Shown: piece after piece, positions 1 to 64,000 of the stretch
Position numbering within the stretch: the first letter of the stretch is position 1
How the letters are laid out: every line of letters begins with the position of its first letter
Assembly (NCBI GenBank): GCA_963773945.1
Contig: CAVZDD010000005.1
Location: forward strand, 377,077 to 441,076
From: an uncultured Thermoplasmata archaeon
GTDB lineage: Archaea; Thermoplasmatota; Thermoplasmata; Lutacidiplasmatales; UBA184
Length of the DNA stretch: 64,000 nt
Reading direction: 5' to 3'
Program-made: the position numbers and the translations under genes
The notes under the pieces: model-generated
The model's input: only the letters and a program-made list of their open reading frames with translations
Databases searched by the model: none
What the model was told of the DNA's origin: nothing

Positions 1-759
1 GCCACCCGGCCCATCGAGCAGGGGACCTTCGACTACGTCGACCTCGACCCATTCGGCACCCCCGCGCCGTTCGCCGATTCGGCGTTACGCGCCCTCGCCC
101 CCTCCGGAGTGATTGCCGTCACGGCCACGGACCTGCCCGTACTGACGGGCGTCGCCCGGGGAGTGTGCGAGCGACGGTACGGCGCGCGGCCGGTCCGCGG
201 GTCCCAGGGACCGGAGGGTGGGCTCCGGATCTTGATCGCCTATATGATTCGGGAGGCGTCGCGGCGATCCCACGACCTCCGGCCGGTCCTGAGCTACGTT
301 CACGACCATTACGTCCGTGTCTTCCTCGCCTCCCACGCACTCACGTCCCAGTCGGTCGGGAATCTCCGATTGGGAGATCCGGGTCAGATGGGCGACGCGG
401 GCCCCCCGATCGCCGGTACGGGGCCCTTCGGGCCGATGTGGCTCGGACCACTATTCGATCCCGCCTTGGTGGTCCGCTTGCAGGTTCCCCCCACGGCGCA
501 GCGTCCGGAAGAGCTCCGTAAATTCCTCGACCGACTTAAGGAAGAGTCGACGGCCGACCAGCCGTTCTACTACGAACCGAACGCGCTTGCCGCGGAACTG
601 CATCTGAGAGAACCCCCGCCGTTGGCCGCCCTGCTCGCGGCCCTTCGCGCCCGAGGATTTGCCGCCGCCCGAAGCCACGTACGCGCGAGTGCGTTCCGCA
701 CCACGGCGCCCCGGTCTATCGTCGAGCAAGTGGCACGCGAGGCCCGGCCGGTCCCCTAA
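1..759 (+). CDS. trm1: tRNA (guanine26-N2)-dimethyltransferase Trm1, C-terminal part (5' end outside window)
   Basis: Frame-1 translation from nt 1 reads ...VDLDPFGTPAPFADSALRAL...VIAVTATDLPVLTG...CERRYGARP, the conserved Trm1 core. The ORF track shows only 109..759, but the frame is open from position 1. Confidence 0.8.
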   Translation, partial: ATRPIEQGTFDYVDLDPFGTPAPFADSALRALAPSGVIAVTATDLPVLTGVARGVCERRYGARPVRGSQGPEGGLRILIAYMIREASRRSHDLRPVLSYVHDHYVRVFLASHALTSQSVGNLRLGDPGQMGDAGPPIAGTGPFGPMWLGPLFDPALVVRLQVPPTAQRPEELRKFLDRLKEESTADQPFYYEPNALAAELHLREPPPLAALLAALRARGFAAARSHVRASAFRTTAPRSIVEQVAREARPVP

Positions 760-3581
760 TCCCAGAACGCTCGCGTGCGAGCGTAGCTTCGTTCTGCTCG
801 AAGGATCTCGGCGAGGAGAGCGTCTTCGTCCCGATAGTGGCGAGCCAGCAGTCGGCGGGCGGTATCGGGCCCGATCCCCCGTGCCGCCAGCGCGAGGAGT
901 GCCCGTTCGCCGTAGGTGGCGAGGAGCTCCGCGGACGTGTAGGCCGCGCGCAGGCGAGCCGTGAGACCCGCCGACGGCCCCTTCTTCTTGGAGGTGCCCT
1001 TTCGCTTCTCCCGGGCATACTTCGAGATCGCGGCGATCTCCTCGGTCCGGCGCGGCGACAGCACGGCGGAGAGGGTGCCGTGGCAGAGCCGGCAGCTCCG
1101 CGAGCCATCGGTGGCCGACCGAGCCGGCGTCGTCGTCCGAGTGAATCCGCACCGCAGACACACGAGGGTCAACTCTTCGCCCTGGAGTCGGTCGCGGATC
1201 GCCTTGAGGAGGGTGGGAGGGGGAATATCGGGCAGGAACTGCCATTTGAGGGTCTCGAGAATCCGGTCGCTCCACCGGTCCGCGGGCGCGGTAACGACCT
1301 CGAGACTTTGGTCCCGGATGCGGCTCAGGACCTCTCGCGCGTGGACGAGGTCGTGGCGGTCGTGGAGGGTCTTCTCGAGCGCCTCATCGCCCAGCGGACT
1401 TGTACGGGACTGTTCCATTAGAGAGTCGACAATCCGGAGGTCCCGTGCATCGGCCGACGCCGGCAACACTCCGAGCTTTCGCGCCACGGTGATGAAGACC
1501 CAACGGTACTCCAGGCTCGACGGAACGAGGCGGTCGAGCAGCGTTTCGAGGTGGTCCGGCGGGATCGACAGTCCCTGACGAAGCGCGTCCGCGTCCAGGG
1601 CCATCGGGAGTCCCAGCACGAACCAGGTGGGTTCGACATCCAGCACCTCCACGCGGGCGCCCAGCCGCGCGGCGAGCAACCCGGACATCACCAGACTCAG
1701 CGTCGTGTTCGTTCGGCTGCCGAAGCAGGCGCTGACGGTGACGAGGCGTCCATGGGTCTGCAGCACGACCTTGCGGTCCGTCGCGATGTGGGCCGCCGTC
1801 GCACCGGCGTGCAGCCGCTCTTCCAGCCGGGTCCGGGCTTCCAGCGAGAGGGGGTAGCCGACGTAACTTCCCTCCCGGCGGAGTCGGCCCACCTCCTGGG
1901 CCGCCTCGAAGGGGACCGGAAGCTCCTCCCCCACCCATCGGGGCTCCTGGCCGAACTCCGCCGCCGCTTCGACGAGGATCTCCCCATCCCGGAACTCAAC
2001 GACCCGCCAGGGGGTGCCGTGCAGGAGGAACACGAGATCGGGTTGCCCGATGACCTGGGTCATCACAAAGCGTTCATCGAGGGTGCCGATGATGCGGCGG
2101 GTGCCGATGTCCCGAAGCCGGTACGTCCGCTCTTCGGGGATCAGCGAGAGGGTGGAGTAGAACCGGTCGAGCGTTCCTCGCCCCGACCGGAGCCGGCCCT
2201 CGGCGAGTCGTACGAGTCCCAGACTCTCGAGGTAGTTCGCGAGGTCCCGCCAATCCCCGTCCGAGAGGTCGTGAAGCGCGGCGGCGTGACGCAGCCGGTG
2301 CGCGATCTCCTTCGGGTCGACCGTTCCCTCCGCCCGCAGCGAGCCGAGGATCTGCTGCGAAGCGGCGAGGCGGTTCCGAGTCCGCCAGGTCGTCGGTTCG
2401 ACCTCCCCCGAAAGCGCCCGACGAGCGAGGACCGCGGCCTCTTCGAGGTCCTCGTCGTCCCGGGCGACGACAATCCCCTTCGACGTGCGGTCGAGCCGGT
2501 GACCGGCCCGTCCCACCCGTTGCAGGAGGCGGGTCGCTTGGCGCGGTGAGCCAAACTGCAGGACGAGGTCCACCGCCCCCACGTCGATACCGAGCTCGAG
2601 CGAGGAGGTCGCAATCAGCGCCCGCAGCTTGCCGGCCCGGAAATCGCGCTCGGCTTCTTCTCGGACTTCGCGCGAGAGGGAACCGTGATGGACCGCGAGC
2701 GGAAGGTCGGGCGCGAGTCGATGCAGTCGGGCCGCGAGGCCCTCGGCGGTGGGCCGGGTGTTGACGAAGACAAGCGTGGTGTGATGGGCGCGGACGGCCC
2801 GCTCGACCTCGCGCAGCGCCGCCAGGTAGTGCGAATCCACGCGCATCTCGGCTTCGAGCTTGGCGTCTCCTCGTTCGGGCGGCGCCACCGGCCATCGGAC
2901 CTCGATCTGGAGGTCCCGGGGCTCCTTCGCGATCCGGGTCTCGACCCGACGGGGCTTCGGGGACAGGAATCGGGCGACCTCCTCCGGGTTGCCGACGGTC
3001 GCGGAAAGTCCAATCCGGCGCACGGGTCGGCCGACGAATGAGTCGAGCCGCTCAAGGGTGACGGCGAGCTGCGCGCCCCGGTCTGAGGGGAACAGTTCGT
3101 GGACTTCATCGACGATTACGGCGGTGAGGCCCCGGAGGCCCTCCCGGAGGCGCTTGCCGACGAGCAGTAACTGCAACGTCTCGGGCGTGGTGATCAGGAG
3201 GTCCCGCGGGTGCCCGGATTGACGGAGCCGCTCGTTCGCGGGCGTGTCCCCGTGGCGGACTCCGGCCGTGAGTCCCGCCGCTTCGACCAGGGAGATCAGT
3301 CGCTGTTCGAGGTCCCGGTTCAATGCCCGCAGGGGGGTGATGTAGAGCAGGGCGGTGGGCGGCGAGAGTTTACGAAGCCGACGCGAGAGCAGCGGGAGAA
3401 GTGCCGCTTCGGTTTTCCCGGTGCCGGTCGGAGCGACCAGCAGCGCGTCGTGGTCGGTCTCGAGGAGCAGGTCGAGCGAAAGTCGCTGGATCTCCGTCGG
3501 GGTGCGGATTTCTCGCCTTTCAAGCCAAGTCTGGAGGCGGGGCTCGAGCGCAGTGAACGGAGCGTCGACGGAGTCGGGCAT
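756..3581 (-). CDS. lhr: Lhr-family ATP-dependent DEAD/DEAH-box helicase (941 aa)
   Basis: Walker A APTGTGKTEAALLP, DEVH box (IVDEVHELF) and helicase C motifs. The long C-terminal extension with a Cys cluster (CLRCG...CRLCHG) is typical of Lhr-core proteins. Confidence 0.85.
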   Translation of the reverse strand: MPDSVDAPFTALEPRLQTWLERREIRTPTEIQRLSLDLLLETDHDALLVAPTGTGKTEAALLPLLSRRLRKLSPPTALLYITPLRALNRDLEQRLISLVEAAGLTAGVRHGDTPANERLRQSGHPRDLLITTPETLQLLLVGKRLREGLRGLTAVIVDEVHELFPSDRGAQLAVTLERLDSFVGRPVRRIGLSATVGNPEEVARFLSPKPRRVETRIAKEPRDLQIEVRWPVAPPERGDAKLEAEMRVDSHYLAALREVERAVRAHHTTLVFVNTRPTAEGLAARLHRLAPDLPLAVHHGSLSREVREEAERDFRAGKLRALIATSSLELGIDVGAVDLVLQFGSPRQATRLLQRVGRAGHRLDRTSKGIVVARDDEDLEEAAVLARRALSGEVEPTTWRTRNRLAASQQILGSLRAEGTVDPKEIAHRLRHAAALHDLSDGDWRDLANYLESLGLVRLAEGRLRSGRGTLDRFYSTLSLIPEERTYRLRDIGTRRIIGTLDERFVMTQVIGQPDLVFLLHGTPWRVVEFRDGEILVEAAAEFGQEPRWVGEELPVPFEAAQEVGRLRREGSYVGYPLSLEARTRLEERLHAGATAAHIATDRKVVLQTHGRLVTVSACFGSRTNTTLSLVMSGLLAARLGARVEVLDVEPTWFVLGLPMALDADALRQGLSIPPDHLETLLDRLVPSSLEYRWVFITVARKLGVLPASADARDLRIVDSLMEQSRTSPLGDEALEKTLHDRHDLVHAREVLSRIRDQSLEVVTAPADRWSDRILETLKWQFLPDIPPPTLLKAIRDRLQGEELTLVCLRCGFTRTTTPARSATDGSRSCRLCHGTLSAVLSPRRTEEIAAISKYAREKRKGTSKKKGPSAGLTARLRAAYTSAELLATYGERALLALAARGIGPDTARRLLARHYRDEDALLAEILRAERSYARTRAFWD

Positions 3582-3639
3582 CGGGGTATGGCCAGCAGCA
3601 GTGACTCAGGAAAACGACTCCGTAGTCCGAGAGCCGTCT

Positions 3640-4092
3640 CTACGGGGGGGCGAGACGCGTCGGCTCCAGGTCGAGCTTTCGGAGGCCGAGGGTCTCGTCG
3701 ATGGGCCGGCCGAAGACGCGTCCCGGGAACGTCTCGAGGAGGATCTCGTTCAATACCCATACCGTGCCCCGCATGAGGTGGCCACCGACCAGCTCGTGGC
3801 CGGGTGCCGCGAGTGCCGCATGAAGGTGAATCGACGGCCCATCCGCCTCCGCGATCGAACCGTGGAGGCCGACGAGCTCGTGCGGCTCCGCGAGGTCCTT
3901 CCGGACGTACTCCGAACCGTTCCAGTACCCGATCCCAACGTCCTTGAGCATCCCGATTCCGGAGACGACCGCCGCCGCCCGAATGTTGTGCTCACGCGCA
4001 ATATCGCTCAAGGTGGCGAAGAGGTCCTGACCCTGTTCCAGCCGGAGCATCCATCGGTTTCCCTCGGAGACCGCTTGCATCGCCGGCCGCAT
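3640..4092 (-). CDS. PPC (DUF296/PD1-like) domain DNA-binding protein
   Basis: The 150-aa product has a PPC-domain signature (HIHAAL...GGHL..G.VWVLNE). It is co-directional with lhr and lies 58 nt upstream of it. Confidence 0.65.
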   Translation of the reverse strand: MRPAMQAVSEGNRWMLRLEQGQDLFATLSDIAREHNIRAAAVVSGIGMLKDVGIGYWNGSEYVRKDLAEPHELVGLHGSIAEADGPSIHLHAALAAPGHELVGGHLMRGTVWVLNEILLETFPGRVFGRPIDETLGLRKLDLEPTRLAPP

Positions 4093-4159
4093 CGGGGGCT
4101 TCTCTTAAGGGTGTTTCGGCAACCCCCGGGCAAAGTCTAATGGTCGTTCCACGGATTCG

Positions 4160-4990
4160 ATGGGGTACATGGTTCTGACCTCCTCTCCGGCCCCCATCCA
4201 CCCGGCGGCAGCCCCCTCCGTAATCGAGGCCCGTCTCTCCGCCGGGGGCCCGACCCTCGTCGCCCTCTCGGGCGGCGTGGACTCGTCGGTCGTGGCGATG
4301 TTGGCGCATCGGGCGCTGGGCGCGAAGTCGGTGGCCGTCACGCTGACCGGCCCGGCGGTGTCCTCCGAGGAGCTCGGAAGCGCCAGGGCCGTGGCCCGGC
4401 GGATCGGGATCCGGCACGTGGTGCTCACATCGGACCCGCTCTCAGACGATCGATACGCCGAGAACCCAACGAACCGATGCTACTTCTGCCGGAATCACGA
4501 GGGGGACCTTCTACGAAAATGGGGAACCGAAAACTCCGTTGAGGTCTACCTGGACGGGATTCATGTGGACGACCTGGGCGATGACCGCCCGGGGCTGCAA
4601 GCGATGAACGAGCACGGGTTCCGCCATCCCCTGGCCGAAGCCGGATGGTCGAAGATGGAGGTCCGAGCCTTCGCGCGTTCCGAAGGGCTTCCGAATTGGG
4701 AGCGACCGTCCAACGCGTGTCTGGCGTCGCGCATCACCCACGGACAACTGATCACGGTCCCGCTCCTCGAACGCGTGGGACGGGCCGAAGAGTGGCTCGC
4801 GGCCCGCGGATTCCGCCGGGTCCGCGTCCGAGTCGTAGGAGACCACGCTCGGGTCGAGGTGGGTTCCGACGAGGTTCCACGGCTGCTCGAAGCGACCAAC
4901 GCCGAGCCGCTCCGGGAAGCGCTACTGGGTTTCGGGTTCGCGTCCGTGGAGATTGATCCCGCCGGTTACCGGCCCCGGTTGAATGCATGA
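4160..4990 (+). CDS. PP-loop ATP pyrophosphatase, LarE/TIGR00268-like sulfur transferase family
   Basis: LVALSGGVDSSVV PP-loop and a conserved Cys (CYFCR). Its stop overlaps the following uvrB start as ATGA. Confidence 0.75.
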   Translation: MGYMVLTSSPAPIHPAAAPSVIEARLSAGGPTLVALSGGVDSSVVAMLAHRALGAKSVAVTLTGPAVSSEELGSARAVARRIGIRHVVLTSDPLSDDRYAENPTNRCYFCRNHEGDLLRKWGTENSVEVYLDGIHVDDLGDDRPGLQAMNEHGFRHPLAEAGWSKMEVRAFARSEGLPNWERPSNACLASRITHGQLITVPLLERVGRAEEWLAARGFRRVRVRVVGDHARVEVGSDEVPRLLEATNAEPLREALLGFGFASVEIDPAGYRPRLNA

Positions 4991-7053
4991 CGCCGGCTCG
5001 ACGCGCTTCCCAGCTCCGGGGCCGAGCGCCGGCCCGGATGGACCCTACCCAGCAGTTCGAGCTCGACACGGAGCTGACGCCGCAGGGGGACCAGCCGAAG
5101 GCGATCGCCGAGCTGATCCGTCGGCTCCGGGCCGGGGAGCGCAACGAAACGTTGCTCGGTGTGACCGGCTCCGGCAAAACGTTCACGATGGCCCACGTAG
5201 TCCAGGAGCTTCAGCGGCCTACGTTGGTCGTCTCCCACAATAAGACACTCGCCGCGCAGCTCGTGAGCGAGTTCCGGGCGCTCTTCCCGCGGAACGCCGT
5301 CGAATATTTCGTCAGCTATTACGACTATTACCAACCGGAAGCCTACGTCCCCCAGATCGACCTCTACATCGAGAAGGACGCCTCGATCAACGAGGAGATC
5401 GACAAGCTCCGCCACCGGGCGACCCAGGCGCTCCTGACGCGACGGGACGTGTTGATCGTTTCGTCGGTGAGCTGCATCTATGGTCTCGGCTCGCCGGAGG
5501 AGTACCGCGAGAACACCCTCATCCTGCGAAAGGGAGAATCGATCGGCCGACAGGCCCTCTTGGACCATCTGGTCCGCCTCAAGTATTCCCGCAATGACAC
5601 CGAGTTTCAGCGTGGCCGCTTCCGGGTCCGCGGCGGCACGATCGATGTTCAGGGCGCCGGCGAGTCGCTCCACAGGGTCCTGCTCGAGGGCGATATCATC
5701 GTCGGACTCTACGAACTCGACCACCTGACTCAGGAGGAGGTCCGCGAGGTCTCCGCTTTCACGGTGTTCCCGGCGACCCACTTCCTGACCATCGATACCC
5801 GGCTGGAGGAGGTCCTGGGCCAGATCGATGCGGACAAGGTGACCCGCGTCAAGGAGCTCAACGCCGGGGGGCACCTCGTCGAGGCCCAGCGGCTGAAGAG
5901 CCGGACCGAGTACGACCTCGAGATGATCCGGGAGACCGGCTATTGCAATGGGATCGAGAACTACTCGCGGTACTTTTCGGGCCGTCAACCCGGGGACCCC
6001 CCCTACACCCTGCTCGACTTCTTTCCCCCCGATTTTCTAACGTTCATCGACGAGTCGCATGTGACCCTCCCCCAGCTGCAAGGCATGTACAAGGGGGACC
6101 GGAGCCGAAAGGACAACCTCGTGGAGTTTGGCTGGCGGCTCCCCTCCTGCCGGGACAATCGCCCCCTCAAGTTCCCGGAGTTCCTGGGCCACGTCGGCCA
6201 GACCGTCTTCGTGTCGGCCACGCCCGGTCCCTTCGAGCTCAAGCATTCCGCGGGGATCGTCGAGCAGATCATCCGACCGACGGGCCTCGTCGACCCGATC
6301 ATCGACGTCCGGCCGCTGAAGGGCCACATCGCCGACCTGATCGAGGAACTTCGACGCCAGGTGGAACACAACGAGCGGTCGCTCGTCACCACGCTCACCA
6401 AGGCGACGTCCGAGGAACTCTCGGCCTACCTGGCGAACCTGAACTTCAAGGTCCGATACCTCCACTCCGATGTCGAGACGCTGAAGCGGATCGAGATCCT
6501 GCGCGACCTTCGAGTCGGCCGGTTCGACATTCTCGTGGGCATCAACCTCCTTCGGGAGGGGCTCGACCTTCCCGAGGTGAGCCTGGTCGCGATCCTCGAC
6601 GCCGACAAGGAGGGGTACTTCCGGAGCGACACCTCGTTGATCCAGACGGCCGGGCGAGCGAGCCGCAACGTGGCCGGCCGCGTGGTCCTCTACGCCGACC
6701 GAGTGACCGGTTCGATGGCCCGGGCCATCGCCGAGACGACGCGCCGTCGGGAGATCCAGCTGGCCTACAACCGGGAGCACGGCATCGTGCCCGAGTCGAT
6801 TGTCAAGGAGGTCCGCTCGCTGCTCGCCACGTCGGACGAAGCGGAGTCCGGCGAACTTTCGACCTCGGGTCTCGGCAAGAAGTGGAAGGAGCGGCTACCG
6901 ATGCTTATGGCGAACCTCGAGGAGGAAATGCGCCTCGCGGCGGAGCGCCTCGACTTCGAAGAGGCGGCGCGGATCCGGGACCGGATCCGCGATATCGAAC
7001 GGAAGGCGGGCCTTACCCGGGGCATGCGGTCATCGGCCCGCGCGTCCGCCTAG
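4987..7053 (+). CDS. uvrB: Excinuclease ABC subunit B (UvrB)
   Basis: GDQPKAI, GVTGSGKTFT Walker A, YVPQ beta-hairpin region, helicase motifs and the UvrB C-terminal UvrC-interaction motif (ERLDFEEAARIRDRI). An alternative start is at 5038 (MDPTQQFEL). Confidence 0.9.
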   Translation: MTPARRASQLRGRAPARMDPTQQFELDTELTPQGDQPKAIAELIRRLRAGERNETLLGVTGSGKTFTMAHVVQELQRPTLVVSHNKTLAAQLVSEFRALFPRNAVEYFVSYYDYYQPEAYVPQIDLYIEKDASINEEIDKLRHRATQALLTRRDVLIVSSVSCIYGLGSPEEYRENTLILRKGESIGRQALLDHLVRLKYSRNDTEFQRGRFRVRGGTIDVQGAGESLHRVLLEGDIIVGLYELDHLTQEEVREVSAFTVFPATHFLTIDTRLEEVLGQIDADKVTRVKELNAGGHLVEAQRLKSRTEYDLEMIRETGYCNGIENYSRYFSGRQPGDPPYTLLDFFPPDFLTFIDESHVTLPQLQGMYKGDRSRKDNLVEFGWRLPSCRDNRPLKFPEFLGHVGQTVFVSATPGPFELKHSAGIVEQIIRPTGLVDPIIDVRPLKGHIADLIEELRRQVEHNERSLVTTLTKATSEELSAYLANLNFKVRYLHSDVETLKRIEILRDLRVGRFDILVGINLLREGLDLPEVSLVAILDADKEGYFRSDTSLIQTAGRASRNVAGRVVLYADRVTGSMARAIAETTRRREIQLAYNREHGIVPESIVKEVRSLLATSDEAESGELSTSGLGKKWKERLPMLMANLEEEMRLAAERLDFEEAARIRDRIRDIERKAGLTRGMRSSARASA

Positions 7054-8258
7054 CCGGACCTGGCGCCTGGTGCCACCGACCTCTCGCCGCCCGTCGGTAC
7101 GGACGGAGGGGCCTTGCGGCCCCGACGTCCCCGAACGTAGAATCCCTCGATCGCGATCAACGAGACCGCCGTGGCACCGATGGAGAAGACGAACAGGCCG
7201 ACCGGCCCCGCGAGGAAGAACGCGGCGCTTCCCGCGAGCGGGCCGAGGCTCCACAGCGTGGAGTTGATGAGCGAGAAGAGACCGAGGTACTCCGCCCGTC
7301 GACCCGCCGGCGCCAGGCGGGCCACCCACGACAGCATCGCGGGGCTCAGGAACGCGAAACCGAGGTTTCGGAAGCCCTGGGCCGGCAGCAGCTGGACCCA
7401 GTTGGTCGCCACGAGGAACGCCACGATACCGACGATCGAAAGACCGGTGCCCCATAGCAAGCCCTTAATCTCGCCGATATCGTCGACGAGCCGGCCGATC
7501 GGGAGGGCCGTGAGCGCCATCGTGGCGAGGCCCGCGATCGCCACGAGGGATACCTCGAAGAGATTCGCGCCGAGGACACCGGCGTAGATCCCGTAGAACG
7601 CGCCGACGGCCCCGGCGCCGAGCGAGCGGACCGAGACGGTCGTCGAAAAGTAGGCCACCTCCTTCATTTCCCCCAACGGGCGCCGGGTCGGCGTGCCGAC
7701 CTTCCGGTCGTCGGGAACTCGAATCAGGAGGATCGCCAGCGTTCCGACCTGTACCAGGGCCACGAAGTAGAACAGGAAGTGGAAGCCCAGGTCGAGGACG
7801 AGCACGCCGACGATCAGGAACCCCGCGATGCCTCCTCCGGAACTCGCTGCATTCAGGAGGCCGTAGGCGCCGCCTCGCTGCTTGTCCCTCGTGACATCGG
7901 CGACATAGGCGTTCAGCGCGGGGCCGCCCATCGATAGGATCGTGGTTCCGGCAATGAAGGCGAACCCGGCGGCGAGGTAGCCGGGCTGGAACGGGATCGA
8001 AAGATAGAGAGGGAGGGCGCCCAGTTCGGCCCCAATCAGAAACGGTCGCCGGCGGCCGACGCGGTCCGACCAGCGGCCGGCCAGCGGTTGGACGAGGCTG
8101 CCCGCGACGTACGCCACGGAGGTGAAGGCCAGCGTGAGCGGGATCGGCGCATGGTCGACCTCGACCATGAAGACCGGGAAAAAGACGAGGAAGACCCCGG
8201 ACCGGTTGCTCGACAGCAGGGAATAGAGGGAGAGGCCCACCAGGGTCCGGTCGACCAC
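7050..8258 (-). CDS. MFS transporter
   Basis: 12-TM hydropathy and an MFS motif (GRWSDRVGRRRPFL). Confidence 0.85.
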   Translation of the reverse strand: MVDRTLVGLSLYSLLSSNRSGVFLVFFPVFMVEVDHAPIPLTLAFTSVAYVAGSLVQPLAGRWSDRVGRRRPFLIGAELGALPLYLSIPFQPGYLAAGFAFIAGTTILSMGGPALNAYVADVTRDKQRGGAYGLLNAASSGGGIAGFLIVGVLVLDLGFHFLFYFVALVQVGTLAILLIRVPDDRKVGTPTRRPLGEMKEVAYFSTTVSVRSLGAGAVGAFYGIYAGVLGANLFEVSLVAIAGLATMALTALPIGRLVDDIGEIKGLLWGTGLSIVGIVAFLVATNWVQLLPAQGFRNLGFAFLSPAMLSWVARLAPAGRRAEYLGLFSLINSTLWSLGPLAGSAAFFLAGPVGLFVFSIGATAVSLIAIEGFYVRGRRGRKAPPSVPTGGERSVAPGARSG

Positions 8259-8347
8259 AATCCCTCGGACCGCGACCCATATTTAGGCCGCGCGCCGGCC
8301 CGGACGCTTCGGCGAGCCTCTTTTGAGCCGGGGGCGGTCCGGCCGAC

Positions 8348-9163
8348 GTGGCATCCCCCGCGCCGGCCCCGGACCGCTCGACCGGACTCGGGCTGCTCCG
8401 ACGCAGCGGCGCGGTGACCGAGCTGCTCTTCCTGCACGAGTGCGCGACGCGCGAAGTCGCCCAGCTGCGCCCCGTGGCGCAGCGGTTGGGCCTCACGGTG
8501 CAGGCCGCCTCGCACATTTTCCGACAGCTACGACGACGCGGGCTCGCCGAGGTGCGGAACGACCTCTATCGTCCCACCGTGGCCGGCATCGCCTGGTTGC
8601 ATGCGGCCTTCGGGTCCGTCCGGGAAGACCTGGACGAGCGGTTGGCCCGATTGCACGTCATCCGATCCACGCGGGCGGTAGCCCGTGGCCCCATCGTGGC
8701 GAACGGCCGGGTCGTTCTCGAGGTCCGGCGCGGGGTCCTTGAGGCCCGGGCGGGGACCCAGGGCTCTTCCCGCGGAAGGGCCAGACACCGGGCGCGCACC
8801 GGCGACCTCGTGGAGGTGGTGGATCTCGAGGGGATTGTCCCGCTCGAATCGGCCGAGATCCGGATCGTGACCGTTCCCGACTCGGATGCCCTCGACCCGC
8901 GGGTGTTGGGCCAGCTCCGAACGTTGGTGAAGGAGACCCCCGAAGGGTTACTGGCCGCCTCCGGCGTCGAAGCCTATCATTGGCTCGGGCGAGCCTCCCC
9001 TCGGCCGGTCCTTCGCTACGCGGTCGCCGCCTCGGCTCTGGAGGCGTCCCGGGTCGGTGTACCGACCACCCTCGTGGTACTGGAGAGCGACCTCCCGCGA
9101 CTGCTGGCGCGATTCGACCAGCCCCAGCCGCCGCCGATCACGGTCCGTCGATTACGAGGATAA
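8348..9163 (+). CDS. putative winged-helix transcriptional regulator with C-terminal domain of unknown function
   Basis: N-terminal wHTH-like segment (LTVQAASHIFRQLRRRGLAEVRNDLYRPTVAGIAWL). Divergent from the MFS gene; its 3' end overlaps the ABC ATPase gene by 12 nt. Confidence 0.45.
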   Translation: MASPAPAPDRSTGLGLLRRSGAVTELLFLHECATREVAQLRPVAQRLGLTVQAASHIFRQLRRRGLAEVRNDLYRPTVAGIAWLHAAFGSVREDLDERLARLHVIRSTRAVARGPIVANGRVVLEVRRGVLEARAGTQGSSRGRARHRARTGDLVEVVDLEGIVPLESAEIRIVTVPDSDALDPRVLGQLRTLVKETPEGLLAASGVEAYHWLGRASPRPVLRYAVAASALEASRVGVPTTLVVLESDLPRLLARFDQPQPPPITVRRLRG

Positions 9164-10489
9164 CGCGGGTTCCGCGTGCTCGTCCGGCGAAGACGGAGGA
9201 AAGGGAACGCGGAGGTCCGCGCGCAGTCGCGCGATGAGCTCGGGGATGTCCGCGGCGTCCCGGGCTCCGGCCGCCAGAAGTCGCGCGCGGATCTTCTGGG
9301 CTGCTCCGCCCGTGAAATCGCGTTTCGCGAGGGTCCCTCCGTCGAGGAAGTAGACCGGGCAGTGTTCTGCGAAGGGGAGTACATCCTCCAGGTTGGCTAC
9401 GTTGGCCGGCCCGACCGCGAACGGGGCCAGCACGATAGCCCTGGCGGCACCCAGGAGCCGGCGGTTCTGCTGCCGGGCCTCCTCTCCGATGGCGGAAAAC
9501 GGGGCCTCCACCGCCGTGGGCACCCCCAGCTCCTGGGCGGTCTCGGTGTCGGTGTCAAGGAGGGCCAGCACGCCGGCGCTGAGCACGAACCCTTCTTCGA
9601 TGAGCGTGTGCAGGCAGGGCGAGGCGGCCCCGCCGCCGCCCACGATGTGCACCGGACCGAGCAACCGCCCCGGTGAGCCCGGGGGCGGTTCGAGATGGAA
9701 GGGAAGGGTCGGGAGAATGTACGGGAGTCCCGTGCGAGCGTCCCGTCGGATCTCCGCGTCGATCCCCCACACGCTCCGGAGGAGGGCCGTGGAGAGGACC
9801 TGCTCCGGGCGACCGTCTTCGACGACGCGGCCCCGGGAGAAGACCACCACCCGGTCCGCGTACCGCGTCGCGAGGTTGAGGTCGTGCATCGCCGCGACCA
9901 CACACCGCTCGGCCCCCCGGCGCCACCTCTGCAAGCGGTCCAGCAGCTCGAGTTGGTGCGCGATGTCGAGATGGGAGGTCGGCTCGTCGAGCAGCAGGAT
10001 CGGGGCATCCTGGGTCAGCGCGCGGGCGAGCAGAACCCGTTGTCGCTCGCCTCCGCTGATCTCCCAGATTCCCGACGTTCGTCGGTCCCAAAGATTCACC
10101 GAACGCAAGGCCTCCTCGGCGCGCGCGTAGTCGTCCGAGTTCTCGGAGTAGAACGGGGGAACGTGGGCGTACCGGCCAAAGAGAACGTAATCAAGGATCG
10201 CCACGTTCTCCTGGGGCTGTTCCTCCTGCGGCAGCCAGGCCATCCGCCGGGCGCGCTCCCGGAACGAGAGCGCGCTGACCGAGGTTCCTTGGACGTGGAT
10301 CTGTCCCTCGGCCGGCGGGATCAACCCGAGGACGGCCCGGACGAACGTCGTCTTCCCGGCCCCATTCGGACCCACCAGGGCCACGAGTTCCCCGGGGCGG
10401 ATGGTGAGCGAAACGCTCTGGATGCCGATCCGGGTCCCGTACCGCACCGTCAGTCCCACGATGTCGAGGAGGGGCGACGTCTCCGTCAT
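9152..10489 (-). CDS. ABC transporter ATP-binding protein (FecE/BtuD iron-siderophore/cobalamin type) with an extra ~190-aa C-terminal domain
   Basis: GPNGAGKTT Walker A, LSGGERQR signature, LLLDEPTSHLD Walker B. The C-terminal region begins HIVGGGGAASP... and is not part of the ABC fold. Confidence 0.85.
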   Translation of the reverse strand: MTETSPLLDIVGLTVRYGTRIGIQSVSLTIRPGELVALVGPNGAGKTTFVRAVLGLIPPAEGQIHVQGTSVSALSFRERARRMAWLPQEEQPQENVAILDYVLFGRYAHVPPFYSENSDDYARAEEALRSVNLWDRRTSGIWEISGGERQRVLLARALTQDAPILLLDEPTSHLDIAHQLELLDRLQRWRRGAERCVVAAMHDLNLATRYADRVVVFSRGRVVEDGRPEQVLSTALLRSVWGIDAEIRRDARTGLPYILPTLPFHLEPPPGSPGRLLGPVHIVGGGGAASPCLHTLIEEGFVLSAGVLALLDTDTETAQELGVPTAVEAPFSAIGEEARQQNRRLLGAARAIVLAPFAVGPANVANLEDVLPFAEHCPVYFLDGGTLAKRDFTGGAAQKIRARLLAAGARDAADIPELIARLRADLRVPFPPSSPDEHAEPALSS

Positions 10490-11625
10490 GGCGTCGAGGG
10501 CGTCCCGGGCGTAGCGGGCCGTCGGTACAAAAGATACAGGAAGAAGAGGGCGCCGGTGAACGCCATCGGGACCCCCACGGGGACCTCGGTGCCCGGGAAT
10601 GCCACGAGGGCCAGGTCGCGGGCGCCGAGCACGAAGATCGCGCCCACCAGCGCGGACGCCGGGATGACGCGGCGGTAATCAACCCCGATGAGACGACGCA
10701 CGACGTGCGGCGATACGAGGCCCACGAACCCAATGATGCCGGCGAACGCGACCGCGAAGGAGGTACAGAGCGAAGCCAGGAGGATCGTCCGGATCCGGAC
10801 TTGCCGGGCGTTGACGCCCAGGCTCTGTGCCACCTCGGGACCCAACTGCAGTAGGTTCAGGTCCCGCCCGTATACCGCGAGGAGGGCGCCGGTCGCCGCG
10901 ACCCCGGCCAGGACGATGCCCACCTGGGTCCAGGTCGCCCCGTCCAATCCTCCCAGCAGCCAGAAACTCACCTGCAGATCACCGTTCACATTGTAGAGCA
11001 GCGCGAGCACCAGGAGCGCGGAAAAAAACGAGCTGAGAGCAACGCCCGTGAGCAGCAGGGTGGTCACCGAGCTCCTCGGGCTCCGGGCCGCCACCAGGAC
11101 GACCACGCCGGAAAAGAGCGCTCCTCCGAATGCGAACAACGGGAGCGTCAGGTTGGCCTCGGCGAGCCCGATGTGCAGCACGAAGAGCAGGGCCGCACCG
11201 ACCGCCGCGCCCGAAGAAAGTCCGAGAAGATACGGGTCCGCCAGGGGGTTACGGAACGTCCCCTGCAGGGAGGCGCCCGAGAGGCCGAGCGCCGCTCCGA
11301 CGAGCAGTCCAAGCAGCACCTGGGGAACGTAGTTTTCCCAGACGATCTGGATCAGGATCGCGCAGCGGCTCGCCGATAGCGACGGGACGGCGCAGGCCCC
11401 TCCGGGAAGCGCTCCTCCCAGAAGCCGTTGCGCCACAATCCCGAGGGTAGTGGAGTACGGGATGGGGACGTCGCCCAGTAGCACGGACCCGAGGATGAGC
11501 GCCCCGAGCCCCCCGAAAAGGACCAGGAGATTTCGTCGCGGAGCGTGCCGGACGACGTCAGGGGAAGCGGATTCCCGGGCCTCGCTCCGGAGGCCGAGGT
11601 GGCGGGAAGCGTCCCCCGCGACCAA
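10486..11625 (-). CDS. ABC transporter permease, FecCD family
   Basis: About 9-10 TM helices and FecCD-type conserved blocks. It is translationally coupled to the ATPase (overlap). Confidence 0.85.
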   Translation of the reverse strand: MVAGDASRHLGLRSEARESASPDVVRHAPRRNLLVLFGGLGALILGSVLLGDVPIPYSTTLGIVAQRLLGGALPGGACAVPSLSASRCAILIQIVWENYVPQVLLGLLVGAALGLSGASLQGTFRNPLADPYLLGLSSGAAVGAALLFVLHIGLAEANLTLPLFAFGGALFSGVVVLVAARSPRSSVTTLLLTGVALSSFFSALLVLALLYNVNGDLQVSFWLLGGLDGATWTQVGIVLAGVAATGALLAVYGRDLNLLQLGPEVAQSLGVNARQVRIRTILLASLCTSFAVAFAGIIGFVGLVSPHVVRRLIGVDYRRVIPASALVGAIFVLGARDLALVAFPGTEVPVGVPMAFTGALFFLYLLYRRPATPGTPSTP

Positions 11626-11629
11626 GGTC

Positions 11630-12682
11630 TTACGCGCCCGGCAGGTTCGGATAGAGGATCTGGATGAACATCGGGACGGACAGGACCATGGTCGGCCCCA
11701 CCTCCGTCATCACGGTGACATCGATGCCGGTCACATTCCCGTTCTGCACCGCGGGGATGCTCGACCAGTCGGGGCCGGCCTGGTACGCGGTCAGGTTGAT
11801 GCCGAAACCGGTTCCGTAGATGACCACCGACGGATTATCGAAGAGCACCTGGCTCCCGGAAAGTTCCGGCGACGAGGTGGGAGCGTTGCCCGCGATGTTC
11901 ACCCCGCCCGCCAGTTCGATGAGGGATTGCCCGAAGCTGCCGGGGCCGAACGTGTAGTACCCAGCGTCCGGTTCACCGGCGGCGATCGGGTAGAACGTCA
12001 TCAGTACCGATCGCAGGGCGGTGCCGTTGTTCGTCAGATTGGTCAGGAAGGACGAGGACTGGCTCAGGACCGTCTGCAGCTGGGTGACGAGGTGCGCCGA
12101 GGAGGCTCCGGCCCCGAAGATCGTCGCGGTCATCTCCACATCATACACGACGCTGCCGAGGGTGCTCGGGCCATAGAACACGACCGGAATCCCGTAGGTC
12201 GACGACCACTCCTCGAGTCCGGACACTTCGACGATGGTCGCGGCGAGGACGACCTGAGGGCTGAAGTCGAGCATGTCGGCCGAGCTTACGTGGGGATACG
12301 CCAGGATGCACATGGAAGGCGTCAGGTCCCAGAGAGTGACTTGGGCCGGGGCGTAGTCGCCCTCGAGGCCTCCGAGGGAGGCGTTCGAGCAGTCGATGCC
12401 CACGACGTGACTGCGCAACCCGAGGCGGTACATCGTATCCATGACACTGGGGCCCAGTACCACGGCCCGGGCGGGATTGGCCGGCAAGGTCACGGACCGA
12501 CCGAGATCGTCGGTTACAGTCACGGCGGAGTGCGCGGTCGAGGTGGGGCGGAGTTCGAAATAGACGGCAGTTCCTCCCACCGAGACGCCGGCGACGACGA
12601 CCGCCACGGCGATGACCAAACTCAGGGGAACCGCATGTCGAGGCGCCGGGCTCGGGACGCCCGGAGACGAATTCAAAGACAT
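11630..12682 (-). CDS. ABC transporter substrate-binding protein (iron-siderophore/cobalamin class III PBP), secreted/anchored
   Basis: N-terminal hydrophobic anchor followed by a Peripla_BP_2-like fold (RAVVLGPSVMDTMYRLGL, VVGID). Confidence 0.8.
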   Translation of the reverse strand: MSLNSSPGVPSPAPRHAVPLSLVIAVAVVVAGVSVGGTAVYFELRPTSTAHSAVTVTDDLGRSVTLPANPARAVVLGPSVMDTMYRLGLRSHVVGIDCSNASLGGLEGDYAPAQVTLWDLTPSMCILAYPHVSSADMLDFSPQVVLAATIVEVSGLEEWSSTYGIPVVFYGPSTLGSVVYDVEMTATIFGAGASSAHLVTQLQTVLSQSSSFLTNLTNNGTALRSVLMTFYPIAAGEPDAGYYTFGPGSFGQSLIELAGGVNIAGNAPTSSPELSGSQVLFDNPSVVIYGTGFGINLTAYQAGPDWSSIPAVQNGNVTGIDVTVMTEVGPTMVLSVPMFIQILYPNLPGA

Positions 12683-12699
12683 TGTAATTCAGGCAAACA

Positions 12700-12718
12700 C
12701 AGTTTACTATAAATCCTT
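12700..12718 (-). promoter_or_regulatory. archaeal TATA-box promoter for the ABC importer operon
   Basis: The minus-strand sequence GGATTTATAGTAAA lies 21-34 nt upstream of the ATG at 12682. Confidence 0.5.
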
Positions 12719-12760
12719 CTGGCCCAGGAACCTTGCCGCCGTCGGATTTCGGGGCGTCCC

Positions 12761-13678
12761 CTAGGGGTCGACGCGTTCGAACGCGTCGCCAGGACCGGAC
12801 CACCCGAACTCGTCCGGATGGAAGAGGTGGGCGAACAGCCGGGCCCCTTGCGCGACGCGGGGGCCCGGGCGGGAGACGTATGAATCGGCGTCCACGGCGA
12901 ACACGCGACCGTTCCGAACGGCGGGGATCGACTCCCAGCCGGGCAGGTCCTTCAACCGAGCCGCCTCCTCCCGGACCCGCGGTAAGTGATACCCGCACGG
13001 TGCTACGACCAGCACTTCCGGGGCCCACCGGAGCACCTCTTCCCACGGGATTCGGGTGGAGTCCACGCCCCGGTGCGCGAGGCCGTCCACCCCACCTGCC
13101 GCGTCGACCATCTCGGGCACCCAATGGCCCGCGCAGAAGACCGGGTCTACCCACTCCATGCAGAAGACCCGGGGGCGTGACAGTCCCCGAGCCGTTTCGG
13201 CCCGGAGTTCCGCCAGGTCGTCCTGCATCGAGGCCGTGAGGCGATTCGCCTCCGCTTCCCGCCCGGCATGGCTTCCGAGGTCGCGGATATTGTCGAAGAT
13301 CCCGTCCAGCGAGTGCGGCGTCATCCACAGGACCTTGGGAGGGGGATGCAGTCCGGCCAGCGCCCGGGTCACCTCGGTACCCGATGGGGCGCAGACTTGG
13401 CAGAGGTTCTGGGTCATCAGGAGGTCCGGGTGGGCGGCCCGAAGGATCTCCTCGTCCACGAGATAGAGCGTCCCCTGTTCGTGCACCTGGCGGCTTACCC
13501 GGGCGTCGATCTCCTTCGCCGAGAGCCCGGTCAGGTCGACGGCGAGGTGCACCACGACCGGCTTGGACCGGGCTTCGACGGGATAATCGCACTCGTGAGA
13601 GACCGCTCGCAGTTCGCCGCCAAGTCCGAGGGCATAGGCCATCTCGGTCGCGGCGGGCAAGAACGAGACGATGTTCAT
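12761..13678 (-). CDS. cytoplasmic BtuF-like (Peripla_BP_2) cobalamin/iron-complex-binding protein, no signal peptide
   Basis: An internal ATG (MNIVSFLPAATEMAYALGLGGELRAVSHECDYP) was chosen. The upstream part of the 438-aa ORF is Arg-rich and lacks a signal peptide. Confidence 0.65.
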   Translation of the reverse strand: MNIVSFLPAATEMAYALGLGGELRAVSHECDYPVEARSKPVVVHLAVDLTGLSAKEIDARVSRQVHEQGTLYLVDEEILRAAHPDLLMTQNLCQVCAPSGTEVTRALAGLHPPPKVLWMTPHSLDGIFDNIRDLGSHAGREAEANRLTASMQDDLAELRAETARGLSRPRVFCMEWVDPVFCAGHWVPEMVDAAGGVDGLAHRGVDSTRIPWEEVLRWAPEVLVVAPCGYHLPRVREEAARLKDLPGWESIPAVRNGRVFAVDADSYVSRPGPRVAQGARLFAHLFHPDEFGWSGPGDAFERVDP

Positions 13679-13816
13679 CGAGGGCGAGTCTCCATCGGGA
13701 CGGTGCCCGCCCGACGGGCTACGCCTAGAAGACTTCTCCGGGTCGGCGACGGCAGGTTTCATCCCGCACCATTTCTTTGCCCGCCCGCGCGGCCTCGAGG
13801 CGAGCTGGCGGTTCGA

Positions 13817-14812
13817 ATGACGACGACGACCGAAACGACGACGGAAACCTCTCCGGAACTCCGTCAAGCGGCGGCGGAGCTCCGGGAGCTGGTAATCCAG
13901 GCTACGGCGCGACGGCCCGCCCAGTGCATGCTGCTCTCCGGCGGACTTGACACCGCCGTCTTGGCGCCGCTTGCAGCGGCCGGCGGCATGCAGGCGGCCG
14001 TAACGGTGCTCACCGCTCCCGACGCCCCCGATCGCCCCTTCGCACAGACCATCGCCGTCAACCAGGGGTGGACGCATTCCGTCGTCGAAGCCTCTTTCGA
14101 GGATCTACTCATCGAGGTCGATTTCGTGGTTCGGACGCTCCGAACATTCGACCCAATGGAGATCCGGAACAGCATCGTGATCGCTCGCGGCCTCCGGGAA
14201 GTATCGCGTTTGGGCTACACCACGGCAATGACGGGCGATGCGGCGGACGAATTGTTCGGAGGGTACTCTTTCATGTGGGGCAAGAGCCCCGAGGAGTTCG
14301 AGGAGTATTCCCGGCGAATGGCCACCACGATGAAGTTCTCCTCGACCCTACTCGGCCACGCACTGGGCGTGGAGGTACGGGCCCCCTACACAGACCCCGA
14401 GGTGATCCGCTTCGCGACCAGACTTCCCAAGGCCCTCAAGGTGGCGCAACGCGACGGAGCGACCGTCGGGAAATGGGTCCTCCGCTGGGCCTTTCCCGAG
14501 TGCCCGAGCCGCTGGAGGCGAAAGGACGCGATCGAGGTGGGTTCCGGAGCGACCCGTCTCCCGGTCTGGTTCGCCGCGCGGATGCCTGCGGCGGTTCTTT
14601 CCGCCGAGCGGGATCGGATCGCCGGCGAGGACAGGATTGAGATCCGGGACGCCGAACACCTGGCGTACTACCAGGCGTTTCGGAAGGTGTTTCCCCGCGC
14701 CCTCTCTGAACGGACCGGGGGCGCGGAGGCGTGCGCCCACTGCGGATTCCCGCTTCCTCGCCCGGATTCCACGTTCTGCACCACTTGCGGGGCGTACCCG
14801 GCCCGACTCTGA
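13817..14812 (+). CDS. asparagine-synthetase-C-domain-like PP-loop ATP pyrophosphatase (no glutaminase domain)
   Basis: Start at MTTTTETTTE (ATG at 13817, frame verified). LSGGLDTAVLA PP-loop and a C-terminal Cys cluster (CAHCGF...CTTCG). Confidence 0.7.
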   Translation: MTTTTETTTETSPELRQAAAELRELVIQATARRPAQCMLLSGGLDTAVLAPLAAAGGMQAAVTVLTAPDAPDRPFAQTIAVNQGWTHSVVEASFEDLLIEVDFVVRTLRTFDPMEIRNSIVIARGLREVSRLGYTTAMTGDAADELFGGYSFMWGKSPEEFEEYSRRMATTMKFSSTLLGHALGVEVRAPYTDPEVIRFATRLPKALKVAQRDGATVGKWVLRWAFPECPSRWRRKDAIEVGSGATRLPVWFAARMPAAVLSAERDRIAGEDRIEIRDAEHLAYYQAFRKVFPRALSERTGGAEACAHCGFPLPRPDSTFCTTCGAYPARL

Positions 14813-14818
14813 GGCGCT

Positions 14819-15529
14819 GTGCCCGTCGACGTTTCCCCGCCTCGGAAGACGGCGGCGCCCCGCGCCATACTCTCGTGGAGCAGCGGAAAGGACGCCGCCT
14901 TTGCCCTCCACCGGGTGCGACAGGACCGCAGCTACGACGTGGTCGGGCTGCTCACCACAGTCGTGGCGTCGTCGGGCCGGGTGGCTACGCACGGAGTCCG
15001 AGGGGAGTTGCTCGCCCGACAGGTGGAGTCCATTGGGATTCCCCTCACCCGCGTTCGGCTCCCTCGATCCCCCTCGAACGTCGTCTACGAACGCGGGATG
15101 ACGATGGCGCTTCAGCCGTTCGTGGAAATGGGAATACGCCACGTGATCTTCGGCGACCTGTTCCTCGAGGAGATCCGCGCCTACCGGGAGCGTCAAATGT
15201 CGGAGCTGGGCCTGGAGTGCGTGTTTCCTCTGTGGAGGACCGACACGAATCTGTTGGCCCGCGAGATGCTCGGGGCGGGGCAGCGCGCCCGCCTGGTATC
15301 GGTCGACACCCGGCGACTACCGGCGTCATGGGCCGGCCGATCGTTTGACCGAGCGTTGCTGGAGGAGCTCCCCCCGGGGGTCGATCCGTGTGGCGAGAAC
15401 GGCGAGTTCCACACCTTCGTGACCGACGGGCCGGTGTTGCGGCACCCGGTGCGCGTCCGAGTGCAATCCGTCCGGGAGCGGGACGGTTTCGCCACGGCGG
15501 ACCTCCGCCTCGAAAATACGAGTGGCTGA
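14819..15529 (+). CDS. DUF71/Dph6-like (MJ0570 family) PP-loop ATP-binding protein
   Basis: AILSWSSGKDAAFAL PP-loop, with EFHTFV and GE...Y motifs typical of diphthine-ammonia-ligase-like proteins. It starts 7 nt after the preceding gene. Confidence 0.75.
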   Translation: MPVDVSPPRKTAAPRAILSWSSGKDAAFALHRVRQDRSYDVVGLLTTVVASSGRVATHGVRGELLARQVESIGIPLTRVRLPRSPSNVVYERGMTMALQPFVEMGIRHVIFGDLFLEEIRAYRERQMSELGLECVFPLWRTDTNLLAREMLGAGQRARLVSVDTRRLPASWAGRSFDRALLEELPPGVDPCGENGEFHTFVTDGPVLRHPVRVRVQSVRERDGFATADLRLENTSG

Positions 15530-15584
15530 GGGGTACCGTTCCCGCACAAAGCATAAGTCGAGGAGCGTCCCCGAGGGGACGGGA

Positions 15585-15746
15585 GGGAGCATAGGCTAAT
15601 CTGGCAGACCAGCGGGCTCCAGTCAGATCTCCCGCGAGGGGGATCTTTGCATTGGGTCAGCGGAGGGACGCTTCGGCGTACCGATGACGAGTGACTGGAG
15701 CGCGCGGAGAGACCCGCATATCGGGGTTCAAATCCCCGTGCTCCCA
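15585..15746 (+). tRNA. tRNA-Trp(CCA) with an 89-nt intron after nucleotide 37
   Basis: Hand-folded. Acceptor GGGAGCA/TGCTCCC and discriminator A. D-arm GGCT-AATCTGGCA-GACC. Anticodon stem GCGGG/CCCGC with loop CTCCAG|A. T-arm CGGGG-TTCAAAT-CCCCG. The intron occupies 15623..15711 and no CCA is encoded. Anticodon loop and T-arm are of the type known from euryarchaeal tRNA-Trp (recalled from memory, not aligned). Confidence 0.65.
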
Positions 15747-15971
15747 TTGCCCACGCCCGCATCGTAGCGTCAGCTCCAGACAATCCGGTCGCATTGGTCG
15801 GACCCCGCGACCCGCTGATCGTGGGGTCCCATTAGACAACCCTCATGGTAGAAAACGGTCGAACGCCCGTCGGGCACGGGGCCGTCGCGGAAAGTGCCCC
15901 TTTGAAATCCAGACGGGGATGCCGTTGATGAATCCGAGAGTTCTTGGCGTCATGTAACCTCAGGGTCGCCG

Positions 15972-16889
15972 ATGGATTCCTTGGACATCCGGCTCTTACG
16001 TGCGATGTTCGTAGGAAACATCCTGTCGATCGGGGGTTTCGACCCTAGACTGTCGATCCAGGAGCTCGCACGATCGGTCGGGGCCAGTCGAGTCACCGTG
16101 CGTCGCCGCCTCGCCCGTTGGCGAGATGAAGGTTTTTGCAAAAGGGTCACCACGTTTCCGAACCCGGACGCACTTGGAACCTCGTTTCAGATGCAGTCTA
16201 TCGCACTCGACCGGGGAAGAACACGGAGCCGGTCTGAGACCGCACTGGTCGACCTCCTGGAACCCGCGTTCCTCTTCCAATCCGAGGACATCTATACCCC
16301 TGTCCTCATCGTAGAGGCTCCTAAGGTCTCCGACCGCCGCCAGAGCAGTCTCCGTGAAGTTGATGGAGTGAATGTCCTCTGTCCCCCTCTACCGTTCCCA
16401 TGCCCATCTTCCTCGGTACCGCTCGGGCTGAGGGACTGGAAGATCATCCGGTCTATGCGCCGATTTCCCTTTCCCGATTGGCCCGCGGTGTCGAAGGAAG
16501 TGGGGCTGACGGTCCGCGGTTTGCAACGAAGGGTGGCACGTCTCACGCAAGGCAACGCCCTCATGTTCCATCCCGAGCTCGACTTTCGTCGTTCGTCCAG
16601 CCCGGTGGCCTGGGTTGGTGTCCTTTTCGGTAGGGACGTCGAGAAGGCGCTGTTTGAGAAGGACATGATCCAACGATACCCTGACCTCCTTCGCGTGGAG
16701 CCAATACGAACGGGAGAATGCCCACCGCATGTCCGAAATGGCAAGTGGATGACCCTGTGGAGGTCCAACCAAGCCTTTGGGCCGGTACGATCAGGGATCA
16801 GGAGAGAATCATGCGAAGCAGAAGCGGAGAATTCCACGGGTCACGACGATTCCGGCAAGCGACTCTGTCATTCTTGGTCGCAGGGGTGA
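15972..16889 (+). CDS. tandem-HTH transcriptional regulator (two Lrp/AsnC-type HTH modules)
   Basis: LDIRLLRAMFVGN...IQELARSVGASRVTVRRRLARWRDEG, followed by a second module DWKIIRSMRR...VSKEVGLTVRGLQRRVARL. The 3' end overlaps the next gene, so the true stop or frame is uncertain. Confidence 0.5.
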   Translation: MDSLDIRLLRAMFVGNILSIGGFDPRLSIQELARSVGASRVTVRRRLARWRDEGFCKRVTTFPNPDALGTSFQMQSIALDRGRTRSRSETALVDLLEPAFLFQSEDIYTPVLIVEAPKVSDRRQSSLREVDGVNVLCPPLPFPCPSSSVPLGLRDWKIIRSMRRFPFPDWPAVSKEVGLTVRGLQRRVARLTQGNALMFHPELDFRRSSSPVAWVGVLFGRDVEKALFEKDMIQRYPDLLRVEPIRTGECPPHVRNGKWMTLWRSNQAFGPVRSGIRRESCEAEAENSTGHDDSGKRLCHSWSQG

Positions 16890-17572
16890 TGGTCTTTGCC
16901 ACGTTCATCGCGCTGGCGTTCGCACCGACGGCCGGAGCCACATCGCTGGCGCCCATCTCCCAGCAGAATGCAGCGCTGGACTGTTCACCTACCCTCGCAC
17001 AGGTCGAGGGGATCCCGGTGCCGGCCGGATCGAAAGTCATTCTCCACGTCTCTTTCGTAGACACAAACGTCGAAGACGGAGGGAATCTCGGCTATTGGGC
17101 TCTTGACACGTTGTACTTTACTGACACCTTTTGGCAGGCGACCGACGGGTCAATATATTTTCATCTTTCCATCGTGGGGACTTGGACCACCTTCGCTGGG
17201 GCGTTGAGCCCCCAGCAGGGGGTCACCGAGCCGAAGACCGGAAGCGGGCTGCTTATCTGGGAATTTTCCGGCCACTCCGTCACGGCCTTTGAGCCTGGCT
17301 CACGTCCGACGTCAGGCTTCATTGGGGTGTTTAACGCCGGTGGAACCGAATCTGACATCCTCTTGGGAACGTACGCGCTCCAACAGGGTAACAACGCATT
17401 TTTCAACTCTGATGGGGGAGACATTGGCCCCCTCTACTTCGATTTCACCCCCCCCTACCCCATCTTCCTCGCCCTAGCGTTCTCCGAAATTTACTTCTTG
17501 CACGGTTCCCCGGCCGATTGCTACGCAGGCACGCTGACTAGTTTCATCTTTGAGGGGGACGTCGTAACGTAA
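16811..17572 (+). CDS. secreted hypothetical protein (signal peptide/N-terminal TM), lower-GC
   Basis: An internal start at MRSRSGEFHGSRRFRQATLSFLVAGVMVFATFIALAFAPTAGA gives a signal-like N-terminus. The Gly/Thr/Phe-rich body is unlike the surrounding genes. Confidence 0.5.
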   Translation: MRSRSGEFHGSRRFRQATLSFLVAGVMVFATFIALAFAPTAGATSLAPISQQNAALDCSPTLAQVEGIPVPAGSKVILHVSFVDTNVEDGGNLGYWALDTLYFTDTFWQATDGSIYFHLSIVGTWTTFAGALSPQQGVTEPKTGSGLLIWEFSGHSVTAFEPGSRPTSGFIGVFNAGGTESDILLGTYALQQGNNAFFNSDGGDIGPLYFDFTPPYPIFLALAFSEIYFLHGSPADCYAGTLTSFIFEGDVVT

Positions 17573-18163
17573 CACGGTCTTGACGGGAGCCTGGAGGCCC
17601 CCTAGGTATCGCGCAGAGCAGCTATCAGACTGAGGCGAGAGACTCAGCCCCGATCGGACAGCCTCAGCGCCGGCGTCGATTGGAAAGCTCGGTTCCCTGA
17701 AGGGGTAACCCGGCCGGAGAGCGACCGGGGAGGTAGCATTACGGCCTCGTACTCACTACGAGCCTACCAATCGGCGTCGTGAGGGGGGAACGGCCCCTCT
17801 GTCTCGTCTAGGCTCGTGGAAAGTTTTCTGACCGGAGCATCCGCAGCTAGGGCCACTGATCGATCAAGCTGGTCAGGGCCGAGCAGTTTCGTTGGCGTAG
17901 AGATTCTCGGTTCACCTAGCTGACCTTACCACTGCGTTGACAACGGACCCCTTTCTAGAGGTCACAAGACCTGGCCGCGCGCTAGGGCGCCCCCGCATGA
18001 GGGACTCCCGAACCCACCGGGCTGACTCCGTTCAATTCGATTTTTCCGCGGCCTTCTACCGCCGGTAGTAAGATATTGGGGACCCACAAAATGGGGTGGG
18101 AACCCGTGCTCCCACCCTCCCCCCCGCCAGAACCTGCATGCAGGGGCCCGACCGGCACGGGTA

Positions 18164-19036
18164 CTATCGCGGGGCGGCCTTGCGGACCCGGGTGCGAGTC
18201 TCCGGGTGATCCGGCTCATCGTTGGCTTGGAATCGCCGGGGTTGACGGCCGTCTTCATCCTTGAAACCGTAGCGGCGAGCGAGATCCCCAACGTAGAGGA
18301 TCCGGCCCGAAAGTCTTGCGACGTTCGGGTCCCCCGCCAGCGCCACGACCGCCTTTCCGAGGTAACTGGGCGATTCAGTAGGAGCCAGGTCGAAGGGGTG
18401 GGCCCGATGGGCCGCCATCACCCGTTCCGTACGCATGAATCCTGGTGCCAAGGCAACGGCCTGGATTCCATGGGACTTCAGTTCCATCGCCATTCCTCGG
18501 GCCATCCGAATCATAGCGTTCTTCGCCACGTCGTAGTACAAGTTCCCCAGATAGCCGCCGCTCAGCCACGCAACGGTGTTCACGATGAGCCCCTTCTTTC
18601 GCGGGAGCATGAGTGGAACGAGTCGTGCCGACGTGAGAAGAGTCGCGCGAACTCCCGCGGTAAACATCCCTTCCCAGTGGTGGGTCGGCTGCTTCCAGAA
18701 AGGGTCCCCAAAGGTCGCAAGGTCGTGCCGCTCGTACCCTCCCCAGACGTTGTTCACTAACAGGTCCGGAGGGTGGCCGAGTTTCGTGATGGTGGCCACC
18801 AGGCGGTAGATTTCCGCCAATTGCGTGTGGTCGCATACGACAGGGATTCCATGGCCACCAGCGGCGTCAATTCCCGCGGCGGTCTCTTCGACAGTCCCCC
18901 CCAGTCCTTCGGAGTCGGGACGTCCTCGCGTGCTGCGCCCCGTCACAAATACCGTCCAACCGCCGCTGCCCAGCTGGAGAGCGATGGCCTTTCCCCCTCC
19001 GCGAGAAGCTCCGGTCACTACCGCTGTACGCGCCAT
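18164..19036 (-). CDS. SDR-family short-chain dehydrogenase/reductase
   Basis: TGASRGGGKAIA Rossmann motif and YxxxK (YYDVAK). Confidence 0.85.
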   Translation of the reverse strand: MARTAVVTGASRGGGKAIALQLGSGGWTVFVTGRSTRGRPDSEGLGGTVEETAAGIDAAGGHGIPVVCDHTQLAEIYRLVATITKLGHPPDLLVNNVWGGYERHDLATFGDPFWKQPTHHWEGMFTAGVRATLLTSARLVPLMLPRKKGLIVNTVAWLSGGYLGNLYYDVAKNAMIRMARGMAMELKSHGIQAVALAPGFMRTERVMAAHRAHPFDLAPTESPSYLGKAVVALAGDPNVARLSGRILYVGDLARRYGFKDEDGRQPRRFQANDEPDHPETRTRVRKAAPR

Positions 19037-19213
19037 GTCTCCGTTCGTTCTCGACGCCGAACGATAACCCTGAGCTTGAAGGACGGGTGGGGGTGGCGAA
19101 ACAGGGTGTGGACGAACATGTTCCCGCTGGGGGTTGCTGCGTGGCTGGCTGCGCGGGCTCCCCTCGCCTCGCTGGAAGACTTATCGCCGACGGGATTTCT
19201 GGGAGTCTCCGTC

Positions 19214-19963
19214 ATGAAGAACTCACTCAGGAAGCGTCTCGTCTCTTCCAAGGAACCCTGCTTCGGCACCTGGATCTCGTCGTCCTCGCTGGTGAACCTC
19301 GATGCCCTCAAGGGGATGGGGTTCGAGTGGTTCATGATCGACACCGAACACGCTCCCGTGAACCCCGAGACCCTGGCCGCGATGGTCGCGATATTGACCG
19401 ACCACGGTCCCACGCCTCTCGTACGGGTCGGGAACATCGACCAGTACCTGGTCAAACAGGCCCTGGACTCGGGCGCGCACGGTGTACTCGTTCCGTTGGT
19501 GAGTACGGAGGCCCAGGCGAAGGCGGCCGTCGCCTATGCCAAGTACCCCCCGGAGGGAGTGCGGGGAGCCGCGGCGGCGGCCGCCTCCCGATACGGCCTG
19601 GAACTCGCGTCCTATCTCCGGAGCGCCAACGCCGAGACCCTCGTCGGGGTACAGATCGAGACCAAAGAGGCGTTGGACAACCTCGAAGCGATTGCGGCCG
19701 TTACGGGCGTGGACATCCTGTTCGTCGGGCCCCAGGATCTCACGCTGAGCCTGGGTCTCCTGGACGACCGAAAAAACCCCAGAGTGCGGGAGGCCATGCG
19801 CTCCGTCGTAGCGGCGTGCGATCGGCACGGCAAGATTCCCGGGACGTTGGTCATCGACCCTGAAGAAAAGCGAATCGCGGTCGACCTGGGCTTCCGATTC
19901 ATCTCGCTGGCGTCGGATGTACGATTCCTGATCGACGGTGCCCGAGCCTATCGAGCCGCTTGA
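19214..19963 (+). CDS. HpcH/HpaI family 2-keto-3-deoxy-acid aldolase
   Basis: An internal ATG at 19214 (MKNSLRKRL..., frame verified). Motifs FGTWI, EWFMIDTEHAP and LVRV are typical of the family. Confidence 0.8.
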   Translation: MKNSLRKRLVSSKEPCFGTWISSSSLVNLDALKGMGFEWFMIDTEHAPVNPETLAAMVAILTDHGPTPLVRVGNIDQYLVKQALDSGAHGVLVPLVSTEAQAKAAVAYAKYPPEGVRGAAAAAASRYGLELASYLRSANAETLVGVQIETKEALDNLEAIAAVTGVDILFVGPQDLTLSLGLLDDRKNPRVREAMRSVVAACDRHGKIPGTLVIDPEEKRIAVDLGFRFISLASDVRFLIDGARAYRAA

Positions 19964-20048
19964 TTCGTGGCCCACGGAGGGCGAGCGCCGCCGAAGGAGA
20001 CGCCCGGCGGAGCGACGGACGTTTCTAGCGGGCTCCGGGAGAGGCGGC

Positions 20049-20321
20049 TTACGAAGTCGGCATCGGGGCGTTCGAGTGCGCCGGGTAGCAGCGATTGTAG
20101 AGGTACGCGAAAATCGCCACGTAAATGACCACGGCGCCCACGAGGGCGACGATGATGGAGCCGTCTATGCCCAGAGGTCCGTCGGGAGACACATAACCCA
20201 ACATGGTCGCCAGCATGATGGTGGCGATCAGTCCCACGATCACTTGGGTCGTGGTGGGTCGGCGTGTGTAGAATACGAGAGGGATGAGGCCCGGGAGAAA
20301 CTTCGGCGCGACGCGAGCCAC
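20049..20321 (-). CDS. small hypothetical membrane protein (2 TM)
   Basis: Hydrophobic C-terminal two-thirds. The start was placed at an internal GTG because the annotated M would overlap the divergent neighbour. Confidence 0.25.
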   Translation of the reverse strand: MARVAPKFLPGLIPLVFYTRRPTTTQVIVGLIATIMLATMLGYVSPDGPLGIDGSIIVALVGAVVIYVAIFAYLYNRCYPAHSNAPMPTS

Positions 20322-20403
20322 GACCGCTAATAAGCATGAATTTCCCGGGCCCGGACTCCGACGTGTTATAGCCGAGCGAGAGTCCGGCAGCTGGAGGAGC
20401 ACC

Positions 20404-20943
20404 GTGGGACTCGACATCTCCGTGGTCACCATCACGGCCGCCGCCACCTGGGGCCTCGCGGTGGGGACCGTCGTACTGCTCTGGTGGCAAACCCGGGTCT
20501 CTCAGCGACTCAACAGCGCGAACGCGGTCCTGACGCTTCGGGAGCGATTCGATTCCCCCGCGTTTCGTCGGCGTCGGAAAGGGCTCGCGGATCGATTGCT
20601 CGCCGGGCGCCATGACGACATCACCAACTTGGAGGTCGCGGCATTCTTCGAACTGATCGGCTCGCTCACGCATGCCCGGGTCCTGGACCGCTACTTGGTA
20701 TGGGAAGCGTTCGGAACCTGGATCAACGGCTACTACTACGCGCTCCGCAATCCCGTGGACGTGATCGGCCGGGCTCGTACCGCGCTCAAGGACCCCCTGA
20801 TCATGCACGAGTACGAGTGGCTCTACGGACTGGTCCAGCAGATGGACCGCAAGATGATGGACGCCGAAGCCGACATGGCGGAGGCGACCCGCGATGAGTC
20901 CACGGCCCTGCTGCGCCGAGAGGCCGAGCTCGAACCGGACTGA
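20404..20943 (+). CDS. DUF4760-like protein, N-terminal TM anchor (paralog of 50308..50823)
   Basis: GTG start. N-terminal TM (ISVVTITAAATWGLAVGTVVLLWWQ) followed by a conserved core shared with the second copy (FESRSF/YQYEL vs FDSPAF, DRYL/DYLL, WEAFGTW vs DFMRYTVV). Confidence 0.5.
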   Translation: MGLDISVVTITAAATWGLAVGTVVLLWWQTRVSQRLNSANAVLTLRERFDSPAFRRRRKGLADRLLAGRHDDITNLEVAAFFELIGSLTHARVLDRYLVWEAFGTWINGYYYALRNPVDVIGRARTALKDPLIMHEYEWLYGLVQQMDRKMMDAEADMAEATRDESTALLRREAELEPD

Positions 20944-21028
20944 ACGGGGATCGACCGGGAGCGGGTGCGACTGGACGAGCCTCCGGTCATGTTCTATATG
21001 GGGAGCGGTCGACCTAGGTGGAGAAGAG

Positions 21029-21193
21029 ATGACCACGGTCTGCGAGACGCCCGGCTGTCTGCATCAGCGCCGATTGCACGGGGAGGACGGACATTGTCGG
21101 GCCTGTGCCTGCACCGTGTACACCCGGACCGGTCCGGGCCACCAAACGAAAGCGGCGAGAAAGCAGGCGGCCCAAGCCCTTCGTAGCTGGTAA
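21029..21193 (+). CDS. small Cys/His-rich (zinc-ribbon-like) protein, 54 aa
   Basis: MTTVCETPGCLHQRRLHGEDGHCRACACTVY..., preceded by GGTGGAGAAGAG. It falls below the ORF-track size cut-off in this frame segment. Confidence 0.3.
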   Translation: MTTVCETPGCLHQRRLHGEDGHCRACACTVYTRTGPGHQTKAARKQAAQALRSW

Positions 21194-21316
21194 ACCCGAG
21201 CCGAAGACGGCGGTACGGCCAACCGCTATCGCCTGCGGGAAGCCACGGCCCTTGCATGCGGGATGAAATACCCCCGCCCTGTTGGCTTCGGAAGGCCCGC
21301 AGGAGCGAAGAATTTC

Positions 21317-22057
21317 ATGAAACTCACCTTTCTTGGCACAGGCGCCGGGAACTTTCAGGGTAGCCGCCGGCATATGTCCAGTGCGCTGTTCGAGGGGGTC
21401 CTTCTCGACTGTGGGGCAGGAACGACCGGCCGCCTGTACGATGCCGGGTTGCTCGAACGGGTCGACGGCATTCTGATCTCGCACCTGCACTCCGACCACT
21501 TCGCCGGGCTCTTCGATTTCCTGTTGCACACCCTGATCTCTGGCCGGAAGCGGCCGCTCACGATCGTCTCTCCCCCGGGGCTGGCGCCCATACTGCGAGC
21601 GGCGATCAACGTCGGAGCGATGGTCAAGGACCCGGCCGATCTCTATGAGTTTCACTTACTCGAGGCGCTCCGCCCCGATGTGACGATCGGTCCGTGGCGA
21701 GTGCAAGGTATTCCGTTGGTCCACAGCGTGTACAACCTCGGGTACCACCTCGCCGCGGACGGTGCGTCCCTCTTCTACACGGGCGACACGCGTCAGCCAT
21801 CGGTGCCGGAAGGCGTCCGCGCGGACTTCGTCATCCACGAGTCAACCTACGCGGACCGGCATGTGCAGCTCGCCCACGAATTCGGACACTCCACTGCCTC
21901 CCAAGCCGCGAAAGCGGCGACCGCGATGGGGGCCCGGCGATTGTTCCTGACCCATCTCGGGAGCCAGGAGGGTACCGACGCCGAAGTTCTCCGCGAAGTC
22001 CGCGCGGGATTCCGCGACTCGACGGTCGCCGAGGACAATAGCCAACACGACCTCTGA
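21317..22057 (+). CDS. MBL-fold metallo-hydrolase
   Basis: HLHSDH motif (ILISHLHSDHFAGL) and downstream His/Asp ligands. Start at MKLTFLGTGAG (ATG at 21317 verified). Confidence 0.8.
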   Translation: MKLTFLGTGAGNFQGSRRHMSSALFEGVLLDCGAGTTGRLYDAGLLERVDGILISHLHSDHFAGLFDFLLHTLISGRKRPLTIVSPPGLAPILRAAINVGAMVKDPADLYEFHLLEALRPDVTIGPWRVQGIPLVHSVYNLGYHLAADGASLFYTGDTRQPSVPEGVRADFVIHESTYADRHVQLAHEFGHSTASQAAKAATAMGARRLFLTHLGSQEGTDAEVLREVRAGFRDSTVAEDNSQHDL

Positions 22058-22084
22058 ACCGCCCTCCACGGCGGCGCCTCGAGC

Positions 22085-23464
22085 TCAATCGCGTCGTCGA
22101 ACGTCGGCGGCGACTCGGAGGATCGCGGCGAGCGACCGATCCATGTCCTCGGTCGTGGTGGCCCACGAGCTGACACTGATCCGCATGGCCGTCCGACCCT
22201 GCCAGCGCGTGCCGCCACACCAGCAGGTGCCGTCCGATTGCACCCCCGAGACGACTCGCGCGGTGGTGGCGTCATCCCCGAACGCCACCACCACCTGATT
22301 CAGGACAACTTCGTTCAGCACGTCGTAACCGGCCGCCCGGAGACCATCAGCGATGTGGGAAGCGTGGCGGCAGGTCCGCTCCACCAGGTCTGCGATGCCG
22401 GCCCGCCCAAGGGAGCGAATCGCCGCCCAGGCCTCCACCCCCCGGGCCCTTCGGGACAGTTCGGGCGTAAAGTGCGAGGGCTCCCGCTGGCCACTCTGTA
22501 CGAGATACTCAGCCGGCCCGATCGACATGGCGGCGCGGAGGTGTTCCGGCTTTCGGACAAACACCATGCCGCTGTCGTACGGGACGTTGAGCCACTTGTG
22601 ACCGTCCGCCGCCCAGGAGTCGGCGAGGGCCATCCCTTCCGTCAGATGGCGATACGAGGGGGCGACGGCCGCCCAGAGGCCAAAGGCCCCGTCGACGTGC
22701 ACCCACGCCCCACTCTCCTTCGCGCGGGGGTAGATCTCTCGGATTGGGTCGAACCCGCCGCCGTTCACGTTGCCCGCCTGGACCAAGACGATGGAAGGCC
22801 CCGATAACCGAGGCAGAGCGTCCGCCCGCATCCGACCCTGCGAGTCGACCGGAACGCGAACGACCCGCTCCCGCCCGAGACCCAGCATGGAGACAGCCTT
22901 CAACACCGTGGCGTGAACCTCCTCCCCGACCACCACGGTGATGGGTGGAGCGCCGGCCAGCCCTTGATCCTCAACGTCCCAACCGACCTCGGCCAGCACG
23001 GCGTGGCGCGCGGCCGCGAGCGCCACAAAGTTTGCCATCGTATCGCCGGTCAGGAACGCGCCTTCGGCTCCCTCCGGAAGGCCGAGGAGCTCGCGCGTCC
23101 ATCGAAGGGAGATCTCCTCCAGACGGGCCCCGACGGGAGACGTCGCGAAGAACGCTGCATTCTGATTCCACGCGCCGGCCATCCAGTTCGCTCCCAGCGC
23201 CGCGGGGAGTGCGCCGCCGATCACGAATCCGAAGTACCGCCCTCCGGCCGACCCGATGGCGGCGGGCGACCCCACCTCGTCGAGCATCTGGATCACCTTG
23301 CCCGGGTCGGTGCCCGCGTCCGGCACCGGCCCATCAAGCAGATCGAGACGTCGGACCTCCGCGTCCGTCGGACCGACCCGTCGATCCCGAAGGCCCCGCA
23401 GGAACCGAAGGCTCCGCTCGGTCGCCTCGCGGAGTACAGATTGGGTTTCCACGTCGTCGGGCAT
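22085..23464 (-). CDS. PLP-dependent group II amino-acid decarboxylase
   Basis: Fold-type I signature with PLP-lysine motif (SWAADGHKWLNVPYDSG). Confidence 0.85.
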   Translation of the reverse strand: MPDDVETQSVLREATERSLRFLRGLRDRRVGPTDAEVRRLDLLDGPVPDAGTDPGKVIQMLDEVGSPAAIGSAGGRYFGFVIGGALPAALGANWMAGAWNQNAAFFATSPVGARLEEISLRWTRELLGLPEGAEGAFLTGDTMANFVALAAARHAVLAEVGWDVEDQGLAGAPPITVVVGEEVHATVLKAVSMLGLGRERVVRVPVDSQGRMRADALPRLSGPSIVLVQAGNVNGGGFDPIREIYPRAKESGAWVHVDGAFGLWAAVAPSYRHLTEGMALADSWAADGHKWLNVPYDSGMVFVRKPEHLRAAMSIGPAEYLVQSGQREPSHFTPELSRRARGVEAWAAIRSLGRAGIADLVERTCRHASHIADGLRAAGYDVLNEVVLNQVVVAFGDDATTARVVSGVQSDGTCWCGGTRWQGRTAMRISVSSWATTTEDMDRSLAAILRVAADVRRRD

Positions 23465-23671
23465 CCGGAACTTCCCCCTCGCTCGGGCGGGGCCTCCGCC
23501 TGAATCGGGGGGTGCCCTTCAATCTGACGCTCGGCCTCCCATCCAAGCGGGCCCGGTAATCCGGTTCCGGTTCACGGGCTTTATGTCCCGGGTCGCGGTG
23601 CCCCTCCGAGCCAGGGACGACGCGCTCTTACCTCGGAGTGCGCGGCCGCCCATCGTGGCGGAGAATCGAAC

Positions 23672-24262
23672 GTGAGCACCCGCGGAATGTACGTCGTCAT
23701 CGAAGGGATTGATGGGACGGGCAAGACCGAGCTGGCCTCGCGCCTCGTGCCCGCGCTGCTCGGACGCGGCCACTCCATTTCCAGCTTCCACGAGCCCGCT
23801 GACAAATTCCTGCGGGAGGAGTTCCAGCGACTCAAGAAGAGCGATTCGTTCGCCGCCGCCCTCTGCCTAACCGTTGATCGGGAGATGCTGCGACCGCAGG
23901 TGGAGCGAGCCCTCGAGCACGGGGACGTGGTCGTCCAGGACCGGTCGTTCTACTCGACGCTGGCCTATCAGTACGCCGCCCTGAGCAGCGACCGTTGGCG
24001 CGAACTAGAGCGGATCGAGCTCGCGCTCGCCCTCGAGCCGGACATCGTCCTCTATCTCGACGCCCCCGTCGACCTTGCCGTGAAGCGGGTGGAGGCGACG
24101 GGACAGTTGGACCCGGACGAGGGGCCCCAGTACATCGAACGCGTCCGGCGAAAGTTCGAACAGATGTTTCAACCGCCTCGGTGGGTCCGGGTCGATGCCA
24201 AGGGCACCCCGGAGCGGACCCATCAGCTCGCGATGAACCTGTTGATGGCCGCCGGACTCTAG
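23672..24262 (+). CDS. tmk: thymidylate kinase
   Basis: P-loop IEGIDGTGKT, DRSFYSTLAYQ and LID region. Confidence 0.8.
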   Translation: MSTRGMYVVIEGIDGTGKTELASRLVPALLGRGHSISSFHEPADKFLREEFQRLKKSDSFAAALCLTVDREMLRPQVERALEHGDVVVQDRSFYSTLAYQYAALSSDRWRELERIELALALEPDIVLYLDAPVDLAVKRVEATGQLDPDEGPQYIERVRRKFEQMFQPPRWVRVDAKGTPERTHQLAMNLLMAAGL

Positions 24263-24307
24263 GACCCCCCGCCGCCTTCCGGCCGACAGTCGCCGGCCGT
24301 AGGTGAA

Positions 24308-25069
24308 ATGCCCCGCTCCATCCCCGCGTATGAACCCTTATCCGACCGACCGTTTTGGAGGGCGCCAGGGAGAAAAGTGCCCGCGACCGAGGAGAACGAC
24401 GCGAAGTTCACCCCCGATTCTTTCCGATTCCTCCGGGAACTTGCGCAGCACAACAACCGGGAATGGTTTACCGCCAACAAGGCACGCTACGAGCAGACCG
24501 TCCGGGACCCGTCATTTGCCTTCGTCCGCGCCGTCGGTACTCCCCTGGCGAAATTGAGCCGCCATTTGGTGGCGGATCCCCGACCCGTCGGGGGATCGAT
24601 CATGCGGATCTACCGGGACATCCGATTCTCGAAAGACAAGAGTCCGTACCGCACTTCGATCGGGATCCATTTCTCGCACGAGGGGACGGGTGGGGAGGAG
24701 GAACACCTGCCCGGGTTCTTCCTGCGCCTCGCTCCCGGCGACTCGTGGTTGTACTCCGGAGTGTGGCAACCGGAACCCGCTCGGCTCCATCAGATCCGGA
24801 AGGCGCTGATCGAGCGGTCGGCCGAATGGAAGCGGGTCCGGGCCGCCGTTCCACCCATCGAGGGCGAATCCCTCAAGCGACCGCCGCCCGGCTTCGACCC
24901 CGCCCATCCCCTCATCGAGGATCTCAAGCGCAAGGGATTCACGTCCGGGCGCTCCATCAAGGACTCCACGGTGACGGGAACGTCATTCCCGGAGGAATTC
25001 GTGAAGCTCTGTCGATCGCTCGACCCGCTGAATCGCTTCCTCGCCCGGGCGATGGGCGTCGACTACTGA
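24308..25069 (+). CDS. DUF2461/TIGR02453 family protein
   Basis: FLRELAQHNNREWFTANKARYE, IMRIYRDIRFSKDKSPY and GFFLRL blocks. Confidence 0.75.
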   Translation: MPRSIPAYEPLSDRPFWRAPGRKVPATEENDAKFTPDSFRFLRELAQHNNREWFTANKARYEQTVRDPSFAFVRAVGTPLAKLSRHLVADPRPVGGSIMRIYRDIRFSKDKSPYRTSIGIHFSHEGTGGEEEHLPGFFLRLAPGDSWLYSGVWQPEPARLHQIRKALIERSAEWKRVRAAVPPIEGESLKRPPPGFDPAHPLIEDLKRKGFTSGRSIKDSTVTGTSFPEEFVKLCRSLDPLNRFLARAMGVDY

Positions 25070-25767
25070 TGCGGAGAATGGCCCCGGGCCCTCGGAGGGG
25101 GACTGAGGCCGAGATTCTCCAGCAGCCGCCGATGGTCCTGGGGGCTCACCCATTCCACTTCGAGGTAGGTCCGAAGGAACGAATCGGGCACCCCGACCTG
25201 CCGGGCGGCGGCGATCGCAAAACGGTAGGCCTCGAGCTCGGTCGGGCTGTCCACGTACCCGTGGTTTTCGTCCCATAGCTCCCGACCGGCGTCCCGTTGC
25301 AGGATGTGGCAAAATTCGTGGTAGATGTCCATGTAGAGCGTGATCGAGGGGCTCTCCGCCAGGTGCTTGTGCCCTACCACGATGCAGTTGCTGCGGCTCG
25401 TGTGCGGCTTCCACCCGGCCGCTGCCGCCCAGGGAGGGGGCTCGAGCGGCGCAACGTACATCCACGTCTCATCTCGGACTATCTGGATGCTGGTTCCTTC
25501 GGCCAAGGCCCGGGTTTTCTGGGGGGGTCCCGGATACTCTCGGAATGGGGCGGCGTCCTGAAATCCGGGGAAAACCTGGGACAGTGGATAGTTTCCGGGA
25601 GCGAGCTCTCGGGAGATCCCGAAGGGCGGCGGTGCCTCCGGCAACCCGGTCGGGGGCTTGCGTGGTTTCAGCTTGTAGAACCTTGGCGTCAGACGCCGGA
25701 GCCGCCGCCGCCGAGGGGAAGGGGTCGGGCGGCGTTTTCCTTTCGCCCTCGGGCGCTTGGCGGGCAT
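25063..25767 (-). CDS. hypothetical protein with highly basic N-terminus and HExxH (zincin-like) motif
   Basis: N-terminus is PAKRPRAKGKRRPTPSPRRRRLRRL; the C-terminal half carries YHEFCHILQ plus a downstream Glu. Confidence 0.4.
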   Translation of the reverse strand: MPAKRPRAKGKRRPTPSPRRRRLRRLTPRFYKLKPRKPPTGLPEAPPPFGISRELAPGNYPLSQVFPGFQDAAPFREYPGPPQKTRALAEGTSIQIVRDETWMYVAPLEPPPWAAAAGWKPHTSRSNCIVVGHKHLAESPSITLYMDIYHEFCHILQRDAGRELWDENHGYVDSPTELEAYRFAIAAARQVGVPDSFLRTYLEVEWVSPQDHRRLLENLGLSPPPRARGHSPHQ

Positions 25768-25864
25768 GAGCGGCCGTAGAAATCGGGGCTTATAGCGCGC
25801 GTCGAAACCGAACGAGGGGGCCGGCGATGAAGGAGATTCTTATGGGTCGGTAGACCCTTCAACA

Positions 25865-26242
25865 GTGGTGCCCGCAATCGAAGTAATCCGGGAGGCAGAC
25901 CTCCGGCCCGGGGACCCTACCGCGGGGATTGTCCGCCAGAAGGCCTTCGACGCGGGAGGCGTGACCGTCGCGCAATCGCGAATCGCCGCGGGCGTCGTGT
26001 CCGGGTGGCACCATCATGGCGGCCGGACCGTTTTCGGGTACCTGGTGTCGGGTCGGTTGCGATTCGACTTTGGGCTCGGAGGAAAAGATTCCGTGGAGGT
26101 GCATCCGGGCGAGTACTTCCGGATCCCCCTTCGCGCGATCCACCGGGACGTGAATCCGAGTTCTACAGAGGAAGCGGTGGTCGTGAACGTAATGGTGGGC
26201 GAGGGACCCGCGCTGGTGAACGTCGCCGGGCCGGCCCGCTAA
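25865..26242 (+). CDS. cupin-domain protein
   Basis: Two-His cupin motif (GWHHHGG...VHPGEY). Confidence 0.7.
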   Translation: MVPAIEVIREADLRPGDPTAGIVRQKAFDAGGVTVAQSRIAAGVVSGWHHHGGRTVFGYLVSGRLRFDFGLGGKDSVEVHPGEYFRIPLRAIHRDVNPSSTEEAVVVNVMVGEGPALVNVAGPAR

Positions 26243-26528
26243 CGACGTTGGGGATCCCGCGCGAGTCGACGGGGACGTCCCGCGTGAATCCTCCGTCGAT
26301 GTGCGCGCTCGAGCGCCTTCCGACGGATTCGCCATAATCCTCGGACGAAGTCTTCGACCGGCCTCTTCGGCGAGCGCGGTCCCTTCGAGAGGCCCGCGGG
26401 TTTCGCCTTCCATCGCATCTCCCACCGCGTCCGGTTTCCGGATAACTCCGTGAGATTGTACTCGAGGAGAGCTTCGCGGCAGTTGCAGTACCACCCGGCC
26501 GAGTGCCAGGGGTCGGGTGGCGTCAGCG

Positions 26529-26900
26529 TCAGGGGGGGCGCTCCCGAGCCCATTCCGCTCGGTGGTCGTAGAGATTTTCAAAGATGACGTTCCGGTAGGT
26601 CCGTTCAATGATACGTCGCTGGAGGCCGAACATCTTGTCCTCGCCAGCTATCTTCACGTCGTCGGACGAGTAATCCGTGCACCCTTCGAAGGCAAAACGC
26701 AGCGGAGCTTGGAACACGGCCGAGATATGGAATGCTCGGAAACCGCGGTCCGCCGCGCTCGTCCCGTATCGGCAACGGTAGAGGTGAATTGCTTGCTGAA
26801 CGGGCCCGTTCCCGCCGGAAGGGTATCCTCCGGGGAGGGTCATTCCAAGGGAAGTGCTGATGAGAACCGTCAAGATGGTGGCGTAGAATGACGGTTCCAA
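26529..26900 (-). CDS. hypothetical protein (N-terminal TM)
   Basis: Low Arg content and coding-like composition. A second ORF (26239..26553) continues in another frame, so a frameshift is possible. Confidence 0.35.
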   Translation of the reverse strand: MEPSFYATILTVLISTSLGMTLPGGYPSGGNGPVQQAIHLYRCRYGTSAADRGFRAFHISAVFQAPLRFAFEGCTDYSSDDVKIAGEDKMFGLQRRIIERTYRNVIFENLYDHRAEWARERPP

Positions 26901-27436
26901 GGCTGCGGGGGCGAGGGGTCGAGCTCCGACCGTTGCGTCCCGCCGACGCTCCGGCGTTGCACCTCGTTCTGCGAGACCGTCGAGCGACTCGCTTCCTACC
27001 GCCCCGGGTACGGCGAGAGACCGGCCGACAATTCGTCACGCGAGTCCTTCGGGAGGAGCGGAGGGGCGCCGGCGTCGCGTTTGCGATCGTTCCCCTCGGT
27101 TCGAAGGAGGCTATCGGGCAACTCCGACTGTTCAACTGGTCTCCGCTGAACGGAGAGGCGGAGATCGGGTACTGGATCCGTCGGAAGCACTGGGGCCGTG
27201 GCTTTGGCACAGAAGCCGTTCGAATGGCCTGCCGATTCGGGTTCCGCGCGATGTCCCTGCACCGGATCGAGGCGATTGTGGTCGTCGGTAACGGCGGGTC
27301 TCGCCGGATCTTGGAAAAGGCGGGCTTTCGGGCCGAAGGGCGCAGTCGTCAGGCTTCGCGTATCGGTCCGCGGTGGGTGGATGAGTGGCGATTCGGCCTG
27401 CTTCGAGGCGAGCTGGTCGACCCGAAATCTCGTTAG
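26888..27436 (+). CDS. GNAT N-acetyltransferase (RimJ/RimL-like)
   Basis: Acetyl-CoA motif RRKHWGRGFGTEAV. Confidence 0.8.
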   Translation: MTVPRLRGRGVELRPLRPADAPALHLVLRDRRATRFLPPRVRRETGRQFVTRVLREERRGAGVAFAIVPLGSKEAIGQLRLFNWSPLNGEAEIGYWIRRKHWGRGFGTEAVRMACRFGFRAMSLHRIEAIVVVGNGGSRRILEKAGFRAEGRSRQASRIGPRWVDEWRFGLLRGELVDPKSR

Positions 27437-28410
27437 GTCGGCCCCGCCCGCTGGAGGACCCGCAGCGCGAGATAGGTGACCCATCGGCTCGGGTAACCCG
27501 GAAACTCGAGGATGAACGGGAACACGGGGGGCTTGGGATGATACTCCTCCTCGGGGGGGATGTCGGGATGGGCCGCGTCCAAGTTCCACGTTCCATCGGA
27601 ATTCTGCTTTGCTCGTAGCTCGTCCAAGGCGGGTCGCATTCGAGGATCATGGCCGTACCCGAGGGCGGTGAGCATGTCGAGTCCCACGAGCACGTCGTAG
27701 TAATAGTGGGACGGGTAGTGGAGCCGGTGCCAGGGCGCGTACTCGACCCTATCGCTTTCACGGAGCAGTCCTCGTTCGAGGTAGAATTCGGCGCCGCGTT
27801 CGATAGAACGCCGAACCTTCTCGCTCCGGTCGGCCGCCGGAATGGCGGCGAAGGCGGCGAGAGCCTCCCAACAGTCCAGCGTTCCTTTCTCGGAGGTAAA
27901 GCAGTGCCACCCGCCGTCGGGCTTCTGAGTCTGGACCAGCCAATCGATGGACCGAAGGATCCGAGGGTCGTCCCCTCGGCCGAACCGGAGCATCATCCGG
28001 ACCACGTTGCCGGTGATGCAGAGCTCGCTCCCCGGTTCTCCAAACACTCCTTCCTTTTCGTCCGACCAAAATTTGAACAGCAGGTCCGTGGCGCGGGCGA
28101 TGCGGGCGTCCTGGACGGTCATTCCGAGGTCGGAGAGCACGAGGAGTCGCCAGTTGGTGGCGAAGTACTTGGGACCGTAGAGGTCGCCGCCGTCGTCCCG
28201 GAAGATTCCCCAGTACCCGAGGGGATTCTGGTCCGCCAGGATCCCGGCGGCCCAGCCGGCATGGCCGATTTCCTGCAGCGCCTTGACCACCTCGGGGTCG
28301 TCGGCGGGCCGTCCCAGGAGGTCCCGCATAACGCTGACCCGGAGGCTCGGGTCCGTTTCCTTCAGAAGAAAATCCGATTGGTGAGGCGTGAGATTCATCG
28401 TGCCGCTCAT
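27433..28410 (-). CDS. prenyltransferase/squalene-oxidase-repeat (alpha/alpha-toroid) protein
   Basis: Repeated QxxDGGW motifs (QNPLGYWG, QKPDGGWH, QNSDGTWN). Confidence 0.7.
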   Translation of the reverse strand: MSGTMNLTPHQSDFLLKETDPSLRVSVMRDLLGRPADDPEVVKALQEIGHAGWAAGILADQNPLGYWGIFRDDGGDLYGPKYFATNWRLLVLSDLGMTVQDARIARATDLLFKFWSDEKEGVFGEPGSELCITGNVVRMMLRFGRGDDPRILRSIDWLVQTQKPDGGWHCFTSEKGTLDCWEALAAFAAIPAADRSEKVRRSIERGAEFYLERGLLRESDRVEYAPWHRLHYPSHYYYDVLVGLDMLTALGYGHDPRMRPALDELRAKQNSDGTWNLDAAHPDIPPEEEYHPKPPVFPFILEFPGYPSRWVTYLALRVLQRAGPT

Positions 28411-28475
28411 GTCCCAATGTCCAGGTCTACACCGCGACGTTCACGACCGCATGAAGGTGGTGGTCGAGGGCATAC

Positions 28476-28778
28476 TCAGTGAACGGCCTCGGGGCCTCCC
28501 CGAACGGCTTTCGGTACGTAATCGAAGAATTTCTCCGTTCGACCCTCCGCCGTCCACTCGGCCCGTAGCCGGGTCCGCCGCTCGACCCGGCGCAGTTCGG
28601 TCAGCAGGGACCGGTTCAATTCCGGGGCGCTGTCCCCCTCCTGCTCTGCCTGCAGCACGAGCTCTTTGGGGTCCCCGGTGAGCGTTACGGAAGCCTCCGG
28701 AAACAGCCGCCGCAGGACCGGCCGGATGGCTGCCGGGTCCTCCGTATGGATCTTCGCCCGGATGATGAAGTGCGGCAC
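28476..28778 (-). CDS. hypothetical small protein
   Basis: Only the C-terminal ~100 aa (VPHFIIRAKIHTED...) avoids overlap with the upstream gene. The GTG start is inferred. Confidence 0.25.
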   Translation of the reverse strand: MPHFIIRAKIHTEDPAAIRPVLRRLFPEASVTLTGDPKELVLQAEQEGDSAPELNRSLLTELRRVERRTRLRAEWTAEGRTEKFFDYVPKAVRGGPEAVH

Positions 28779-28830
28779 GGGTGTAGCGCCGGGACCGGAC
28801 GCCGCGGATTCGTAAGGAGATTGCGCTCGC

Positions 28831-29943
28831 TTACTCGAGGGGGCGACGCGCTTCGAGAATCTGTCCCCCGTGAGGTCCGGACTCGAAGAACGCAACCACC
28901 TCTGGAGGAAGCCCGGCCGCGCGAGCGAAGCTTCCCATCTCCGGACGATCGACCTTGATCTGTTCAAGACCGGCCGCGCGGGCGAGCGCGGTCAGCTCGT
29001 AATCCTCGTACCAGTGTACCCGGCTGGCGACCGGTTCCGGCGCCGCCGGCGTCCCGCGCAACTCCTTGGTTCCGTTGAACAGCACGAGCCGACCGCCGGG
29101 CTTGAGTACCCGTCGGATCTCCGAGAGACCTTCGACCGGCTGGTCCCAGAAGCCGAAGGAGCCGGTCGTCACCGCGCAGGTGCAGAGGGCGTCCGGGAAA
29201 GGCAAGTTCTCGGCACTGGCCTCCTGGACCTCCAGGCGCTTCTCGTCGACCGCCTGTCGATTCTGTTCTCGCGCGAGTTGGACCATCGTCGGGCTGTGGT
29301 CGATCGCCCACGCCGTGCAGCCGCTCGCGAGGGCGTCTTTCAGAAAGGCCCCCCCGCCACAACCGACCTCGAGCAGGCGGTCGTCGGGTGTAAGATGAAG
29401 GCGTCCGAGGATTGCCAGAAAGTTCGGGCGGTGGTAAATCGGGTCGGCATAGGTTTCCCGGGCTTTTGGTCCGGACGGTCGTCGCGCCACCCGGTCGGTC
29501 CACCAATCTCCGAACGCGAGGGGCGCGGTAGCGGAGAGAATCGAAGGCAGAAGCCCGGAGGCGAACCAACCCAACCGTTCCCGGCCCTCCTGGAGTGGAC
29601 TGGAGGGGGGCCACTCTCCGTACTCGATGGAGATCTTGGTCCCTCCCTCCACTCCCTCGAAACGATAGAGGACAGAAACGAGGGGCGAATCAGCCAGTCG
29701 ATCCACTGGATTCCATGCAAACGCGATCCGTTGGCCACGCTCCCAGGCCGTGACCTTGGCAAACTCACGTTCCTCGCCTCCTGCGCCGGATTGGAGCATG
29801 CGGCCGTCGGGCCCGGGCTCTAGTCGGAGGCCGGAGGACGTCAGAGCGCCGAGCAACTCGGAGACCAGAAAATCGAACGTCGATTCCGGACTTAGGTCCG
29901 GGACTATGAGCTCTAGCCGCAGACTGGGGGCGTTCGTCACCAT
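28831..29943 (-). CDS. fusion protein: N-terminal SRPBCC/AHSA1-like domain + C-terminal class I SAM-dependent methyltransferase
   Basis: LLEVGCGGGAFL SAM motif I and VLKPGGRLVL motif in the C-terminal half; the N-terminal ~150 aa is SRPBCC-like. Confidence 0.7.
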   Translation of the reverse strand: MVTNAPSLRLELIVPDLSPESTFDFLVSELLGALTSSGLRLEPGPDGRMLQSGAGGEEREFAKVTAWERGQRIAFAWNPVDRLADSPLVSVLYRFEGVEGGTKISIEYGEWPPSSPLQEGRERLGWFASGLLPSILSATAPLAFGDWWTDRVARRPSGPKARETYADPIYHRPNFLAILGRLHLTPDDRLLEVGCGGGAFLKDALASGCTAWAIDHSPTMVQLAREQNRQAVDEKRLEVQEASAENLPFPDALCTCAVTTGSFGFWDQPVEGLSEIRRVLKPGGRLVLFNGTKELRGTPAAPEPVASRVHWYEDYELTALARAAGLEQIKVDRPEMGSFARAAGLPPEVVAFFESGPHGGQILEARRPLE

Positions 29944-30011
29944 GGTGCGAGACTAGCCCGGAAGCAGATTAAACGCGCGACTGGTGGACACGGACGGAGC
30001 CAGCCCGCGGC

Positions 30012-30844
30012 TTAGAACGCCTTCCCGAGAACGTCGGCGATGGGCCGAACATCCCGGAGGCGAACCTCGGTGCCGGTCTTGAACGGTCCCCCGGGGACCC
30101 CTTTCTCGACTCGAAGAGTTGCCTGCCCCCAGGCGGCGGGGTCGTTCCCCTGCGGGTGAAGGATCTTCTCGAATGAACGACGATGTTCCGGCGCCGCGTC
30201 GACGAAGCCCATCAGGAATATCGCCCCGGCTTTGACGATCGCCTGGGGAATCCATCCCACGAAAGCAGCTGGGTAGAGCGCCAGGATACGCGGCCCATTG
30301 GACAGGACCGCTGGCATCGGTGGGCCGCCCGGGGGAAGACAAGCGAGAAGTTGCTGCGACCGGGCCGGCAGCATCAGAAAGCCCGGCGCCCTCGCGGCCG
30401 CGCCCCCGGAGGGTGGGCCCGCGCCGACAGGCCCCGTTGCACTGCGGGCGAGCTCGCTCGGATACATGAACCTCGGTTGGCCGGCGGGCTGATGTTCCGG
30501 GCGAACAGGTCGTTCTTGTCAAAGAGCTCGCCGGAGATTCGGCCATCGGTCCACAGGAAACCGGGATACGCGTCGAGGGCCAGCCCGTCGGTAATCCAGT
30601 TGAGTACCGGACGGCTGCTCCCCCCGAGGAAAACGGTGGTGGGGCGATTAAAAAGGGGTCGCAGTGGCACCGCGTTCCTTGACAGCCCATAGAAGCCGCT
30701 CCAGAAATGGAGGTAGCTGAAACTTAGGAACGCGATGGCGGACGGATCTCTGGGGCGGGACCGGAAGGCCGACGCGCGGCTGCAACCAATGTTGCACCCT
30801 ACGGGGTCCTTACACCCAGCCCTTGGAGTAAAAGAAGCCTGCAC
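30012..30844 (-). pseudogene. frameshifted gene of unknown function (two overlapping ORF segments)
   Basis: ORFs 30374..30844 and 30012..30467 both have protein-like, low-Arg composition. They abut in different frames with a ~90-nt overlap. Confidence 0.3.
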
Positions 30845-30958
30845 CCCGCTCCCCCCGGGCTTGGGGTCCGACGAGCTTCAACTACCCTCTCGGCATTCAC
30901 GCTCCGGAAGCCCCGGAGGCCGCCTGAAGGCGACGCCGGAACCACGGAGCAGAGCGGA

Positions 30959-33043
30959 ATGGACCCAACGAGCTTGGAGTACTTCGCCATCGCCCTCTTC
31001 GCGGCGCTCGTCATCGGTGCGTTCCTAGAACGCGGGCTGTACCTGATCCACGAAAACCAAGTCGGCATCGCCACGCGGTCGATTTTCGGTCGCAAGATGC
31101 CTCCGGGGCAGGTCATCGCACGCCATGGGCAAATCGGCGTGCAGGCCGCGACGATGGTCCCGGGACTCTACTTTCGGATGCCCATCGTATGGTCGGTCTC
31201 CAAGGTCCCGATCATCGAAGTGGGTCCGGACAACATCGCCACGGTCGAGTCGATCGATGGACGGCCCCTTCCGCCCGGACGCCGCCTCGGAGACGAAGCG
31301 GATGCCAACCAGTTCCAGGACGGCGAGAAGTTCCTGGACGGGGGTGGATTTAAGGGGCCACAGGTCGGGTTTCTCCGGCCCGGACGCTACCGAGTCAACA
31401 CGAGGCTCTTCGCGACCGGCATAACTCCGGCGATCCGGATCCCCGCCGGAAAGGTAGGGTTAGTGACCGCCCAGGACGGTCGACCCCTCCCCTCGAGACT
31501 GCTCGTCGCGCCCCAGCCCGAACGGGAGGTAACTACCGCATTCCCGAAGGCCCGGGACCATACGTACTTCCAGAACGGCCAGGCCTTTCTCGACAGCGGA
31601 GGATACCGGGGTCCTCAGGCCGATACCATCCAACCCGGAACCTACTACGTGAATCCGCTCCTCTTCGAAGTGGGTGTGATCGACACCTACGAGGTACCGC
31701 CGGGTTTCGTGGCGGTTCTCAGGTCGAATATCGGTGAAGAGCTCGAGCGGCCGGAGGAGAAACCCCTCCCCGTCGCTACCGATCCGGACTTCGACCAGCG
31801 CTTGACGGCGGAGGTCGAGAGCCTGCTCACTACCGACAGGAACAAGCGGGGGATCTGGCGGAATCCGCTGGCCCCCGGTCGTTACAACCTGAACACGAAG
31901 GCGTTCACCGCCTATCTCGTCCCCACGAGCGCGATCATGGTCGACTGGGCAAGCTCCGAACGGCCGAGCGCCCCGAGCATGTCCCGGCCCTCCGCCACTC
32001 CGCAAAAGGACCGTTCCGACTACCCGTACTTGACGGACGAGTCCATCGGGGGGGCTGAGTTCTTCAAGTTCAATCAGTTGAAGGTCACCTCCAAGGATGG
32101 GTTCCAGCTCGAAGTCGACGTTCGAATGGTCATTCGCATCCTTCCCGAGAACGCGGCCTTCGTGATCGCGCGGTTCGGGTCGGTTTTCAACCTGATCCAG
32201 CAGATCGTTCACCCGTTGATCGACGCGGAGTTCCGGAACAACGCCGGCCAGAAACAGGCGCTCGAGTTCGTTCGGAGCCGCTCCCAGCTTCAGGAAGAGG
32301 CCGTTGACAAGGCCCGCCAGGTCTTCCGGAAGTACATGGTCGAGGCGCAGAACCTCCTGATCTCCTATATCCAGGTCGACGAAGCCCTGCTGGCGACGCA
32401 GACGAAGAAGGAGATCGCCGTCCAGGAACAGGCGCAGTACGTGGAGCAGGCTATTGCCGAGGAGCGGCGGATCTCGCTCCAGGCCATGACCGCCCGGGCC
32501 AATCTCCAGCCGCAGGTCGTTCAGGCCGACCTCCAGATCGTCATCAACGAGAACAACGCCAAGGCCGCCGTCAAGCGGGCGGAGGGTATCCGCGATTCCA
32601 CGCGGATCGAGGCAGACGGCCAAGCCGCCGCGATTCGGCGAGTCGGGGAAGCTCAGGGGGATGCCTACCACGCCCAGGCGGACGTGATTGGACCGGACAA
32701 GGTCGCGCTGATCAAAACGGTGGATCTGCTCCAAGCAGGAAAGGTGCGCATCACGCCCGACACCCTGGTAGAGAGCGGCGGAGGCAGCGAGGGACCGAAC
32801 ACCATGTTCTCCGCGTACCTCGCAACCCTCCTGTCCGAGAAGAATTCCCACGGACCGAACAAGCCGTACAGCCCATCCACGGAGCCGGACTATGTGTCGC
32901 CCCTCAACGCCTCGACCCCGGCCCAGGACCCGAGCATTCCGCTACCGGTCGCCCCGCCGATGACCTCTACCCCCGCGGCCCCTCCGGCCCCGAAGCCCAA
33001 AGAACCCAAGGTGACCCGCCAGGCCACCCCCGCGGATACTTGA
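30959..33043 (+). CDS. flotillin-like SPFH/Band-7 domain membrane protein (694 aa)
   Basis: N-terminal TM, SPFH core and a long coiled-coil EA-rich region (AQYVEQAIAEERRISLQA...) typical of YqiK/flotillin. Confidence 0.85.
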   Translation: MDPTSLEYFAIALFAALVIGAFLERGLYLIHENQVGIATRSIFGRKMPPGQVIARHGQIGVQAATMVPGLYFRMPIVWSVSKVPIIEVGPDNIATVESIDGRPLPPGRRLGDEADANQFQDGEKFLDGGGFKGPQVGFLRPGRYRVNTRLFATGITPAIRIPAGKVGLVTAQDGRPLPSRLLVAPQPEREVTTAFPKARDHTYFQNGQAFLDSGGYRGPQADTIQPGTYYVNPLLFEVGVIDTYEVPPGFVAVLRSNIGEELERPEEKPLPVATDPDFDQRLTAEVESLLTTDRNKRGIWRNPLAPGRYNLNTKAFTAYLVPTSAIMVDWASSERPSAPSMSRPSATPQKDRSDYPYLTDESIGGAEFFKFNQLKVTSKDGFQLEVDVRMVIRILPENAAFVIARFGSVFNLIQQIVHPLIDAEFRNNAGQKQALEFVRSRSQLQEEAVDKARQVFRKYMVEAQNLLISYIQVDEALLATQTKKEIAVQEQAQYVEQAIAEERRISLQAMTARANLQPQVVQADLQIVINENNAKAAVKRAEGIRDSTRIEADGQAAAIRRVGEAQGDAYHAQADVIGPDKVALIKTVDLLQAGKVRITPDTLVESGGGSEGPNTMFSAYLATLLSEKNSHGPNKPYSPSTEPDYVSPLNASTPAQDPSIPLPVAPPMTSTPAAPPAPKPKEPKVTRQATPADT

Positions 33044-33110
33044 CGGCGCGCCTCAATCCGGCGGTCCGTGGCCCCCCCGGTCGACGCACGACCGAGCGCG
33101 GCGAACGAAA

Positions 33111-33572
33111 TCAGGCGGTAGAGCCGGCGGACATTTCCGACGGGGGTTTAATGGACGTTCCCTGCGTAGGTTTCCAGGCAGACCACAAAAGCCCGATGCA
33201 GGCACCGAAAGCGACCAGAAACATCACGCCCATTCCGAACGAGTAGATCGGATCGTTGGGAGTGGTGGTGACGAACATCCGTCCAAAGATTCCGGCCAGA
33301 CCGATGGCAATCAATATGACCAGGGCCTGGGCCACGGGTCGCGGATTCTTCGACAGGACCGCCACGATGACCATCACGAGGGCCACGACGCCGACAAGGT
33401 AGCCGAGTGCGATGTGGCCCGCGTACGCGGCTGTGTTAGGAGTGGTCGTGAATATCGCCGGGGCATACGCGCTCGCCCAGAGACCCAGGAGGTACTGGAC
33501 GGCGAGCAGCCCCAATGTGATCCCGGCCAGGACCCCCAAGGCCCGCGGGACCCAGGGTTGGACTTTCGACAC
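33111..33572 (-). CDS. hypothetical 4-TM membrane protein
   Basis: Four hydrophobic helices. Confidence 0.55.
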   Translation of the reverse strand: MSKVQPWVPRALGVLAGITLGLLAVQYLLGLWASAYAPAIFTTTPNTAAYAGHIALGYLVGVVALVMVIVAVLSKNPRPVAQALVILIAIGLAGIFGRMFVTTTPNDPIYSFGMGVMFLVAFGACIGLLWSAWKPTQGTSIKPPSEMSAGSTA

Positions 33573-33674
33573 GCCGGTTGGAGAAATTCCGCGGTAGATA
33601 AGCGGTGGGGCTCTAAGGAACGCCTACCCCGCCGCGTGCGGGTGCAATCTGCATTCAACCCTGACGGCCCAGCG

Positions 33675-34004
33675 TTAGGACTTCCCTGGGGGCCGGTACA
33701 TGGCCTTGCCGGACTTTCCCAGAGCGTCGACCACGTCTTTGGCGGAGTAAAGGCGAGTGGTCTTCGTCGACTTGAGCGCGCCGCTCGCGACGACGGCGAG
33801 CACCGCGGCGTTCGCCGTGGTGTCGTCAGCCAGTTCAAGGATCGCCGTCCCGTCGTACTCACCAAAGTGATAGTAGAGCGCTACGAGTCGCCCGCCGAGA
33901 GACTTGGCGATAGTTTCCACGACACCCGTCCGGTCCTCGGGTTTCTTGACGAGGGCGGCCCAGGAGTCCTGGCTGTAGGCGAACTGTAACATGTAGTGCG
34001 GCAT
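33675..34004 (-). CDS. GYD-domain protein
   Basis: Motifs YYHFGEYDGTAI and LAVVASGA are GYD-family hallmarks. Confidence 0.75.
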   Translation of the reverse strand: MPHYMLQFAYSQDSWAALVKKPEDRTGVVETIAKSLGGRLVALYYHFGEYDGTAILELADDTTANAAVLAVVASGALKSTKTTRLYSAKDVVDALGKSGKAMYRPPGKS

Positions 34005-34200
34005 CGTAATTTTCCTCTCTGTTTTTCCTGCCCGTAGATTCCCGGGCTGGATGGTGCGCGACGGCTTCGGGATAATTCAACCTTCCGCGCAGGAGGCGCC
34101 CTTGCCGAAGGAGAGTCGGCGCCGAAGCTAGTTGCAACCAGCATTGCACCGTGCCCGTCGGCGGTGCGGGGCTTAATCTAACGAATCGGCATCTCGGCCC

Positions 34201-36141
34201 GTGGCCCCGAACCGACGACTCGCCGCACTGATGTTCACCGACATCGTGGGTTACACGGCCCTGACGCAGGCCGATGAATCAACCGCACTGAAGCTCTTGG
34301 AGCGGCACAATGGGCTCCTCCGACCCTTCTTTCCACGGTTCCATGGCCGAGAGATCAAAACAGAGGGAGACAAATTTCTCGTCGAATTCGATAGTGCCCT
34401 CGACGCCACAACGTGCGCGGTCGAACTACAGCGGCTTCTGTACGAGCACAATCTCTCCGCGGGGGCCGATGCCAAGATCGTGATCCGCATCGGAATTCAT
34501 CTCGGCGACGTCGTGCACACCGGCGACGACATCCTGGGGGACTCCGTCAACATCGCCTCCCGCATCGAACCGCTGGCGACACCGGGAGGGATCTGCGTCA
34601 CGGAGCCGGTGTATAGCCAAGTTCGGAACAAGATTCCGAACCGTCTCGAGAAGCTAGCGCCCCAGACTTTGAAGAATGTTCGATTCCCCATCGACGTGTA
34701 TCAGGTGGTCCTCCCATGGTTGGCCGGCGGCGCGTCCCCGGTGGGAGGCGACCACCCTCGGCTTGCTGTCCTACCTTTCTCCAACATCAGTCCGGATCCC
34801 AAGGACGATTACATCTCGGACGGCCTTACGGAGGAGCTGATCACGGTCATTTCGCAATTGCCGGGGGTCCGGGTCATCGCACGAACCTCGGTCATGCAGT
34901 ACCGGGCGACCACCAAGGCGGTGGCCCAGATTGGCGCTGAGCTGGGCGCCTCCTCCATTCTGGAAGGCAGCGTACGAAAGGCCGGGAATCGGCTCCGTAT
35001 CACCGCCCAGCTGATCGACGCAAGTTCCCAAGAACACTTGTGGGCCAGCACCTACGAGCGTGAGCTCAACGATGTGTTCGCCGTCCAGGCCGAGATTGCC
35101 AAGCAGGTCGCGGAAGCGTTGCGAATTGAGCTGCGGCCGCAGGAAGAGGCACGATTGGATACTCGGCGGAGCGTACGGCCCGAGTCTTATCTCGCCTATC
35201 TGAAGGGCCGCGCACTACTGTACCCAGGGTCGCGCAACGGCCAGCTGGCCGCGAAAGAACAATTCGAACTCGCGATCTCGTTAGACCCCCAGAATGGGGC
35301 GGCCTATGCAGGGCTGGCCACCGTTGTTCGAAGGATAGGCTGGTTCTTCGACCCTCGTCCTCGCGAGGTATGGGACGCTGAGGGGCGCCACGCCGCTGCG
35401 AGAGCTCTCGAATTGGAGCCGAACCTTTCCGAGGCCCACACGGCTTTATCGCTGATCTACTGGGACGACTTCGACTACGGGGCGGCCGAACGGGAAGTGA
35501 AGAGGGCTCTAGCACTCAATCCCAGCAACGCCGAGGCACACTACGTCTATGCTATGGTTCTCGAGGACCTAGCTCGGGCGGAAGAGGCGATCGTAGAGCA
35601 CCAGCTCGCTGCGGCCGCAGACCCTCTCGGGGGGGAGACGCTCGACCATTACGCCACATTGCTGATATGGCTCGGTCGAACCGACGAGGCGCTCCCGGTG
35701 ATTGAAAGGCGTAACCGGCTGATTGCGGATCCGAGGCGCTCGCACGACCTCCTGTCGGATTACCACCTAGCCCGCGGGGACCACAAGCGGGCTCTCGAAG
35801 AAGTAGACCTGCAGCTCGCGGAGGGCACTGACCCGGACGACGTCAGTGGCGAGTGGCAAGAACTGACCATCGCCTGGCGTTGCTTCTTGATTGGGGACAA
35901 AACTGGGGCCCGGTCGGTTCTGGCCAAAGTCGAATCTTCCCCTGCGGGCCCACTCTCGCTCTATCTCTGCGGACTGTACTATGCGCAACTCGGGGACATC
36001 GACGGCTGTTTCCGCTGTTGGGAGCGAGCCGCGCGGAACCGAGGCCTTCCGGCCCAAGGTCTGAGACTCGATCCGACCTTGGAGCCGGTGAGAAAGGACC
36101 CTAGGTTTCCGCATCTGTTACACGAACTGGGCCTCGCGTAG
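34201..36141 (+). CDS. class III adenylate/guanylate cyclase fused to TolB-N-like domain and TPR/bTAD repeats (646 aa)
   Basis: Cyclase core (MFTDIVGYTAL...KTEGDKFLVEF...RIGIHLGDV...GDSVNIASR), then LAVLPFSNISPDPKDDYISDGLTEELI, then C-terminal TPR repeats. Confidence 0.85.
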   Translation: MAPNRRLAALMFTDIVGYTALTQADESTALKLLERHNGLLRPFFPRFHGREIKTEGDKFLVEFDSALDATTCAVELQRLLYEHNLSAGADAKIVIRIGIHLGDVVHTGDDILGDSVNIASRIEPLATPGGICVTEPVYSQVRNKIPNRLEKLAPQTLKNVRFPIDVYQVVLPWLAGGASPVGGDHPRLAVLPFSNISPDPKDDYISDGLTEELITVISQLPGVRVIARTSVMQYRATTKAVAQIGAELGASSILEGSVRKAGNRLRITAQLIDASSQEHLWASTYERELNDVFAVQAEIAKQVAEALRIELRPQEEARLDTRRSVRPESYLAYLKGRALLYPGSRNGQLAAKEQFELAISLDPQNGAAYAGLATVVRRIGWFFDPRPREVWDAEGRHAAARALELEPNLSEAHTALSLIYWDDFDYGAAEREVKRALALNPSNAEAHYVYAMVLEDLARAEEAIVEHQLAAAADPLGGETLDHYATLLIWLGRTDEALPVIERRNRLIADPRRSHDLLSDYHLARGDHKRALEEVDLQLAEGTDPDDVSGEWQELTIAWRCFLIGDKTGARSVLAKVESSPAGPLSLYLCGLYYAQLGDIDGCFRCWERAARNRGLPAQGLRLDPTLEPVRKDPRFPHLLHELGLA

Positions 36142-36213
36142 GTGTAACGGCCATTGCACACGCGCCCCTCGAACAGATGATATAGTTCTCATACATGTAA
36201 CAAATGTATATCC

Positions 36214-36459
36214 ATGGCCTCCAAGACGGTTGCCCTCGATGTGGAGGCCTACGAGCTGCTGAAGCGTCAGAAGAAGGCGGACGAGAGTTTTAGCGACGCT
36301 GTCAAGCGACTCGCTCGACCTCGTCGGCCGCTCTCCACCTTCGCGGGCATCTGGAGCGACATGTCCCCGAAAGAACGGGAGGTGGTGGACCGCGTCTACT
36401 CCGTCCAGCGTGAGGCGGACCGGCGCCGGGAGGAGAAAATCCGGAAGATGTGGAGTTAG
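36214..36459 (+). CDS. VapB-type antitoxin
   Basis: 81 aa, immediately upstream of and coupled to the PIN gene. Confidence 0.55.
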   Translation: MASKTVALDVEAYELLKRQKKADESFSDAVKRLARPRRPLSTFAGIWSDMSPKEREVVDRVYSVQREADRRREEKIRKMWS

Positions 36460-36462
36460 GAC

Positions 36463-36849
36463 GTGAAGTGTCTCGACTCTACGTTTTGCATTGACCTCGC
36501 CAACGGGTTGGAAGCCGCACGGGCGAAGGCGGACGAGCTTTCCCAGGCCGGGGAGCGTCTTTCGATCCCAGCACCCGCTCTCACAGAATTCCTCGTGGGG
36601 GCCTTCCACCAAGGCGGTACCCGACTCAAACAGGCCCTGGCGCTCGCTTCGGAGCTGGAGGTTCTTGACGTCACAGAGCCGATCTGCGTGGACGCCGCCC
36701 GCCTGGGGGCGGAGTGTGCGCGTCGTGGATCTCCAGTGGGCACCTTGGACCTCCTCATTGCCGCAACGGCGAAGCATCACCACGCGCCGCTACTTAGTCG
36801 GGACAAGGACTTCAGCCGGATTCCTAACCTGACCATCGAGACCTACTGA
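36463..36849 (+). CDS. vapC: PIN-domain toxin VapC
   Basis: PIN acidic residues (FCIDLAN...E...D...D) and a 128-aa length. Confidence 0.75.
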   Translation: MKCLDSTFCIDLANGLEAARAKADELSQAGERLSIPAPALTEFLVGAFHQGGTRLKQALALASELEVLDVTEPICVDAARLGAECARRGSPVGTLDLLIAATAKHHHAPLLSRDKDFSRIPNLTIETY

Positions 36850-36909
36850 CCCCACCCCGGATGGGGTAGCTGGCACGACCCACGGGGCCCCCCGGGGAAA
36901 AAGGTCGGC

Positions 36910-37299
36910 CTAATCGGTCCGGTTCGATATCACGAATTCATTTCCGTCGGGGTCGGCGACCACCGCCAAAACGAACTTTACCCCGGGGAATTCGATCACC
37001 CGGGGTTCAGTGGTTACCGCGCCGCCGCGTCGCTTGATCTCCGCGCAGGAGGCCGCAGGGTCGGGGTGTCGGAGGATTAAGCCGGTTACCGTACCGGGTT
37101 CTCGCCCGCCTTCATCCCCTCCCTGGATGTGCATCGTCAGGAGTGTCGTCGTGCCCGGTAGGGCGAAGACGGCCCGGTTTCGACTCTCGTTGAAACTCAG
37201 CTCATGGAGACCGAGTACTTCCCGGTAGAACTTCCGCGCCTTCTGGATATCCGAAATGTGGATTGTCACTGCGTGCAGACCCGTGATCACGTCGTCCAT
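36910..37299 (-). CDS. VOC-family (glyoxalase/bleomycin-resistance fold) protein
   Basis: Tandem beta-alpha-beta-beta-beta modules and ADPDGNEF. Confidence 0.75.
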   Translation of the reverse strand: MDDVITGLHAVTIHISDIQKARKFYREVLGLHELSFNESRNRAVFALPGTTTLLTMHIQGGDEGGREPGTVTGLILRHPDPAASCAEIKRRGGAVTTEPRVIEFPGVKFVLAVVADPDGNEFVISNRTD

Positions 37300-37412
37300 G
37301 ATTCTGGATTTTCCGGGCCTTGTTAAGTTCTCCTGGGCCGGACCAGCACCGGGCTCACGGAGCCGTGTTCTAAGGGACTCCGTTCGAGTCGAGCCGGATA
37401 GACGTAGGGAAT

Positions 37413-37709
37413 ATGCCCCCCCCAGCCCACTCGGGGCCGGTGACCAACATGGCGGACGCCATTACAAGTCAGTCGACGATTTCTTCCCACGCGCGAGAGA
37501 ACGATTTGCCCCTCCGAGCCCGCATCGTGGCCTCGATCATCGGGCCGGTGGCCTGGCTTTCTTTCACGCTACTGTACGTGGGATTCTGGGCGAAGGGATT
37601 CACCCTCTTCCAGAGCCTAATCGTGATTCTGGTCTCGATCGTCATCTTGGCGGGCCTGATGGGGGCCCTGTGGGCTTCCTTGGGGTTCCGGTACCGCAAC
37701 TGGACGTAG
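37413..37709 (+). CDS. small 2-TM membrane protein
   Basis: Two hydrophobic helices; the start is uncertain (MADAITS at 37449 is possible). Confidence 0.35.
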   Translation: MPPPAHSGPVTNMADAITSQSTISSHARENDLPLRARIVASIIGPVAWLSFTLLYVGFWAKGFTLFQSLIVILVSIVILAGLMGALWASLGFRYRNWT

Positions 37710-37736
37710 GACCACTAAATCGCGCCGAGGGGGTGC

Positions 37737-38699
37737 CTACAGGGCGCCCCCCACCCCGTCGAGGAAAGTGGCCGAGGGCACGAAGAACAGGTTCCCAGTC
37801 ACGGCCCGACTGAAATCCAGGAGCCGGTCGTAGTTTCCGGGGGGATTGCCCACGAACATATTCTGGAGCATCTGCTCGGTAGTCCGTGGCGAGCGGCTGT
37901 ACCCGATGAAGTAGGTTCCAAACTCTCCCTGGGCCGGGTGGCCGAACGGCATGTTGTCCCGTAGGATCTTGACCTCCTTCCCATGCTCGACAATGGTGGT
38001 CAGCGAGTTGTGGGCGTTGGTGGGTTTGACCGAGTCGTCCAACTCGATGTCGTCTAGCTTCGTGCGACCGACGATGCGCTCCTGTTCCTCTGTCGGGAGC
38101 TTGTTCCACGCCGCGAGGTCGTGGAGATATTTTTGAACGATCACGTAACTCCCAGAGGCGAACGTCGGGTCTTCCGTACCGATGAGCACGGTGTCGATGG
38201 CAGCTTGTCCCTTCGGATTCTCCGTGCCATCGACGAAGCCGATCAGGTCGCGGCTGTCGAAGTATCGGAACCCTTGCACCTCGTCAACCGGCGAGACGGC
38301 AGGCCCAAGGCGAGTCAAGATCTTGGTCTCTAACTCGAAGCAGAGGTCCGCACGGTCCGCCCGGATATGAAACAGGATATCGCCCGGGGTCGAAACGGCG
38401 ACCCGACCCCCAGCTCGGATCTCGCGAAACTCGTGCAATTCGGTCGGCCGCGGCGCTCCGAACAGGTCGTCCCAAGCCCGCGATCCAAATCCCACGACAC
38501 AGGAGAGGCTCTCATGCAATTCCCGGAAGCCTACCGAGCGGACAAGCGAGGCCATGTCGGCACAAACGGTTTGGATAGTGGTGAGGTTCTCGGGACTCCG
38601 GTTGATCGTGACCACCAGGAAGACGGCGGCTCGCGTCAGTGGGCCAGCAACGTCCTGGGGGTCGGCACTGGCGTTCTCGGTTGCCCTAGGGTTCGACAT
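37737..38699 (-). CDS. Dyp-type peroxidase
   Basis: An internal ATG at 38699 was verified (MSNPRATEN...). The C-terminal block GEFGTYFIGY...FF matches the Dyp family. Confidence 0.8.
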   Translation of the reverse strand: MSNPRATENASADPQDVAGPLTRAAVFLVVTINRSPENLTTIQTVCADMASLVRSVGFRELHESLSCVVGFGSRAWDDLFGAPRPTELHEFREIRAGGRVAVSTPGDILFHIRADRADLCFELETKILTRLGPAVSPVDEVQGFRYFDSRDLIGFVDGTENPKGQAAIDTVLIGTEDPTFASGSYVIVQKYLHDLAAWNKLPTEEQERIVGRTKLDDIELDDSVKPTNAHNSLTTIVEHGKEVKILRDNMPFGHPAQGEFGTYFIGYSRSPRTTEQMLQNMFVGNPPGNYDRLLDFSRAVTGNLFFVPSATFLDGVGGAL

Positions 38700-38799
38700 T
38701 TGCGAGGAGAGGTCCAGTGCGCCGCGGGTTGTTAGAGTTTGGAGGGAGGCGGGCGCAACGCGCATTGCAACCGAAGCGGATGACGGCTCGGGGTTTGAG

Positions 38800-39486
38800 C
38801 TAGGTAGGCGCGGGGTCAAGGTGCCCCGGTGGAGGTTTCGTCCCGTGAGCCCGGAGCCGAAGGTACGCATCGGTGTAGGCCCCCGCGAACAGGAAGTAGG
38901 CGACGAACAGAGGGGCTATCACGAAGGCCAGTGGCGCGAATGAGACGATCAGCCCCAATGGATTGGTGAAGAACTGGTGCAGCAGTTTTTGAAACTCACT
39001 CCCAACCATATAGCCGGCCAAAACCGCGACCCCGAGGGACCATGCGAAGGCGAGCCAGGAAATCACTCGTCCCACCGGGCCGACGAGGCGTTCGACCAGA
39101 ACGACCAGGCCGAGGAAGAAATTGCCGAACGCGAGCGCGACCAGACCCCCGACGATCCACGCGAGCACGGCCGGTGGACCCCCATGGCCCGGCCCCCCCT
39201 CCAACGAACCGAGGACCGCGATGATCGCTGCTGCCCCGATGAAAATCCCGAGCGCTGCCCACAGCAACCGGTGGCCCCGGCGGATGCTGTGTCGATGGGA
39301 CTCGGTCCATTCGTGGCGGCCTCGGTACATCAGGTAGAAGCCGACCCCCGTGGTGATGAGACCGAAATAGTAGAGTCCAATCCACACCTGGTGACCGCCA
39401 CTCAGGAATTGGTACACCTCCGTGCCGCCCTCTACGACAAAACCAAACACGAAAGTCTCCAACGCGATCCGGATGGCCCGGGTCAT
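38800..39486 (-). CDS. hypothetical 6-TM membrane protein
   Basis: Hydropathy profile. Confidence 0.55.
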   Translation of the reverse strand: MTRAIRIALETFVFGFVVEGGTEVYQFLSGGHQVWIGLYYFGLITTGVGFYLMYRGRHEWTESHRHSIRRGHRLLWAALGIFIGAAAIIAVLGSLEGGPGHGGPPAVLAWIVGGLVALAFGNFFLGLVVLVERLVGPVGRVISWLAFAWSLGVAVLAGYMVGSEFQKLLHQFFTNPLGLIVSFAPLAFVIAPLFVAYFLFAGAYTDAYLRLRAHGTKPPPGHLDPAPT

Positions 39487-39640
39487 CGGAGGGTCCCCCG
39501 CACGAGCGAGCAGTGGAGTCTCCGCGAAAGAGCGCGGGGGTCCCGATCGTTCAAACCGGCCGCCCTACGAACCTATATCGGGGTCGTCGTGATGGGGCCA
39601 TTGCCGAAAGGCGAGGTCGTCGAAAATGAGCTGCGGAGCC

Positions 39641-39784
39641 ATGAAAGTCGCCTGCGAGGACGGATTCGAGATCGTGACGAAGGACCAGAAAGAACTGGTT
39701 GCCATGACCCAGTGGCACGTCGAGCACTCGCACAACAAGAAGGTTAGCGAGTCCGAAGTCATGGCCATGTCCAAGCACCCCTGA
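39641..39784 (+). CDS. DUF1059-family small metal-binding protein (47 aa) missed by ORF track
   Basis: Manual translation gives MKVACEDGFEIVTKDQKELVAMTQWHVEHSHNKKVSESEVMAMSKHP* with TGA at 39782-39784. The minus-strand ORFs listed here are antisense artefacts. Confidence 0.6.
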   Translation: MKVACEDGFEIVTKDQKELVAMTQWHVEHSHNKKVSESEVMAMSKHP

Positions 39785-39865
39785 GTCCGACTCCCCCTCC
39801 CGTGGCCGGCCCGGTACGGGGCCGGCTGCCCGGGTGCGACGACTCTTGCAACAGTTTCAACTCCT

Positions 39866-41037
39866 AGTGCCGCTTCTAGCCAGGTAGTTCGACCTTCCGA
39901 CCGAAAAAGCTAGTGCCGGGGAGCGCATGCTCCCCGAGCATGGTCCGCCGGGTTCGAACGATCTCCAACGAGGAAGGTCAGAAGCTCGCCCGATTGTGCC
40001 GTCATCCGAGCGATGCCATCGAGCTCCATCGTGCGATGGTGATCCTCTCGAGCGCCCAAGGGTTCACGCCGCCCTACATCGCTCGATTGGTGGGCTACTC
40101 GCCCGACTGGGTTCGGACCCTCATTCGCGAGTTCAACCTCCACGGCTTCAAGATGCTCAAGCCGAACTGGAAGGCCGGAGGGAACTGGAAGTTCACCCAA
40201 GAACAGAAGGACCAACTGGTGGCGCTCGCCACCCGTCGACCAAGGGACCTCGGCCTCCCGTTCTCCCAGTGGTCCCTCGCCCGACTGCGGGACGAGGCGA
40301 GGAACCAGCGGATCGTCGACTCGATCTCGTTGGAGTGGCTGCGCATCGTACTGGACGAGGCGGACATGAGCCATCAGTCGATCAAGACCTGGAAGGCGTC
40401 AAAGGACCCGAAATTCGAGGAGAAACGACGGCGGATCGACCGGTTGACCCACCAGAAGCACAACCCGCCGATCGTGCTCAGCATGGACGAGATCGGCCCG
40501 ATCTCGCTCCAGCCCCATGGAGGGAAAGGATGGTTCCGCTCGGGGCACCCCGAGCGGATCCCCTCGACCTACAAGCGGCTCAAGGGCACTCGGTACCTCT
40601 ACCTCACACTGAACGTCTACCATCAGCGGCTCAGCGGTCGACTCTATCGGCACAAGGGCGGGGAACCCTGGCTCGATTACGTGCAGCGCGAGGTCGAGAA
40701 GTACCCCAAGGACCAACGGGTCTACTTGATCCAAGACAACCTGAGCGCCCACTGGACCCCCGACGTGCGGGGGTGGGCGAAGGACAATCGGGTGACGTTG
40801 GTGGCCTCGGCGACCCAAGCGAGTTGGATGAACCCCGTCGAGAGCCACGCGGGAGATCTGCAGAAGCTGGTGCTGGCGGGGTCGAACTTCGGGTCGTGGA
40901 CCGAAGTGCGGAGAGAGGTGGCGCGAGCGATCGCCTTTCGGAATCGGGAACGAGGACTACGCAAGAAGAGGTTCCGGGACACCCAGATGCGAAAGTGGAA
41001 AGTTCACCGACGACCTATCTGGAAGCGGCACTAGTTC
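39866..41037 (+). mobile_element. IS630-family insertion sequence with ~13-bp terminal inverted repeats
   Basis: Left end CTAGTGCCGCTTC (39867-39879) is the reverse complement of the right end GAAGCGGCACTAG (41025-41037). It encloses the transposase gene. Confidence 0.75.
39913..41034 (+). CDS. IS630-family DDE transposase
   Basis: N-terminal HTH (LIREFNLHGFKMLKP) and DDE_3 core (LSMDEIGP...LIQDNLSAH...NPVE). Confidence 0.85.
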   Translation: MPGSACSPSMVRRVRTISNEEGQKLARLCRHPSDAIELHRAMVILSSAQGFTPPYIARLVGYSPDWVRTLIREFNLHGFKMLKPNWKAGGNWKFTQEQKDQLVALATRRPRDLGLPFSQWSLARLRDEARNQRIVDSISLEWLRIVLDEADMSHQSIKTWKASKDPKFEEKRRRIDRLTHQKHNPPIVLSMDEIGPISLQPHGGKGWFRSGHPERIPSTYKRLKGTRYLYLTLNVYHQRLSGRLYRHKGGEPWLDYVQREVEKYPKDQRVYLIQDNLSAHWTPDVRGWAKDNRVTLVASATQASWMNPVESHAGDLQKLVLAGSNFGSWTEVRREVARAIAFRNRERGLRKKRFRDTQMRKWKVHRRPIWKRH

Positions 41038-41265
41038 CATGACACCAAGCTCTGGATGGTGCCCCGAGAAGATTCGGGACCAAGAACGTTTGCGGGTCGA
41101 GCACGGACTCGAAAGTGTCCGAAGAGTGGTATCGCGGGGCCGTCCGAGGACGCTAGATTATTCAACTTGCGCCGGGTTCCCGCGGCTGTGCCGGCCGACC
41201 CTTCTGCTATCCCCTCCGATGTACGCGGAGCCCTGGAAAGTAACGCGATCGCCTTTTTCTCACGT

Positions 41266-42027
41266 ATGGCAGGCGCCCCGAAAGGAAATCTGGAGGAAAG
41301 CGCCCAAGGAATCCGAATCTGTTCCGGTGTCCCATTCCCCATCTTCAACTGGGTTCTTCGGAACCGCTTTTCCGAATCGGAGGCGGACGAGCAGATCAGC
41401 GCCACGATTCACCACTTCCGCGCACGCGGGCTACCATTCTACTGGGGGATTTTCCCGGATGATCGACCTCGAAACCTAAGAGAGAGGTTGCTGGCCGCGG
41501 GGTTCGAGGCGGAAGAGGCGCCGGCCATGGCGATAGAGCTCGACCGCCCTCCGACCCCTCCGCCGCGGAAGGGTCTCTCGATTGAACCCGTGCGGACCAT
41601 GGAACAAGTTCGGGTGTTCGCCGAGACGCTCAACGCCGGCGACTTCCAAGCGGCCCCCGAAGTCGCCGAGACCATACCCGATGTCTTGCGGCCGTCTCTC
41701 TCCTCGGGGAGTGCCGAACCGCACCTGCGTTGCTTCGTGGGTTACCATGATGGCAAGCCCGTCGCGACTTCCGCCCGGTTCCTCAGCGGCGGGGTGGTCG
41801 GGATCTACGGGATCGCCACCGTTCCGGCCGCCCGCCGTCGAGGTTTCGGAATGTCGATGACCCTGGCCGCGCTCGAGGACGGGCGAACTCTGGGGTACCG
41901 ATCCGGTGTTCTCACAGCCACGACGATGGGAGAGCCCCTGTACCGTCATCTCGGCTTCCGCGAATTGTATCGTCTGACCCAGATCGTCGTGCCGGCCACA
42001 AACGAACCGCCCCAAGCACACGCCTAA
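41266..42027 (+). CDS. GNAT-family acetyltransferase
   Basis: Acetyl-CoA motif RRRGFGMSMT. The ORF opens at 41056, only 19 nt after the IS end, so the native N-terminus or promoter may have been displaced by the insertion. Confidence 0.65.
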   Translation: MAGAPKGNLEESAQGIRICSGVPFPIFNWVLRNRFSESEADEQISATIHHFRARGLPFYWGIFPDDRPRNLRERLLAAGFEAEEAPAMAIELDRPPTPPPRKGLSIEPVRTMEQVRVFAETLNAGDFQAAPEVAETIPDVLRPSLSSGSAEPHLRCFVGYHDGKPVATSARFLSGGVVGIYGIATVPAARRRGFGMSMTLAALEDGRTLGYRSGVLTATTMGEPLYRHLGFRELYRLTQIVVPATNEPPQAHA

Positions 42028-42051
42028 GCAGGCCTCGGACGGGGGAGATCA

Positions 42052-42720
42052 ATGCCCGAGATGAATCGCGTCGCGCGCTTCTTCGTGAACAACTTCACGG
42101 GGCGCATCAACCTGCGTCGATATCGATGGCTGACTGCGAACCTTCGCCTGCCCTCGCACGCGAGCTGTTTGGAGATCGGGTGCGGAAACGGGGACTTGGC
42201 GGCCCGGATTATCGATGGCCTCTCTCCGGCGCGCTATGTGGCAACCGACCTCGACCCTCAACAGATCCAAGCCGCGCGTCGACACCTCGCCCGTCGCTAC
42301 GCCAACGGGCTCCCACCCACCCTCGAGCTCCGGACGGCCAACATGCTCGAGCTCCCGTTCCCGCCGGCTTCGTTTGACGCTGTGTTGGCGTTTGTGGTGA
42401 TCCACCATGCGAGTTCGGAGCATCGGGACTTTACGAACGTCCCCCGGGCATTGTCCGAGGTCAGCCGCGTGCTTCGGCCCGGCGGAAGCCTCGTCTACGA
42501 GGAGTTTCTCCACAAGGATCGGATACGCACGTGGCTCACCGAGCGCGGCTACGTTCTGGCGGCGGTGGAACACCACCGGGCTCGAGAAACGGTGGTGGCA
42601 ATCAAACCGGCCGCGAATTCTGGATCCGTTAGCGGGAACCCATCAGCCGGCGCTTGGCGATCCTCGCGGGGAAAATTGTCGATACCCGACGGGGGTAGAC
42701 ATCCCGGGGCTTCCGAAGCA
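42052..42720 (+). CDS. class I SAM-dependent methyltransferase (3' end uncertain)
   Basis: LEIGCGNGDLA motif I, DAVLAFVVIHH and VLRPGGSLVY. The ORF reads on without a stop to 43155 across the convergent HxlR gene, so the true 3' end is probably near 42.7 kb or there is a frameshift. Confidence 0.5.
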
Positions 42721-43128
42721 CTACGCGCGGCCGACGATCGAGACCGACGAGACGACGGTGAGCGTGTTGTGGCTCGCCCACACATCCATCTCGCGGAACA
42801 GCTGACCGAGCTCCCGGGCCTTCAGCGTCGCCTCGTACTCCACGCGGGGAGGAATCTCGGAGTACCGATGGCGCACCAGGAGCCCTGCCTCTACGAGGGC
42901 CTTCAGTCGGTGCGAGAGGGTACGGGGGGAAAGGTCCAGATCGCGCTGGAGCTTGCCGAACCGGATGGGTTGAGCGGATTCGTTGAGGAAGGCATGGAGG
43001 ACCTGCAGCATGTGGGGCTGACCCAACATGGCGAAGAGCGATCCCACCGGACACCCCCCCGCGTCGCGCGGGCCTGCCGCTGTGGGAGCAGACTTTGGAG
43101 CCCCGACCTTGGATCCTGCCATCGTCAC
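42721..43128 (-). CDS. HxlR-family winged-helix transcriptional regulator
   Basis: CPVGSLFAMLGQPHMLQVL...RFGKLQRDL...SPRTLSHRLKALVEAGLL...PPRVEYEAT. Confidence 0.85.
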   Translation of the reverse strand: MTMAGSKVGAPKSAPTAAGPRDAGGCPVGSLFAMLGQPHMLQVLHAFLNESAQPIRFGKLQRDLDLSPRTLSHRLKALVEAGLLVRHRYSEIPPRVEYEATLKARELGQLFREMDVWASHNTLTVVSSVSIVGRA

Positions 43129-43239
43129 GCATGCCTATCTAATGGAAAGCAATAAAGGTTCGCACAGGTAATATTCGAAAGCCCTGATGGACCAAGCGGC
43201 CGTTTGTGCGCGGTGGGCGTGACATCACTTCACATATGC

Positions 43240-43270
43240 AATCATAAATACTATTGAATATATAGTATAG
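43240..43270 (+). promoter_or_regulatory. AT-rich TATA-type promoter between hxlR and LUD gene
   Basis: CATAAATACTATTGAATATATAGTATAG lies directly upstream of the GTG/ATG at 43271/43274. It is the only strongly AT-rich stretch nearby. Confidence 0.4.
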
Positions 43271-43960
43271 GTGATGTCCGAATCCGAGTCCCTCCCAACG
43301 CCGGGCCTGCCGACCGCGTCTAACCAACCCGCGGAAGCGTCGCTCTCCGAGAGGTACGAGCTACTCCCGGACTCTTCGTGTATCGACGCCACCGCGCGAA
43401 ATCTCGAGGCCAATGGAATGCACACGATCGTCGTCTCCTCAGGGCAGGAGGCCCGAGCAGCGGTGGAGAAACTCCTTCCGGAAGGAGCCGAGGTCTTCGA
43501 TTCTACCTCGATCACCCTGCAGGAGACCGGAATCGCCCGATTGATTCAGGATTCCGGCCGCTACCATGCGGTCCGCCCCACGCTCGTCCAGTTGGGCGCC
43601 GAAGGCAAGAAGGCGGAACAGCGTCGATTGGGGTCGGCCCCGGAGTACATCGTTGGAAGCGTCCACGCGGTCACCGAGAAGGGGCAGGTGGTAGTCGCCT
43701 CGGGCTCGGGAAGCCAACTAGGCCCCTACGCGCACGGCGCGGAGCATGTCATCTGGGTCGTGGGGACGCAGAAGATCGTTTCCGACCTCGACCAGGCCTT
43801 CGACCGGATCTACTGGTACACGCTTCCGAAGGAGAGCGAGCGCGCCCGGAAGGCCTACGGGGTGCCGGGCAGCTTCGTATCCAAGATGCTGATCGTGAAC
43901 CGCGAGTTCCAGCCGGGGCGCATCACGGTCGTTCTCGTGAACGAACGCCTCGGGTTCTGA
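43271..43960 (+). CDS. LUD-domain (LutC/YkgG-like) protein
   Basis: DUF162/LUD fold blocks (VVASGSGSQLGPYAHGAEHVIWVVGTQKIV). It is divergent from the HxlR regulator. Confidence 0.75.
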   Translation: MMSESESLPTPGLPTASNQPAEASLSERYELLPDSSCIDATARNLEANGMHTIVVSSGQEARAAVEKLLPEGAEVFDSTSITLQETGIARLIQDSGRYHAVRPTLVQLGAEGKKAEQRRLGSAPEYIVGSVHAVTEKGQVVVASGSGSQLGPYAHGAEHVIWVVGTQKIVSDLDQAFDRIYWYTLPKESERARKAYGVPGSFVSKMLIVNREFQPGRITVVLVNERLGF

Positions 43961-43987
43961 GGTCGTCGAGCCGAGCCGACGCTCGAA

Positions 43988-45109
43988 TCAGCTGTAGGTC
44001 GCTGCCGCGCCGGGGGGAGGAGACATTCTCCCCAACGGCGCGGACGTCGGGAACTTTCGATACAGGTGGCGGAAGAGGAGGATAGCGAGCAGGTCCGCCA
44101 CGAGAACGAAGGGGACCAAGATCTGAGCCGCGGCTCCGATGACGATCAGCGGAAGGATGAGCCCAAACGCAAAGGTGATCAATTGTCGTTCATGCCCGAC
44201 AGTTCCAGAGTTCCGAAGGACCCACCAGAGGTAGACTCCGCAGTAGGCCGGGATGGACAGGGCGACCAGAATGGGCGGCACGTGCGTGTTCTCTAGAACG
44301 TTGACCATGAGGATGGTGCCGAGGTAGAACAGGCTCCCTACGATTCCAAAGGCAAGCGGTCCCCTCGTGGGGGGACCCGGGCGCGGGTGGAGCAGATTCT
44401 TGGGAAGCAGGTAGGCCAGGAGGCAGATTCCCGCCACGGCAAGGAGGGCGCCCAGCAGCACCCCGTCCCCCATCCAATAGCCGATGAGCCGACTGACGAA
44501 GATGACCAGAATCGTGATGTCGACGGTGGGGATCGCACCCACGGTCAGTGTTCCCCGGTTCGAAAGCAGGCTCTTCCCCCGGAGCTCCGGGAAAACGTAC
44601 GCGAAGAGGAGGAGGGGGATTCCGATACTGAAGACCATGTGGATTAGCATGACCTCGGGAACCCAGACCCAGTTCACTCCGAGAAAGTGACCGTAGTTTC
44701 CGGCCGCCCCGAAGGGGGTGGTCTTGGGGCTGAACATCGTGCTGAGACCGATCCCTTCCTCCACGATCGCGTAGGCCGCCGCCAACGCGAGCACGGTCGC
44801 CCAGCCCTTGTTCCATCGAACCTGGGCTTCCCGGATAAGAAGAACCCCGGGAACGTACATCCCCAGATTGAAGAGCAAGCCCAAGACGAACCACCCAGGG
44901 TTCAGGAGGATGTTCGCGAAGGCGCTGGATCCGGAGAGATACTCCGGAATCCCCGGGGTGAGCAGCGCGAGGAAGAGAATCGGATGGGCCCGCAAATAGC
45001 GTCCGACCCGTGCCAGGATCCCGTTTCGTCGCGGAGTCGGAGGCGGAGGGGGCTCGATCATCAGCGGTTCACGGTATGAAATCGCCTGGGGGCGTATTTG
45101 AACCCTCAC
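43988..45109 (-). CDS. hypothetical polytopic membrane protein (~8 TM)
   Basis: Hydropathy; start uncertain. Confidence 0.55.
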   Translation of the reverse strand: MRVQIRPQAISYREPLMIEPPPPPTPRRNGILARVGRYLRAHPILFLALLTPGIPEYLSGSSAFANILLNPGWFVLGLLFNLGMYVPGVLLIREAQVRWNKGWATVLALAAAYAIVEEGIGLSTMFSPKTTPFGAAGNYGHFLGVNWVWVPEVMLIHMVFSIGIPLLLFAYVFPELRGKSLLSNRGTLTVGAIPTVDITILVIFVSRLIGYWMGDGVLLGALLAVAGICLLAYLLPKNLLHPRPGPPTRGPLAFGIVGSLFYLGTILMVNVLENTHVPPILVALSIPAYCGVYLWWVLRNSGTVGHERQLITFAFGLILPLIVIGAAAQILVPFVLVADLLAILLFRHLYRKFPTSAPLGRMSPPPGAAATYS

Positions 45110-45195
45110 GGAGAAGTCCGTGCCCCGGTGAGGTTCTACGCCGCCTTCCGATGGGGGCCAGCGGGGCTTAATCTAACGGGAGGGATTCGCGGACC

Positions 45196-47150
45196 GTGGC
45201 TTCGAACCGTCGCCTCGCCGCGGTCATGTTCCTGGATATGGTGGGGTACACCGCGGCGACTCAGGCCGATGAGGCCCGGACCCTGGTCCTCTTGGAGGAA
45301 CAAGAGGAGCTTCTTCGTCCGGCGTTGTTGTTGTACAAGGTCGAGAAGTCAAGTCGACCGGCGATGGATTTCTCGTGGAGTTCGACAGCGCACTCAAGGC
45401 GACCCAGTGCGCCGTTGAGATCCAGCGCCGAATCCACGAACGCAACGCAAAGAAGGACGCCTCCCCCCTCCGTTTGCGCATCGGAATCCATCTGGGCGAC
45501 GTGGAGCAACGGGGCAGCGATATTTTCGGAGACGCCGTAAATATTGCGTCCCGGATTCAACCCGTGGCCGAGCCCGGTGGAATCTGCATTTCCAACGCAG
45601 TGCAGGAACAGGTTCGGAACAAGATTTCCGACCGACTGGAAAGGCTGCCGCCTGCGAAGCTCAAGGGTCTCGAGGGACCGGTGGAACTCTACCGGGTCGT
45701 ACTGCCCTGGGAGGTCTCGGTCTCCCCGGCGCCGGGTTCGCAACGGGCCCGGCTCGCGGTCCTCCCGTTGGCCAACATCAGCCCCGACCCCAAGGACGAG
45801 TACTTCGCGGATGGTCTCACGGAGGAGCTGATCACGGTGCTCTCCAAGATTCGGGAGCTCCGGGTCATCGCCCGAACCTCGGTGAGCCAGTACAAGGGCA
45901 GTTCAAAGTCCGTCTCCCAGATCGGGGCCGAACTCGGGGTCGCCTCCGTCCTGGAGGGCAGTGTGCGCAAGGCCGGCAATCAGTTACGCATTACGCTGCA
46001 ACTCATTGACGTGGCCACCGAGGAGCACACGTGGGCCGAGAGCTACGACCGGGAGCTCGCCAATGTATTCGCCATCCAGGGGGAGATTGCCGAGAAGACC
46101 GCCGGGGCTCTTCGGGTGGAGCTGCTGGGCCCCGACCGGGAATCCATCCGCAAGCGGCCCACCTCCAACCTCACTGCGTACAATCTCTACCTGAAGGGGC
46201 TGCACGCCGGGCATGGGGCGTCCTACGAATTCTATGCCGAGGCCATCAAGTTCTTCGAGGAGGCGATACAAAAGGATCCGAGTTTCGGGGTGGTCCACGC
46301 CGTTCTCGCGAACGAGTACATCAGTCTGGCCGGGGAAACGGTCGCCCCGAACGAGGCTTTTCCCCGCGCCCGGGAGCTTATCGCGAAGGCGCTCGAGCTG
46401 GACCCGAACTCCTCGGAAGCTCACTTGGCGCGGGCCAACCTCGCCATGCAAGACGACTTCAACTGGGCCGTCGCCGAGATGGAGTTCGAGCGCGCCATCG
46501 CGCTGAACCCGAGCAGCGCGCAGGCCCATTTCTGGTACGCGATGCTCCTCCGGATCCTCCAGAGATATGACGAGGCGATCGACGAGCTCCGAACCGCGTC
46601 CGAGCTGGACCCCTTGTGGAAACTTCTGGAGTCGTCGCTGGGAGAAACGTACGTCCGATCGGGAGATTTCGCGACGGCGTTGAGCCTGGCCGAAGAACAA
46701 CGGGACCGAGATCCCGGTGACGCCGACCCGCATTTGCTCCTGGGCTTCATCTACTTGCGCGCGGGTCGGCGACCCGAGGCCCAGCGGGAGGCGGAACTCG
46801 CGGTCGGGCCCCTCGACCTCGGGGACCGGAGACGCCGCGCCGCCCTCTGGGCCCTGCTGGGGAAGCCCGACGAAGCGCGGAAAATCGTTGCGGAGATGCA
46901 GGACCCCGCGCGAGGGCAATATGCCAGTCCTTGGCAGCTCGCCGCCCTCCTCTCGAGCATGGGGGAGAAGGAGGCCGCGCTCGCGGTGCTGGAACGCGAC
47001 GAGCGGGAGGGTGGCAAGGGGGGCCTCTGGTTCCACTCCGGGGAGGTCGCGTTCGACCCGATTCGACGGGATCCTCGCTTTCAGTCGTTGCTGAGGAATC
47101 TCAACCTTCCCGGGGACGAGAAAGGCTCCGCCTCCGCGGGCGCCAAGTGA
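45196..47150 (+). pseudogene. second adenylate/guanylate cyclase-TolB-N-TPR gene, frameshifted in a GTT repeat
   Basis: ORF 45196..45540 encodes the cyclase N-terminus (MASNRRLAAVMFLDMVGYTAAT...). The paralogous sequence then continues in the +1 frame (GREVKSTGDGFLVEFDSALKATQCAVEIQRR...). The switch falls in gcgttgttgttgtac, around 45318-45336. Confidence 0.7.
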
Positions 47151-47263
47151 GCGACGGCAGGGTGCAACGACGAATGCACCTTTGGCTTTCCCGCGTCGTG
47201 GGTGCCGGCCGTTGCTCCCGCGGAAGGTAGATAGTCAGGATGGTGTAACACGCGGGGTTCCGC

Positions 47264-47617
47264 TTGCAGCTCCAAGCCGGCGAGATCATCCTCGCGCAAC
47301 AGCCGACAGCGTTGTACTCTCAATTTGGACGGCCCTCCGGTCTCCTGGTCTTGACCAACGTTCGGCTCACGTTCGAGGTGTATTCGGCCGGGTACCTCCT
47401 TCCCTCTGTAGACCTGGGGCTGGACAAGCTCCTCAACGCCTACCCGATGCCCACCCAGGGGGACCTGATCATCGATTCTAAGACTCTGCTCACGGTGGAC
47501 ACGACCCAGGGCCGGTTACAGTTCGATCTTATGAACGCCCCCCAGTGGGCCCAATTGATCCTTCAGGCTCGTGCGAGCGTCCCTCCGCCACCCCCGCCCC
47601 CGCCGCCTCCGGTCTAA
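47264..47617 (+). CDS. hypothetical bacterial-PH-like domain protein with C-terminal poly-Pro tail
   Basis: 117 aa ending in PPPPPPPPPPPV. Confidence 0.45.
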   Translation: MQLQAGEIILAQQPTALYSQFGRPSGLLVLTNVRLTFEVYSAGYLLPSVDLGLDKLLNAYPMPTQGDLIIDSKTLLTVDTTQGRLQFDLMNAPQWAQLILQARASVPPPPPPPPPPV

Positions 47618-47681
47618 CGCCCGGAGGGGCACAATCTCTACCCTTAATCTAAAGGAACGGGTACCGTCTTTGGGTGCGATC

Positions 47682-48740
47682 ATGGCAGTTGATCCGGAGA
47701 AGTTGAATGCGTTCATGGGGAAGTTCGTCCAGGATCTTGGAGCGAATTTTCACGGGCCTTCTGTATTGATCGGGGAGCAGCTCGGGCTCTACAAAGCCCT
47801 CGCGGCCGCGGGACCCTCCACCTCGGCCCAGCTCGCGGAGCGCACGGGGGTGGGGGAGCGGTACCTTCGGGAGTGGCTGGCCGCCCAGGCCGCTTCGGGC
47901 TATGTGGAGTACGACCCGACCACCCACCAATTCTCGATGACGCCCGAGCAGAAGTTCGCGTTGACCGATGAGGAGAGTCCGGCCTACATTCCTGGGGCGT
48001 TCTACAGCGCCGCCTCCCTCTACAAAGACCAGCGGAAGATTGCGGACGCGGTTCGGGCCGGCAATGGCCTCGGATGGCACGAGCACCACAACGACCTGTT
48101 CGTCGGGACCCGAAAATTCTTCCGGCCCGGTTACCTGGCGAACCTCGTCAGTGCCTGGCTACCCGCTCTAGAAGACGTCGTGCCGAAGCTGAAGGCGGGC
48201 GCGCAAGTGGCCGACGTGGGATGCGGCCTCGGAGCCTCCACGATCATCATGGCCAAGGCCTTCCCCAAATCGAAGTTCCTGGGGTTCGACTACCATCTCG
48301 AGTCGATCGAATGGGCCCGGAACGACGCCGTGTCCCAAGGGGTGACTCAAAACGCCGATTTCGAATTCGCGACCGCGAAGAGTTTCCGGGGCCAGGACTA
48401 CGATCTCGTGACGTTCTTCGATTGCCTGCACGACATGGGGGACCCGGTAGGGGCGGTGGAGCATGTGCGGAAGTCCCTCAAACCCGATGGCACGCTGATG
48501 GCGGTCGAGCCATTCGCCCACGAGCACCTGGAAGAGAATCTCAACCCCGTGGGCCGCGTCTTCTACAGCGCATCGATGCTGATCTGCGTTCCGTGTTCCC
48601 TCTCGCAAGAGGTGGGGAAGGGCCTGGGAGCCCAGGCCAGCGACTCGAGTCTTTTCGAGGTGTTCCGGGCCGGAGGGTTCACCCGGGTGCGCAAGCCGGT
48701 CGAAACGCCGTTCAACCGGGTCTTCGAGGCGCGACCGTAG
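47682..48740 (+). CDS. SAM-dependent O-methyltransferase-like protein with N-terminal winged-helix/dimerisation domain
   Basis: ATG at 47682 verified in frame. VADVGCGLGASTI motif I, DLVTFFDCLHDM and LKPDGTLM. Confidence 0.75.
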   Translation: MAVDPEKLNAFMGKFVQDLGANFHGPSVLIGEQLGLYKALAAAGPSTSAQLAERTGVGERYLREWLAAQAASGYVEYDPTTHQFSMTPEQKFALTDEESPAYIPGAFYSAASLYKDQRKIADAVRAGNGLGWHEHHNDLFVGTRKFFRPGYLANLVSAWLPALEDVVPKLKAGAQVADVGCGLGASTIIMAKAFPKSKFLGFDYHLESIEWARNDAVSQGVTQNADFEFATAKSFRGQDYDLVTFFDCLHDMGDPVGAVEHVRKSLKPDGTLMAVEPFAHEHLEENLNPVGRVFYSASMLICVPCSLSQEVGKGLGAQASDSSLFEVFRAGGFTRVRKPVETPFNRVFEARP

Positions 48741-48848
48741 GGCCCCAATCGGTCGTTGAGCCGTGGAACGCCCCCGGAAAGGAATCCGTCAACGGCAGCT
48801 AGCAAAGGACCGTGCCGGCGGTGCCGGATCGGGGGGGGTCGACCGATA

Positions 48849-49259
48849 TCACTCGATCTCCGAGCGAAGCAGGACTGCACGATATCCGATGGGCACGTCC
48901 GCCAGCATCACCGGCCAGGAACCGCCGAACCGCGCGGGATCTGTCGTGAATTCTAGGTGGAGATTGGCCGCCAGCTTCTCGAAGCCCTGCTGGAGTTGCC
49001 CCGCGAACCGGTTCAAGTCGCTCGATCGGCTATCGACTGGAACGAGCCGAAGCTGAGCCTCGTTCAGCGAGGCATTCACGTCGAGGTAGCCGGCATAGGC
49101 ACTGACAGAGATTTCGGGTTCGTGGAGCTGGAAATTCGATCGGAATAGATCCGCTCCCAACATGACGTCCCGGACGGCGGTGAAGACACGAAATTTCAGC
49201 CGTTCTCGGACCTTCATGGCCCGTTCCTGTTCTCGCCGAGAAAGCTGCGCCGGATCCAT
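48849..49259 (-). CDS. hypothetical protein
   Basis: An internal ATG at 49259 (MDPAQLSRREQ...). The upstream part of the ORF is Arg/Pro-rich noise. Confidence 0.35.
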   Translation of the reverse strand: MDPAQLSRREQERAMKVRERLKFRVFTAVRDVMLGADLFRSNFQLHEPEISVSAYAGYLDVNASLNEAQLRLVPVDSRSSDLNRFAGQLQQGFEKLAANLHLEFTTDPARFGGSWPVMLADVPIGYRAVLLRSEIE

Positions 49260-49474
49260 GGGCGTTCCTGTCCGGCGGGAATTCGTGCGTACTAAAGACG
49301 CTCGCGTCGGCGAGCCGATCCTCACATCAGCCTCCAGCCTGAGTCCGAAGTCGGGCCCCGGAGGAGAAGAACGCGGCGCCGTCCCACGGCCATCTCCAGG
49401 TCCCCTGGAATGGGGGTGCAACCCCCATAGTACCCTTCAGCCACTTCCGATGACGCGATGGAACCCGGGGTTTG

Positions 49475-50167
49475 TCAGACCGTGCGTCGCTCGGTCAGGA
49501 TTAACTGCCGATCGATACCTCGGGAACGGACGTCCATGGCTCGATCGAAATCAGCGCTCGAGAGTCGCTGGTCGGCTCCCAAGTCGGGGTCGTGGAACTG
49601 GACCCAGCCGCCCTCCAGACCGGTAACGACCACCCAGTGCAGAACCCCCTCCGGAAAGTTGGGGTCCGGGGCGTAGGATCCCTGATTCACCATCACGATC
49701 GCCGGGCGACCCAACGCGTCCGGCTGCCGGAGCCGGTCGACGGTGACCGTTTCAACCTGAAGGTGCACTCCGGCTCGGCGAGCTTGCCACTCCTGGAATC
49801 GGGCCCCCGGGGTGGCCAGGTACCCGAAGACTTTGCCAATCTTGTCGAAATTCGACCCGGATTCCGGGCGGAACTGGAATCGGGGCCGTTCCTTCACCAC
49901 GGTCACTCGCGCGCCGGAGCTGAGGAGAAGGGTGGCGAGACCGAAGGATTCCGTCATGCTGAATGGAGCGATCCAGCTGCGTACCCACGGCACCATGTCC
50001 GATCCTTTCGGAACCACGGGGGATCCGTCGAGCCATCCACGGACCATTTGGACGCACGCGGGTCCGCAGCTCCCGAGCATGGTCTGCTTGAAGTACGGGA
50101 CGGGAAGGGCCACAGGCGGCGAGAGCGGTCGTGCCCTTAACGGGTACGGGGTCGCGGCGAAGTCCAC
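49475..50167 (-). CDS. peptidase C39-like (papain-fold, BtrH-N-like) protein
   Basis: VPYFKQTMLGSCGPACVQMV with catalytic Cys context, and a downstream His region (HWVVVTG). Confidence 0.55.
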   Translation of the reverse strand: MDFAATPYPLRARPLSPPVALPVPYFKQTMLGSCGPACVQMVRGWLDGSPVVPKGSDMVPWVRSWIAPFSMTESFGLATLLLSSGARVTVVKERPRFQFRPESGSNFDKIGKVFGYLATPGARFQEWQARRAGVHLQVETVTVDRLRQPDALGRPAIVMVNQGSYAPDPNFPEGVLHWVVVTGLEGGWVQFHDPDLGADQRLSSADFDRAMDVRSRGIDRQLILTERRTV

Positions 50168-50307
50168 TGGCTACCAACCGGGTAGGGGTGCCACAATCGA
50201 GGGGGGCAGGGACGAAGTCCTCAACACGCGCAGCGATGTGAATCTCCCTCGAATCGTTGAGCTCGCCGAAACGATACTGATTCGTAGGGAGGCGTTGGTC
50301 CCGCCGC

Positions 50308-50823
50308 ATGAGTCTCGCAGAGGTGCAGACGTGGGTGAGCATCGCGGCGTCGTTGGCGCTCGTGGCATCGGTGATGATTTTAGCATACAACGTGCGGGCA
50401 AGCCGGATCGACGCGCGACGAAACCTAGCTTTCTCGATGATGGAACGACTTACCTCAGCGGACTTTGCGGAGCGCCGATGGAAAATGCACCAATCGGTCG
50501 AGGCCGCCGCTGCCGCCGGTTGGCGGGAGTTCGGCAATAGTCTGGAGGATTTTGAAAGCCGGTCCTTCGCCTATCAGTATGAACTCATCGGCCAGATGGT
50601 GAAGTCGGGAACGCTGGACTACTTGCTAGTCCGGGATTTCATGCGGTACACTGTAGTGACGGACTGGAACGCATTCGAGCCGTTGGATACGCATCTCAAG
50701 GAACGGTATCCGGGACGCCCGAGCCCCTGGACTCGGTTCCGGCAATTGGCCAAGCGGATCACCACAGAACTAGAAGGTCCACAGCTGAGGGGAGAGGAAC
50801 CTCCCGCCCCCAGCGTATATTGA
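50308..50823 (+). CDS. DUF4760-like protein, N-terminal TM anchor (paralog of 20404..20943)
   Basis: TM WVSIAASLALVASVMILAYN, then the shared core with the first copy. Confidence 0.5.
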   Translation: MSLAEVQTWVSIAASLALVASVMILAYNVRASRIDARRNLAFSMMERLTSADFAERRWKMHQSVEAAAAAGWREFGNSLEDFESRSFAYQYELIGQMVKSGTLDYLLVRDFMRYTVVTDWNAFEPLDTHLKERYPGRPSPWTRFRQLAKRITTELEGPQLRGEEPPAPSVY

Positions 50824-50983
50824 ACGCGCTTCCTGGAAGACCGGTTAAGTTCCTATCTCCGCGCCGCTCGGGGAGAAATCGGTCATTCCGGCGACATCCA
50901 AACCGGTTCTCGCCCAACTGCTTGCGGCAGATGTAACTAGTGACGACGGCTTCCCCTTCGGTGAGTGTCGGGGGGGACCGAGA

Positions 50984-52120
50984 TTGCTAGTAGGCGCAGC
51001 GGAAGTGGAGTTCGCCGGAAGGATGGCCATGATGGCAGCAGCACAGGGAGCCGCTTCGATCCAAGCAGCTGCCGCGGCAGCGATGCATGGAACCGAGGCT
51101 ATCCGAGGGACGTTAGCGCTCCGTGGATCGGAAATGATCCGGGGGACGAGCCTGGTTGCCGGTCGAATGGCTCGCGGAACGGAAGCGTTGAGGGGCGCGC
51201 TCGCCCTACATGGGTCGGAAGCGATCCGGGGGGCAAGGATGGTTCCCGGTCGGATGGCTCGCGGAACGGAAGCGTTGAGGGGCGCGCTCGCCTTACATGG
51301 GTCGGAAGCGATCCGGGGGGCAAGGATGGTTCCCGGTCGGATGGCTCGGGGAACGGAGGCTTTGACCGGCGCGCTCGCCCTACATGGGTCGGAAGCGATT
51401 CGGGGGACGAGCCTGGTTGCCGGTCGGATGGCTCGGGGAACGGAAGCCTTGAGGGGCGCGCTCGCCTTACATGGGTCGGAGGCGATCCCGGGGGCACGCA
51501 TTGTTCCCGGTCGGATCGCTCGCGGCGCAGACGAATTGAGTGGAGCGCTCGCGCTTCGTGCATCGGAAGCGATTCGGGGGGCAAGCATTGTTCCTGGCCG
51601 GGTCGCGCGCGGAACTGATGAATTGAGGGGCGCGCTCGCCCTACATGGGTCGGAAGCGATCCGGGGGGCAAGCCTGGTTGCCGGTCGGATGGCTCGGGGA
51701 ACGGAAGCTTTGACTGGCGCGCTCGCCTTACATGGGTCGGAAGCGATTCGGGGGGCGAGCACCGTTCCCGGTCGGATGGCTCGCGGAACGGAAGCTTTGA
51801 CCGGCGCGCTCGCCTTACATGGATCGGAAGCGATTCGGGGGGCGAGCACCGTTCCCGGTCGGTTGGCTCGCGGCACCGAGGCCCTGAGAGGTACGATGGC
51901 ACTCGGGGCGGCGGACCTGATGCGAGGAGCGAACGCGGCTCACGATCGGATTGCGGCCCAAGGCGCGGCGGCGACCCGTTTCTGGGCAGGGGTAGCGGCT
52001 CGGGGCGCGGCAGCGATTCACGCCATGGCCGCTCTCCAAGGACTTGTGGCCAAGGGGATCGGTACGAAGGCACTGGGCCTCAAAGCGTTGGCAAACCGAG
52101 GGGCGATTATCGCTCGGTGA
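50984..52120 (+). CDS. repeat protein with ~9.5 tandem 29-aa Ala/Gly/Arg-rich repeats (strand assignment tentative)
   Basis: GRMARGTEALRGALALHGSEAIRGARMVP reiterated. It has unique N- and C-terminal tails and is preceded by a 160-nt intergenic region. The minus strand also carries long ORFs (50845..51876) over the same repeats. Confidence 0.4.
   Translation: MLVGAAEVEFAGRMAMMAAAQGAASIQAAAAAAMHGTEAIRGTLALRGSEMIRGTSLVAGRMARGTEALRGALALHGSEAIRGARMVPGRMARGTEALRGALALHGSEAIRGARMVPGRMARGTEALTGALALHGSEAIRGTSLVAGRMARGTEALRGALALHGSEAIPGARIVPGRIARGADELSGALALRASEAIRGASIVPGRVARGTDELRGALALHGSEAIRGASLVAGRMARGTEALTGALALHGSEAIRGASTVPGRMARGTEALTGALALHGSEAIRGASTVPGRLARGTEALRGTMALGAADLMRGANAAHDRIAAQGAAATRFWAGVAARGAAAIHAMAALQGLVAKGIGTKALGLKALANRGAIIAR
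51075..51900. repeat. 87-bp near-identical tandem repeat array (~9.5 copies)
   Basis: Units such as ATGGCTCGCGGAACGGAAGCGTTGAGGGGCGCGCTCGCCCTACATGGGTCGGAAGCGATCCGGGGGGCAAGGATGGTTCCCGGTCGG recur head-to-tail with a few substitutions. Confidence 0.85.
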
Positions 52121-52216
52121 AACTCCAGCACGCCGGCAGCTGGAAGCTGCGGGGCCACTCTTGGGTCCCGATCGTTGACATCGATGACTAACGCGTCGCC
52201 GGTCGGGGAGGAACTC

Positions 52217-52657
52217 CTACTCAGCTAGCGCGTTGTTGGCCGCGCGGAGCCGACGGCTCATCTCCGCGAGAACACTGAGCACCACCACTGGTTCGCTCGC
52301 GGCGTACGCCCAAAACTCCCACTTCGACAGGGTGGCGAGCCTCGACGGACGGAGCGTCACCACATCGGCGGACCGGGGTTGATCGTCGAACAGCGACATT
52401 TCGCCGAAGAATTGCCCAGTGCCCAATCGCGCGAGGCGACGACTCCCGATCCGGACCTCCGTCGATCCTTCGAGGATCAGAAAGAGCCCATTCCCGGACT
52501 CCCCGCGTTTGACAACGGTCTCGCCCGCTGCAAAGTCGACCACCTTCGCATATTTCGCGAGGGTCGATAATTGACGTGGGGAAAGCACTCCGAGGATTGT
52601 GACCTTCTTGAGCCGTTTCACCAACTGGCTCGCCGAATACGTCGACGACTTCGACAT
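52217..52657 (-). CDS. standalone cyclic-nucleotide-binding (CAP-effector-type) domain protein, no DNA-binding domain
   Basis: GQFFGEMSLF and RSADVVT phosphate-binding cassette. The protein ends right after the C-helix (146 aa). Confidence 0.8.
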   Translation of the reverse strand: MSKSSTYSASQLVKRLKKVTILGVLSPRQLSTLAKYAKVVDFAAGETVVKRGESGNGLFLILEGSTEVRIGSRRLARLGTGQFFGEMSLFDDQPRSADVVTLRPSRLATLSKWEFWAYAASEPVVVLSVLAEMSRRLRAANNALAE

Positions 52658-52883
52658 GAGACCTCAACCTTCTACCTGAATTAAAACGTATCTCCGATTC
52701 GCCGTGGTTCGGTTCGGATGATCTGCGGTAGTCAGGGAGGCGGTCGGGGGTTCAGAACCAAAAGCTCCTGGTCCGCGTCCTAAAACGGCGGAACGCGGGA
52801 TGCAATCACCATTGCAACCATTGGACCTGTGAGGCGCGAACCGGAACATTTTTCTCGGGCGTCGTCGGTAAGGCGATGATTGT

Positions 52884-53180
52884 ATGTCGCTGCCAGGCAA
52901 CCCCCCTCTCGACCACTCATGTTCCTCGTGCGGGGAACCCATGGAGGCAGGCTCCGTAATCGGCCGGACGGTAACTGGGGGAAAAGACCCTGCGACAATC
53001 GGTTGGCTGCCGAAAGACAACGACCCCTCGAGCCACTTGTTCGGGGATAGGTGGGCTGCGGAACCCCTCGGAAAGCTCGGGGTTACCATCTTCTCTTCGA
53101 TTCCACACTTTCCGGCCCGGCGTTGTACCCAGTGCCATCGTGTCGAACTCACGTACGGCGACGCGGTGGTGTATCCTTAA
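52884..53180 (+). CDS. small zinc-ribbon-like protein
   Basis: CSSCGEP...CTQCH pair of CxxC motifs. Confidence 0.4.
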   Translation: MSLPGNPPLDHSCSSCGEPMEAGSVIGRTVTGGKDPATIGWLPKDNDPSSHLFGDRWAAEPLGKLGVTIFSSIPHFPARRCTQCHRVELTYGDAVVYP

Positions 53181-53259
53181 TCAGATACGGTTCTCCGCGG
53201 TGCAACCTCCGTTGCACCTGCCGCGCTAAGTCCTTGAGTTCAGTAGCCATTCCTAACCC

Positions 53260-53667
53260 ATGTCGGCGACAGCAGCGCCCCCGGACGTGTCGAACCCGTT
53301 CGCACCCCCGACCGACATGACCATCGTCACGACCCCGTTCCTCTCGGGACATCGCGTGACGCGCGTCATCGGTGCGACGTTTGGATTGATAGTGCGATCC
53401 AGGGGCCTCGGGCAGAACATCGCCGCGTATTTCCGAGCATGGGGGGGCGGAGAGATCAAGTTGTACACCCAGCTACTCGAGCAGGCACGCCACCAGGCCA
53501 TCGAGCGACTTGCTGCGCACGCGAAGAGCCTGGGCGCGAACGCCGTCGTCGCGGTCGGATTCGATACTACCGAGATGGTAGGCTCGATGACCGAGGTTCT
53601 TGCTTATGGGACGGCGGTCGTCGTGGAGCCGGATACCTCACCGGCGCAGTCCGTCGTGCTCCGTTAA
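53260..53667 (+). CDS. YbjQ/UPF0145 (DUF74) family protein
   Basis: Blocks IVTTPFLSGHRV, EQARHQAIERLAAHAKSLGANAVVAVGFD and SMTEVLAYGTAVVVE. Confidence 0.8.
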   Translation: MSATAAPPDVSNPFAPPTDMTIVTTPFLSGHRVTRVIGATFGLIVRSRGLGQNIAAYFRAWGGGEIKLYTQLLEQARHQAIERLAAHAKSLGANAVVAVGFDTTEMVGSMTEVLAYGTAVVVEPDTSPAQSVVLR

Positions 53668-53715
53668 CGGGATGCACGGGTGCAATCTCTATTGGGCGTT
53701 CGGATTAAGACACTT

Positions 53716-54144
53716 TCAATCGCGACGTTGTGCCAGAGATATGGGGTTCCCGTCCGGATCAGCCACCCACGCTGTGCGGAGATTGGGGAGGAAATCGTGC
53801 GGCGGTCTCAGAGAGGATGCCCCTTCGGCGGTCAGTCGCGTGTATGCCGCGTCGGTGTCGCGCGTCCAGAGTAGGATGTAGACGGGACGTCCCCCCAGGT
53901 CCGGGTTCAATCCGTGACTGGCGATGGCCGCGTCCACCGAGGAGACTGCAATCGTCAACCCCGCCAGCTTCAGCTCCACATGTTCCGGCGGGCCTGTCGT
54001 AGGGTTCCGGTACGTCTCGCGGAAACCAAGTCCCTCGTAGAACTTCACGAGCCGGATCACGTTGCGCGTGAAGAGTCCGATGGATGGATCCTGAAATGCG
54101 ACCGCAGGGGTGCCACCTTGGATTGCCGGGTGTTCACTGGTCAT
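53716..54144 (-). CDS. VOC-family (glyoxalase-fold) protein
   Basis: VKFYEGLGF, ADPDGNPISL. Confidence 0.75.
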   Translation of the reverse strand: MTSEHPAIQGGTPAVAFQDPSIGLFTRNVIRLVKFYEGLGFRETYRNPTTGPPEHVELKLAGLTIAVSSVDAAIASHGLNPDLGGRPVYILLWTRDTDAAYTRLTAEGASSLRPPHDFLPNLRTAWVADPDGNPISLAQRRD

Positions 54145-54315
54145 AACTGTGCTTCAAGCGCATCCAATCATAAGTCTAATCGATTCGGATTTCACCCAGT
54201 CAATTAGAGAGTCCTGCCCGTTCTCCAGATGGGGGGGGGAACAGCAATCCGCGGGTGCAACCCGCATGCACCCGTGCCAGCGAGCAATCTTTGGCCGGCC
54301 GGGCCGTCGGAGGGT

Positions 54316-55419
54316 TCACCCGCGCATCTGCAGCGGCTTTCCGTCAACCTCGACCGTAGCCCCGGCGTTGATCACCCATTGGAAGAACGGTGCCGAATTC
54401 TTGCCGCCGTAGAACTTGTTGTTTCCAAGGGAGACCATGACGGCACCGAGTTCGCGATCCTCCAGCTGGGGCGTGTTGTGCAATTCCGGATTCAATCCGA
54501 TTCGCATCTGGCCCGGCTGGTCTCGCCCCTTCCCTCCCTTCTTGAACTCCCGGTTGAACCGATCGAGCCCCTCCACGAACTCTGCATGGGTCAACTTCCC
54601 GTTTCGGAACTGGAAGTTCCCACCGGTGGCGACCGCGTCATCGTAGTAGTTGGTCCGATTGGCGACGATGGTTCCGTCGGCTACCGATTCGTCCAAAGCG
54701 ACGCTCACCGCTCCCGATGGAAGCGTGACGAGCTGATTGAAGGGACGCTTCCGTTCCGCGGGAGTGGGGAGTCCAGTGTCGACCCGCGCAGGTCGGTGCA
54801 GGAGACCCAACGTGAGGTCAGTGCCCTGGCCGTCCAGGATTCTCAGGCGCTTCCCTCGCTCGAGCGCTCGCGCGATCGGGCGTCCGACACGGGCCATCGC
54901 GTCGGAGCTGACCATAGTTCCCCGCACCAACTCGGAAATCCACTTACCCTCGTCGGTTTTGTACGCCTTCGTCAGCGCAGGATAAGGCCGACCGATCTCG
55001 AGTCGGGCTCCTCGGACTCCCCGCTTCTGGGCGGTGGCGTACCACTTGTTGTTGAACTCAAACAGCCGGTTAAGTTGAGCCGCCGGAAGGGCGTTGAGCC
55101 GCATGCGATCCCCCGGGCCCCACATGTGGATGTATACGTTTGTGTTTGCGAGAGCTGCCCATTCGTGGGCGGCTGGCTTTCCCAGGACTCGTTCGTGCCC
55201 GCCCCGAACCAAGTCCCAGTACGCTTCCTCATCCTCGTACGGGACTAGAACTTGTGCTCCCATCTGTCGGGCTTCGCGCGCGATGGCAACGGCCCACGGG
55301 AGGGTGTGGGTCCACGCCTCTACGATGACCCTTTCTCCAGATTTCACGTGAAGGTGGTCTTTCAGAACGGACCGCGCAAATTTTGCTTGGGTCGCGGGCG
55401 ACACCGGTGAGCTCGTCAT
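54316..55419 (-). CDS. M29-family aminopeptidase (AmpS/PepS-like)
   Basis: Length and conserved blocks (ANTNVYIHMWGPGD, GGNFQFRNGKLTHAEF). Confidence 0.75.
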   Translation of the reverse strand: MTSSPVSPATQAKFARSVLKDHLHVKSGERVIVEAWTHTLPWAVAIAREARQMGAQVLVPYEDEEAYWDLVRGGHERVLGKPAAHEWAALANTNVYIHMWGPGDRMRLNALPAAQLNRLFEFNNKWYATAQKRGVRGARLEIGRPYPALTKAYKTDEGKWISELVRGTMVSSDAMARVGRPIARALERGKRLRILDGQGTDLTLGLLHRPARVDTGLPTPAERKRPFNQLVTLPSGAVSVALDESVADGTIVANRTNYYDDAVATGGNFQFRNGKLTHAEFVEGLDRFNREFKKGGKGRDQPGQMRIGLNPELHNTPQLEDRELGAVMVSLGNNKFYGGKNSAPFFQWVINAGATVEVDGKPLQMRG

Positions 55420-55603
55420 GCCCGGCGCCTAACTCATGCACTCAATATGAACTTGGAGGGGACAGTCTATCCAAACTACCGAAGGTTCGACCGCAGGCCC
55501 CTCAAGCTTCGGGGGTGTAAACGCTCGAAATGCGTCCAATCCGCAATGCACCTTCGGGGGTGCGGGCCCTAGCAATCGCCCCGAAATGGGAAGAAAGGCC
55601 TCT

Positions 55604-56056
55604 CTACCAGTCGTAGGGGGATCGAAGATCGTGCCCGTTTTCAAGGACCGACTTGAGGTTCATCATGAAATACGTCCAACCCCGGATGGCCCCCTCGTAG
55701 AGATCGGTCCACGCGCTTCCGCGTCGGAATCCGGAGTGAGTAAACCGCAGAATAGTTCCGCCGCTATGAGGTTCGACGGACAGTTTCAATCTCGTAACGC
55801 CCAGTTTCTCCAAGCCGGGCCACTGCCAAGTCAACACTAGCTGTCTTCCACGAACGAACTGCACAACCTTCCCTGTATGAGTTGGGCCGCCTTCCCAAGC
55901 AAATGAGTAGCTCCCGCCTCTCCGCGCTGAAAGCGTAGCCTGGTCCATGAACCAACGGGTAAGAACTTTCGGTTCACTGATCGCCTTGAACACCCTCTTA
56001 GGTGACGCGTGAATGAAGATGGGCAACCGGATGGTCCGAGAGCCAGACGTCGACAT
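55604..56056 (-). CDS. SRPBCC (AHSA1-like) domain protein
   Basis: IFIHASPKRVFKAISEPKVLTRWF signature. Confidence 0.75.
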   Translation of the reverse strand: MSTSGSRTIRLPIFIHASPKRVFKAISEPKVLTRWFMDQATLSARRGGSYSFAWEGGPTHTGKVVQFVRGRQLVLTWQWPGLEKLGVTRLKLSVEPHSGGTILRFTHSGFRRGSAWTDLYEGAIRGWTYFMMNLKSVLENGHDLRSPYDW

Positions 56057-56274
56057 TGCAAATTGGCAAGTGGTCTACCCGCAAAAAGTCAATGCTTGCG
56101 CGATTGCCGCGAACACTCCGGCCCCTCCTCGACCGGCGGTCGCCTCCGCCGAGCGGGGTCCGTCGGGATGTTGGCCCTCATCCGATCCAGCCTTCAGCTC
56201 TTGCGAAACGGTGGTGTGCAATCCTCCTTGCACCCTCAGGCGGGGGTTGACCTCGTCCTTGTCTGCCCTTGGAT

Positions 56275-57033
56275 CTAACGTGCGGATGCCGGTCGACCAC
56301 CGAAGCGCACCGTCGCAGCGACGGCCACCGCACCCAGGATGGCCGCTGTGAGGATTGGAGGGGTCACTCGGGCAAACACCACGAGAGTCCCCCCGACCGC
56401 CGCCCCGGAGAAGAGGAAGATCACGGCGAACAACGCGCGACGCTGACCGGGACCCGTGATTCCGAGCGCTGGGAGGTCCATCATGAATCCCGTCAATGCC
56501 ATGGTGACGACCGTTGTGGACAGTCCCGGGACTGCGAGGTGTCGTGCAACCGCGTTTTGGAGGCCCATTCCATATGAACTGAGGGCGATCAACAAGTACA
56601 GCCCTGCCCCCGCCGGGTACCCACTTTGGATCACCCAACCGACGGAGAATGCAGCCATGCACGCGAAATGTCCGTACAAGAGCGCTGTGACTCGAGGGGG
56701 CCATCCGGTCGCCGGCTTGACATGTCCTAGGACCCGGCCGGCGAAGATTGCCCCGACCGAGAACCCGGCGAGTGCAATCACCGAATTCAGCGCAATGGAC
56801 AGATCCCGTTGACCGATTGCGAGCGCGAGGAAAATGATGTTACCGGTCATGTTGGCCGTGAAAATCCTTCCGAGCCCGAGGTAACTCACCACGTCGACCG
56901 AGCCAGACGCAAACGTCATGGCGAGCAACAAGAAGTCACGGGAGCGACCATCGGGGTCGACGGCCGGAGAAGCGGGGCGAACTCTACCAACCGAATTCGG
57001 ACGGGCGCTCACTTCGTCCCGGCTTGATTGCAC
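56275..57033 (-). CDS. YoaK/DUF1275 family membrane protein
   Basis: SVDVVSYLGLGRIFTANMTGNIIFLALAIGQRD hallmark. Confidence 0.75.
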   Translation of the reverse strand: MQSSRDEVSARPNSVGRVRPASPAVDPDGRSRDFLLLAMTFASGSVDVVSYLGLGRIFTANMTGNIIFLALAIGQRDLSIALNSVIALAGFSVGAIFAGRVLGHVKPATGWPPRVTALLYGHFACMAAFSVGWVIQSGYPAGAGLYLLIALSSYGMGLQNAVARHLAVPGLSTTVVTMALTGFMMDLPALGITGPGQRRALFAVIFLFSGAAVGGTLVVFARVTPPILTAAILGAVAVAATVRFGGRPASAR

Positions 57034-57182
57034 TCGGTCTTAATCAGGGACACGGGTCCGCACGGAGTACCCTGTTCCGCAACCCTGGAGCAGATCAATC
57101 GCAACCGGCCGCGGAACGCCGGTGCAAGCTGGAACCTGAGTTAGAAGATTAAGAAGGTTGGAGAGATGCCGAAAGAGAGAAA

Positions 57183-57488
57183 ATGGTCGATCGAGTGTAC
57201 AAGGCGGACCTGCCACGAATAAGACGAACCCTCGAGAAAATGCGAGAGGAGTTCTCCATTCGAGACTCTGCGACCAACTGGACCCAACTGAGAGTTGATC
57301 CGTTGCTGGAACACGTTCGGCGTCTTGAACGGGTCATAGGTTCGAGAAAGTTTGCAGGAGAATTTTCTCGACTGCGGAAGGGAGTGGTGTTCTTCCATTC
57401 TGATCTGGTATATCTTAGAACCAATGTCAAGGGGTTAGAGGAAATTCTTCAGCCGGAAAAGGGTCGTCGGGGACGAAAAGAGAAGTGA
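57183..57488 (+). CDS. hypothetical protein with Lys/Arg-rich C-terminus
   Basis: Lower GC, protein-like composition, preceded by AAGGTTGGAGAG. Confidence 0.4.
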   Translation: MVDRVYKADLPRIRRTLEKMREEFSIRDSATNWTQLRVDPLLEHVRRLERVIGSRKFAGEFSRLRKGVVFFHSDLVYLRTNVKGLEEILQPEKGRRGRKEK

Positions 57489-57615
57489 AAGGGCCACGGG
57501 GGGTGCAATCTTGATTGCACCCGGGTGGAAGCCGGGGTGAGGGCCAGCTTCCCAGCTTGGATTCGGCCTCAGGGCCTTGTAACTGAAATAGCGCACCGCA
57601 TCTTGCGGAGAACGC

Positions 57616-58455
57616 GTGAAGCCGCCGAACAAACCCCCCAAGAACCACTCGAAGCTGTGGACCCTAATGGTCTGCATCGCTATCTTACTGATCGGAATCG
57701 AAGGCGGTTATGAAGCGGGCAAGTCGCTGCCTGCTCCGAGCGCCACTCCCTCGACCGTAACGGGCTTGAACCGGCCTGCCGTTACCCCAACCGAGCTTGG
57801 CTGGTATCGCAACCAGTCCATTGTGTACGATAACTACGGACTTAATTCCAACATTACGGCGCCCATTCTGGCCTTTTTTGAGGCGGCGTCCCCCAACACT
57901 TCCGTGGCCGGGCAACGGAACGTCATCGATAGCCTGCCGGGACAGCCGAGCTATTCCGATTTCTGGCTGGTGTACAAGGTACTCGTTCCCGCCGGTTACG
58001 TGGCGAACACCATCCGTTCCTTCGAGGCTGCGGTGGTCTCTCAATACCCGATCGAAGCGACGAACCTCATCGTAAACTGCCCGGTTGAAAATCCAGGTGC
58101 GACCGTCCAAAACTCCTCCGCCGCGTTGGAGGCGGGCTGGTATCGCGGTCAAACGGTCTATTACTTCAACGCGGGAACGAACACCACGGGCTGGGGGGCC
58201 GTGATTCAGACGGCGCCGATTTACACGTTTGCCTACCCCAACGGAACCCCGGTCGCGGGCCAACACAACATTGTCAACGTCTACCCGGGCAACCCGGGCT
58301 ACAGCGACGATTGGAGTATCATCACGGTCGCGGTCAATTCTTCGTACCCCGCGAACAGCGTGAGGTCCGTCGGAGAGATCCTCGCGGAGGTTCGAGGGGG
58401 AGAGTTCTCCCTCCAAGCGACGAGGCTGTTCGTGGATTGCCCGATCGTGACGTAG
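57616..58455 (+). CDS. secreted/anchored glycoprotein-like protein with two internal ~110-aa repeats
   Basis: N-terminal TM (LWTLMVCIAILLIGI). Repeats GWYRNQSIVY...PGQPSYSDFWLV and GWYRGQTVYY...PGNPGYSDDWSI. Many N-x-S/T sequons. Confidence 0.6.
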   Translation: MKPPNKPPKNHSKLWTLMVCIAILLIGIEGGYEAGKSLPAPSATPSTVTGLNRPAVTPTELGWYRNQSIVYDNYGLNSNITAPILAFFEAASPNTSVAGQRNVIDSLPGQPSYSDFWLVYKVLVPAGYVANTIRSFEAAVVSQYPIEATNLIVNCPVENPGATVQNSSAALEAGWYRGQTVYYFNAGTNTTGWGAVIQTAPIYTFAYPNGTPVAGQHNIVNVYPGNPGYSDDWSIITVAVNSSYPANSVRSVGEILAEVRGGEFSLQATRLFVDCPIVT

Positions 58456-58608
58456 ACGGTCGCCGCGAGCTCCCCGAACTCTTCGCCTCTCTCCCTACGC
58501 GTCCCCCCTCGCCAAAATTAATTTGAAGCGGGATCCTGATGGGAGCTCCCCCCCGCGTTGCTCGCACCGCGGTGGTAGCGGGGTTCCATGATGGCCCGGT
58601 TCCGGAGT

Positions 58609-60840
58609 TCATACATTGAAGGTGACCTTCACTTCGACCGGTTCCTTGCCGACCGTCACCGTTCCGGCGGAATGGGACGTCGAATATCCGTGCACCCGCT
58701 TCACCGCGTAATCGTGCGACCCCTGGGCCACCCGTAGCTCAATTCGGGGACTGGTGGCGCTGACCGATACCCCGTCCACCGTGATCGACCACTCGGTTTT
58801 CTCGGGGAGCCCGATTTCAGTAAAGGCCACATTCTTCCGGCGTCGGGGTAGGAAGGCCAATAGCAGCGCGACCAGCAGGATAGCGACCAGGGCTCCGATG
58901 AGCGGATACTCCCACGACGGCGGCGTGTTCTGGGAACCGGGGACGGGGGTGACGGTCACGGTGGCGTGGGCCGTCGCGGTGACCGGGAGGAAGGCGCTGT
59001 CCGTCGCGGTTACACAGTAGGGAGTACTGGCGTCCAGCACCGGGGTCGTGTACACTTGGGCTGTGGCCAGCACCGTGCCCGTGCAGGTGCTTCCCGCGTA
59101 CCAAGCGTAGGTGTCCGCTCCCGTGCCCCCCGTGGGGTTGGCCGTCAGCTGCACGGTCTGCCCACTGCGGAGGGATGGGGCGGTCGGTGTGATCGTGACG
59201 GTCAACGGAACGGCGCTCACCGTCACCGTCGTGGTGGCCGTCGCCGTGACAGGAACGAAAGCGCTGTCGGTGGCCGCCACGCAGAACGCCGAAGCGGCGG
59301 TTAACGCGAGAGTCGTGTAAACTTGGGTCGTGGCGAGTACAGTGCCCGAGCACCCGCCCGCGAACCAGGCGAAGGTATCGGCCCCGGTTCCCCCCGAGGG
59401 ACTGGCGGTAAGTGCCACCGTCTGCCCACGGTCAATCGCGGGGGCATTCGGAGTGATGAGGACCACGAGCGGGAAGGCGCTCACCGTCACGGTGTCGGTG
59501 GCCATCGCGGTCGCGGGAACAGTCGAACTGTCCGTCACCACCACACAATACGTTGCGGTGAGCGTCAAGGCCGGAGTTGTGTACGCCTGGGTGGTGGCCA
59601 GTACGGGGCCCGAGCAAGTGCCCCCTGCGTACCAGGCATAGGTGTCCGCTCCGGTGCCTCCGGAGGGATTGGCCGTCAGCTGAATGGACTGTCCGCTGTC
59701 GATCGAGGGGGCATTCGGGGTGATCGTGACCGTCAGCGCCGGGTCGACCGCGATGGTGGCCACATTCGAGTACACCACCTGAGGGGTCGGCGAACTGCTG
59801 TCGGTGGCCCATACGCAGTAGTAGTCGGTCCCTGCCGAGAGCACGGGAGTCGTGTAGGATTGGCCCGTCGCACCGGGAATCAAGGTGCCCGAGCTGCATG
59901 TACTAGTGGAAGCGGCGTCGTACCATTGGTACGTGATGGGGGGGTTCCCGCCTGTCGCGGCCGTGGTCGAAAGTCCGATGGTCTGGCCCGCGTCAATGGT
60001 CGCGGTGGACGGGCTGACGACTCCGGACACCAGGGGCGAAGCCGCGGGCATCAACGCGACGGCGATCGCCGACCAGGACGCGCTCGTGAAGGTGCCCGAG
60101 AGCGAGATCGCTCCCGTGGTCGCATCGATCTCGTCTAACATGGCTCCGGAATCCAACTCCGCTCCAACGGTCGCCGCGTCGGTCACCCGCGAGTCTCCTC
60201 CGGTCGCCGCAATGGCGGTCGAGGCCCGCACCTCGACTCCGAGGATCACGAGGTCGTTCGCAACGGTGGTCGTCACCGTGGCGGTCGCGGTGGCGCCCGC
60301 CGCCGCCGAGCAGACCCCGGCGCCGGCGGTCTCGAAGGGAGCGGCGGCGGTCCCTTCCACATCGAGCGCGTGGATGGTGTAGAATTCGGCCGCCGGGTAG
60401 TTGACCGTGAAGGTGACGGACGTCTGGGCGGCGACGTCAGCCAGTCCGTAGATCGCCGTCACTCCGTGACCACTTCCGGCGATGCAGGGAGTGGACCCGA
60501 CAAGGGTGAGGTCGACGTCCCCTCCAGAGGTCACTTCTTCCACCAGAGAAGGCGCTCCGGCCGACGTGGTGTATTCGGTCACCACCACCACCAGTGTGTC
60601 TCCGGCGTCCACGTTCGCGATGGCACCCGTCGTGCAGGTGGTCAAGCCGTCGCACGCCACCGCTACGCTGCCCGCCGGCGTAACGAACGGGGAGAGGCCC
60701 ACTCCCGACTGACGTCCGGGCGTGCTCGCCTTCGAATGGGCGTCATTCAACTCGGGGAGAATCGCGACGGCCCCCAGGATCATCAGCGTACAGGCGAAGA
60801 GGGCAGGCAGCAGATGCGCTCGGCGTCCTTCGTGGTTCAT
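58609..60840 (-). CDS. large cell-surface protein with >=4 Ig-like ~85-aa repeats and C-terminal TM anchor
   Basis: Repeats ITPNAPxIDxGQxxxLTAxPSGGTGADTYAWYAGG.C.G.VLATTQ.YTT...YCV..TDS. TM helix YPLIGALVAILLVALLLAFL near the C-terminus. Start set at the internal ATG 60840 (MNHEGRRAHLLPALFACTLMILGAVAIL). Confidence 0.7.
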   Translation of the reverse strand: MNHEGRRAHLLPALFACTLMILGAVAILPELNDAHSKASTPGRQSGVGLSPFVTPAGSVAVACDGLTTCTTGAIANVDAGDTLVVVVTEYTTSAGAPSLVEEVTSGGDVDLTLVGSTPCIAGSGHGVTAIYGLADVAAQTSVTFTVNYPAAEFYTIHALDVEGTAAAPFETAGAGVCSAAAGATATATVTTTVANDLVILGVEVRASTAIAATGGDSRVTDAATVGAELDSGAMLDEIDATTGAISLSGTFTSASWSAIAVALMPAASPLVSGVVSPSTATIDAGQTIGLSTTAATGGNPPITYQWYDAASTSTCSSGTLIPGATGQSYTTPVLSAGTDYYCVWATDSSSPTPQVVYSNVATIAVDPALTVTITPNAPSIDSGQSIQLTANPSGGTGADTYAWYAGGTCSGPVLATTQAYTTPALTLTATYCVVVTDSSTVPATAMATDTVTVSAFPLVVLITPNAPAIDRGQTVALTASPSGGTGADTFAWFAGGCSGTVLATTQVYTTLALTAASAFCVAATDSAFVPVTATATTTVTVSAVPLTVTITPTAPSLRSGQTVQLTANPTGGTGADTYAWYAGSTCTGTVLATAQVYTTPVLDASTPYCVTATDSAFLPVTATAHATVTVTPVPGSQNTPPSWEYPLIGALVAILLVALLLAFLPRRRKNVAFTEIGLPEKTEWSITVDGVSVSATSPRIELRVAQGSHDYAVKRVHGYSTSHSAGTVTVGKEPVEVKVTFNV

Positions 60841-60871
60841 GGGCTCTGGCGGCCAGCCAGAGGCCGACCCT

Positions 60872-60903
60872 GTAGTTATACGACCGAAAAATCTATAAAA
60901 GGC
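60872..60903 (-). promoter_or_regulatory. strong TATA-type promoter for the surface-protein gene
   Basis: The minus strand reads CCTTTTATAGATTTTT...TATAACTA 35-62 nt upstream of the ATG. It is the most AT-rich patch in the window. Confidence 0.5.
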
Positions 60904-61100
60904 TCGGTCAGCGAGTCGCTCCAACTCGCCGCTGTTGCCGAGGTTTCCCGCCGTCGGCGATGTAGCACGCTTCTCTGAATCAGGGCTCGGCCGGCCCGCC
61001 GCAGTGACTTGCCGCTCCCGGGGGGACTACTGTGGGCCACCTCTGAGAGATCCGGTGCAGGTGCACTCAGGGTTGCACCTCCAGCACGCCCCTCCCCCGA

Positions 61101-62999
61101 TCAGTCGACGTAGTCCTGGTTGTACTCGAATTGGAACGGATTGGCCGCCCCCTCGGGGTTCGAGCTGATCCCATGGAGCAGGACGTTGTAGACCTCGAAC
61201 TGGGTCGGAATGACGAGCCAGACGTTCGTGTAGTTGTCGTACATCAGCTGGGTCATCTGGGCGTAGTCCTGGCTGGCGATCGTCGTGTTCAGCTCCCCCG
61301 CACCGGCGACGACGAGGTTGTCCATGGAGGCGTTTGCATACTCGCTCATGCAGACGTTGAATCCTCCGTAGCTGAGTGCATTGGCCTGCGTGGCATCGTC
61401 GGGGGCGATGTAGTCCGCGGTGTAGTAGTCGATGCCGGCGTAGAACGGCCCCCCGTCGTACGATTCCGCCGAGATGCAATTGCCGGTCGACAGGTCGCGG
61501 GCCTGCTCCTCGACGAGGGCGTCCGGCGTGATGCCGGTGAGGTCCAGGGTGATCCCGATGTGGGAGAGGTCGGCCTTCAGCAGCGCGGCGACGACGCCCC
61601 AGTCGCCTGTATCGATGTAATCGAAGCCCAGCGGGCCGCAGCCCGTCGCACACGGGGAGTTCGCGATGAACTGCTTCGCCAGGGTCAGGTTATACGTGTA
61701 CGGGACGAGTCCGACCGGGTTGTAATCCGGATACCCCGGCGGCACGGGTCCCACCCAGCGGGTCGCATTCCCGCCGAAGCCGACCTGGATGATTTGGGAG
61801 TAGTTGATGGCATGAGAGACCGCCGCGCGTACGGACCAGTTGGCGAACGGGTTCATCGGTTCGCCCGGCAGCGCAGGTTGCTGGTCCATGTAGATCCAGC
61901 TCGAGAAGGTGGTCGACCCGTAGACCACGGGAAGCGTCTGGACGGTCAGGCAGTGCTCGTGGCTGAGCTGGGAAATCGTGGACGGCCCGATGAACGCGAA
62001 CGAGGCGGTGGCCGCGGAGCCGGTTTCGAGGTTGGAGGTAATGATTGCCGGGTTTCCCTGGAACGCCACGTCAATCCCCGTTATCGCGGGCTGCAGGTTG
62101 TTGTCCCACGGCATGGCCGCCGCCTCCGCCGTCGCCCAGTAGTTCCGGTTCGGCGCGAGGCTGTATCCGGTGCCCGGGGACCAGAAGGTCAGGTTGTAGG
62201 GCCCGCTGCCCACCATGTCGTTGGACATCCAGGAGTTCTCCTGGTCGGGTACCACGCCCCCGTGCGCCGCGACCACTAAGGGATCGACCGCGGCGAAGAT
62301 CGGCATCGCCATTTGGTCGAGTAGGAAAGCATACGGGATCGGTCCGAGGTAGCCAAATCCGGTGTTGACCTGGATCACGGAGCCATTGATGACGCGGAAG
62401 GATTGGTTCTGGGAGTCCATGTAGGCCAGGACCTCCGGCGCAGGGTTTGTGACGTTGGCGAGGGTGTTGAACGTGCTGACCATCTGAGCGAGCGTGGCGT
62501 TGGAGGCTTGGATCGCGGCTAGCGGCGAGTAGTAGCTGACGTTCGGGGCGTAGAAATTCTCCTGCGCCAGAATGGCGATGGCCTGGTTCATCACGAGCGT
62601 GCGCTCGAGACTGTACCAAACGACGTAGGCGTTGATCGGGTCCCCGTTGGAGAAATACTCGTCGGGCCAGAGGGTGAAATTCCAGTGGAAGCCGTCCGGC
62701 GACTGGGTCCAGTTCTTGGCTAGGAGGGGTTCGTGATTGACATAGCTCGTGCCATTGTACATGACGAGGGTCTGGTAGACCTGCTGGGCCACCCCCCACC
62801 CGGGCGCGGTATAGACTTGAGCAGGGTCCAAGGAATCCGGCACTTCGGGCTGATCGACGACCAGCGGGTTCGTATTCGCCAGAGCACAGGTCGCCGCCTG
62901 TTGCGCGGACTTCGAGAGGGTGTAGTACGCCGATCCCGACGCCGCGACGGTAAGTACCGCGACAAGGATCGCGGTGATTCGAAGGCCCCGTGGATTCAC
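61101..62999 (-). CDS. ABC transporter substrate-binding protein, family 5 (peptide/nickel/oligosaccharide type), N-terminal anchor
   Basis: 632 aa, TM anchor then SBP_bac_5-like fold. Many N-x-S/T sequons. Confidence 0.8.
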   Translation of the reverse strand: MNPRGLRITAILVAVLTVAASGSAYYTLSKSAQQAATCALANTNPLVVDQPEVPDSLDPAQVYTAPGWGVAQQVYQTLVMYNGTSYVNHEPLLAKNWTQSPDGFHWNFTLWPDEYFSNGDPINAYVVWYSLERTLVMNQAIAILAQENFYAPNVSYYSPLAAIQASNATLAQMVSTFNTLANVTNPAPEVLAYMDSQNQSFRVINGSVIQVNTGFGYLGPIPYAFLLDQMAMPIFAAVDPLVVAAHGGVVPDQENSWMSNDMVGSGPYNLTFWSPGTGYSLAPNRNYWATAEAAAMPWDNNLQPAITGIDVAFQGNPAIITSNLETGSAATASFAFIGPSTISQLSHEHCLTVQTLPVVYGSTTFSSWIYMDQQPALPGEPMNPFANWSVRAAVSHAINYSQIIQVGFGGNATRWVGPVPPGYPDYNPVGLVPYTYNLTLAKQFIANSPCATGCGPLGFDYIDTGDWGVVAALLKADLSHIGITLDLTGITPDALVEEQARDLSTGNCISAESYDGGPFYAGIDYYTADYIAPDDATQANALSYGGFNVCMSEYANASMDNLVVAGAGELNTTIASQDYAQMTQLMYDNYTNVWLVIPTQFEVYNVLLHGISSNPEGAANPFQFEYNQDYVD

Positions 63000-63091
63000 G
63001 GCTTCGCCCCAGCCACCACCCCGAGCACGCCCTATCCTAAAGAGTTCACCGAGTCACGTTTTCGGCCTACGAGGCGGGCCCCGGCTCTTGT

Positions 63092-64000
63092 CTAAGAATC
63101 CCGGGAGCTCGCGCTCTCGCCCATGGGAAGTTGTTGGGTGATGCAGTGGACATCACCTCCCCCGATAGCGATGTCCTCGCAACGTACTCCCACCACCTCG
63201 CGCCCCGGGAACAGCGACCGAAGACAGTCGAGGGCCTCAGCATCCGCGGGGTCCCCGAATGTCGGTGCCACGATCCCTCCGTTGGCGATGTAGAAGTTCA
63301 TGAACGTGGCCGAAAGCAGGTGACCGTCGATCCGATGAGGCGCCGGCGATGGGAAGTCAATCACTTCGATCGGACGGCCGCGACCGTCGGTTTCGGACTG
63401 GAGCCGCTCCCGGTTCTCTCGGAAGGGCTGGTGGTTCGGGTCGGAAGGGTCAGGTGCCGATGCTACCAGTATGGCACCGGGACGCACGAAGGCCGCGACA
63501 CCGTCCACGTGACCGTCGATCTGAGTGGCGTGCATCCCCCGGCGCAGCCAGATGACTTTCCGGACGCCGAGGTAGGACTTGAGCGCGGATTCCACTTCGG
63601 CTTTGGTCCGACCCGGGTTCCGGTTGGGGTTGAGCAAGCACGATTCCGTAGTCACCACGGTCCCTTCCCCGTCCACGGCCAGGGCTCCCCCCTCGGCGAC
63701 TATGGGGGCCCGGTAGAGGGGCAACGAGAGGCGCTGGGCGATTACCTCCGGCGCGGTGGCGTCCTTGTCGTACGGGGGATACCGCCCGCCCCACCCGTTG
63801 AATTGGAGTTTCAATGCCGCCAGGCGGCCGTCCCCCGACTTCAGAAAAATGGGACCGTTGTCCCGTATCCAGCTATCGTCGAGGTCCGTGGGCTGGATCT
63901 CGATCTCCTTCCCGAGTTGGCGCCGGGCTCCTGCTACGGCGTCCGGCGGGACGAGCATGATAACGGGCTCGAAGCGTTGGATCGCATGGGCGACGTGGGC
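63092..64000 (-). CDS. agmatine deiminase / porphyromonas-type peptidyl-arginine deiminase family (5' end beyond window)
   Basis: DGHVDGVAAFV, TDGRGRPIEVI and the C-terminal catalytic GGGDVHCITQQ. The frame is open upstream of the listed ATG to the window edge. Confidence 0.8.
   Translation of the reverse strand, partial: AHVAHAIQRFEPVIMLVPPDAVAGARRQLGKEIEIQPTDLDDSWIRDNGPIFLKSGDGRLAALKLQFNGWGGRYPPYDKDATAPEVIAQRLSLPLYRAPIVAEGGALAVDGEGTVVTTESCLLNPNRNPGRTKAEVESALKSYLGVRKVIWLRRGMHATQIDGHVDGVAAFVRPGAILVASAPDPSDPNHQPFRENRERLQSETDGRGRPIEVIDFPSPAPHRIDGHLLSATFMNFYIANGGIVAPTFGDPADAEALDCLRSLFPGREVVGVRCEDIAIGGGDVHCITQQLPMGESASSRDS

Follow-up and report, generated by a model that had tools for sequence, protein, structure and literature searches.

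Components of a putative cyclic-AMP signalling system with a receptor lacking a DNA-binding domain in soil Thermoplasmata

The closest described counterparts of the genes analyzed here come from bacteria. For the cyclases, these are class III adenylate cyclases with a C-terminal TPR region, with those of Ruegeria pomeroyi (3mr7), Mycobacterium avium (Ma1120) and M. tuberculosis (Rv1900c/LipJ) as the closest of solved structure. Mycobacteria and rhizobia carry multi-paralogue families of class III cyclases within one genome, a trait in which the cyc family described below resembles them. For the receptor, the nearest described proteins are the transcriptional regulators of the CRP/CAP type and a set of bacterial single-domain CNB proteins (PDB 3gyd from Methylobacillus and 2pqq from Streptomyces), for which, to our knowledge, neither partners nor a function have been described.

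In this work we analyze a 64-kb stretch of archaeal DNA (the window) that encodes two cyclases and one cyclic-nucleotide receptor (CNB) protein. Our reading, to which we assign a probability of roughly 0.6, is that these genes are parts of a cAMP second-messenger system characteristic of these soil Thermoplasmata, and that its receptor module is locally eroded. The features on which the analysis draws are the following.

21263..22057, + strand: RNase-Z-like hydrolase of the metallo-beta-lactamase (MBL) fold; likely true start at ATG 21317, giving 246 aa
34166..34183, + strand: promoter-like element GCGGGGCTTAATCTAACG, 18 nt, 17 nt upstream of the cyc1 GTG
34201..36141, + strand: cyc1, intact ORF of 646 aa, supported by Pfam match, structure relatives, catalytic hexad and fold model
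45161..45178, + strand: promoter-like element GCGGGGCTTAATCTAACG, identical 18-mer, 17 nt upstream of the cyc2 GTG
45196..47150, + strand: cyc2, cyclase-TolB_N-TPR paralogue with a 1-nt deletion at ~45336-45340 (frame 1 to frame 3)
50984..52120, + strand: ORF for a repeat protein, oriented convergently with the CNB gene, of uncertain coding status
52217..52657, - strand: CNB protein, 146 aa, CNB beta-barrel and C-helix, no HTH
52678..52692, - strand: predicted CNB promoter element with the sequence GATACGTTTTAATTC, located 21 nt upstream of the start codon (ATG)

The original prediction of two paralogous cyclase-TolB_N-TPR sensors, one of them frameshifted, is borne out by Pfam matches, by the fold of the middle domain and by the single-nucleotide gap in cyc2. 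PF00211 matches residues 9-142 of cyc1 (E 3.4e-17), several TPR families match as well, and the protein is laid out as a class III adenylate cyclase domain (aa 4-170), a TolB_N-like domain (~186-305) and a TPR and variable C-terminal region (~330-646). The middle domain matches Pfam TolB_N below threshold (E 0.047); its labelling as TolB-N holds, on the predicted structure, at the fold level, because residues 172-335, modelled with AlphaFold (pLDDT 85), superpose on TolB N-terminal domains at a TM of 0.60 and an rmsd of 3.1-3.5 A. Hydropathy analysis of cyc1 revealed no transmembrane segment (maximum 1.17), and the protein is predicted to be cytosolic. Its GTG start at 34201 is supported by the N-terminus VAxNRRLAA, common to cyc2 and homologues, and by the identical 18-nt element upstream of both GTGs. 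Only these two matches to GCGGGGCTTAATCTAACG occur in the window, against 0.19 expected. It is a predicted BRE/TATA-type, promoter-like element, and its location 17 nt from the GTG implies a short or absent leader. Related elements, GCTTAATC(TAAC/GCTA), are found upstream of cyclase paralogues in other loci (L003, L010, L013 and L005).

In cyc2, frame 1 reads from 45196 to ...LLRPALLLY and homology resumes in frame 3 as GREVKSTGDGFLVEFD..., continuing to 47150; one base is therefore missing in TACAAGGTC. The repaired protein has ~650 aa, is 46% identical to cyc1 and keeps all six catalytic residues, while the long ORF matches PF00211 and TPR in Pfam and GC3 in the downstream frame is 0.81. Either the gene became a pseudogene very recently or it carries an assembly indel; the gap could be an assembly error, since promoter, catalytic residues and high GC3 are all kept and a single base in a short AA/GG run is affected. 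Another copy of cyc1, 99% identical and located on a 2.0-Mb contig, is frameshifted after residue 452.

The catalytic residues of the cyclases and their specificity residues, to which the original prediction had drawn attention, are those of a canonical adenylate cyclase (D14, K53, D57, D110, N117 and R121). This hexad is complete in cyc1 and cyc2 and present in 117-120 of 122 family members, with the spacing K+4=D, D+7=N, N+4=R, and the solved structures closest to the cyc1 catalytic domain are the three bacterial adenylate cyclases named above. Sequence identity falls from the TolB_N-like domain (76%) through the cyclase domain (65%) and the TPR region (53%) to the C-terminus (44%). More than 7,952 homologues were found at E<=1e-10; most of the best 120 are ~640 aa long, with a median of 640, identities range over 40-100% and in most cases lie at 52-60%, and every named organism among them belongs to the Thermoplasmata. 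The notion that such cyclases are uncommon in archaea does not fit this lineage, in which the family is very large; Nitrososphaerales MAGs also carry related copies. Both cyclases and receptor are abundant in the lineage and already labelled in public annotation. Six-frame HMM scans of the 64 kb recovered no cyclase gene beyond these two and no cyclic-nucleotide receptor domain beyond that of the one CNB gene.

The CNB protein (146 aa) matches PF00027 (E 1e-18), with FGEMSLFDDQPRSADVV as its phosphate-binding cassette, and was correctly described as a CAP-like receptor without HTH: profile alignments to CRP-family structures reach its last residue, C-helix included. The suspicion that it might be an assembly fragment is dispelled by the conservation of its full length. 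Identical proteins are present in other assemblies, and among the best 120 cluster representatives of the 528 family matches nearly all have exactly 146 aa; together with the end-to-end alignments, this shows that the protein is not truncated, but a complete single-domain cNMP receptor as judged from its sequence. The family has 36 invariant columns, including FGEM.LFD..PRSADV, and neither the Glu nor the Arg-Ser of the cassette varies across 31 orthologues. The protein encoded in the window is 75% identical to its nearest relative and has every invariant residue. Its promoter element GATACGTTTTAATTC is recognizable at the same position in 15/15 aligned CNB upstream regions, and an exact match is present once in the window and, among 10 fetched loci, once per locus, in each case upstream of CNB.

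The archaeal context is confirmed by the identical CNB protein, which carries the NCBI name 'Thermoplasmata archaeon', as do the named close homologues of cyclase and CNB. Orthologues of CNB are found in 12 Thermoplasmata species representatives, one of which is UBA184; a published description of Lutacidiplasmatales reportedly covers UBA184. More distant homologues occur in Nitrososphaerota (40-43% identity), and CNB-domain relatives 33-42% identical in cyanobacterial genomes. The organisms carrying these families are uncultured.

The original prediction asked whether the receptor has an HTH-carrying partner, and a likely one is indeed encoded right behind CNB in relatives, but is absent from that position in the window. 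In 15 of 17 distinct arrangements, CNB precedes, in the same orientation, a gene for a tandem Lrp/AsnC-like winged-helix protein of 319 aa (HTH319), which is interrupted in one of them (L014); these 15 loci otherwise differ in their flanks. The predicted structure of HTH319 (pLDDT 92) comprises two wHTH+RAM units, with the siroheme decarboxylase NirDL as best Foldseek match (E 2e-10, 10% identity) and with each half matching Lrp/AsnC regulators. An RNase-Z-like MBL gene lies directly beside CNB in eight arrangements (L005, of which L006 is a duplicate, L009, L010, L016, L017, L091, L092 and L093) and 2-8 kb away in L015 and L018, and of 13 distinct Thermoplasmata loci that were scanned, 7 have a cyclase gene within the fetched locus of CNB (<=~6 kb away). 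The MBL gene of the window is an orthologue (73-76% identical) of the one adjoining CNB in many relatives and bears the HxHxDH motif as SHLHSDH; RNase Z models score above the cyclic-nucleotide phosphodiesterase model, all below cut-off, and we regard it as a candidate cAMP phosphodiesterase.

In the window, this MBL gene lies 30 kb from CNB and no HTH319 homologue was detected in the 64 kb other than a 23-25% identical paralogue at 15972-16889. The usual place of the Lrp-like gene, which in relatives is followed by a shorter repeat protein, is taken by the repeat-protein ORF, in which an 87-bp unit is repeated 8.6 times in tandem (51124-51873); its coding status is uncertain because it shows no GC3 signal and no Pfam or NCBIfam match. 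The nearest relative (L091/L092) also lacks the Lrp-like gene at CNB, which indicates that CNB can persist without this neighbour. The best 120 HTH319 matches leave room for a copy elsewhere in the genome, because the copy of L093 is also unrecognizable among them.

Gene neighbourhood thus suggests a functional link among cyclase, CNB, Lrp-like and MBL genes. Points against it are that HTH319 has an enzyme rather than a regulator as its best structural match, that the MBL protein scores higher as RNase Z than as a phosphodiesterase and that CNB persists in some genomes without its Lrp-like neighbour. In the system that we propose, cyc1 and cyc2, members of a very large family of paralogous, cytosolic adenylate cyclases of class III, would act as writers; the complete hexad, with one pair each for the metal (Asp/Asp), for adenine specificity (Lys/Asp) and for the transition state (Asn/Arg), predicts that they make cAMP as head-to-tail homodimers, following the class III mechanism. 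Regulation would fall to the TolB_N-like domain, which is highly conserved, and to the TPR/C-terminal region, which diverges fast, and each paralogue might link an input of its own to a common messenger. CNB would be the conserved reader of these genomes, and should bind a 3',5'-cyclic nucleotide because the cassette Glu and Arg are invariant; this ligand is most likely cAMP, with a nucleotide specificity that the sequence leaves uncertain. Having no output domain, CNB would have to act through protein-protein contacts. The linked genes of relatives may thus form a module of receptor, transcription factor and phosphodiesterase, equivalent to a CRP split into two polypeptides, and the window would contain an eroded version in which the Lrp-like gene is missing from its usual place, the MBL gene is distant and CNB keeps its conserved promoter. 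This possible split between cAMP receptor and transcription factor provides a testable lead. The proposed context of CRP/FNR-like dyads found no support, since consensus scans reveal no enrichment in the window: TGTGA-N6-TCACA with <=2 mismatches has 5 sites (12.4 expected) and TTGAT-N4-ATCAA has 13 (8.1 expected), a number reached by 7/100 shuffles.

Several other readings must be weighed against this system. Like Pycsar (pyrimidine cyclase system for antiphage resistance) with Apyc1, the relatives combine a cyclase, a CNB protein and a nearby MBL-fold hydrolase (~250 aa) of weak Apyc1 similarity, and the cyclases could be infection sensors making a cyclic (pyrimidine) nucleotide, with CNB being or controlling an abortive-infection effector. 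In PADLOC, the models of Pycsar effectors and of PycC give E-values of 1e-10 to 2e-21 for the CNB protein, PycC also matches the cyclases weakly (17-25 bits), and the cyclase family exists in multiple copies, some of them frameshifted, whose TPR ends vary, and adjoins VapBC and IS630-like elements. The CNB matches, however, span only the generic domain (residues 31-144), with no TIR or transmembrane effector part, and the cyclases carry the Lys/Asp purine (adenine) pair. The genes lie 5-18 kb apart in the window, with no operon; family scores are far below cut-off (21 versus 50 for the Apyc1 Pfam score of the MBL protein); and a 146-aa orthologue that is conserved, promoter included, across the sampled Thermoplasmata genomes is unlike patchy defence islands. 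We therefore consider a Pycsar-like or other antiviral role highly improbable, in agreement with its dismissal in the original prediction. Doubtful, though considerably less so, is the notion that the parts are unconnected, the cyclases using other effectors or serving as regulatory scaffolds and CNB binding another ligand or buffering cAMP. Some CNB-fold domains of the CRP/FNR family do bind non-nucleotide ligands, cyclase and CNB are not adjacent in the window, and the CNB gene persists without its Lrp-like neighbour in two species; yet the invariant cassette argues for a cyclic nucleotide, cyclases recur in about half of the CNB loci and the window offers no second receptor domain.

A decaying system, with cyc2 a pseudogene, the transcription factor and phosphodiesterase neighbours lost and CNB an orphan on its way out, seems to us slightly less plausible still than unconnected parts. 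The frameshifts in cyc2 and in the second copy of cyc1, the IS630-like transposase at 39913-41034 and the graded layouts, from CNB-(MBL)-HTH-repeat through CNB-MBL-repeat (L091) to CNB-repeat (window), are consistent with it. Against it, cyc1 is intact, the CNB gene is intact and keeps its invariant residues and exact promoter, the gap in cyc2 could be artefactual and the Lrp-like gene could sit elsewhere in the genome.

The proposed cAMP system shares parts with several known ones. The cyc enzymes resemble bacterial class III cyclases in being soluble, with a ~170-aa catalytic domain and the canonical D/D, K/D, N/R hexad; unlike bacterial TPR cyclases, they have an archaeal host and a fixed order of cyclase, TolB_N-like and TPR regions, of which the TolB_N-like domain is the most conserved. 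Domains of this type are elsewhere mostly periplasmic (TolB, PelC, LpoB, CadC), whereas in the cyc family they are predicted to be cytosolic. CNB has the beta-barrel, long C-helix and cassette Glu and Arg-Ser of CAP, and in profile alignments M. tuberculosis Crp and E. coli CAP match it end to end through their N-terminal domain and C-helix; its best NCBIfam match is CRP, at 49 bits versus a cut-off of 266. In contrast to CRP/FNR proteins, it ends at residue 146 with the C-helix, at a conserved length and with no C-terminal HTH, and any DNA-binding domain in relatives would come from a separate Lrp/AsnC-family gene. That gene, HTH319, which is absent from the window, resembles Lrp/AsnC (feast/famine) regulators and the tandem NirDL/AhbAB proteins in its two predicted wHTH+RAM units, but differs from them in its 10-20% identity, its lack of an NCBIfam match and its own invariant motif CWWTHGP.SEEFPLA. 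In size and domain content the archaeal CNB protein is like the bacterial single-domain proteins of the 3gyd and 2pqq type, from which its family is set apart by having a partner gene and a promoter that are both conserved.

The two cyclase genes and the receptor gene were recovered as originally described, in coordinates as well as in content. Family-built HMMs, run against the six-frame translation of the 64-kb window, returned two cyclase genes and one CNB (cNMP-binding) gene, adding nothing to that description and yielding no further cyclase or CNB gene:

34201-36141, plus strand: cyc1, an intact cyclase-TolB_N-TPR gene encoding 646 aa, with PF00211 at residues 9-142 (3.4e-17) followed by TPR repeats
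45196-47150, plus strand: cyc2, a frameshifted paralogue of cyc1
52217-52657, minus strand: CNB, a stand-alone receptor candidate of 146 aa with one PF00027 domain (1e-18)

Both cyclases pass the gathering cut-off of PF00211 (21.9 bits), cyc1 scoring 63.1 bits and the long ORF of cyc2 37.6 bits. The metal-binding residues D14 and D57 and the transition-state residues N117 and R121 of cyc1 stand at canonical spacing, the adenine-specifying pair K53 and D110 is found in cyc1 and cyc2, and all six canonical class III residues are kept in both. Each position of this hexad is conserved in 117-120 of 122 family members (119-120 for the metal-binding Asp and the Asn/Arg residues; 117 for the Lys and 119 for the Asp of the specificity pair), and the solved structures nearest to the catalytic domain are bacterial adenylate cyclase domains (3mr7, 3e-28; Ma1120; Rv1900c). 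Judged from sequence, these residues mark an active adenylate cyclase. The original prediction depended on residues compatible with nucleotide cyclisation, and the complete canonical hexad with its adenine-type pair agrees with it on this point.

In the assembled sequence cyc2 is broken. From 45196 it reads in frame 1 to ...LLRPALLLY and then in frame 3 as GREVKSTGDGFLVEFD... until 47150, the lesion being one missing base inside TACAAGGTC (~45336-45340); the repaired product has ~650 aa and 46% identity to cyc1. The gap falls within a run of two bases (AA or GG), the downstream frame retains a GC3 of 0.81, all catalytic residues are kept and the promoter is intact, all of which suggests a lesion that is either very recent or an artefact. 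Searches for exact matches to the cyc2 ORF products in other assemblies returned no record. A copy of cyc1 with 99% identity, on an ENA contig of 2.0 Mb (P0007; 2,006,912 bp), shows no difference up to residue 452 and is out of frame after it, which points to frequent indels in this gene family, whether present in the population or introduced by (long-read) assembly.

An identical 18-nt element, GCGGGGCTTAATCTAACG, lies 17 nt upstream of the GTG start of both cyc1 and cyc2 and occurs twice in the window, against 0.19 occurrences expected; elements resembling GCTTAATC are found upstream of cyclase paralogues in other genomes. The shared element looks like an archaeal promoter of the BRE/TATA type with a leaderless or short-leader mRNA, and its position favors the GTG starts over the ATG 30 nt downstream adopted in one public gene call (P0001). 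Several genes accompany the cyclases. A gene for a GYD-domain protein (33675-34004, minus strand) is divergent from cyc1, a layout repeated in an independent contig (L089), and a VapB antitoxin/VapC PIN toxin pair (vapB, 36214-36459; vapC, 36463-36849; both plus strand) lies directly downstream of cyc1; the antisense ORF at 36118-36783 (minus strand) is spurious, the real genes there being vapB and vapC. An IS630-like transposase gene (HTH_29/HTH_32 and DDE_3; 39913-41034, plus strand) sits between cyc1 and cyc2. In one related locus (L003) an RHH antitoxin, a PIN toxin and an IS630-like transposase likewise come after a cyclase paralogue, and a similar IS630-like element follows the cyclase in L003/L004. 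The element in the window may be relevant to its rearranged receptor locus.

The middle domain of the cyclases scores below cut-off against the Pfam models TolB_N (PF04052; E 0.047, 14.2 bits against 22.4) and FlgO (15.3 against 22.6). The AlphaFold (AF2) model of residues 172-335 (pLDDT 85) superposes on TolB N-terminal domains with a TM of 0.58-0.62, an rmsd of 3.1-3.5 A and an E of about 1e-6, so that the earlier label TolB-N is right at the level of fold; GNA1162, PelC, LpoB and the periplasmic domain of CadC are matched as well. TPR models above cut-off in both cyc1 and cyc2 include TPR_17, TPR_2, TPR_14, TPR_19 and others. A search of the cyclase protein for hydrophobic segments found none, which indicates that the whole protein is cytosolic. 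Mean identity among 31 family members is 76% in the TolB_N-like domain and 65% in the cyclase domain, declining to 53% in the TPR region and 44% at the C-terminus; the corresponding values between cyc1 and cyc2 are 67, 60, 39 and 29%. This gradient would fit paralogues that have a common catalytic and transducing core and a TPR end differing in what is recognized.

The homologue search with cyc1 was saturated, with 7,952 of 8,000 scored candidates at E<=1e-10, and the number of homologues is hence at least 7,952. The best 120 of these are mostly 52-60% identical to cyc1 (a few are closer and three are at 40-50%), have a median length of 640 aa and, where named, belong to Thermoplasmata; related cyclase copies are also present in Nitrososphaerales loci. 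The earlier claim that such cyclases are uncommon in archaea thus fails for this lineage and stands perhaps for archaea overall. The cyclase-TolB_N-TPR architecture is a hallmark of this lineage and is already labelled by automated annotation; it may be uncommon in archaea at large.

The window has a G+C content of 59-71%, and tRNA and Rfam scans over its whole length gave no match. The archaeal context assumed at the outset is borne out by the NCBI names and by the CNB orthologues. The exact CNB and cyc1 proteins are present in NCBI, ENA and Logan assemblies, the identical CNB protein is labelled 'Thermoplasmata archaeon' by NCBI, as are the named close homologues of cyc1 and CNB, and among species-representative genomes 12 Thermoplasmata MAGs, UBA184 being one, carry CNB orthologues (63-73% identical). 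The same collection holds CNB homologues at 40-43% identity in Nitrososphaerota (Gagatemarchaeum and relatives) and more distant relatives, at 33-42%, mainly in cyanobacteria. UBA184 is one of two earlier public genomes assigned to the order Lutacidiplasmatales, archaea of soil and peat with high G+C and genomes of ~2.1 Mb (PMC9287336); the finer position of the window inside this group is our inference.

The receptor candidate was described as a CAP-type protein without the HTH of CRP/FNR regulators, and this is accurate. PF00027 matches CNB with 67.5 bits against a cut-off of 27.5. The alignment of the CNB family profile is confined to the barrel for PKA and PKG domains; for CRP-family proteins (M. 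tuberculosis Crp, CAP) it spans positions 16-146 and takes in the C-helix up to the final residue of the protein. It falls outside the CRP/FNR transcription factor family, ending at residue 146 without a fused C-terminal HTH, and the NCBIfam CRP model gives 49 bits against a cut-off of 266. Residues E86, R95 and S96 of the phosphate-binding cassette are invariant in 31 orthologues; the alignment of 31 family members has 36 invariant columns, and the invariant cassette comprises F84 G85 E86 M87, L89 F90 D91 and P94 R95 S96 A97 D98 V99. Almost all of the best 120 of 528 CNB hits (cluster representatives) are exactly 146 aa long, at 62-76% identity. The concern that CNB is a truncated gene or a fragment produced by misassembly is ruled out by this conserved length and by the recurrence of the same protein in other assemblies. 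One related locus carries a second CNB-domain gene (L017:1208-1597), 35% identical and ~6.4 kb upstream of the orthologue; the receptor is therefore not strictly single-copy in all species.

A 15-nt element, GATACGTWTTAATYC, lies 21 nt upstream of the CNB start codon and is recognizable in all 15 upstream regions compared. The exact pattern has a single occurrence in the window and a single one in each of 10 fetched loci, in every case upstream of CNB, and this conservation indicates that the CNB gene has its own conserved promoter, in the window as elsewhere. The element overlaps the TTAATC core common to the cyclase promoters, and we do not claim it as a specific operator; it may simply be a BRE/TATA. 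Some 600 bp upstream of CNB (52658-53259) hold no convincing coding frame, an unusually long gap for a compact genome. The ORF directly upstream (52664-53152, minus strand), considered as a partner of CNB, is probably non-coding: its GC1-3 is flat, it matches no family, and the other assembly calls no gene at this place.

A 319-aa gene comes after CNB, in the same orientation, at 15 distinct related loci (L003, L005, L007, L009, L010, L011, L013, L014, L015-L020 and L093); the outer flanking genes vary. The two are 50-210 bp apart, or farther where another gene intervenes, namely a 130-aa ORF (L003) or the MBL gene (L005, L010), and the 319-aa gene is interrupted in L014. Its product, annotated as Lrp/AsnC family, has two HTH_24/AsnC-type winged helices above the Pfam cut-off, and its structural model (pLDDT 92) consists of two wHTH+RAM (alpha-beta sandwich) units with an Lrp/AsnC-like fold. 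The best structural match is the tandem Lrp-like siroheme decarboxylase NirDL (E 2e-10, TM 0.50, 10% identity), and each half of the model matches archaeal and bacterial Lrp/AsnC regulators. The Nitrososphaerota homologues of CNB (40-43%; L021, L024, L025, L027) have no Lrp-like gene after CNB; these loci hold a conserved convergent gene for a 276-277-aa protein ~0.1-1.5 kb downstream, its start consisting of variants of KIGSA.PRLLER.YPTV.P.Y.

A second recurrent neighbor is a 246-aa metallo-beta-lactamase-fold (MBL) gene, found directly beside CNB in eight arrangements: it separates CNB from the Lrp-like gene in L005 and L010, immediately precedes CNB in L009, L016, L017 and L093, and immediately follows it in L091 and L092. 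It lies 2-8 kb from CNB in L015 and L018. The window's own orthologue, 73-76% identical, is at 21263-22057 (plus strand), away from CNB. This protein matches the Pfam model Lactamase_B_2 with 73 bits against a cut-off of 27 and carries the HxHxDH motif as SHLHSDH, which places it in the metallo-beta-lactamase superfamily. RNase Z is the closest among the models compared, yet TIGR02651 reaches 132.5 against its equivalog cut-off of 293, aligning as two segments on either side of a gap (residues 164 to 186), and the protein has only 246-264 aa. PF23023 (Apyc1/YhfI-type) scores 21 against 50, and the cyclic-nucleotide-degrading phosphodiesterase model NF041851 aligns over the full length but weakly (58 bits against 400); among solved structures it matches Apyc1 (7u2r, E 1.7e-8) and YhfI-like ones. 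From its neighbors, a cAMP phosphodiesterase function is a reasonable guess.

The window and a contig of the same species (L001) have no Lrp-like gene after CNB; instead, the end of a repeat ORF lies 96 bp from the CNB stop:

50984-52120, plus strand: repeat ORF of 378 aa containing 8.6 copies of an 87-bp unit (51124-51873; 85% matches)

Codon-position analysis and family searches of this ORF gave no signal and no match, and it is only putatively coding. Three overlapping long ORFs at 50984-52120 all read the same 87-bp repeat, and ORFs of 324 and 343 aa on the minus strand (50845-52073) are its antisense, which rules out a hidden HTH gene downstream of CNB. Relatives often have, convergent on the CNB unit, a low-complexity repeat protein whose N-terminus is conserved, and the N-terminus of the window's repeat ORF resembles shorter penta-/heptapeptide-repeat proteins (AVSKL, IVAKG, ALAKA) convergent on CNB in L005, L007 and L091. 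An intermediate layout, with CNB, MBL and repeat protein and without the Lrp-like gene, is seen in the nearest relative (L091/L092), whose CNB is 75% identical. A tblastn search of the window with the Lrp-like protein found only a 23-25% identical match at 15972-16889 (plus strand), by sequence a distant paralogue of the 319-aa partner. Its 305-aa product carries a winged helix (AsnC-type/HTH_24) and matches Crp-type HTHs weakly; the gene sits in the lowest-GC part of the window's first half (59% at 16-18 kb).

Domain content, catalytic and ligand-binding residues, conservation and gene linkage are established, and on this basis we put forward, with a probability of roughly 0.3, a complete cAMP circuit in soil Thermoplasmata. 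Many dimeric cyclase sensors, controlled by their own TolB_N-like and TPR parts, would produce cAMP for one CNB protein, probably dimerizing via its C-helix and acting as the detachable ligand-binding subunit of a tandem Lrp/AsnC regulator. Once liganded, CNB would engage its partner protein, in most relatives the tandem Lrp-like protein, and the MBL enzyme would clear the signal as a phosphodiesterase. The window species would be an uncoupled variant, its receptor addressing another target or a partner encoded elsewhere, or serving as a buffer.

Other readings have to be set against this circuit. Of the 13 distinct Thermoplasmata loci scanned, 7 have a cyclase-TPR gene within ~6 kb of CNB on the fetched stretch; cyclases, CNB and partners may nonetheless be functionally unconnected, or the cAMP system may be decaying in this genome, where the Lrp-like neighbor is missing. 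A Pycsar or other defense role is unlikely, and the original prediction was justified in calling that reading weak: PADLOC does match CNB, but through the generic CNB domain of Pycsar effectors only, PycC scores on the cyclases are 17-25 bits, the specificity pair Lys/Asp is of the purine and not the pyrimidine type, CNB has no effector part (TIR or TM killing domain), and cyclase and CNB genes are 5-18 kb apart, in no operon. The suggestion that the region is populated by CRP/FNR-like dyads did not hold up, as consensus scans revealed no enrichment, and a receptor without HTH would not bind such sites anyway.

How archaea produce and read cAMP is poorly understood. The nucleotide has been described in few archaeal species only, and the 'class IV cyclases' annotated in archaea proved, in the case of Sulfolobus, to be triphosphatases (PMC8233210). 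Class III cyclases are mentioned in passing for soil Nitrososphaeraceae (PMC13577086), the words 'cyclase' and 'cAMP' do not occur in the description of Lutacidiplasmatales (PMC9287336), and our literature search on class III cyclases of Thermoplasmata found nothing. The components are ordinary members of known families, abundant in the lineage; the finding is real and was correctly interpreted, the content of the window is itself ordinary for the lineage, and correct generic annotation is already in public records. The value lies in the lineage-wide picture of an abundant group of soil archaea whose canonical class III adenylate cyclases form a large family and whose one conserved receptor, single-domain and stand-alone, has a recurrent Lrp-like/MBL neighborhood; this provides concrete proteins for heterologous-expression tests of archaeal cAMP signalling.

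Searches of the literature on archaeal class III cyclases, CNB-Lrp pairs and stand-alone CNB proteins turned up no account of this system; if the proposed circuit is true, it would be new to archaea within the literature so covered. An RNase-Z-derived MBL enzyme would be a cAMP phosphodiesterase, and the window species a natural variant with its receptor uncoupled from the regulator. That the receptor and regulator form a real new variant of cAMP-dependent transcription control is a tentative proposal, which we hold to be somewhat improbable; it would amount to a CRP-like switch on two polypeptides, with CRP divided between two genes and built around an archaeal scaffold for DNA binding.

Follow-up and report, generated by a model that had tools for sequence, protein, structure and literature searches.

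A tandem array in an uncultured Thermoplasmata archaeon as the probable central domain of a basic repeat protein

Results

The locus

The window analysed here is a 64-kb stretch of DNA from an uncultured Thermoplasmata archaeon; positions are counted from its first letter. Its sole tandem repeat is an array with a period of 87 bp, placed by TRF at 51124-51873 (8.6 copies, 85% matches, no indels, score 989). A 26-mer derived from the unit occurs eight times, with no occurrence expected. TRF and the layout of units give nine repeats of 87 bp, or 29 amino acids, on the plus strand (51125..51907; consensus GSEAIRGASMVPGRMARGTEALRGALALH). A degenerate half-unit, HGTEAIRGTLALR, recognised by direct reading of the sequence and from the unit layout (51077..51124, plus strand), leads into the array, and the last unit (51821-51907) has diverged. 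The original prediction had placed a tandem array of a 29-residue Ala/Gly/Arg unit here; array and unit are both as described, and its span of 51075-51900 with about 9.5 units is fair if the half-unit and the diverged last unit are counted. As phased here, glycines within the unit are spaced 6-6-5-6-6. The unit consists of two 12-residue halves flanking a single five-residue segment and no longer fits a pentapeptide model.

The array lies within an open reading frame on the plus strand (50984..52120), delimited by the ORF itself and by alignment of the start codons of relatives. Read from TTG, it encodes a protein of 378 amino acids and 36 kDa, with pI about 11.8, net charge about +22 and a composition rich in Ala (25%), Gly (16%) and Arg (12%). 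No signal peptide or membrane segment is evident from reading its sequence. Relatives carry ATG at the exact place of the TTG at 50984, and their conserved motif begins there. Gene callers applied to other assemblies chose ATG 51029 (363 aa). This alignment makes TTG 50984 the most likely start, ahead of ATG 51029.

Several short elements precede the start codon on the plus strand. Block A, TTCCTATCTCCGCGC (50850..50864), lies about 125 nt before it and is a candidate regulatory site in a seven-locus alignment, matching TTCCGnTTTCCGCG-like blocks upstream of orthologues in the six other loci. Block B, GGGGAGAAATCGGTC (50870..50884), is conserved in a seven-species upstream alignment and occurs once in the window. 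A BRE/TATA-like element, GGCAGATGTAACTA (50926..50939), is a putative promoter: the counterpart in relatives reads GGCAGGATTAATA/ACTA, the distance from the beginning of the block to the start codon is about 57-61 nt in the loci compared, and the motif occurs only once in the 64 kb when both strands are scanned. Just before the start, a purine-rich, possibly Shine-Dalgarno-like stretch, GGGGGGGACCGA (50970..50981), aligns with CGGGGG/GGGAGG-ACCGA of relatives. The dyad sites reported earlier around the array are present, and two of them overlap conserved upstream blocks, but they are short, at 9-12 nt, and their arms are imperfectly matched (83-89% complementary). Block A overlaps one arm of such a dyad.

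Downstream of the array, a non-repeat linker motif, ATRFWAGVAARGAAAIHAM (51971..52027, plus strand), is shared with a relative having KGIVA-type repeats, as found by tblastn. The C-terminal 80 residues match loci L010/L012 with 48% identity over 56 residues (tblastn, E about 2e-10, uncorrected for composition). The C-terminal tail (52043..52117, plus strand) can be read in a five-residue rhythm, LVAKG IGTKA LGLKA LANRG AIIAR, and aligns with the KGIVA repeats of L012; it is likely to be the remnant of a pentapeptide array.

The upstream neighbour is a DUF4760 gene (50308-50823, plus strand, Pfam). On the other side, a stand-alone cyclic-nucleotide-binding (CNB) gene (52217..52657, minus strand; Pfam cNMP_binding, E=1e-18) is convergent with the repeat gene. 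Both had been named correctly before. In the gap between the stop codons of these two genes, a hairpin scan placed a small hairpin with a 9-bp stem and a 3-nt loop (52133..52153). Neither Rfam families nor tRNAs were found in scans of the 64-kb window.

A probable family anchored by its N-terminus

The lead to relatives came from the downstream CNB gene. A CNB orthologue adjoins the repeat gene or lies one gene from it in loci L010-L016, L019, L022, L039, L053, L075, L101, L103 and L114; the pairing holds in more than ten loci, and the remaining neighbours vary. More distant loci (L025-L027) have no family member at the equivalent position. Synteny through the DUF4760 gene was also followed and discarded: its orthologues, 76-81% identical, stand in unrelated contexts that lack the repeat gene. 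The link to the CNB gene is one of adjacency only, and the two genes are convergent and do not share an operon.

Family members share an N-terminal motif, a TATA-like promoter, a nearby, convergent CNB gene and a strongly basic, mostly Ala-rich repeat body, and the window gene has all of these. The motif, M-x-x-G-x-A-E-x-E-x-x-G...A-A...A-A-x-x-Q, begins at the start codon. The window protein has MLVGAAEVEFAGRMAMMAAAQGAASIQ from TTG 50984, within the conserved stretch MLVGAAEVEFAGRMAMMAAAQGAASIQAAAAAA (50984..51082, plus strand) delimited by comparison of seven species. It spans 33 residues, of which 12 are invariant over the seven species (M1, G4, A6, E7, E9, G12, A15, A18, A19, A23, A24 and Q27). 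Residues 1-31 are 44-61% identical (tblastn) to equivalently placed ORFs in L013, L016, L019 and L022, and each match begins at residue 1 of the ORF. Substitutions per site across species at codon positions 1, 2 and 3 of this region (0.30, 0.21 and 0.60) form a coding signature. With composition correction the N-terminal similarity disappears in tblastn and reaches only E=0.29 in BLASTP. Because this Ala-rich similarity loses significance once corrected, the family link rests jointly on position, promoter DNA, synteny and architecture.

Members have pI values of 10.8-12 and net charges of +16 to +30, and the Ala content of the relatives is 19-48%. Their repeat bodies differ widely. Periods of 15, 30, 45, 54, 60 or 87 bp occur among members, with units of 5, 10, 15, 18 or 20 residues in the other species; ALTKA, ALAKA and AKAAVVPAVV are among the unit types of relatives. 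An in-frame indel of 30 bp separates L016 from L091 (20 versus 22 units).

A degenerate DNA pattern of the N-terminal motif matched 42 stretches in GTDB genomes, of which only four, all from Thermoplasmata, belonged to the family; metagenome contigs added eight members. Other searches returned little. A word-indexed protein search with the 378-residue ORF gave 8000 candidates, none significant, and we suspect saturation by low-complexity words. No relative came to light when GTDB genomes and JGI metagenomes were scanned with protein seeds, comparison of the window protein with Pfam, NCBIfam, PHROGs, PADLOC and PDB sequences gave nothing usable, and a literature search found no publication on the family. 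The family is undescribed, and its members were found only in Thermoplasmata metagenome-assembled genomes and metagenome contigs. So far as searched, the window gene is most likely the local orthologue of a family confined to one group of uncultured Thermoplasmata archaea.

Helical or solenoid repeats

The repeat unit had been likened loosely to HEAT/PBS-lyase helical repeats. An alpha-helical repeat protein, whether HEAT/PBS-lyase-like, another alpha-solenoid or a coiled coil, would make of the 29-residue unit eight helical turns, at 29/8 = 3.625 residues per turn by our own arithmetic, near the alpha-helical period. Ala, Leu, Arg and Glu favour helices, and AlphaFold models of the whole protein and of four units (the latter run with an alignment of shifted units) are all-helical. 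These models consist of long continuous helices and not of hairpins such as the helix-turn-helix pairs of about 27-40 residues that make up HEAT-type repeats. With pLDDT values of 54 and 37 they are too uncertain to weigh, and they neither support nor exclude a solenoid.

Other evidence points away from helices. HEAT/PBS-type Pfam models do not match the window protein even at E<=10, nor do PDB sequences at E<=1, and glycine recurs every 5-6 residues. The hydrophobic moment of the protein peaks at 124 degrees (0.42), with just 0.17 at 100 degrees. An exhaustive HMMER search of 1.84 billion representatives returned long multidomain proteins (best E 4.8e-29) with repeats of period 6, 12 or 18; beta-solenoid and fibre domains are among those that Pfam assigns to them. 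With identities of 20-43% across repetitive sequence, and about 25% for the strongest, these matches were rejected as homologues. The Bactofilin domain (PF04519) is present only in some of the distant hits and has no match in the window protein.

Two relatives score as pentapeptide-repeat proteins, a class whose repeats form beta-helices, of the right-handed quadrilateral kind, in solved structures. Pfam PF00805 matches the L053 protein at 26.3 bits (cut-off 20.2), and PF13599 the L022 protein at 42 bits (cut-off 38). The L022 protein also matches the solved pentapeptide-repeat proteins All3740 (3du1), Np275/Np276 (2j8k), Rfr (2o6w) and MfpA (6zt4), with a best E of 1.6e-14 and values of 1e-14 to 1e-10 for 3du1 and 2j8k. 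The window protein has no Pentapeptide match at E<=10 and stays short of the gathering score for A(D/N)LXX repeats; autocorrelation along its sequence takes values of 0.13, 0.25 and 0.63 at lags of 5, 6 and 29. Because hhalign gave a probability of only 0.05% between window units and a pentapeptide-type array, the window array has no detectable homology to those of the relatives. On this evidence the HEAT/PBS likeness is unsupported, and we regard a helical repeat protein as unlikely.

Copy number

The original prediction described near-perfect units differing by a few substitutions, from which it drew recent expansion or ongoing concerted evolution and a contingency-like locus. Frequent changes of copy number by slippage or recombination would then produce protein variants at the level of populations. 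The tandem array is in frame, family arrays differ between species in unit and number (by two units in the case of L016 and L091), and short-read contigs stop within arrays (L002 at window position 51833, as well as L010-L012, L020, L021 and L058), all of which would suit such a locus. But "near-perfect" overstates the likeness of the units. Any two of them agree at 61-81 of the 87 bases (70-93%), and an identical pair is absent. Units 5, 6 and 9 match the consensus at 76-85% of positions, and neighbouring units are no closer to each other than far-apart ones. Neither recent expansion nor ongoing concerted evolution finds support in these values. Since the units are diverged and lack identical neighbours, the array would be a poor substrate for slippage.

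A comparison at strain level, limited to three assemblies of near-identical strains, points the same way. The array is base-for-base identical in all three, which share an identical 363-aa product and show no difference over 50750-52250, but their flanks carry 8 SNPs in 8.8 kb and 142 mismatches in 7.1 kb. Because the unit is 3 x 29 bp and lies within the coding sequence, a change in copy number cannot shift the frame or switch the gene on or off. A contingency-like locus is therefore improbable. What survives of the copy-number idea is the high lability between species, where unit length and sequence differ and one two-unit indel is seen; in the three assemblies of one strain group, variation is absent.

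Reading frames and coding strand

Four of the six frames are open across the array: 50984..52120 and 50965..51618 on the plus strand, 50845..51876 and 51099..52073 on the minus strand. The second plus frame adds to three that had been listed correctly. So many open frames are to be expected of a unit that is stop-free, GC-rich and a multiple of three in length.

It might accordingly be supposed that the gene is spurious, a GC-rich minisatellite with open frames as by-products and no functional protein. The number of open frames would agree with this, as would a codon-usage log-odds of about 0 for the array itself, an Ala/Gly/Arg composition such as GC-rich noise would give, and a flat GC content over codon positions (0.72/0.65/0.65, against 0.68/0.49/0.77 in the long genes of the window). 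The exhaustive search, too, yielded only matches at the level of periodicity. Against it, differences between units are skewed to codon position 3 of the plus frame (55 of the 88 differences and 22 of the 41 variable columns), and codon usage in the unique C-terminal tail is normal (log-odds 0.24, with a mean of 0.25 for the long genes of the window). Moreover, the species share the place of the start codon, the N-terminal motif, the promoter block and the neighbourhood, with substitutions that follow a coding pattern, and a spurious gene is very improbable.

Coding by the minus strand (ORF 50845..51876, with a Pro/Ser/Ala-rich translation and third codon positions shared with the plus frame) can be set aside as hardly credible: the synonymous share of unit differences is as high as in the plus frame (0.51 against 0.47), but its codon-usage log-odds are -0.17 overall and -0.21 in its unique tail, synonymous first-position changes in Leu/Arg codons are absent, its start falls within the last array unit, and N-terminal motif, start codon and promoter are all conserved in the plus frame.

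Since both frames share third positions, the ratio of synonymous to non-synonymous changes is unable to separate them. The plus strand, favoured in the original prediction, is backed by codon usage (-0.17 to -0.30 for the minus ORFs) and by the Leu/Arg changes, with 18-30 in the plus frame and none in the other; gene callers in other assemblies chose it as well. Its strongest support comes from the orthologues: the plus ORF is the frame to which their start codon, promoter and conserved N-terminus align. On sequence grounds, the array is coding, and on the plus strand.

Discussion

We propose that a genuine plus-strand gene occupies 50984-52120 with the array as its central repeat domain, and consider this explanation, taken with its statements on family, repeat turnover and putative function, to be probable. 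The part that concerns the gene, the family and repeat turnover we hold with good confidence. The repeat region would turn over between species as units are gained, lost and replaced in frame. Five-residue repeats or multiples of five are found in most relatives, some scoring as pentapeptide-repeat (beta-helix) proteins, and this genome has a 29-residue unit instead. What selection maintains seems to be charge, composition and the rhythm of glycines and hydrophobic residues, not the exact sequence.

The functional part is tentative and may well be wrong. In it, the protein would be an extended, positively charged rod or solenoid. Its conserved N-terminus could act in docking or assembly, perhaps with the CNB protein as partner, and the repeat body might bind polyanions, for instance nucleic acid. 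Our working guess is a rod-like protein that carries positive charge and is tied to a cyclic-nucleotide module. A bolder reading, which we judge decidedly unlikely, is that Thermoplasmata of soil and peat have a new class of cationic solenoid or filament proteins, self-assembling and linked to cyclic nucleotides. Their N-terminal helix would dock the CNB protein or drive assembly, and the repeat body would be replaceable between species, changing its coil geometry (5-, 18- and 29-residue units) with function kept. If true, this would be a natural experiment in repeat and fold swapping within one orthologous gene.

The outcome is mainly one of clean-up: an ambiguous multi-frame array becomes a real gene whose start has been corrected and whose strand is settled, and a candidate promoter goes with it. 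Beyond this, one orthologous gene, anchored by its N-terminus, promoter and neighbour, bears unrelated-looking repeat units across species. The units of some species score as pentapeptide repeats and those of others, the window's among them, do not. The family is a convenient case for studying the replacement of repeat domains and what selection keeps in it, namely charge, composition and rhythm. Its steady pairing with the CNB gene is a testable functional handle in an uncultured archaeal group.

Comparison with known systems

Like phase-variable contingency loci, the window gene has a tandem repeat within its coding region, whereas its unit is long, diverged and in frame and its copy number is constant in three assemblies. 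Lys/Ala-rich, histone-H1-like bacterial proteins of the HC2 type (PF07382) are likewise highly basic and Ala-rich, with low-complexity tandem repeats. HC2 matches the KGIVA-type relative at 30.6 bits, below the cut-off of 40, and this match is composition-driven; the window protein differs in having Arg in place of Lys and hydrophobic residues at a regular spacing, one in every 5-6 positions, and does not match HC2. With beta-solenoid and fibre regions that carry glycine at every sixth position (Bactofilin PF04519, RDM3_C PF23348, the tail-fibre Peptidase_S74) the protein shares a G-x-x-x-hydrophobic-x rhythm, although it matches none of these domains. We read this likeness as common periodicity, not homology.

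Pentapeptide-repeat proteins such as Rfr offer a further comparison. MfpA and Qnr, which belong to this class, are acidic DNA mimics, whereas the present family is strongly basic (pI 10.8-12). The family also differs in its conserved N-terminal motif, which has no PDB match, and the window protein in its 29-residue unit, its 6-6-5-6-6 glycine spacing and its want of a Pfam or PDB match. The likeness, on the other hand, extends from the two orthologues that pass Pfam gathering scores, one of them matching solved structures, to the window protein itself: its C-terminal tail keeps a five-residue rhythm, and ASLVA, GRMAR and GALAL of the unit fit, by eye, the small-x-hydrophobic pattern.

Repeat array, strand and copy number

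TRF detects a single array, at 51124-51873, with an 87-bp period present in 8.6 copies at 85% matches and free of indels, and the 64-kb window contains no other tandem repeat; a 26-mer taken from its unit occurs eight times, against none expected. Phased on the plus-strand ORF, it comprises nine 29-aa units (51125-51907, + strand), directly preceded by a degenerate half-unit and followed by further degenerate sequence, so that the span and roughly 9.5 units of the original prediction were reasonable. The units are not near-perfect, as then described: pairs share 61-81 of 87 bases, no two are identical, and units 5, 6 and 9 reach 76-85% identity to the consensus. Adjacent units are no more similar than distant ones. 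The SLVAG variant is common to units 1, 4 and 7, which explains the 261-bp period additionally reported by TRF. As phased here, glycines in the unit are spaced 6-6-5-6-6, and the unit can be divided into two 12-aa halves, GSEAIRGASLVA and GTEALRGALALH, flanking a 5-aa segment, GRMAR; its basic residue is Arg, not Lys.

Four of the six reading frames run through the array without a stop, as would be expected from a stop-free, GC-rich unit with a multiple-of-three length alone. Differences between units are biased to codon position 3 of the plus-strand ORF (55 of 88 differences, 22 of 41 variable columns). Third positions are common to this ORF and the minus-strand ORF 50845-51876, and the synonymous fraction (0.47 on plus, 0.51 on minus) therefore cannot tell the two frames apart. 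Synonymous first-position changes in Leu and Arg codons are confined to the plus frame (18-30 versus 0). With 25 long ORFs of the window as training set, codon-usage log-odds are 0.24 for the plus-strand C-terminal tail (training-gene mean 0.25), about zero for the array and -0.15 to -0.34 for all minus-ORF segments. Together with the conserved start, N-terminal motif and promoter, all on the plus strand, this bears out the strand originally favoured.

An identical 363-aa product is called in ENA ERZ25039507 contig_6243 (2.0 Mb), in GCA_049581325.1 (8.8 kb) and on a contig of 0.2-1 Mb from which the window itself was probably taken. Over 8767 bp, GCA_049581325.1 and the window are separated by 8 SNPs, none inside the array, and by no gaps; the ENA contig shows 142 mismatches over 7.1 kb, none within 50750-52250. 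The array is reproducible across assemblies, and no copy-number variation was seen in this small sample. As the array is identical among the assemblies compared and its unit is in frame (87 = 3 x 29), so that a copy-number change could not switch the gene off, the proposed contingency-like, copy-number-variable locus is not supported.

About 130 of the 142 mismatches to the ENA contig are concentrated in 48000-49000, which covers the 3' part of a methyltransferase gene (47571-48740) and sequence beyond, and may have diverged locally or been recombined; the rest of the 7 kb is ~99.8% identical. Short-read assemblers usually break at repeats. A short-read Logan contig (L002) stops within the last unit, at window position 51833, and further short-read contigs end within family arrays (L010-L012, L020, L021, L058); family members will thus often be truncated or missing in MAGs.

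Relatives and gene neighbourhood

Searches with the window protein itself gave no significant match in a word-indexed protein search, no relative when GTDB genomes and JGI metagenomes were scanned, and nothing usable in Pfam, NCBIfam, PHROGs, PADLOC or PDB. An exhaustive search of 1.84 billion representatives returned only matches of 20-43% identity, the strongest at about 25%; the matched proteins are long and have repeats of period 6/12/18, and several carry beta-solenoid or fibre-type Pfam domains. Synteny via the upstream DUF4760 gene yielded no lead; relatives were reached through the downstream cNMP_binding (CNB) gene (52217-52657, minus strand), whose orthologues are 63-76% identical.

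In loci L013-L015, L016, L019 and L022 an unannotated Ala-rich tandem-repeat gene is convergent with the CNB gene, the two being separated by a 319-aa double-HTH gene; in L010-L012 an MBL-fold gene occupies this slot. The HTH protein (316-319 aa; L013 5671-6630, L016 5649-6608, L019 6490-7440, L022 6553-7512), with weak AsnC/MarR-type HTH matches, is conserved between CNB and repeat genes in most relatives. Its gene is absent at that position from the window and locus L114, and its sole weak match in the window is 15972-16559 (23% identity). A degenerate DNA pattern of the N-terminal motif matched 42 stretches in GTDB genomes, only four of which, all in Thermoplasmata MAGs, show a start-anchored motif followed by repeats; JGI metagenome contigs supplied eight further members. 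HTH and CNB genes adjoin the repeat gene in L039, L053, L075, L101 and L103, and in L114, as in the window, the repeat and CNB genes converge directly and the HTH gene does not intervene. In the window, a hairpin with a 9-bp stem and 3-nt loop (CCGGCAGCT GGA AGCTGCGGG) lies at 52133-52153, between the stops of the convergent genes.

Start codon and upstream DNA

N-termini of the family align with the window ORF (50984-52120) starting at TTG 50984 (MLVGAAEVEFAGRMAMMAAAQGAASIQ in the window, MMLGVAEAEAAGRLAALAAARAAAAIQ in L013, MLMGAAELEAAGQAARMAALQAAAAMQ in L016, MILGAAELETVGNAARMAALHAAAAIQ in L019, MIVGIAEAEAAGRAAAMAAAKAAAAMQ in L022). Over their first 30-31 residues L013, L016 and L022 are 55-61% identical to the window, and L019 is 44% identical over 43 residues; with composition-based statistics on, the N-terminal match has no significance. 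All matches start with the first residue of the respective ORF, and the start codon is ATG in all relatives and TTG at the equivalent window position. Over the first 33 codons of seven species, differences per site are 0.30, 0.21 and 0.60 at codon positions 1, 2 and 3. Judged by this cross-species conservation, TTG 50984 is most likely the true start, and the start placed at ATG 51029 (363 aa) by gene callers in public assemblies loses part of the conserved motif. The called starts of the L016 and L022 orthologues are likewise misplaced, which makes one gene too long and the other too short.

Upstream DNA is conserved as well: a GGCAGGATTAATA-like (TATA-like) block starts 57-61 nt 5' of the start codon (GGCAGATGTAACTA, 50926-50939, the pattern's single occurrence in the entire window), a purine-rich stretch lies immediately 5' of the start codon, and further blocks lie at about -125 (50850-50864) and -105 (50870-50884). 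The window gene is proposed to belong to the family on the combined grounds of where the motif lies, promoter DNA, synteny and architecture.

Diversity of arrays, fold and possible function

A strongly basic character (pI 10.8-12, net charge +16 to +30) is common to all members compared, and the majority are Ala-rich (19-48% Ala). Their units measure 5 aa (ALTKA, GALTK, KGIVA, ALAKA, AAVAK), 10 aa (AKIAS/AKVAx, AKAAVVPAVV), 15 and 20 aa (one kind each), 18 aa (AASMTIAASRAAAGTRDL, L114) and, in the window, 29 aa. L016 and L091, ~84% identical in DNA, differ by a 30-bp in-frame indel and carry 20 versus 22 units. The L039 gene (1568-2035, plus strand) has the usual N-terminal motif, but its 30-bp array encodes Pro/Arg/Leu-rich GLLRLGPTRA instead of an Ala-rich unit; this may be an ancestral array read in a shifted frame, or the unit may truly have been replaced.

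Two AlphaFold runs gave all-helix models whose pLDDT (54 and 37) is too low for use. The hydrophobic moment is highest at 124 degrees (0.42; only 0.17 at 100 degrees) and Gly recurs every 5-6 residues, which fits neither a classic amphipathic helix nor the HEAT/PBS-like helical hairpins originally suggested; that reading, too, is unsupported. A beta-solenoid-type rod would be the more economical guess, because some relatives score as pentapeptide repeats.

Pairing of the repeat gene with the stand-alone CNB gene is kept across otherwise differing genomic contexts, and an adenylate/guanylate cyclase-TPR gene lies nearby (45375-47150, plus strand; also in L025/L026). This adjacency alone, of convergent genes, suggests a link to cyclic-nucleotide signalling. 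In PADLOC the CNB protein best matches the CNB portions of Pycsar effectors (PycTIR, E=1.9e-21), the cyclase-TPR gene has a weak match to PycC (E=2.7e-6), and an Apyc1-like MBL-fold gene adjoins the CNB gene in relatives (L010-L012 and L016 listed); these likenesses are at domain level only, with no effector domain. In our working model, of low confidence as to function, the repeat protein would be cationic and rod-like, its conserved N-terminus would serve as an interaction element and its repeat body would be selected for charge and rhythm.

Relationship to pentapeptide-repeat proteins

The array is a real feature, ordinary in kind: a repeat domain within a lineage-specific protein. The useful outcomes are a corrected start codon and a case of repeat-unit replacement inside one orthologous gene. 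The window unit matches none of the Pfam models, solved proteins or relatives' arrays of the pentapeptide-repeat type. The window C-terminal tail (LVAKG IGTKA LGLKA LANRG AIIAR) and the linker motif ARGAAAIHAM align with the KGIVA-type relative (48% identity over 56 aa, without composition correction), and we read the tail as a putative pentapeptide-array remnant. Two relatives exceed a Pfam gathering score for pentapeptide repeats (PF00805, 26.3 bits against 20.2; PF13599, 42 bits against 38), and the ALAKA-type relative matches the solved pentapeptide-repeat proteins 3du1, 2j8k, 2o6w and 6zt4 (best E=1.6e-14). The window protein is assigned to a small and so far undescribed family of archaea, itself related to pentapeptide-repeat proteins.
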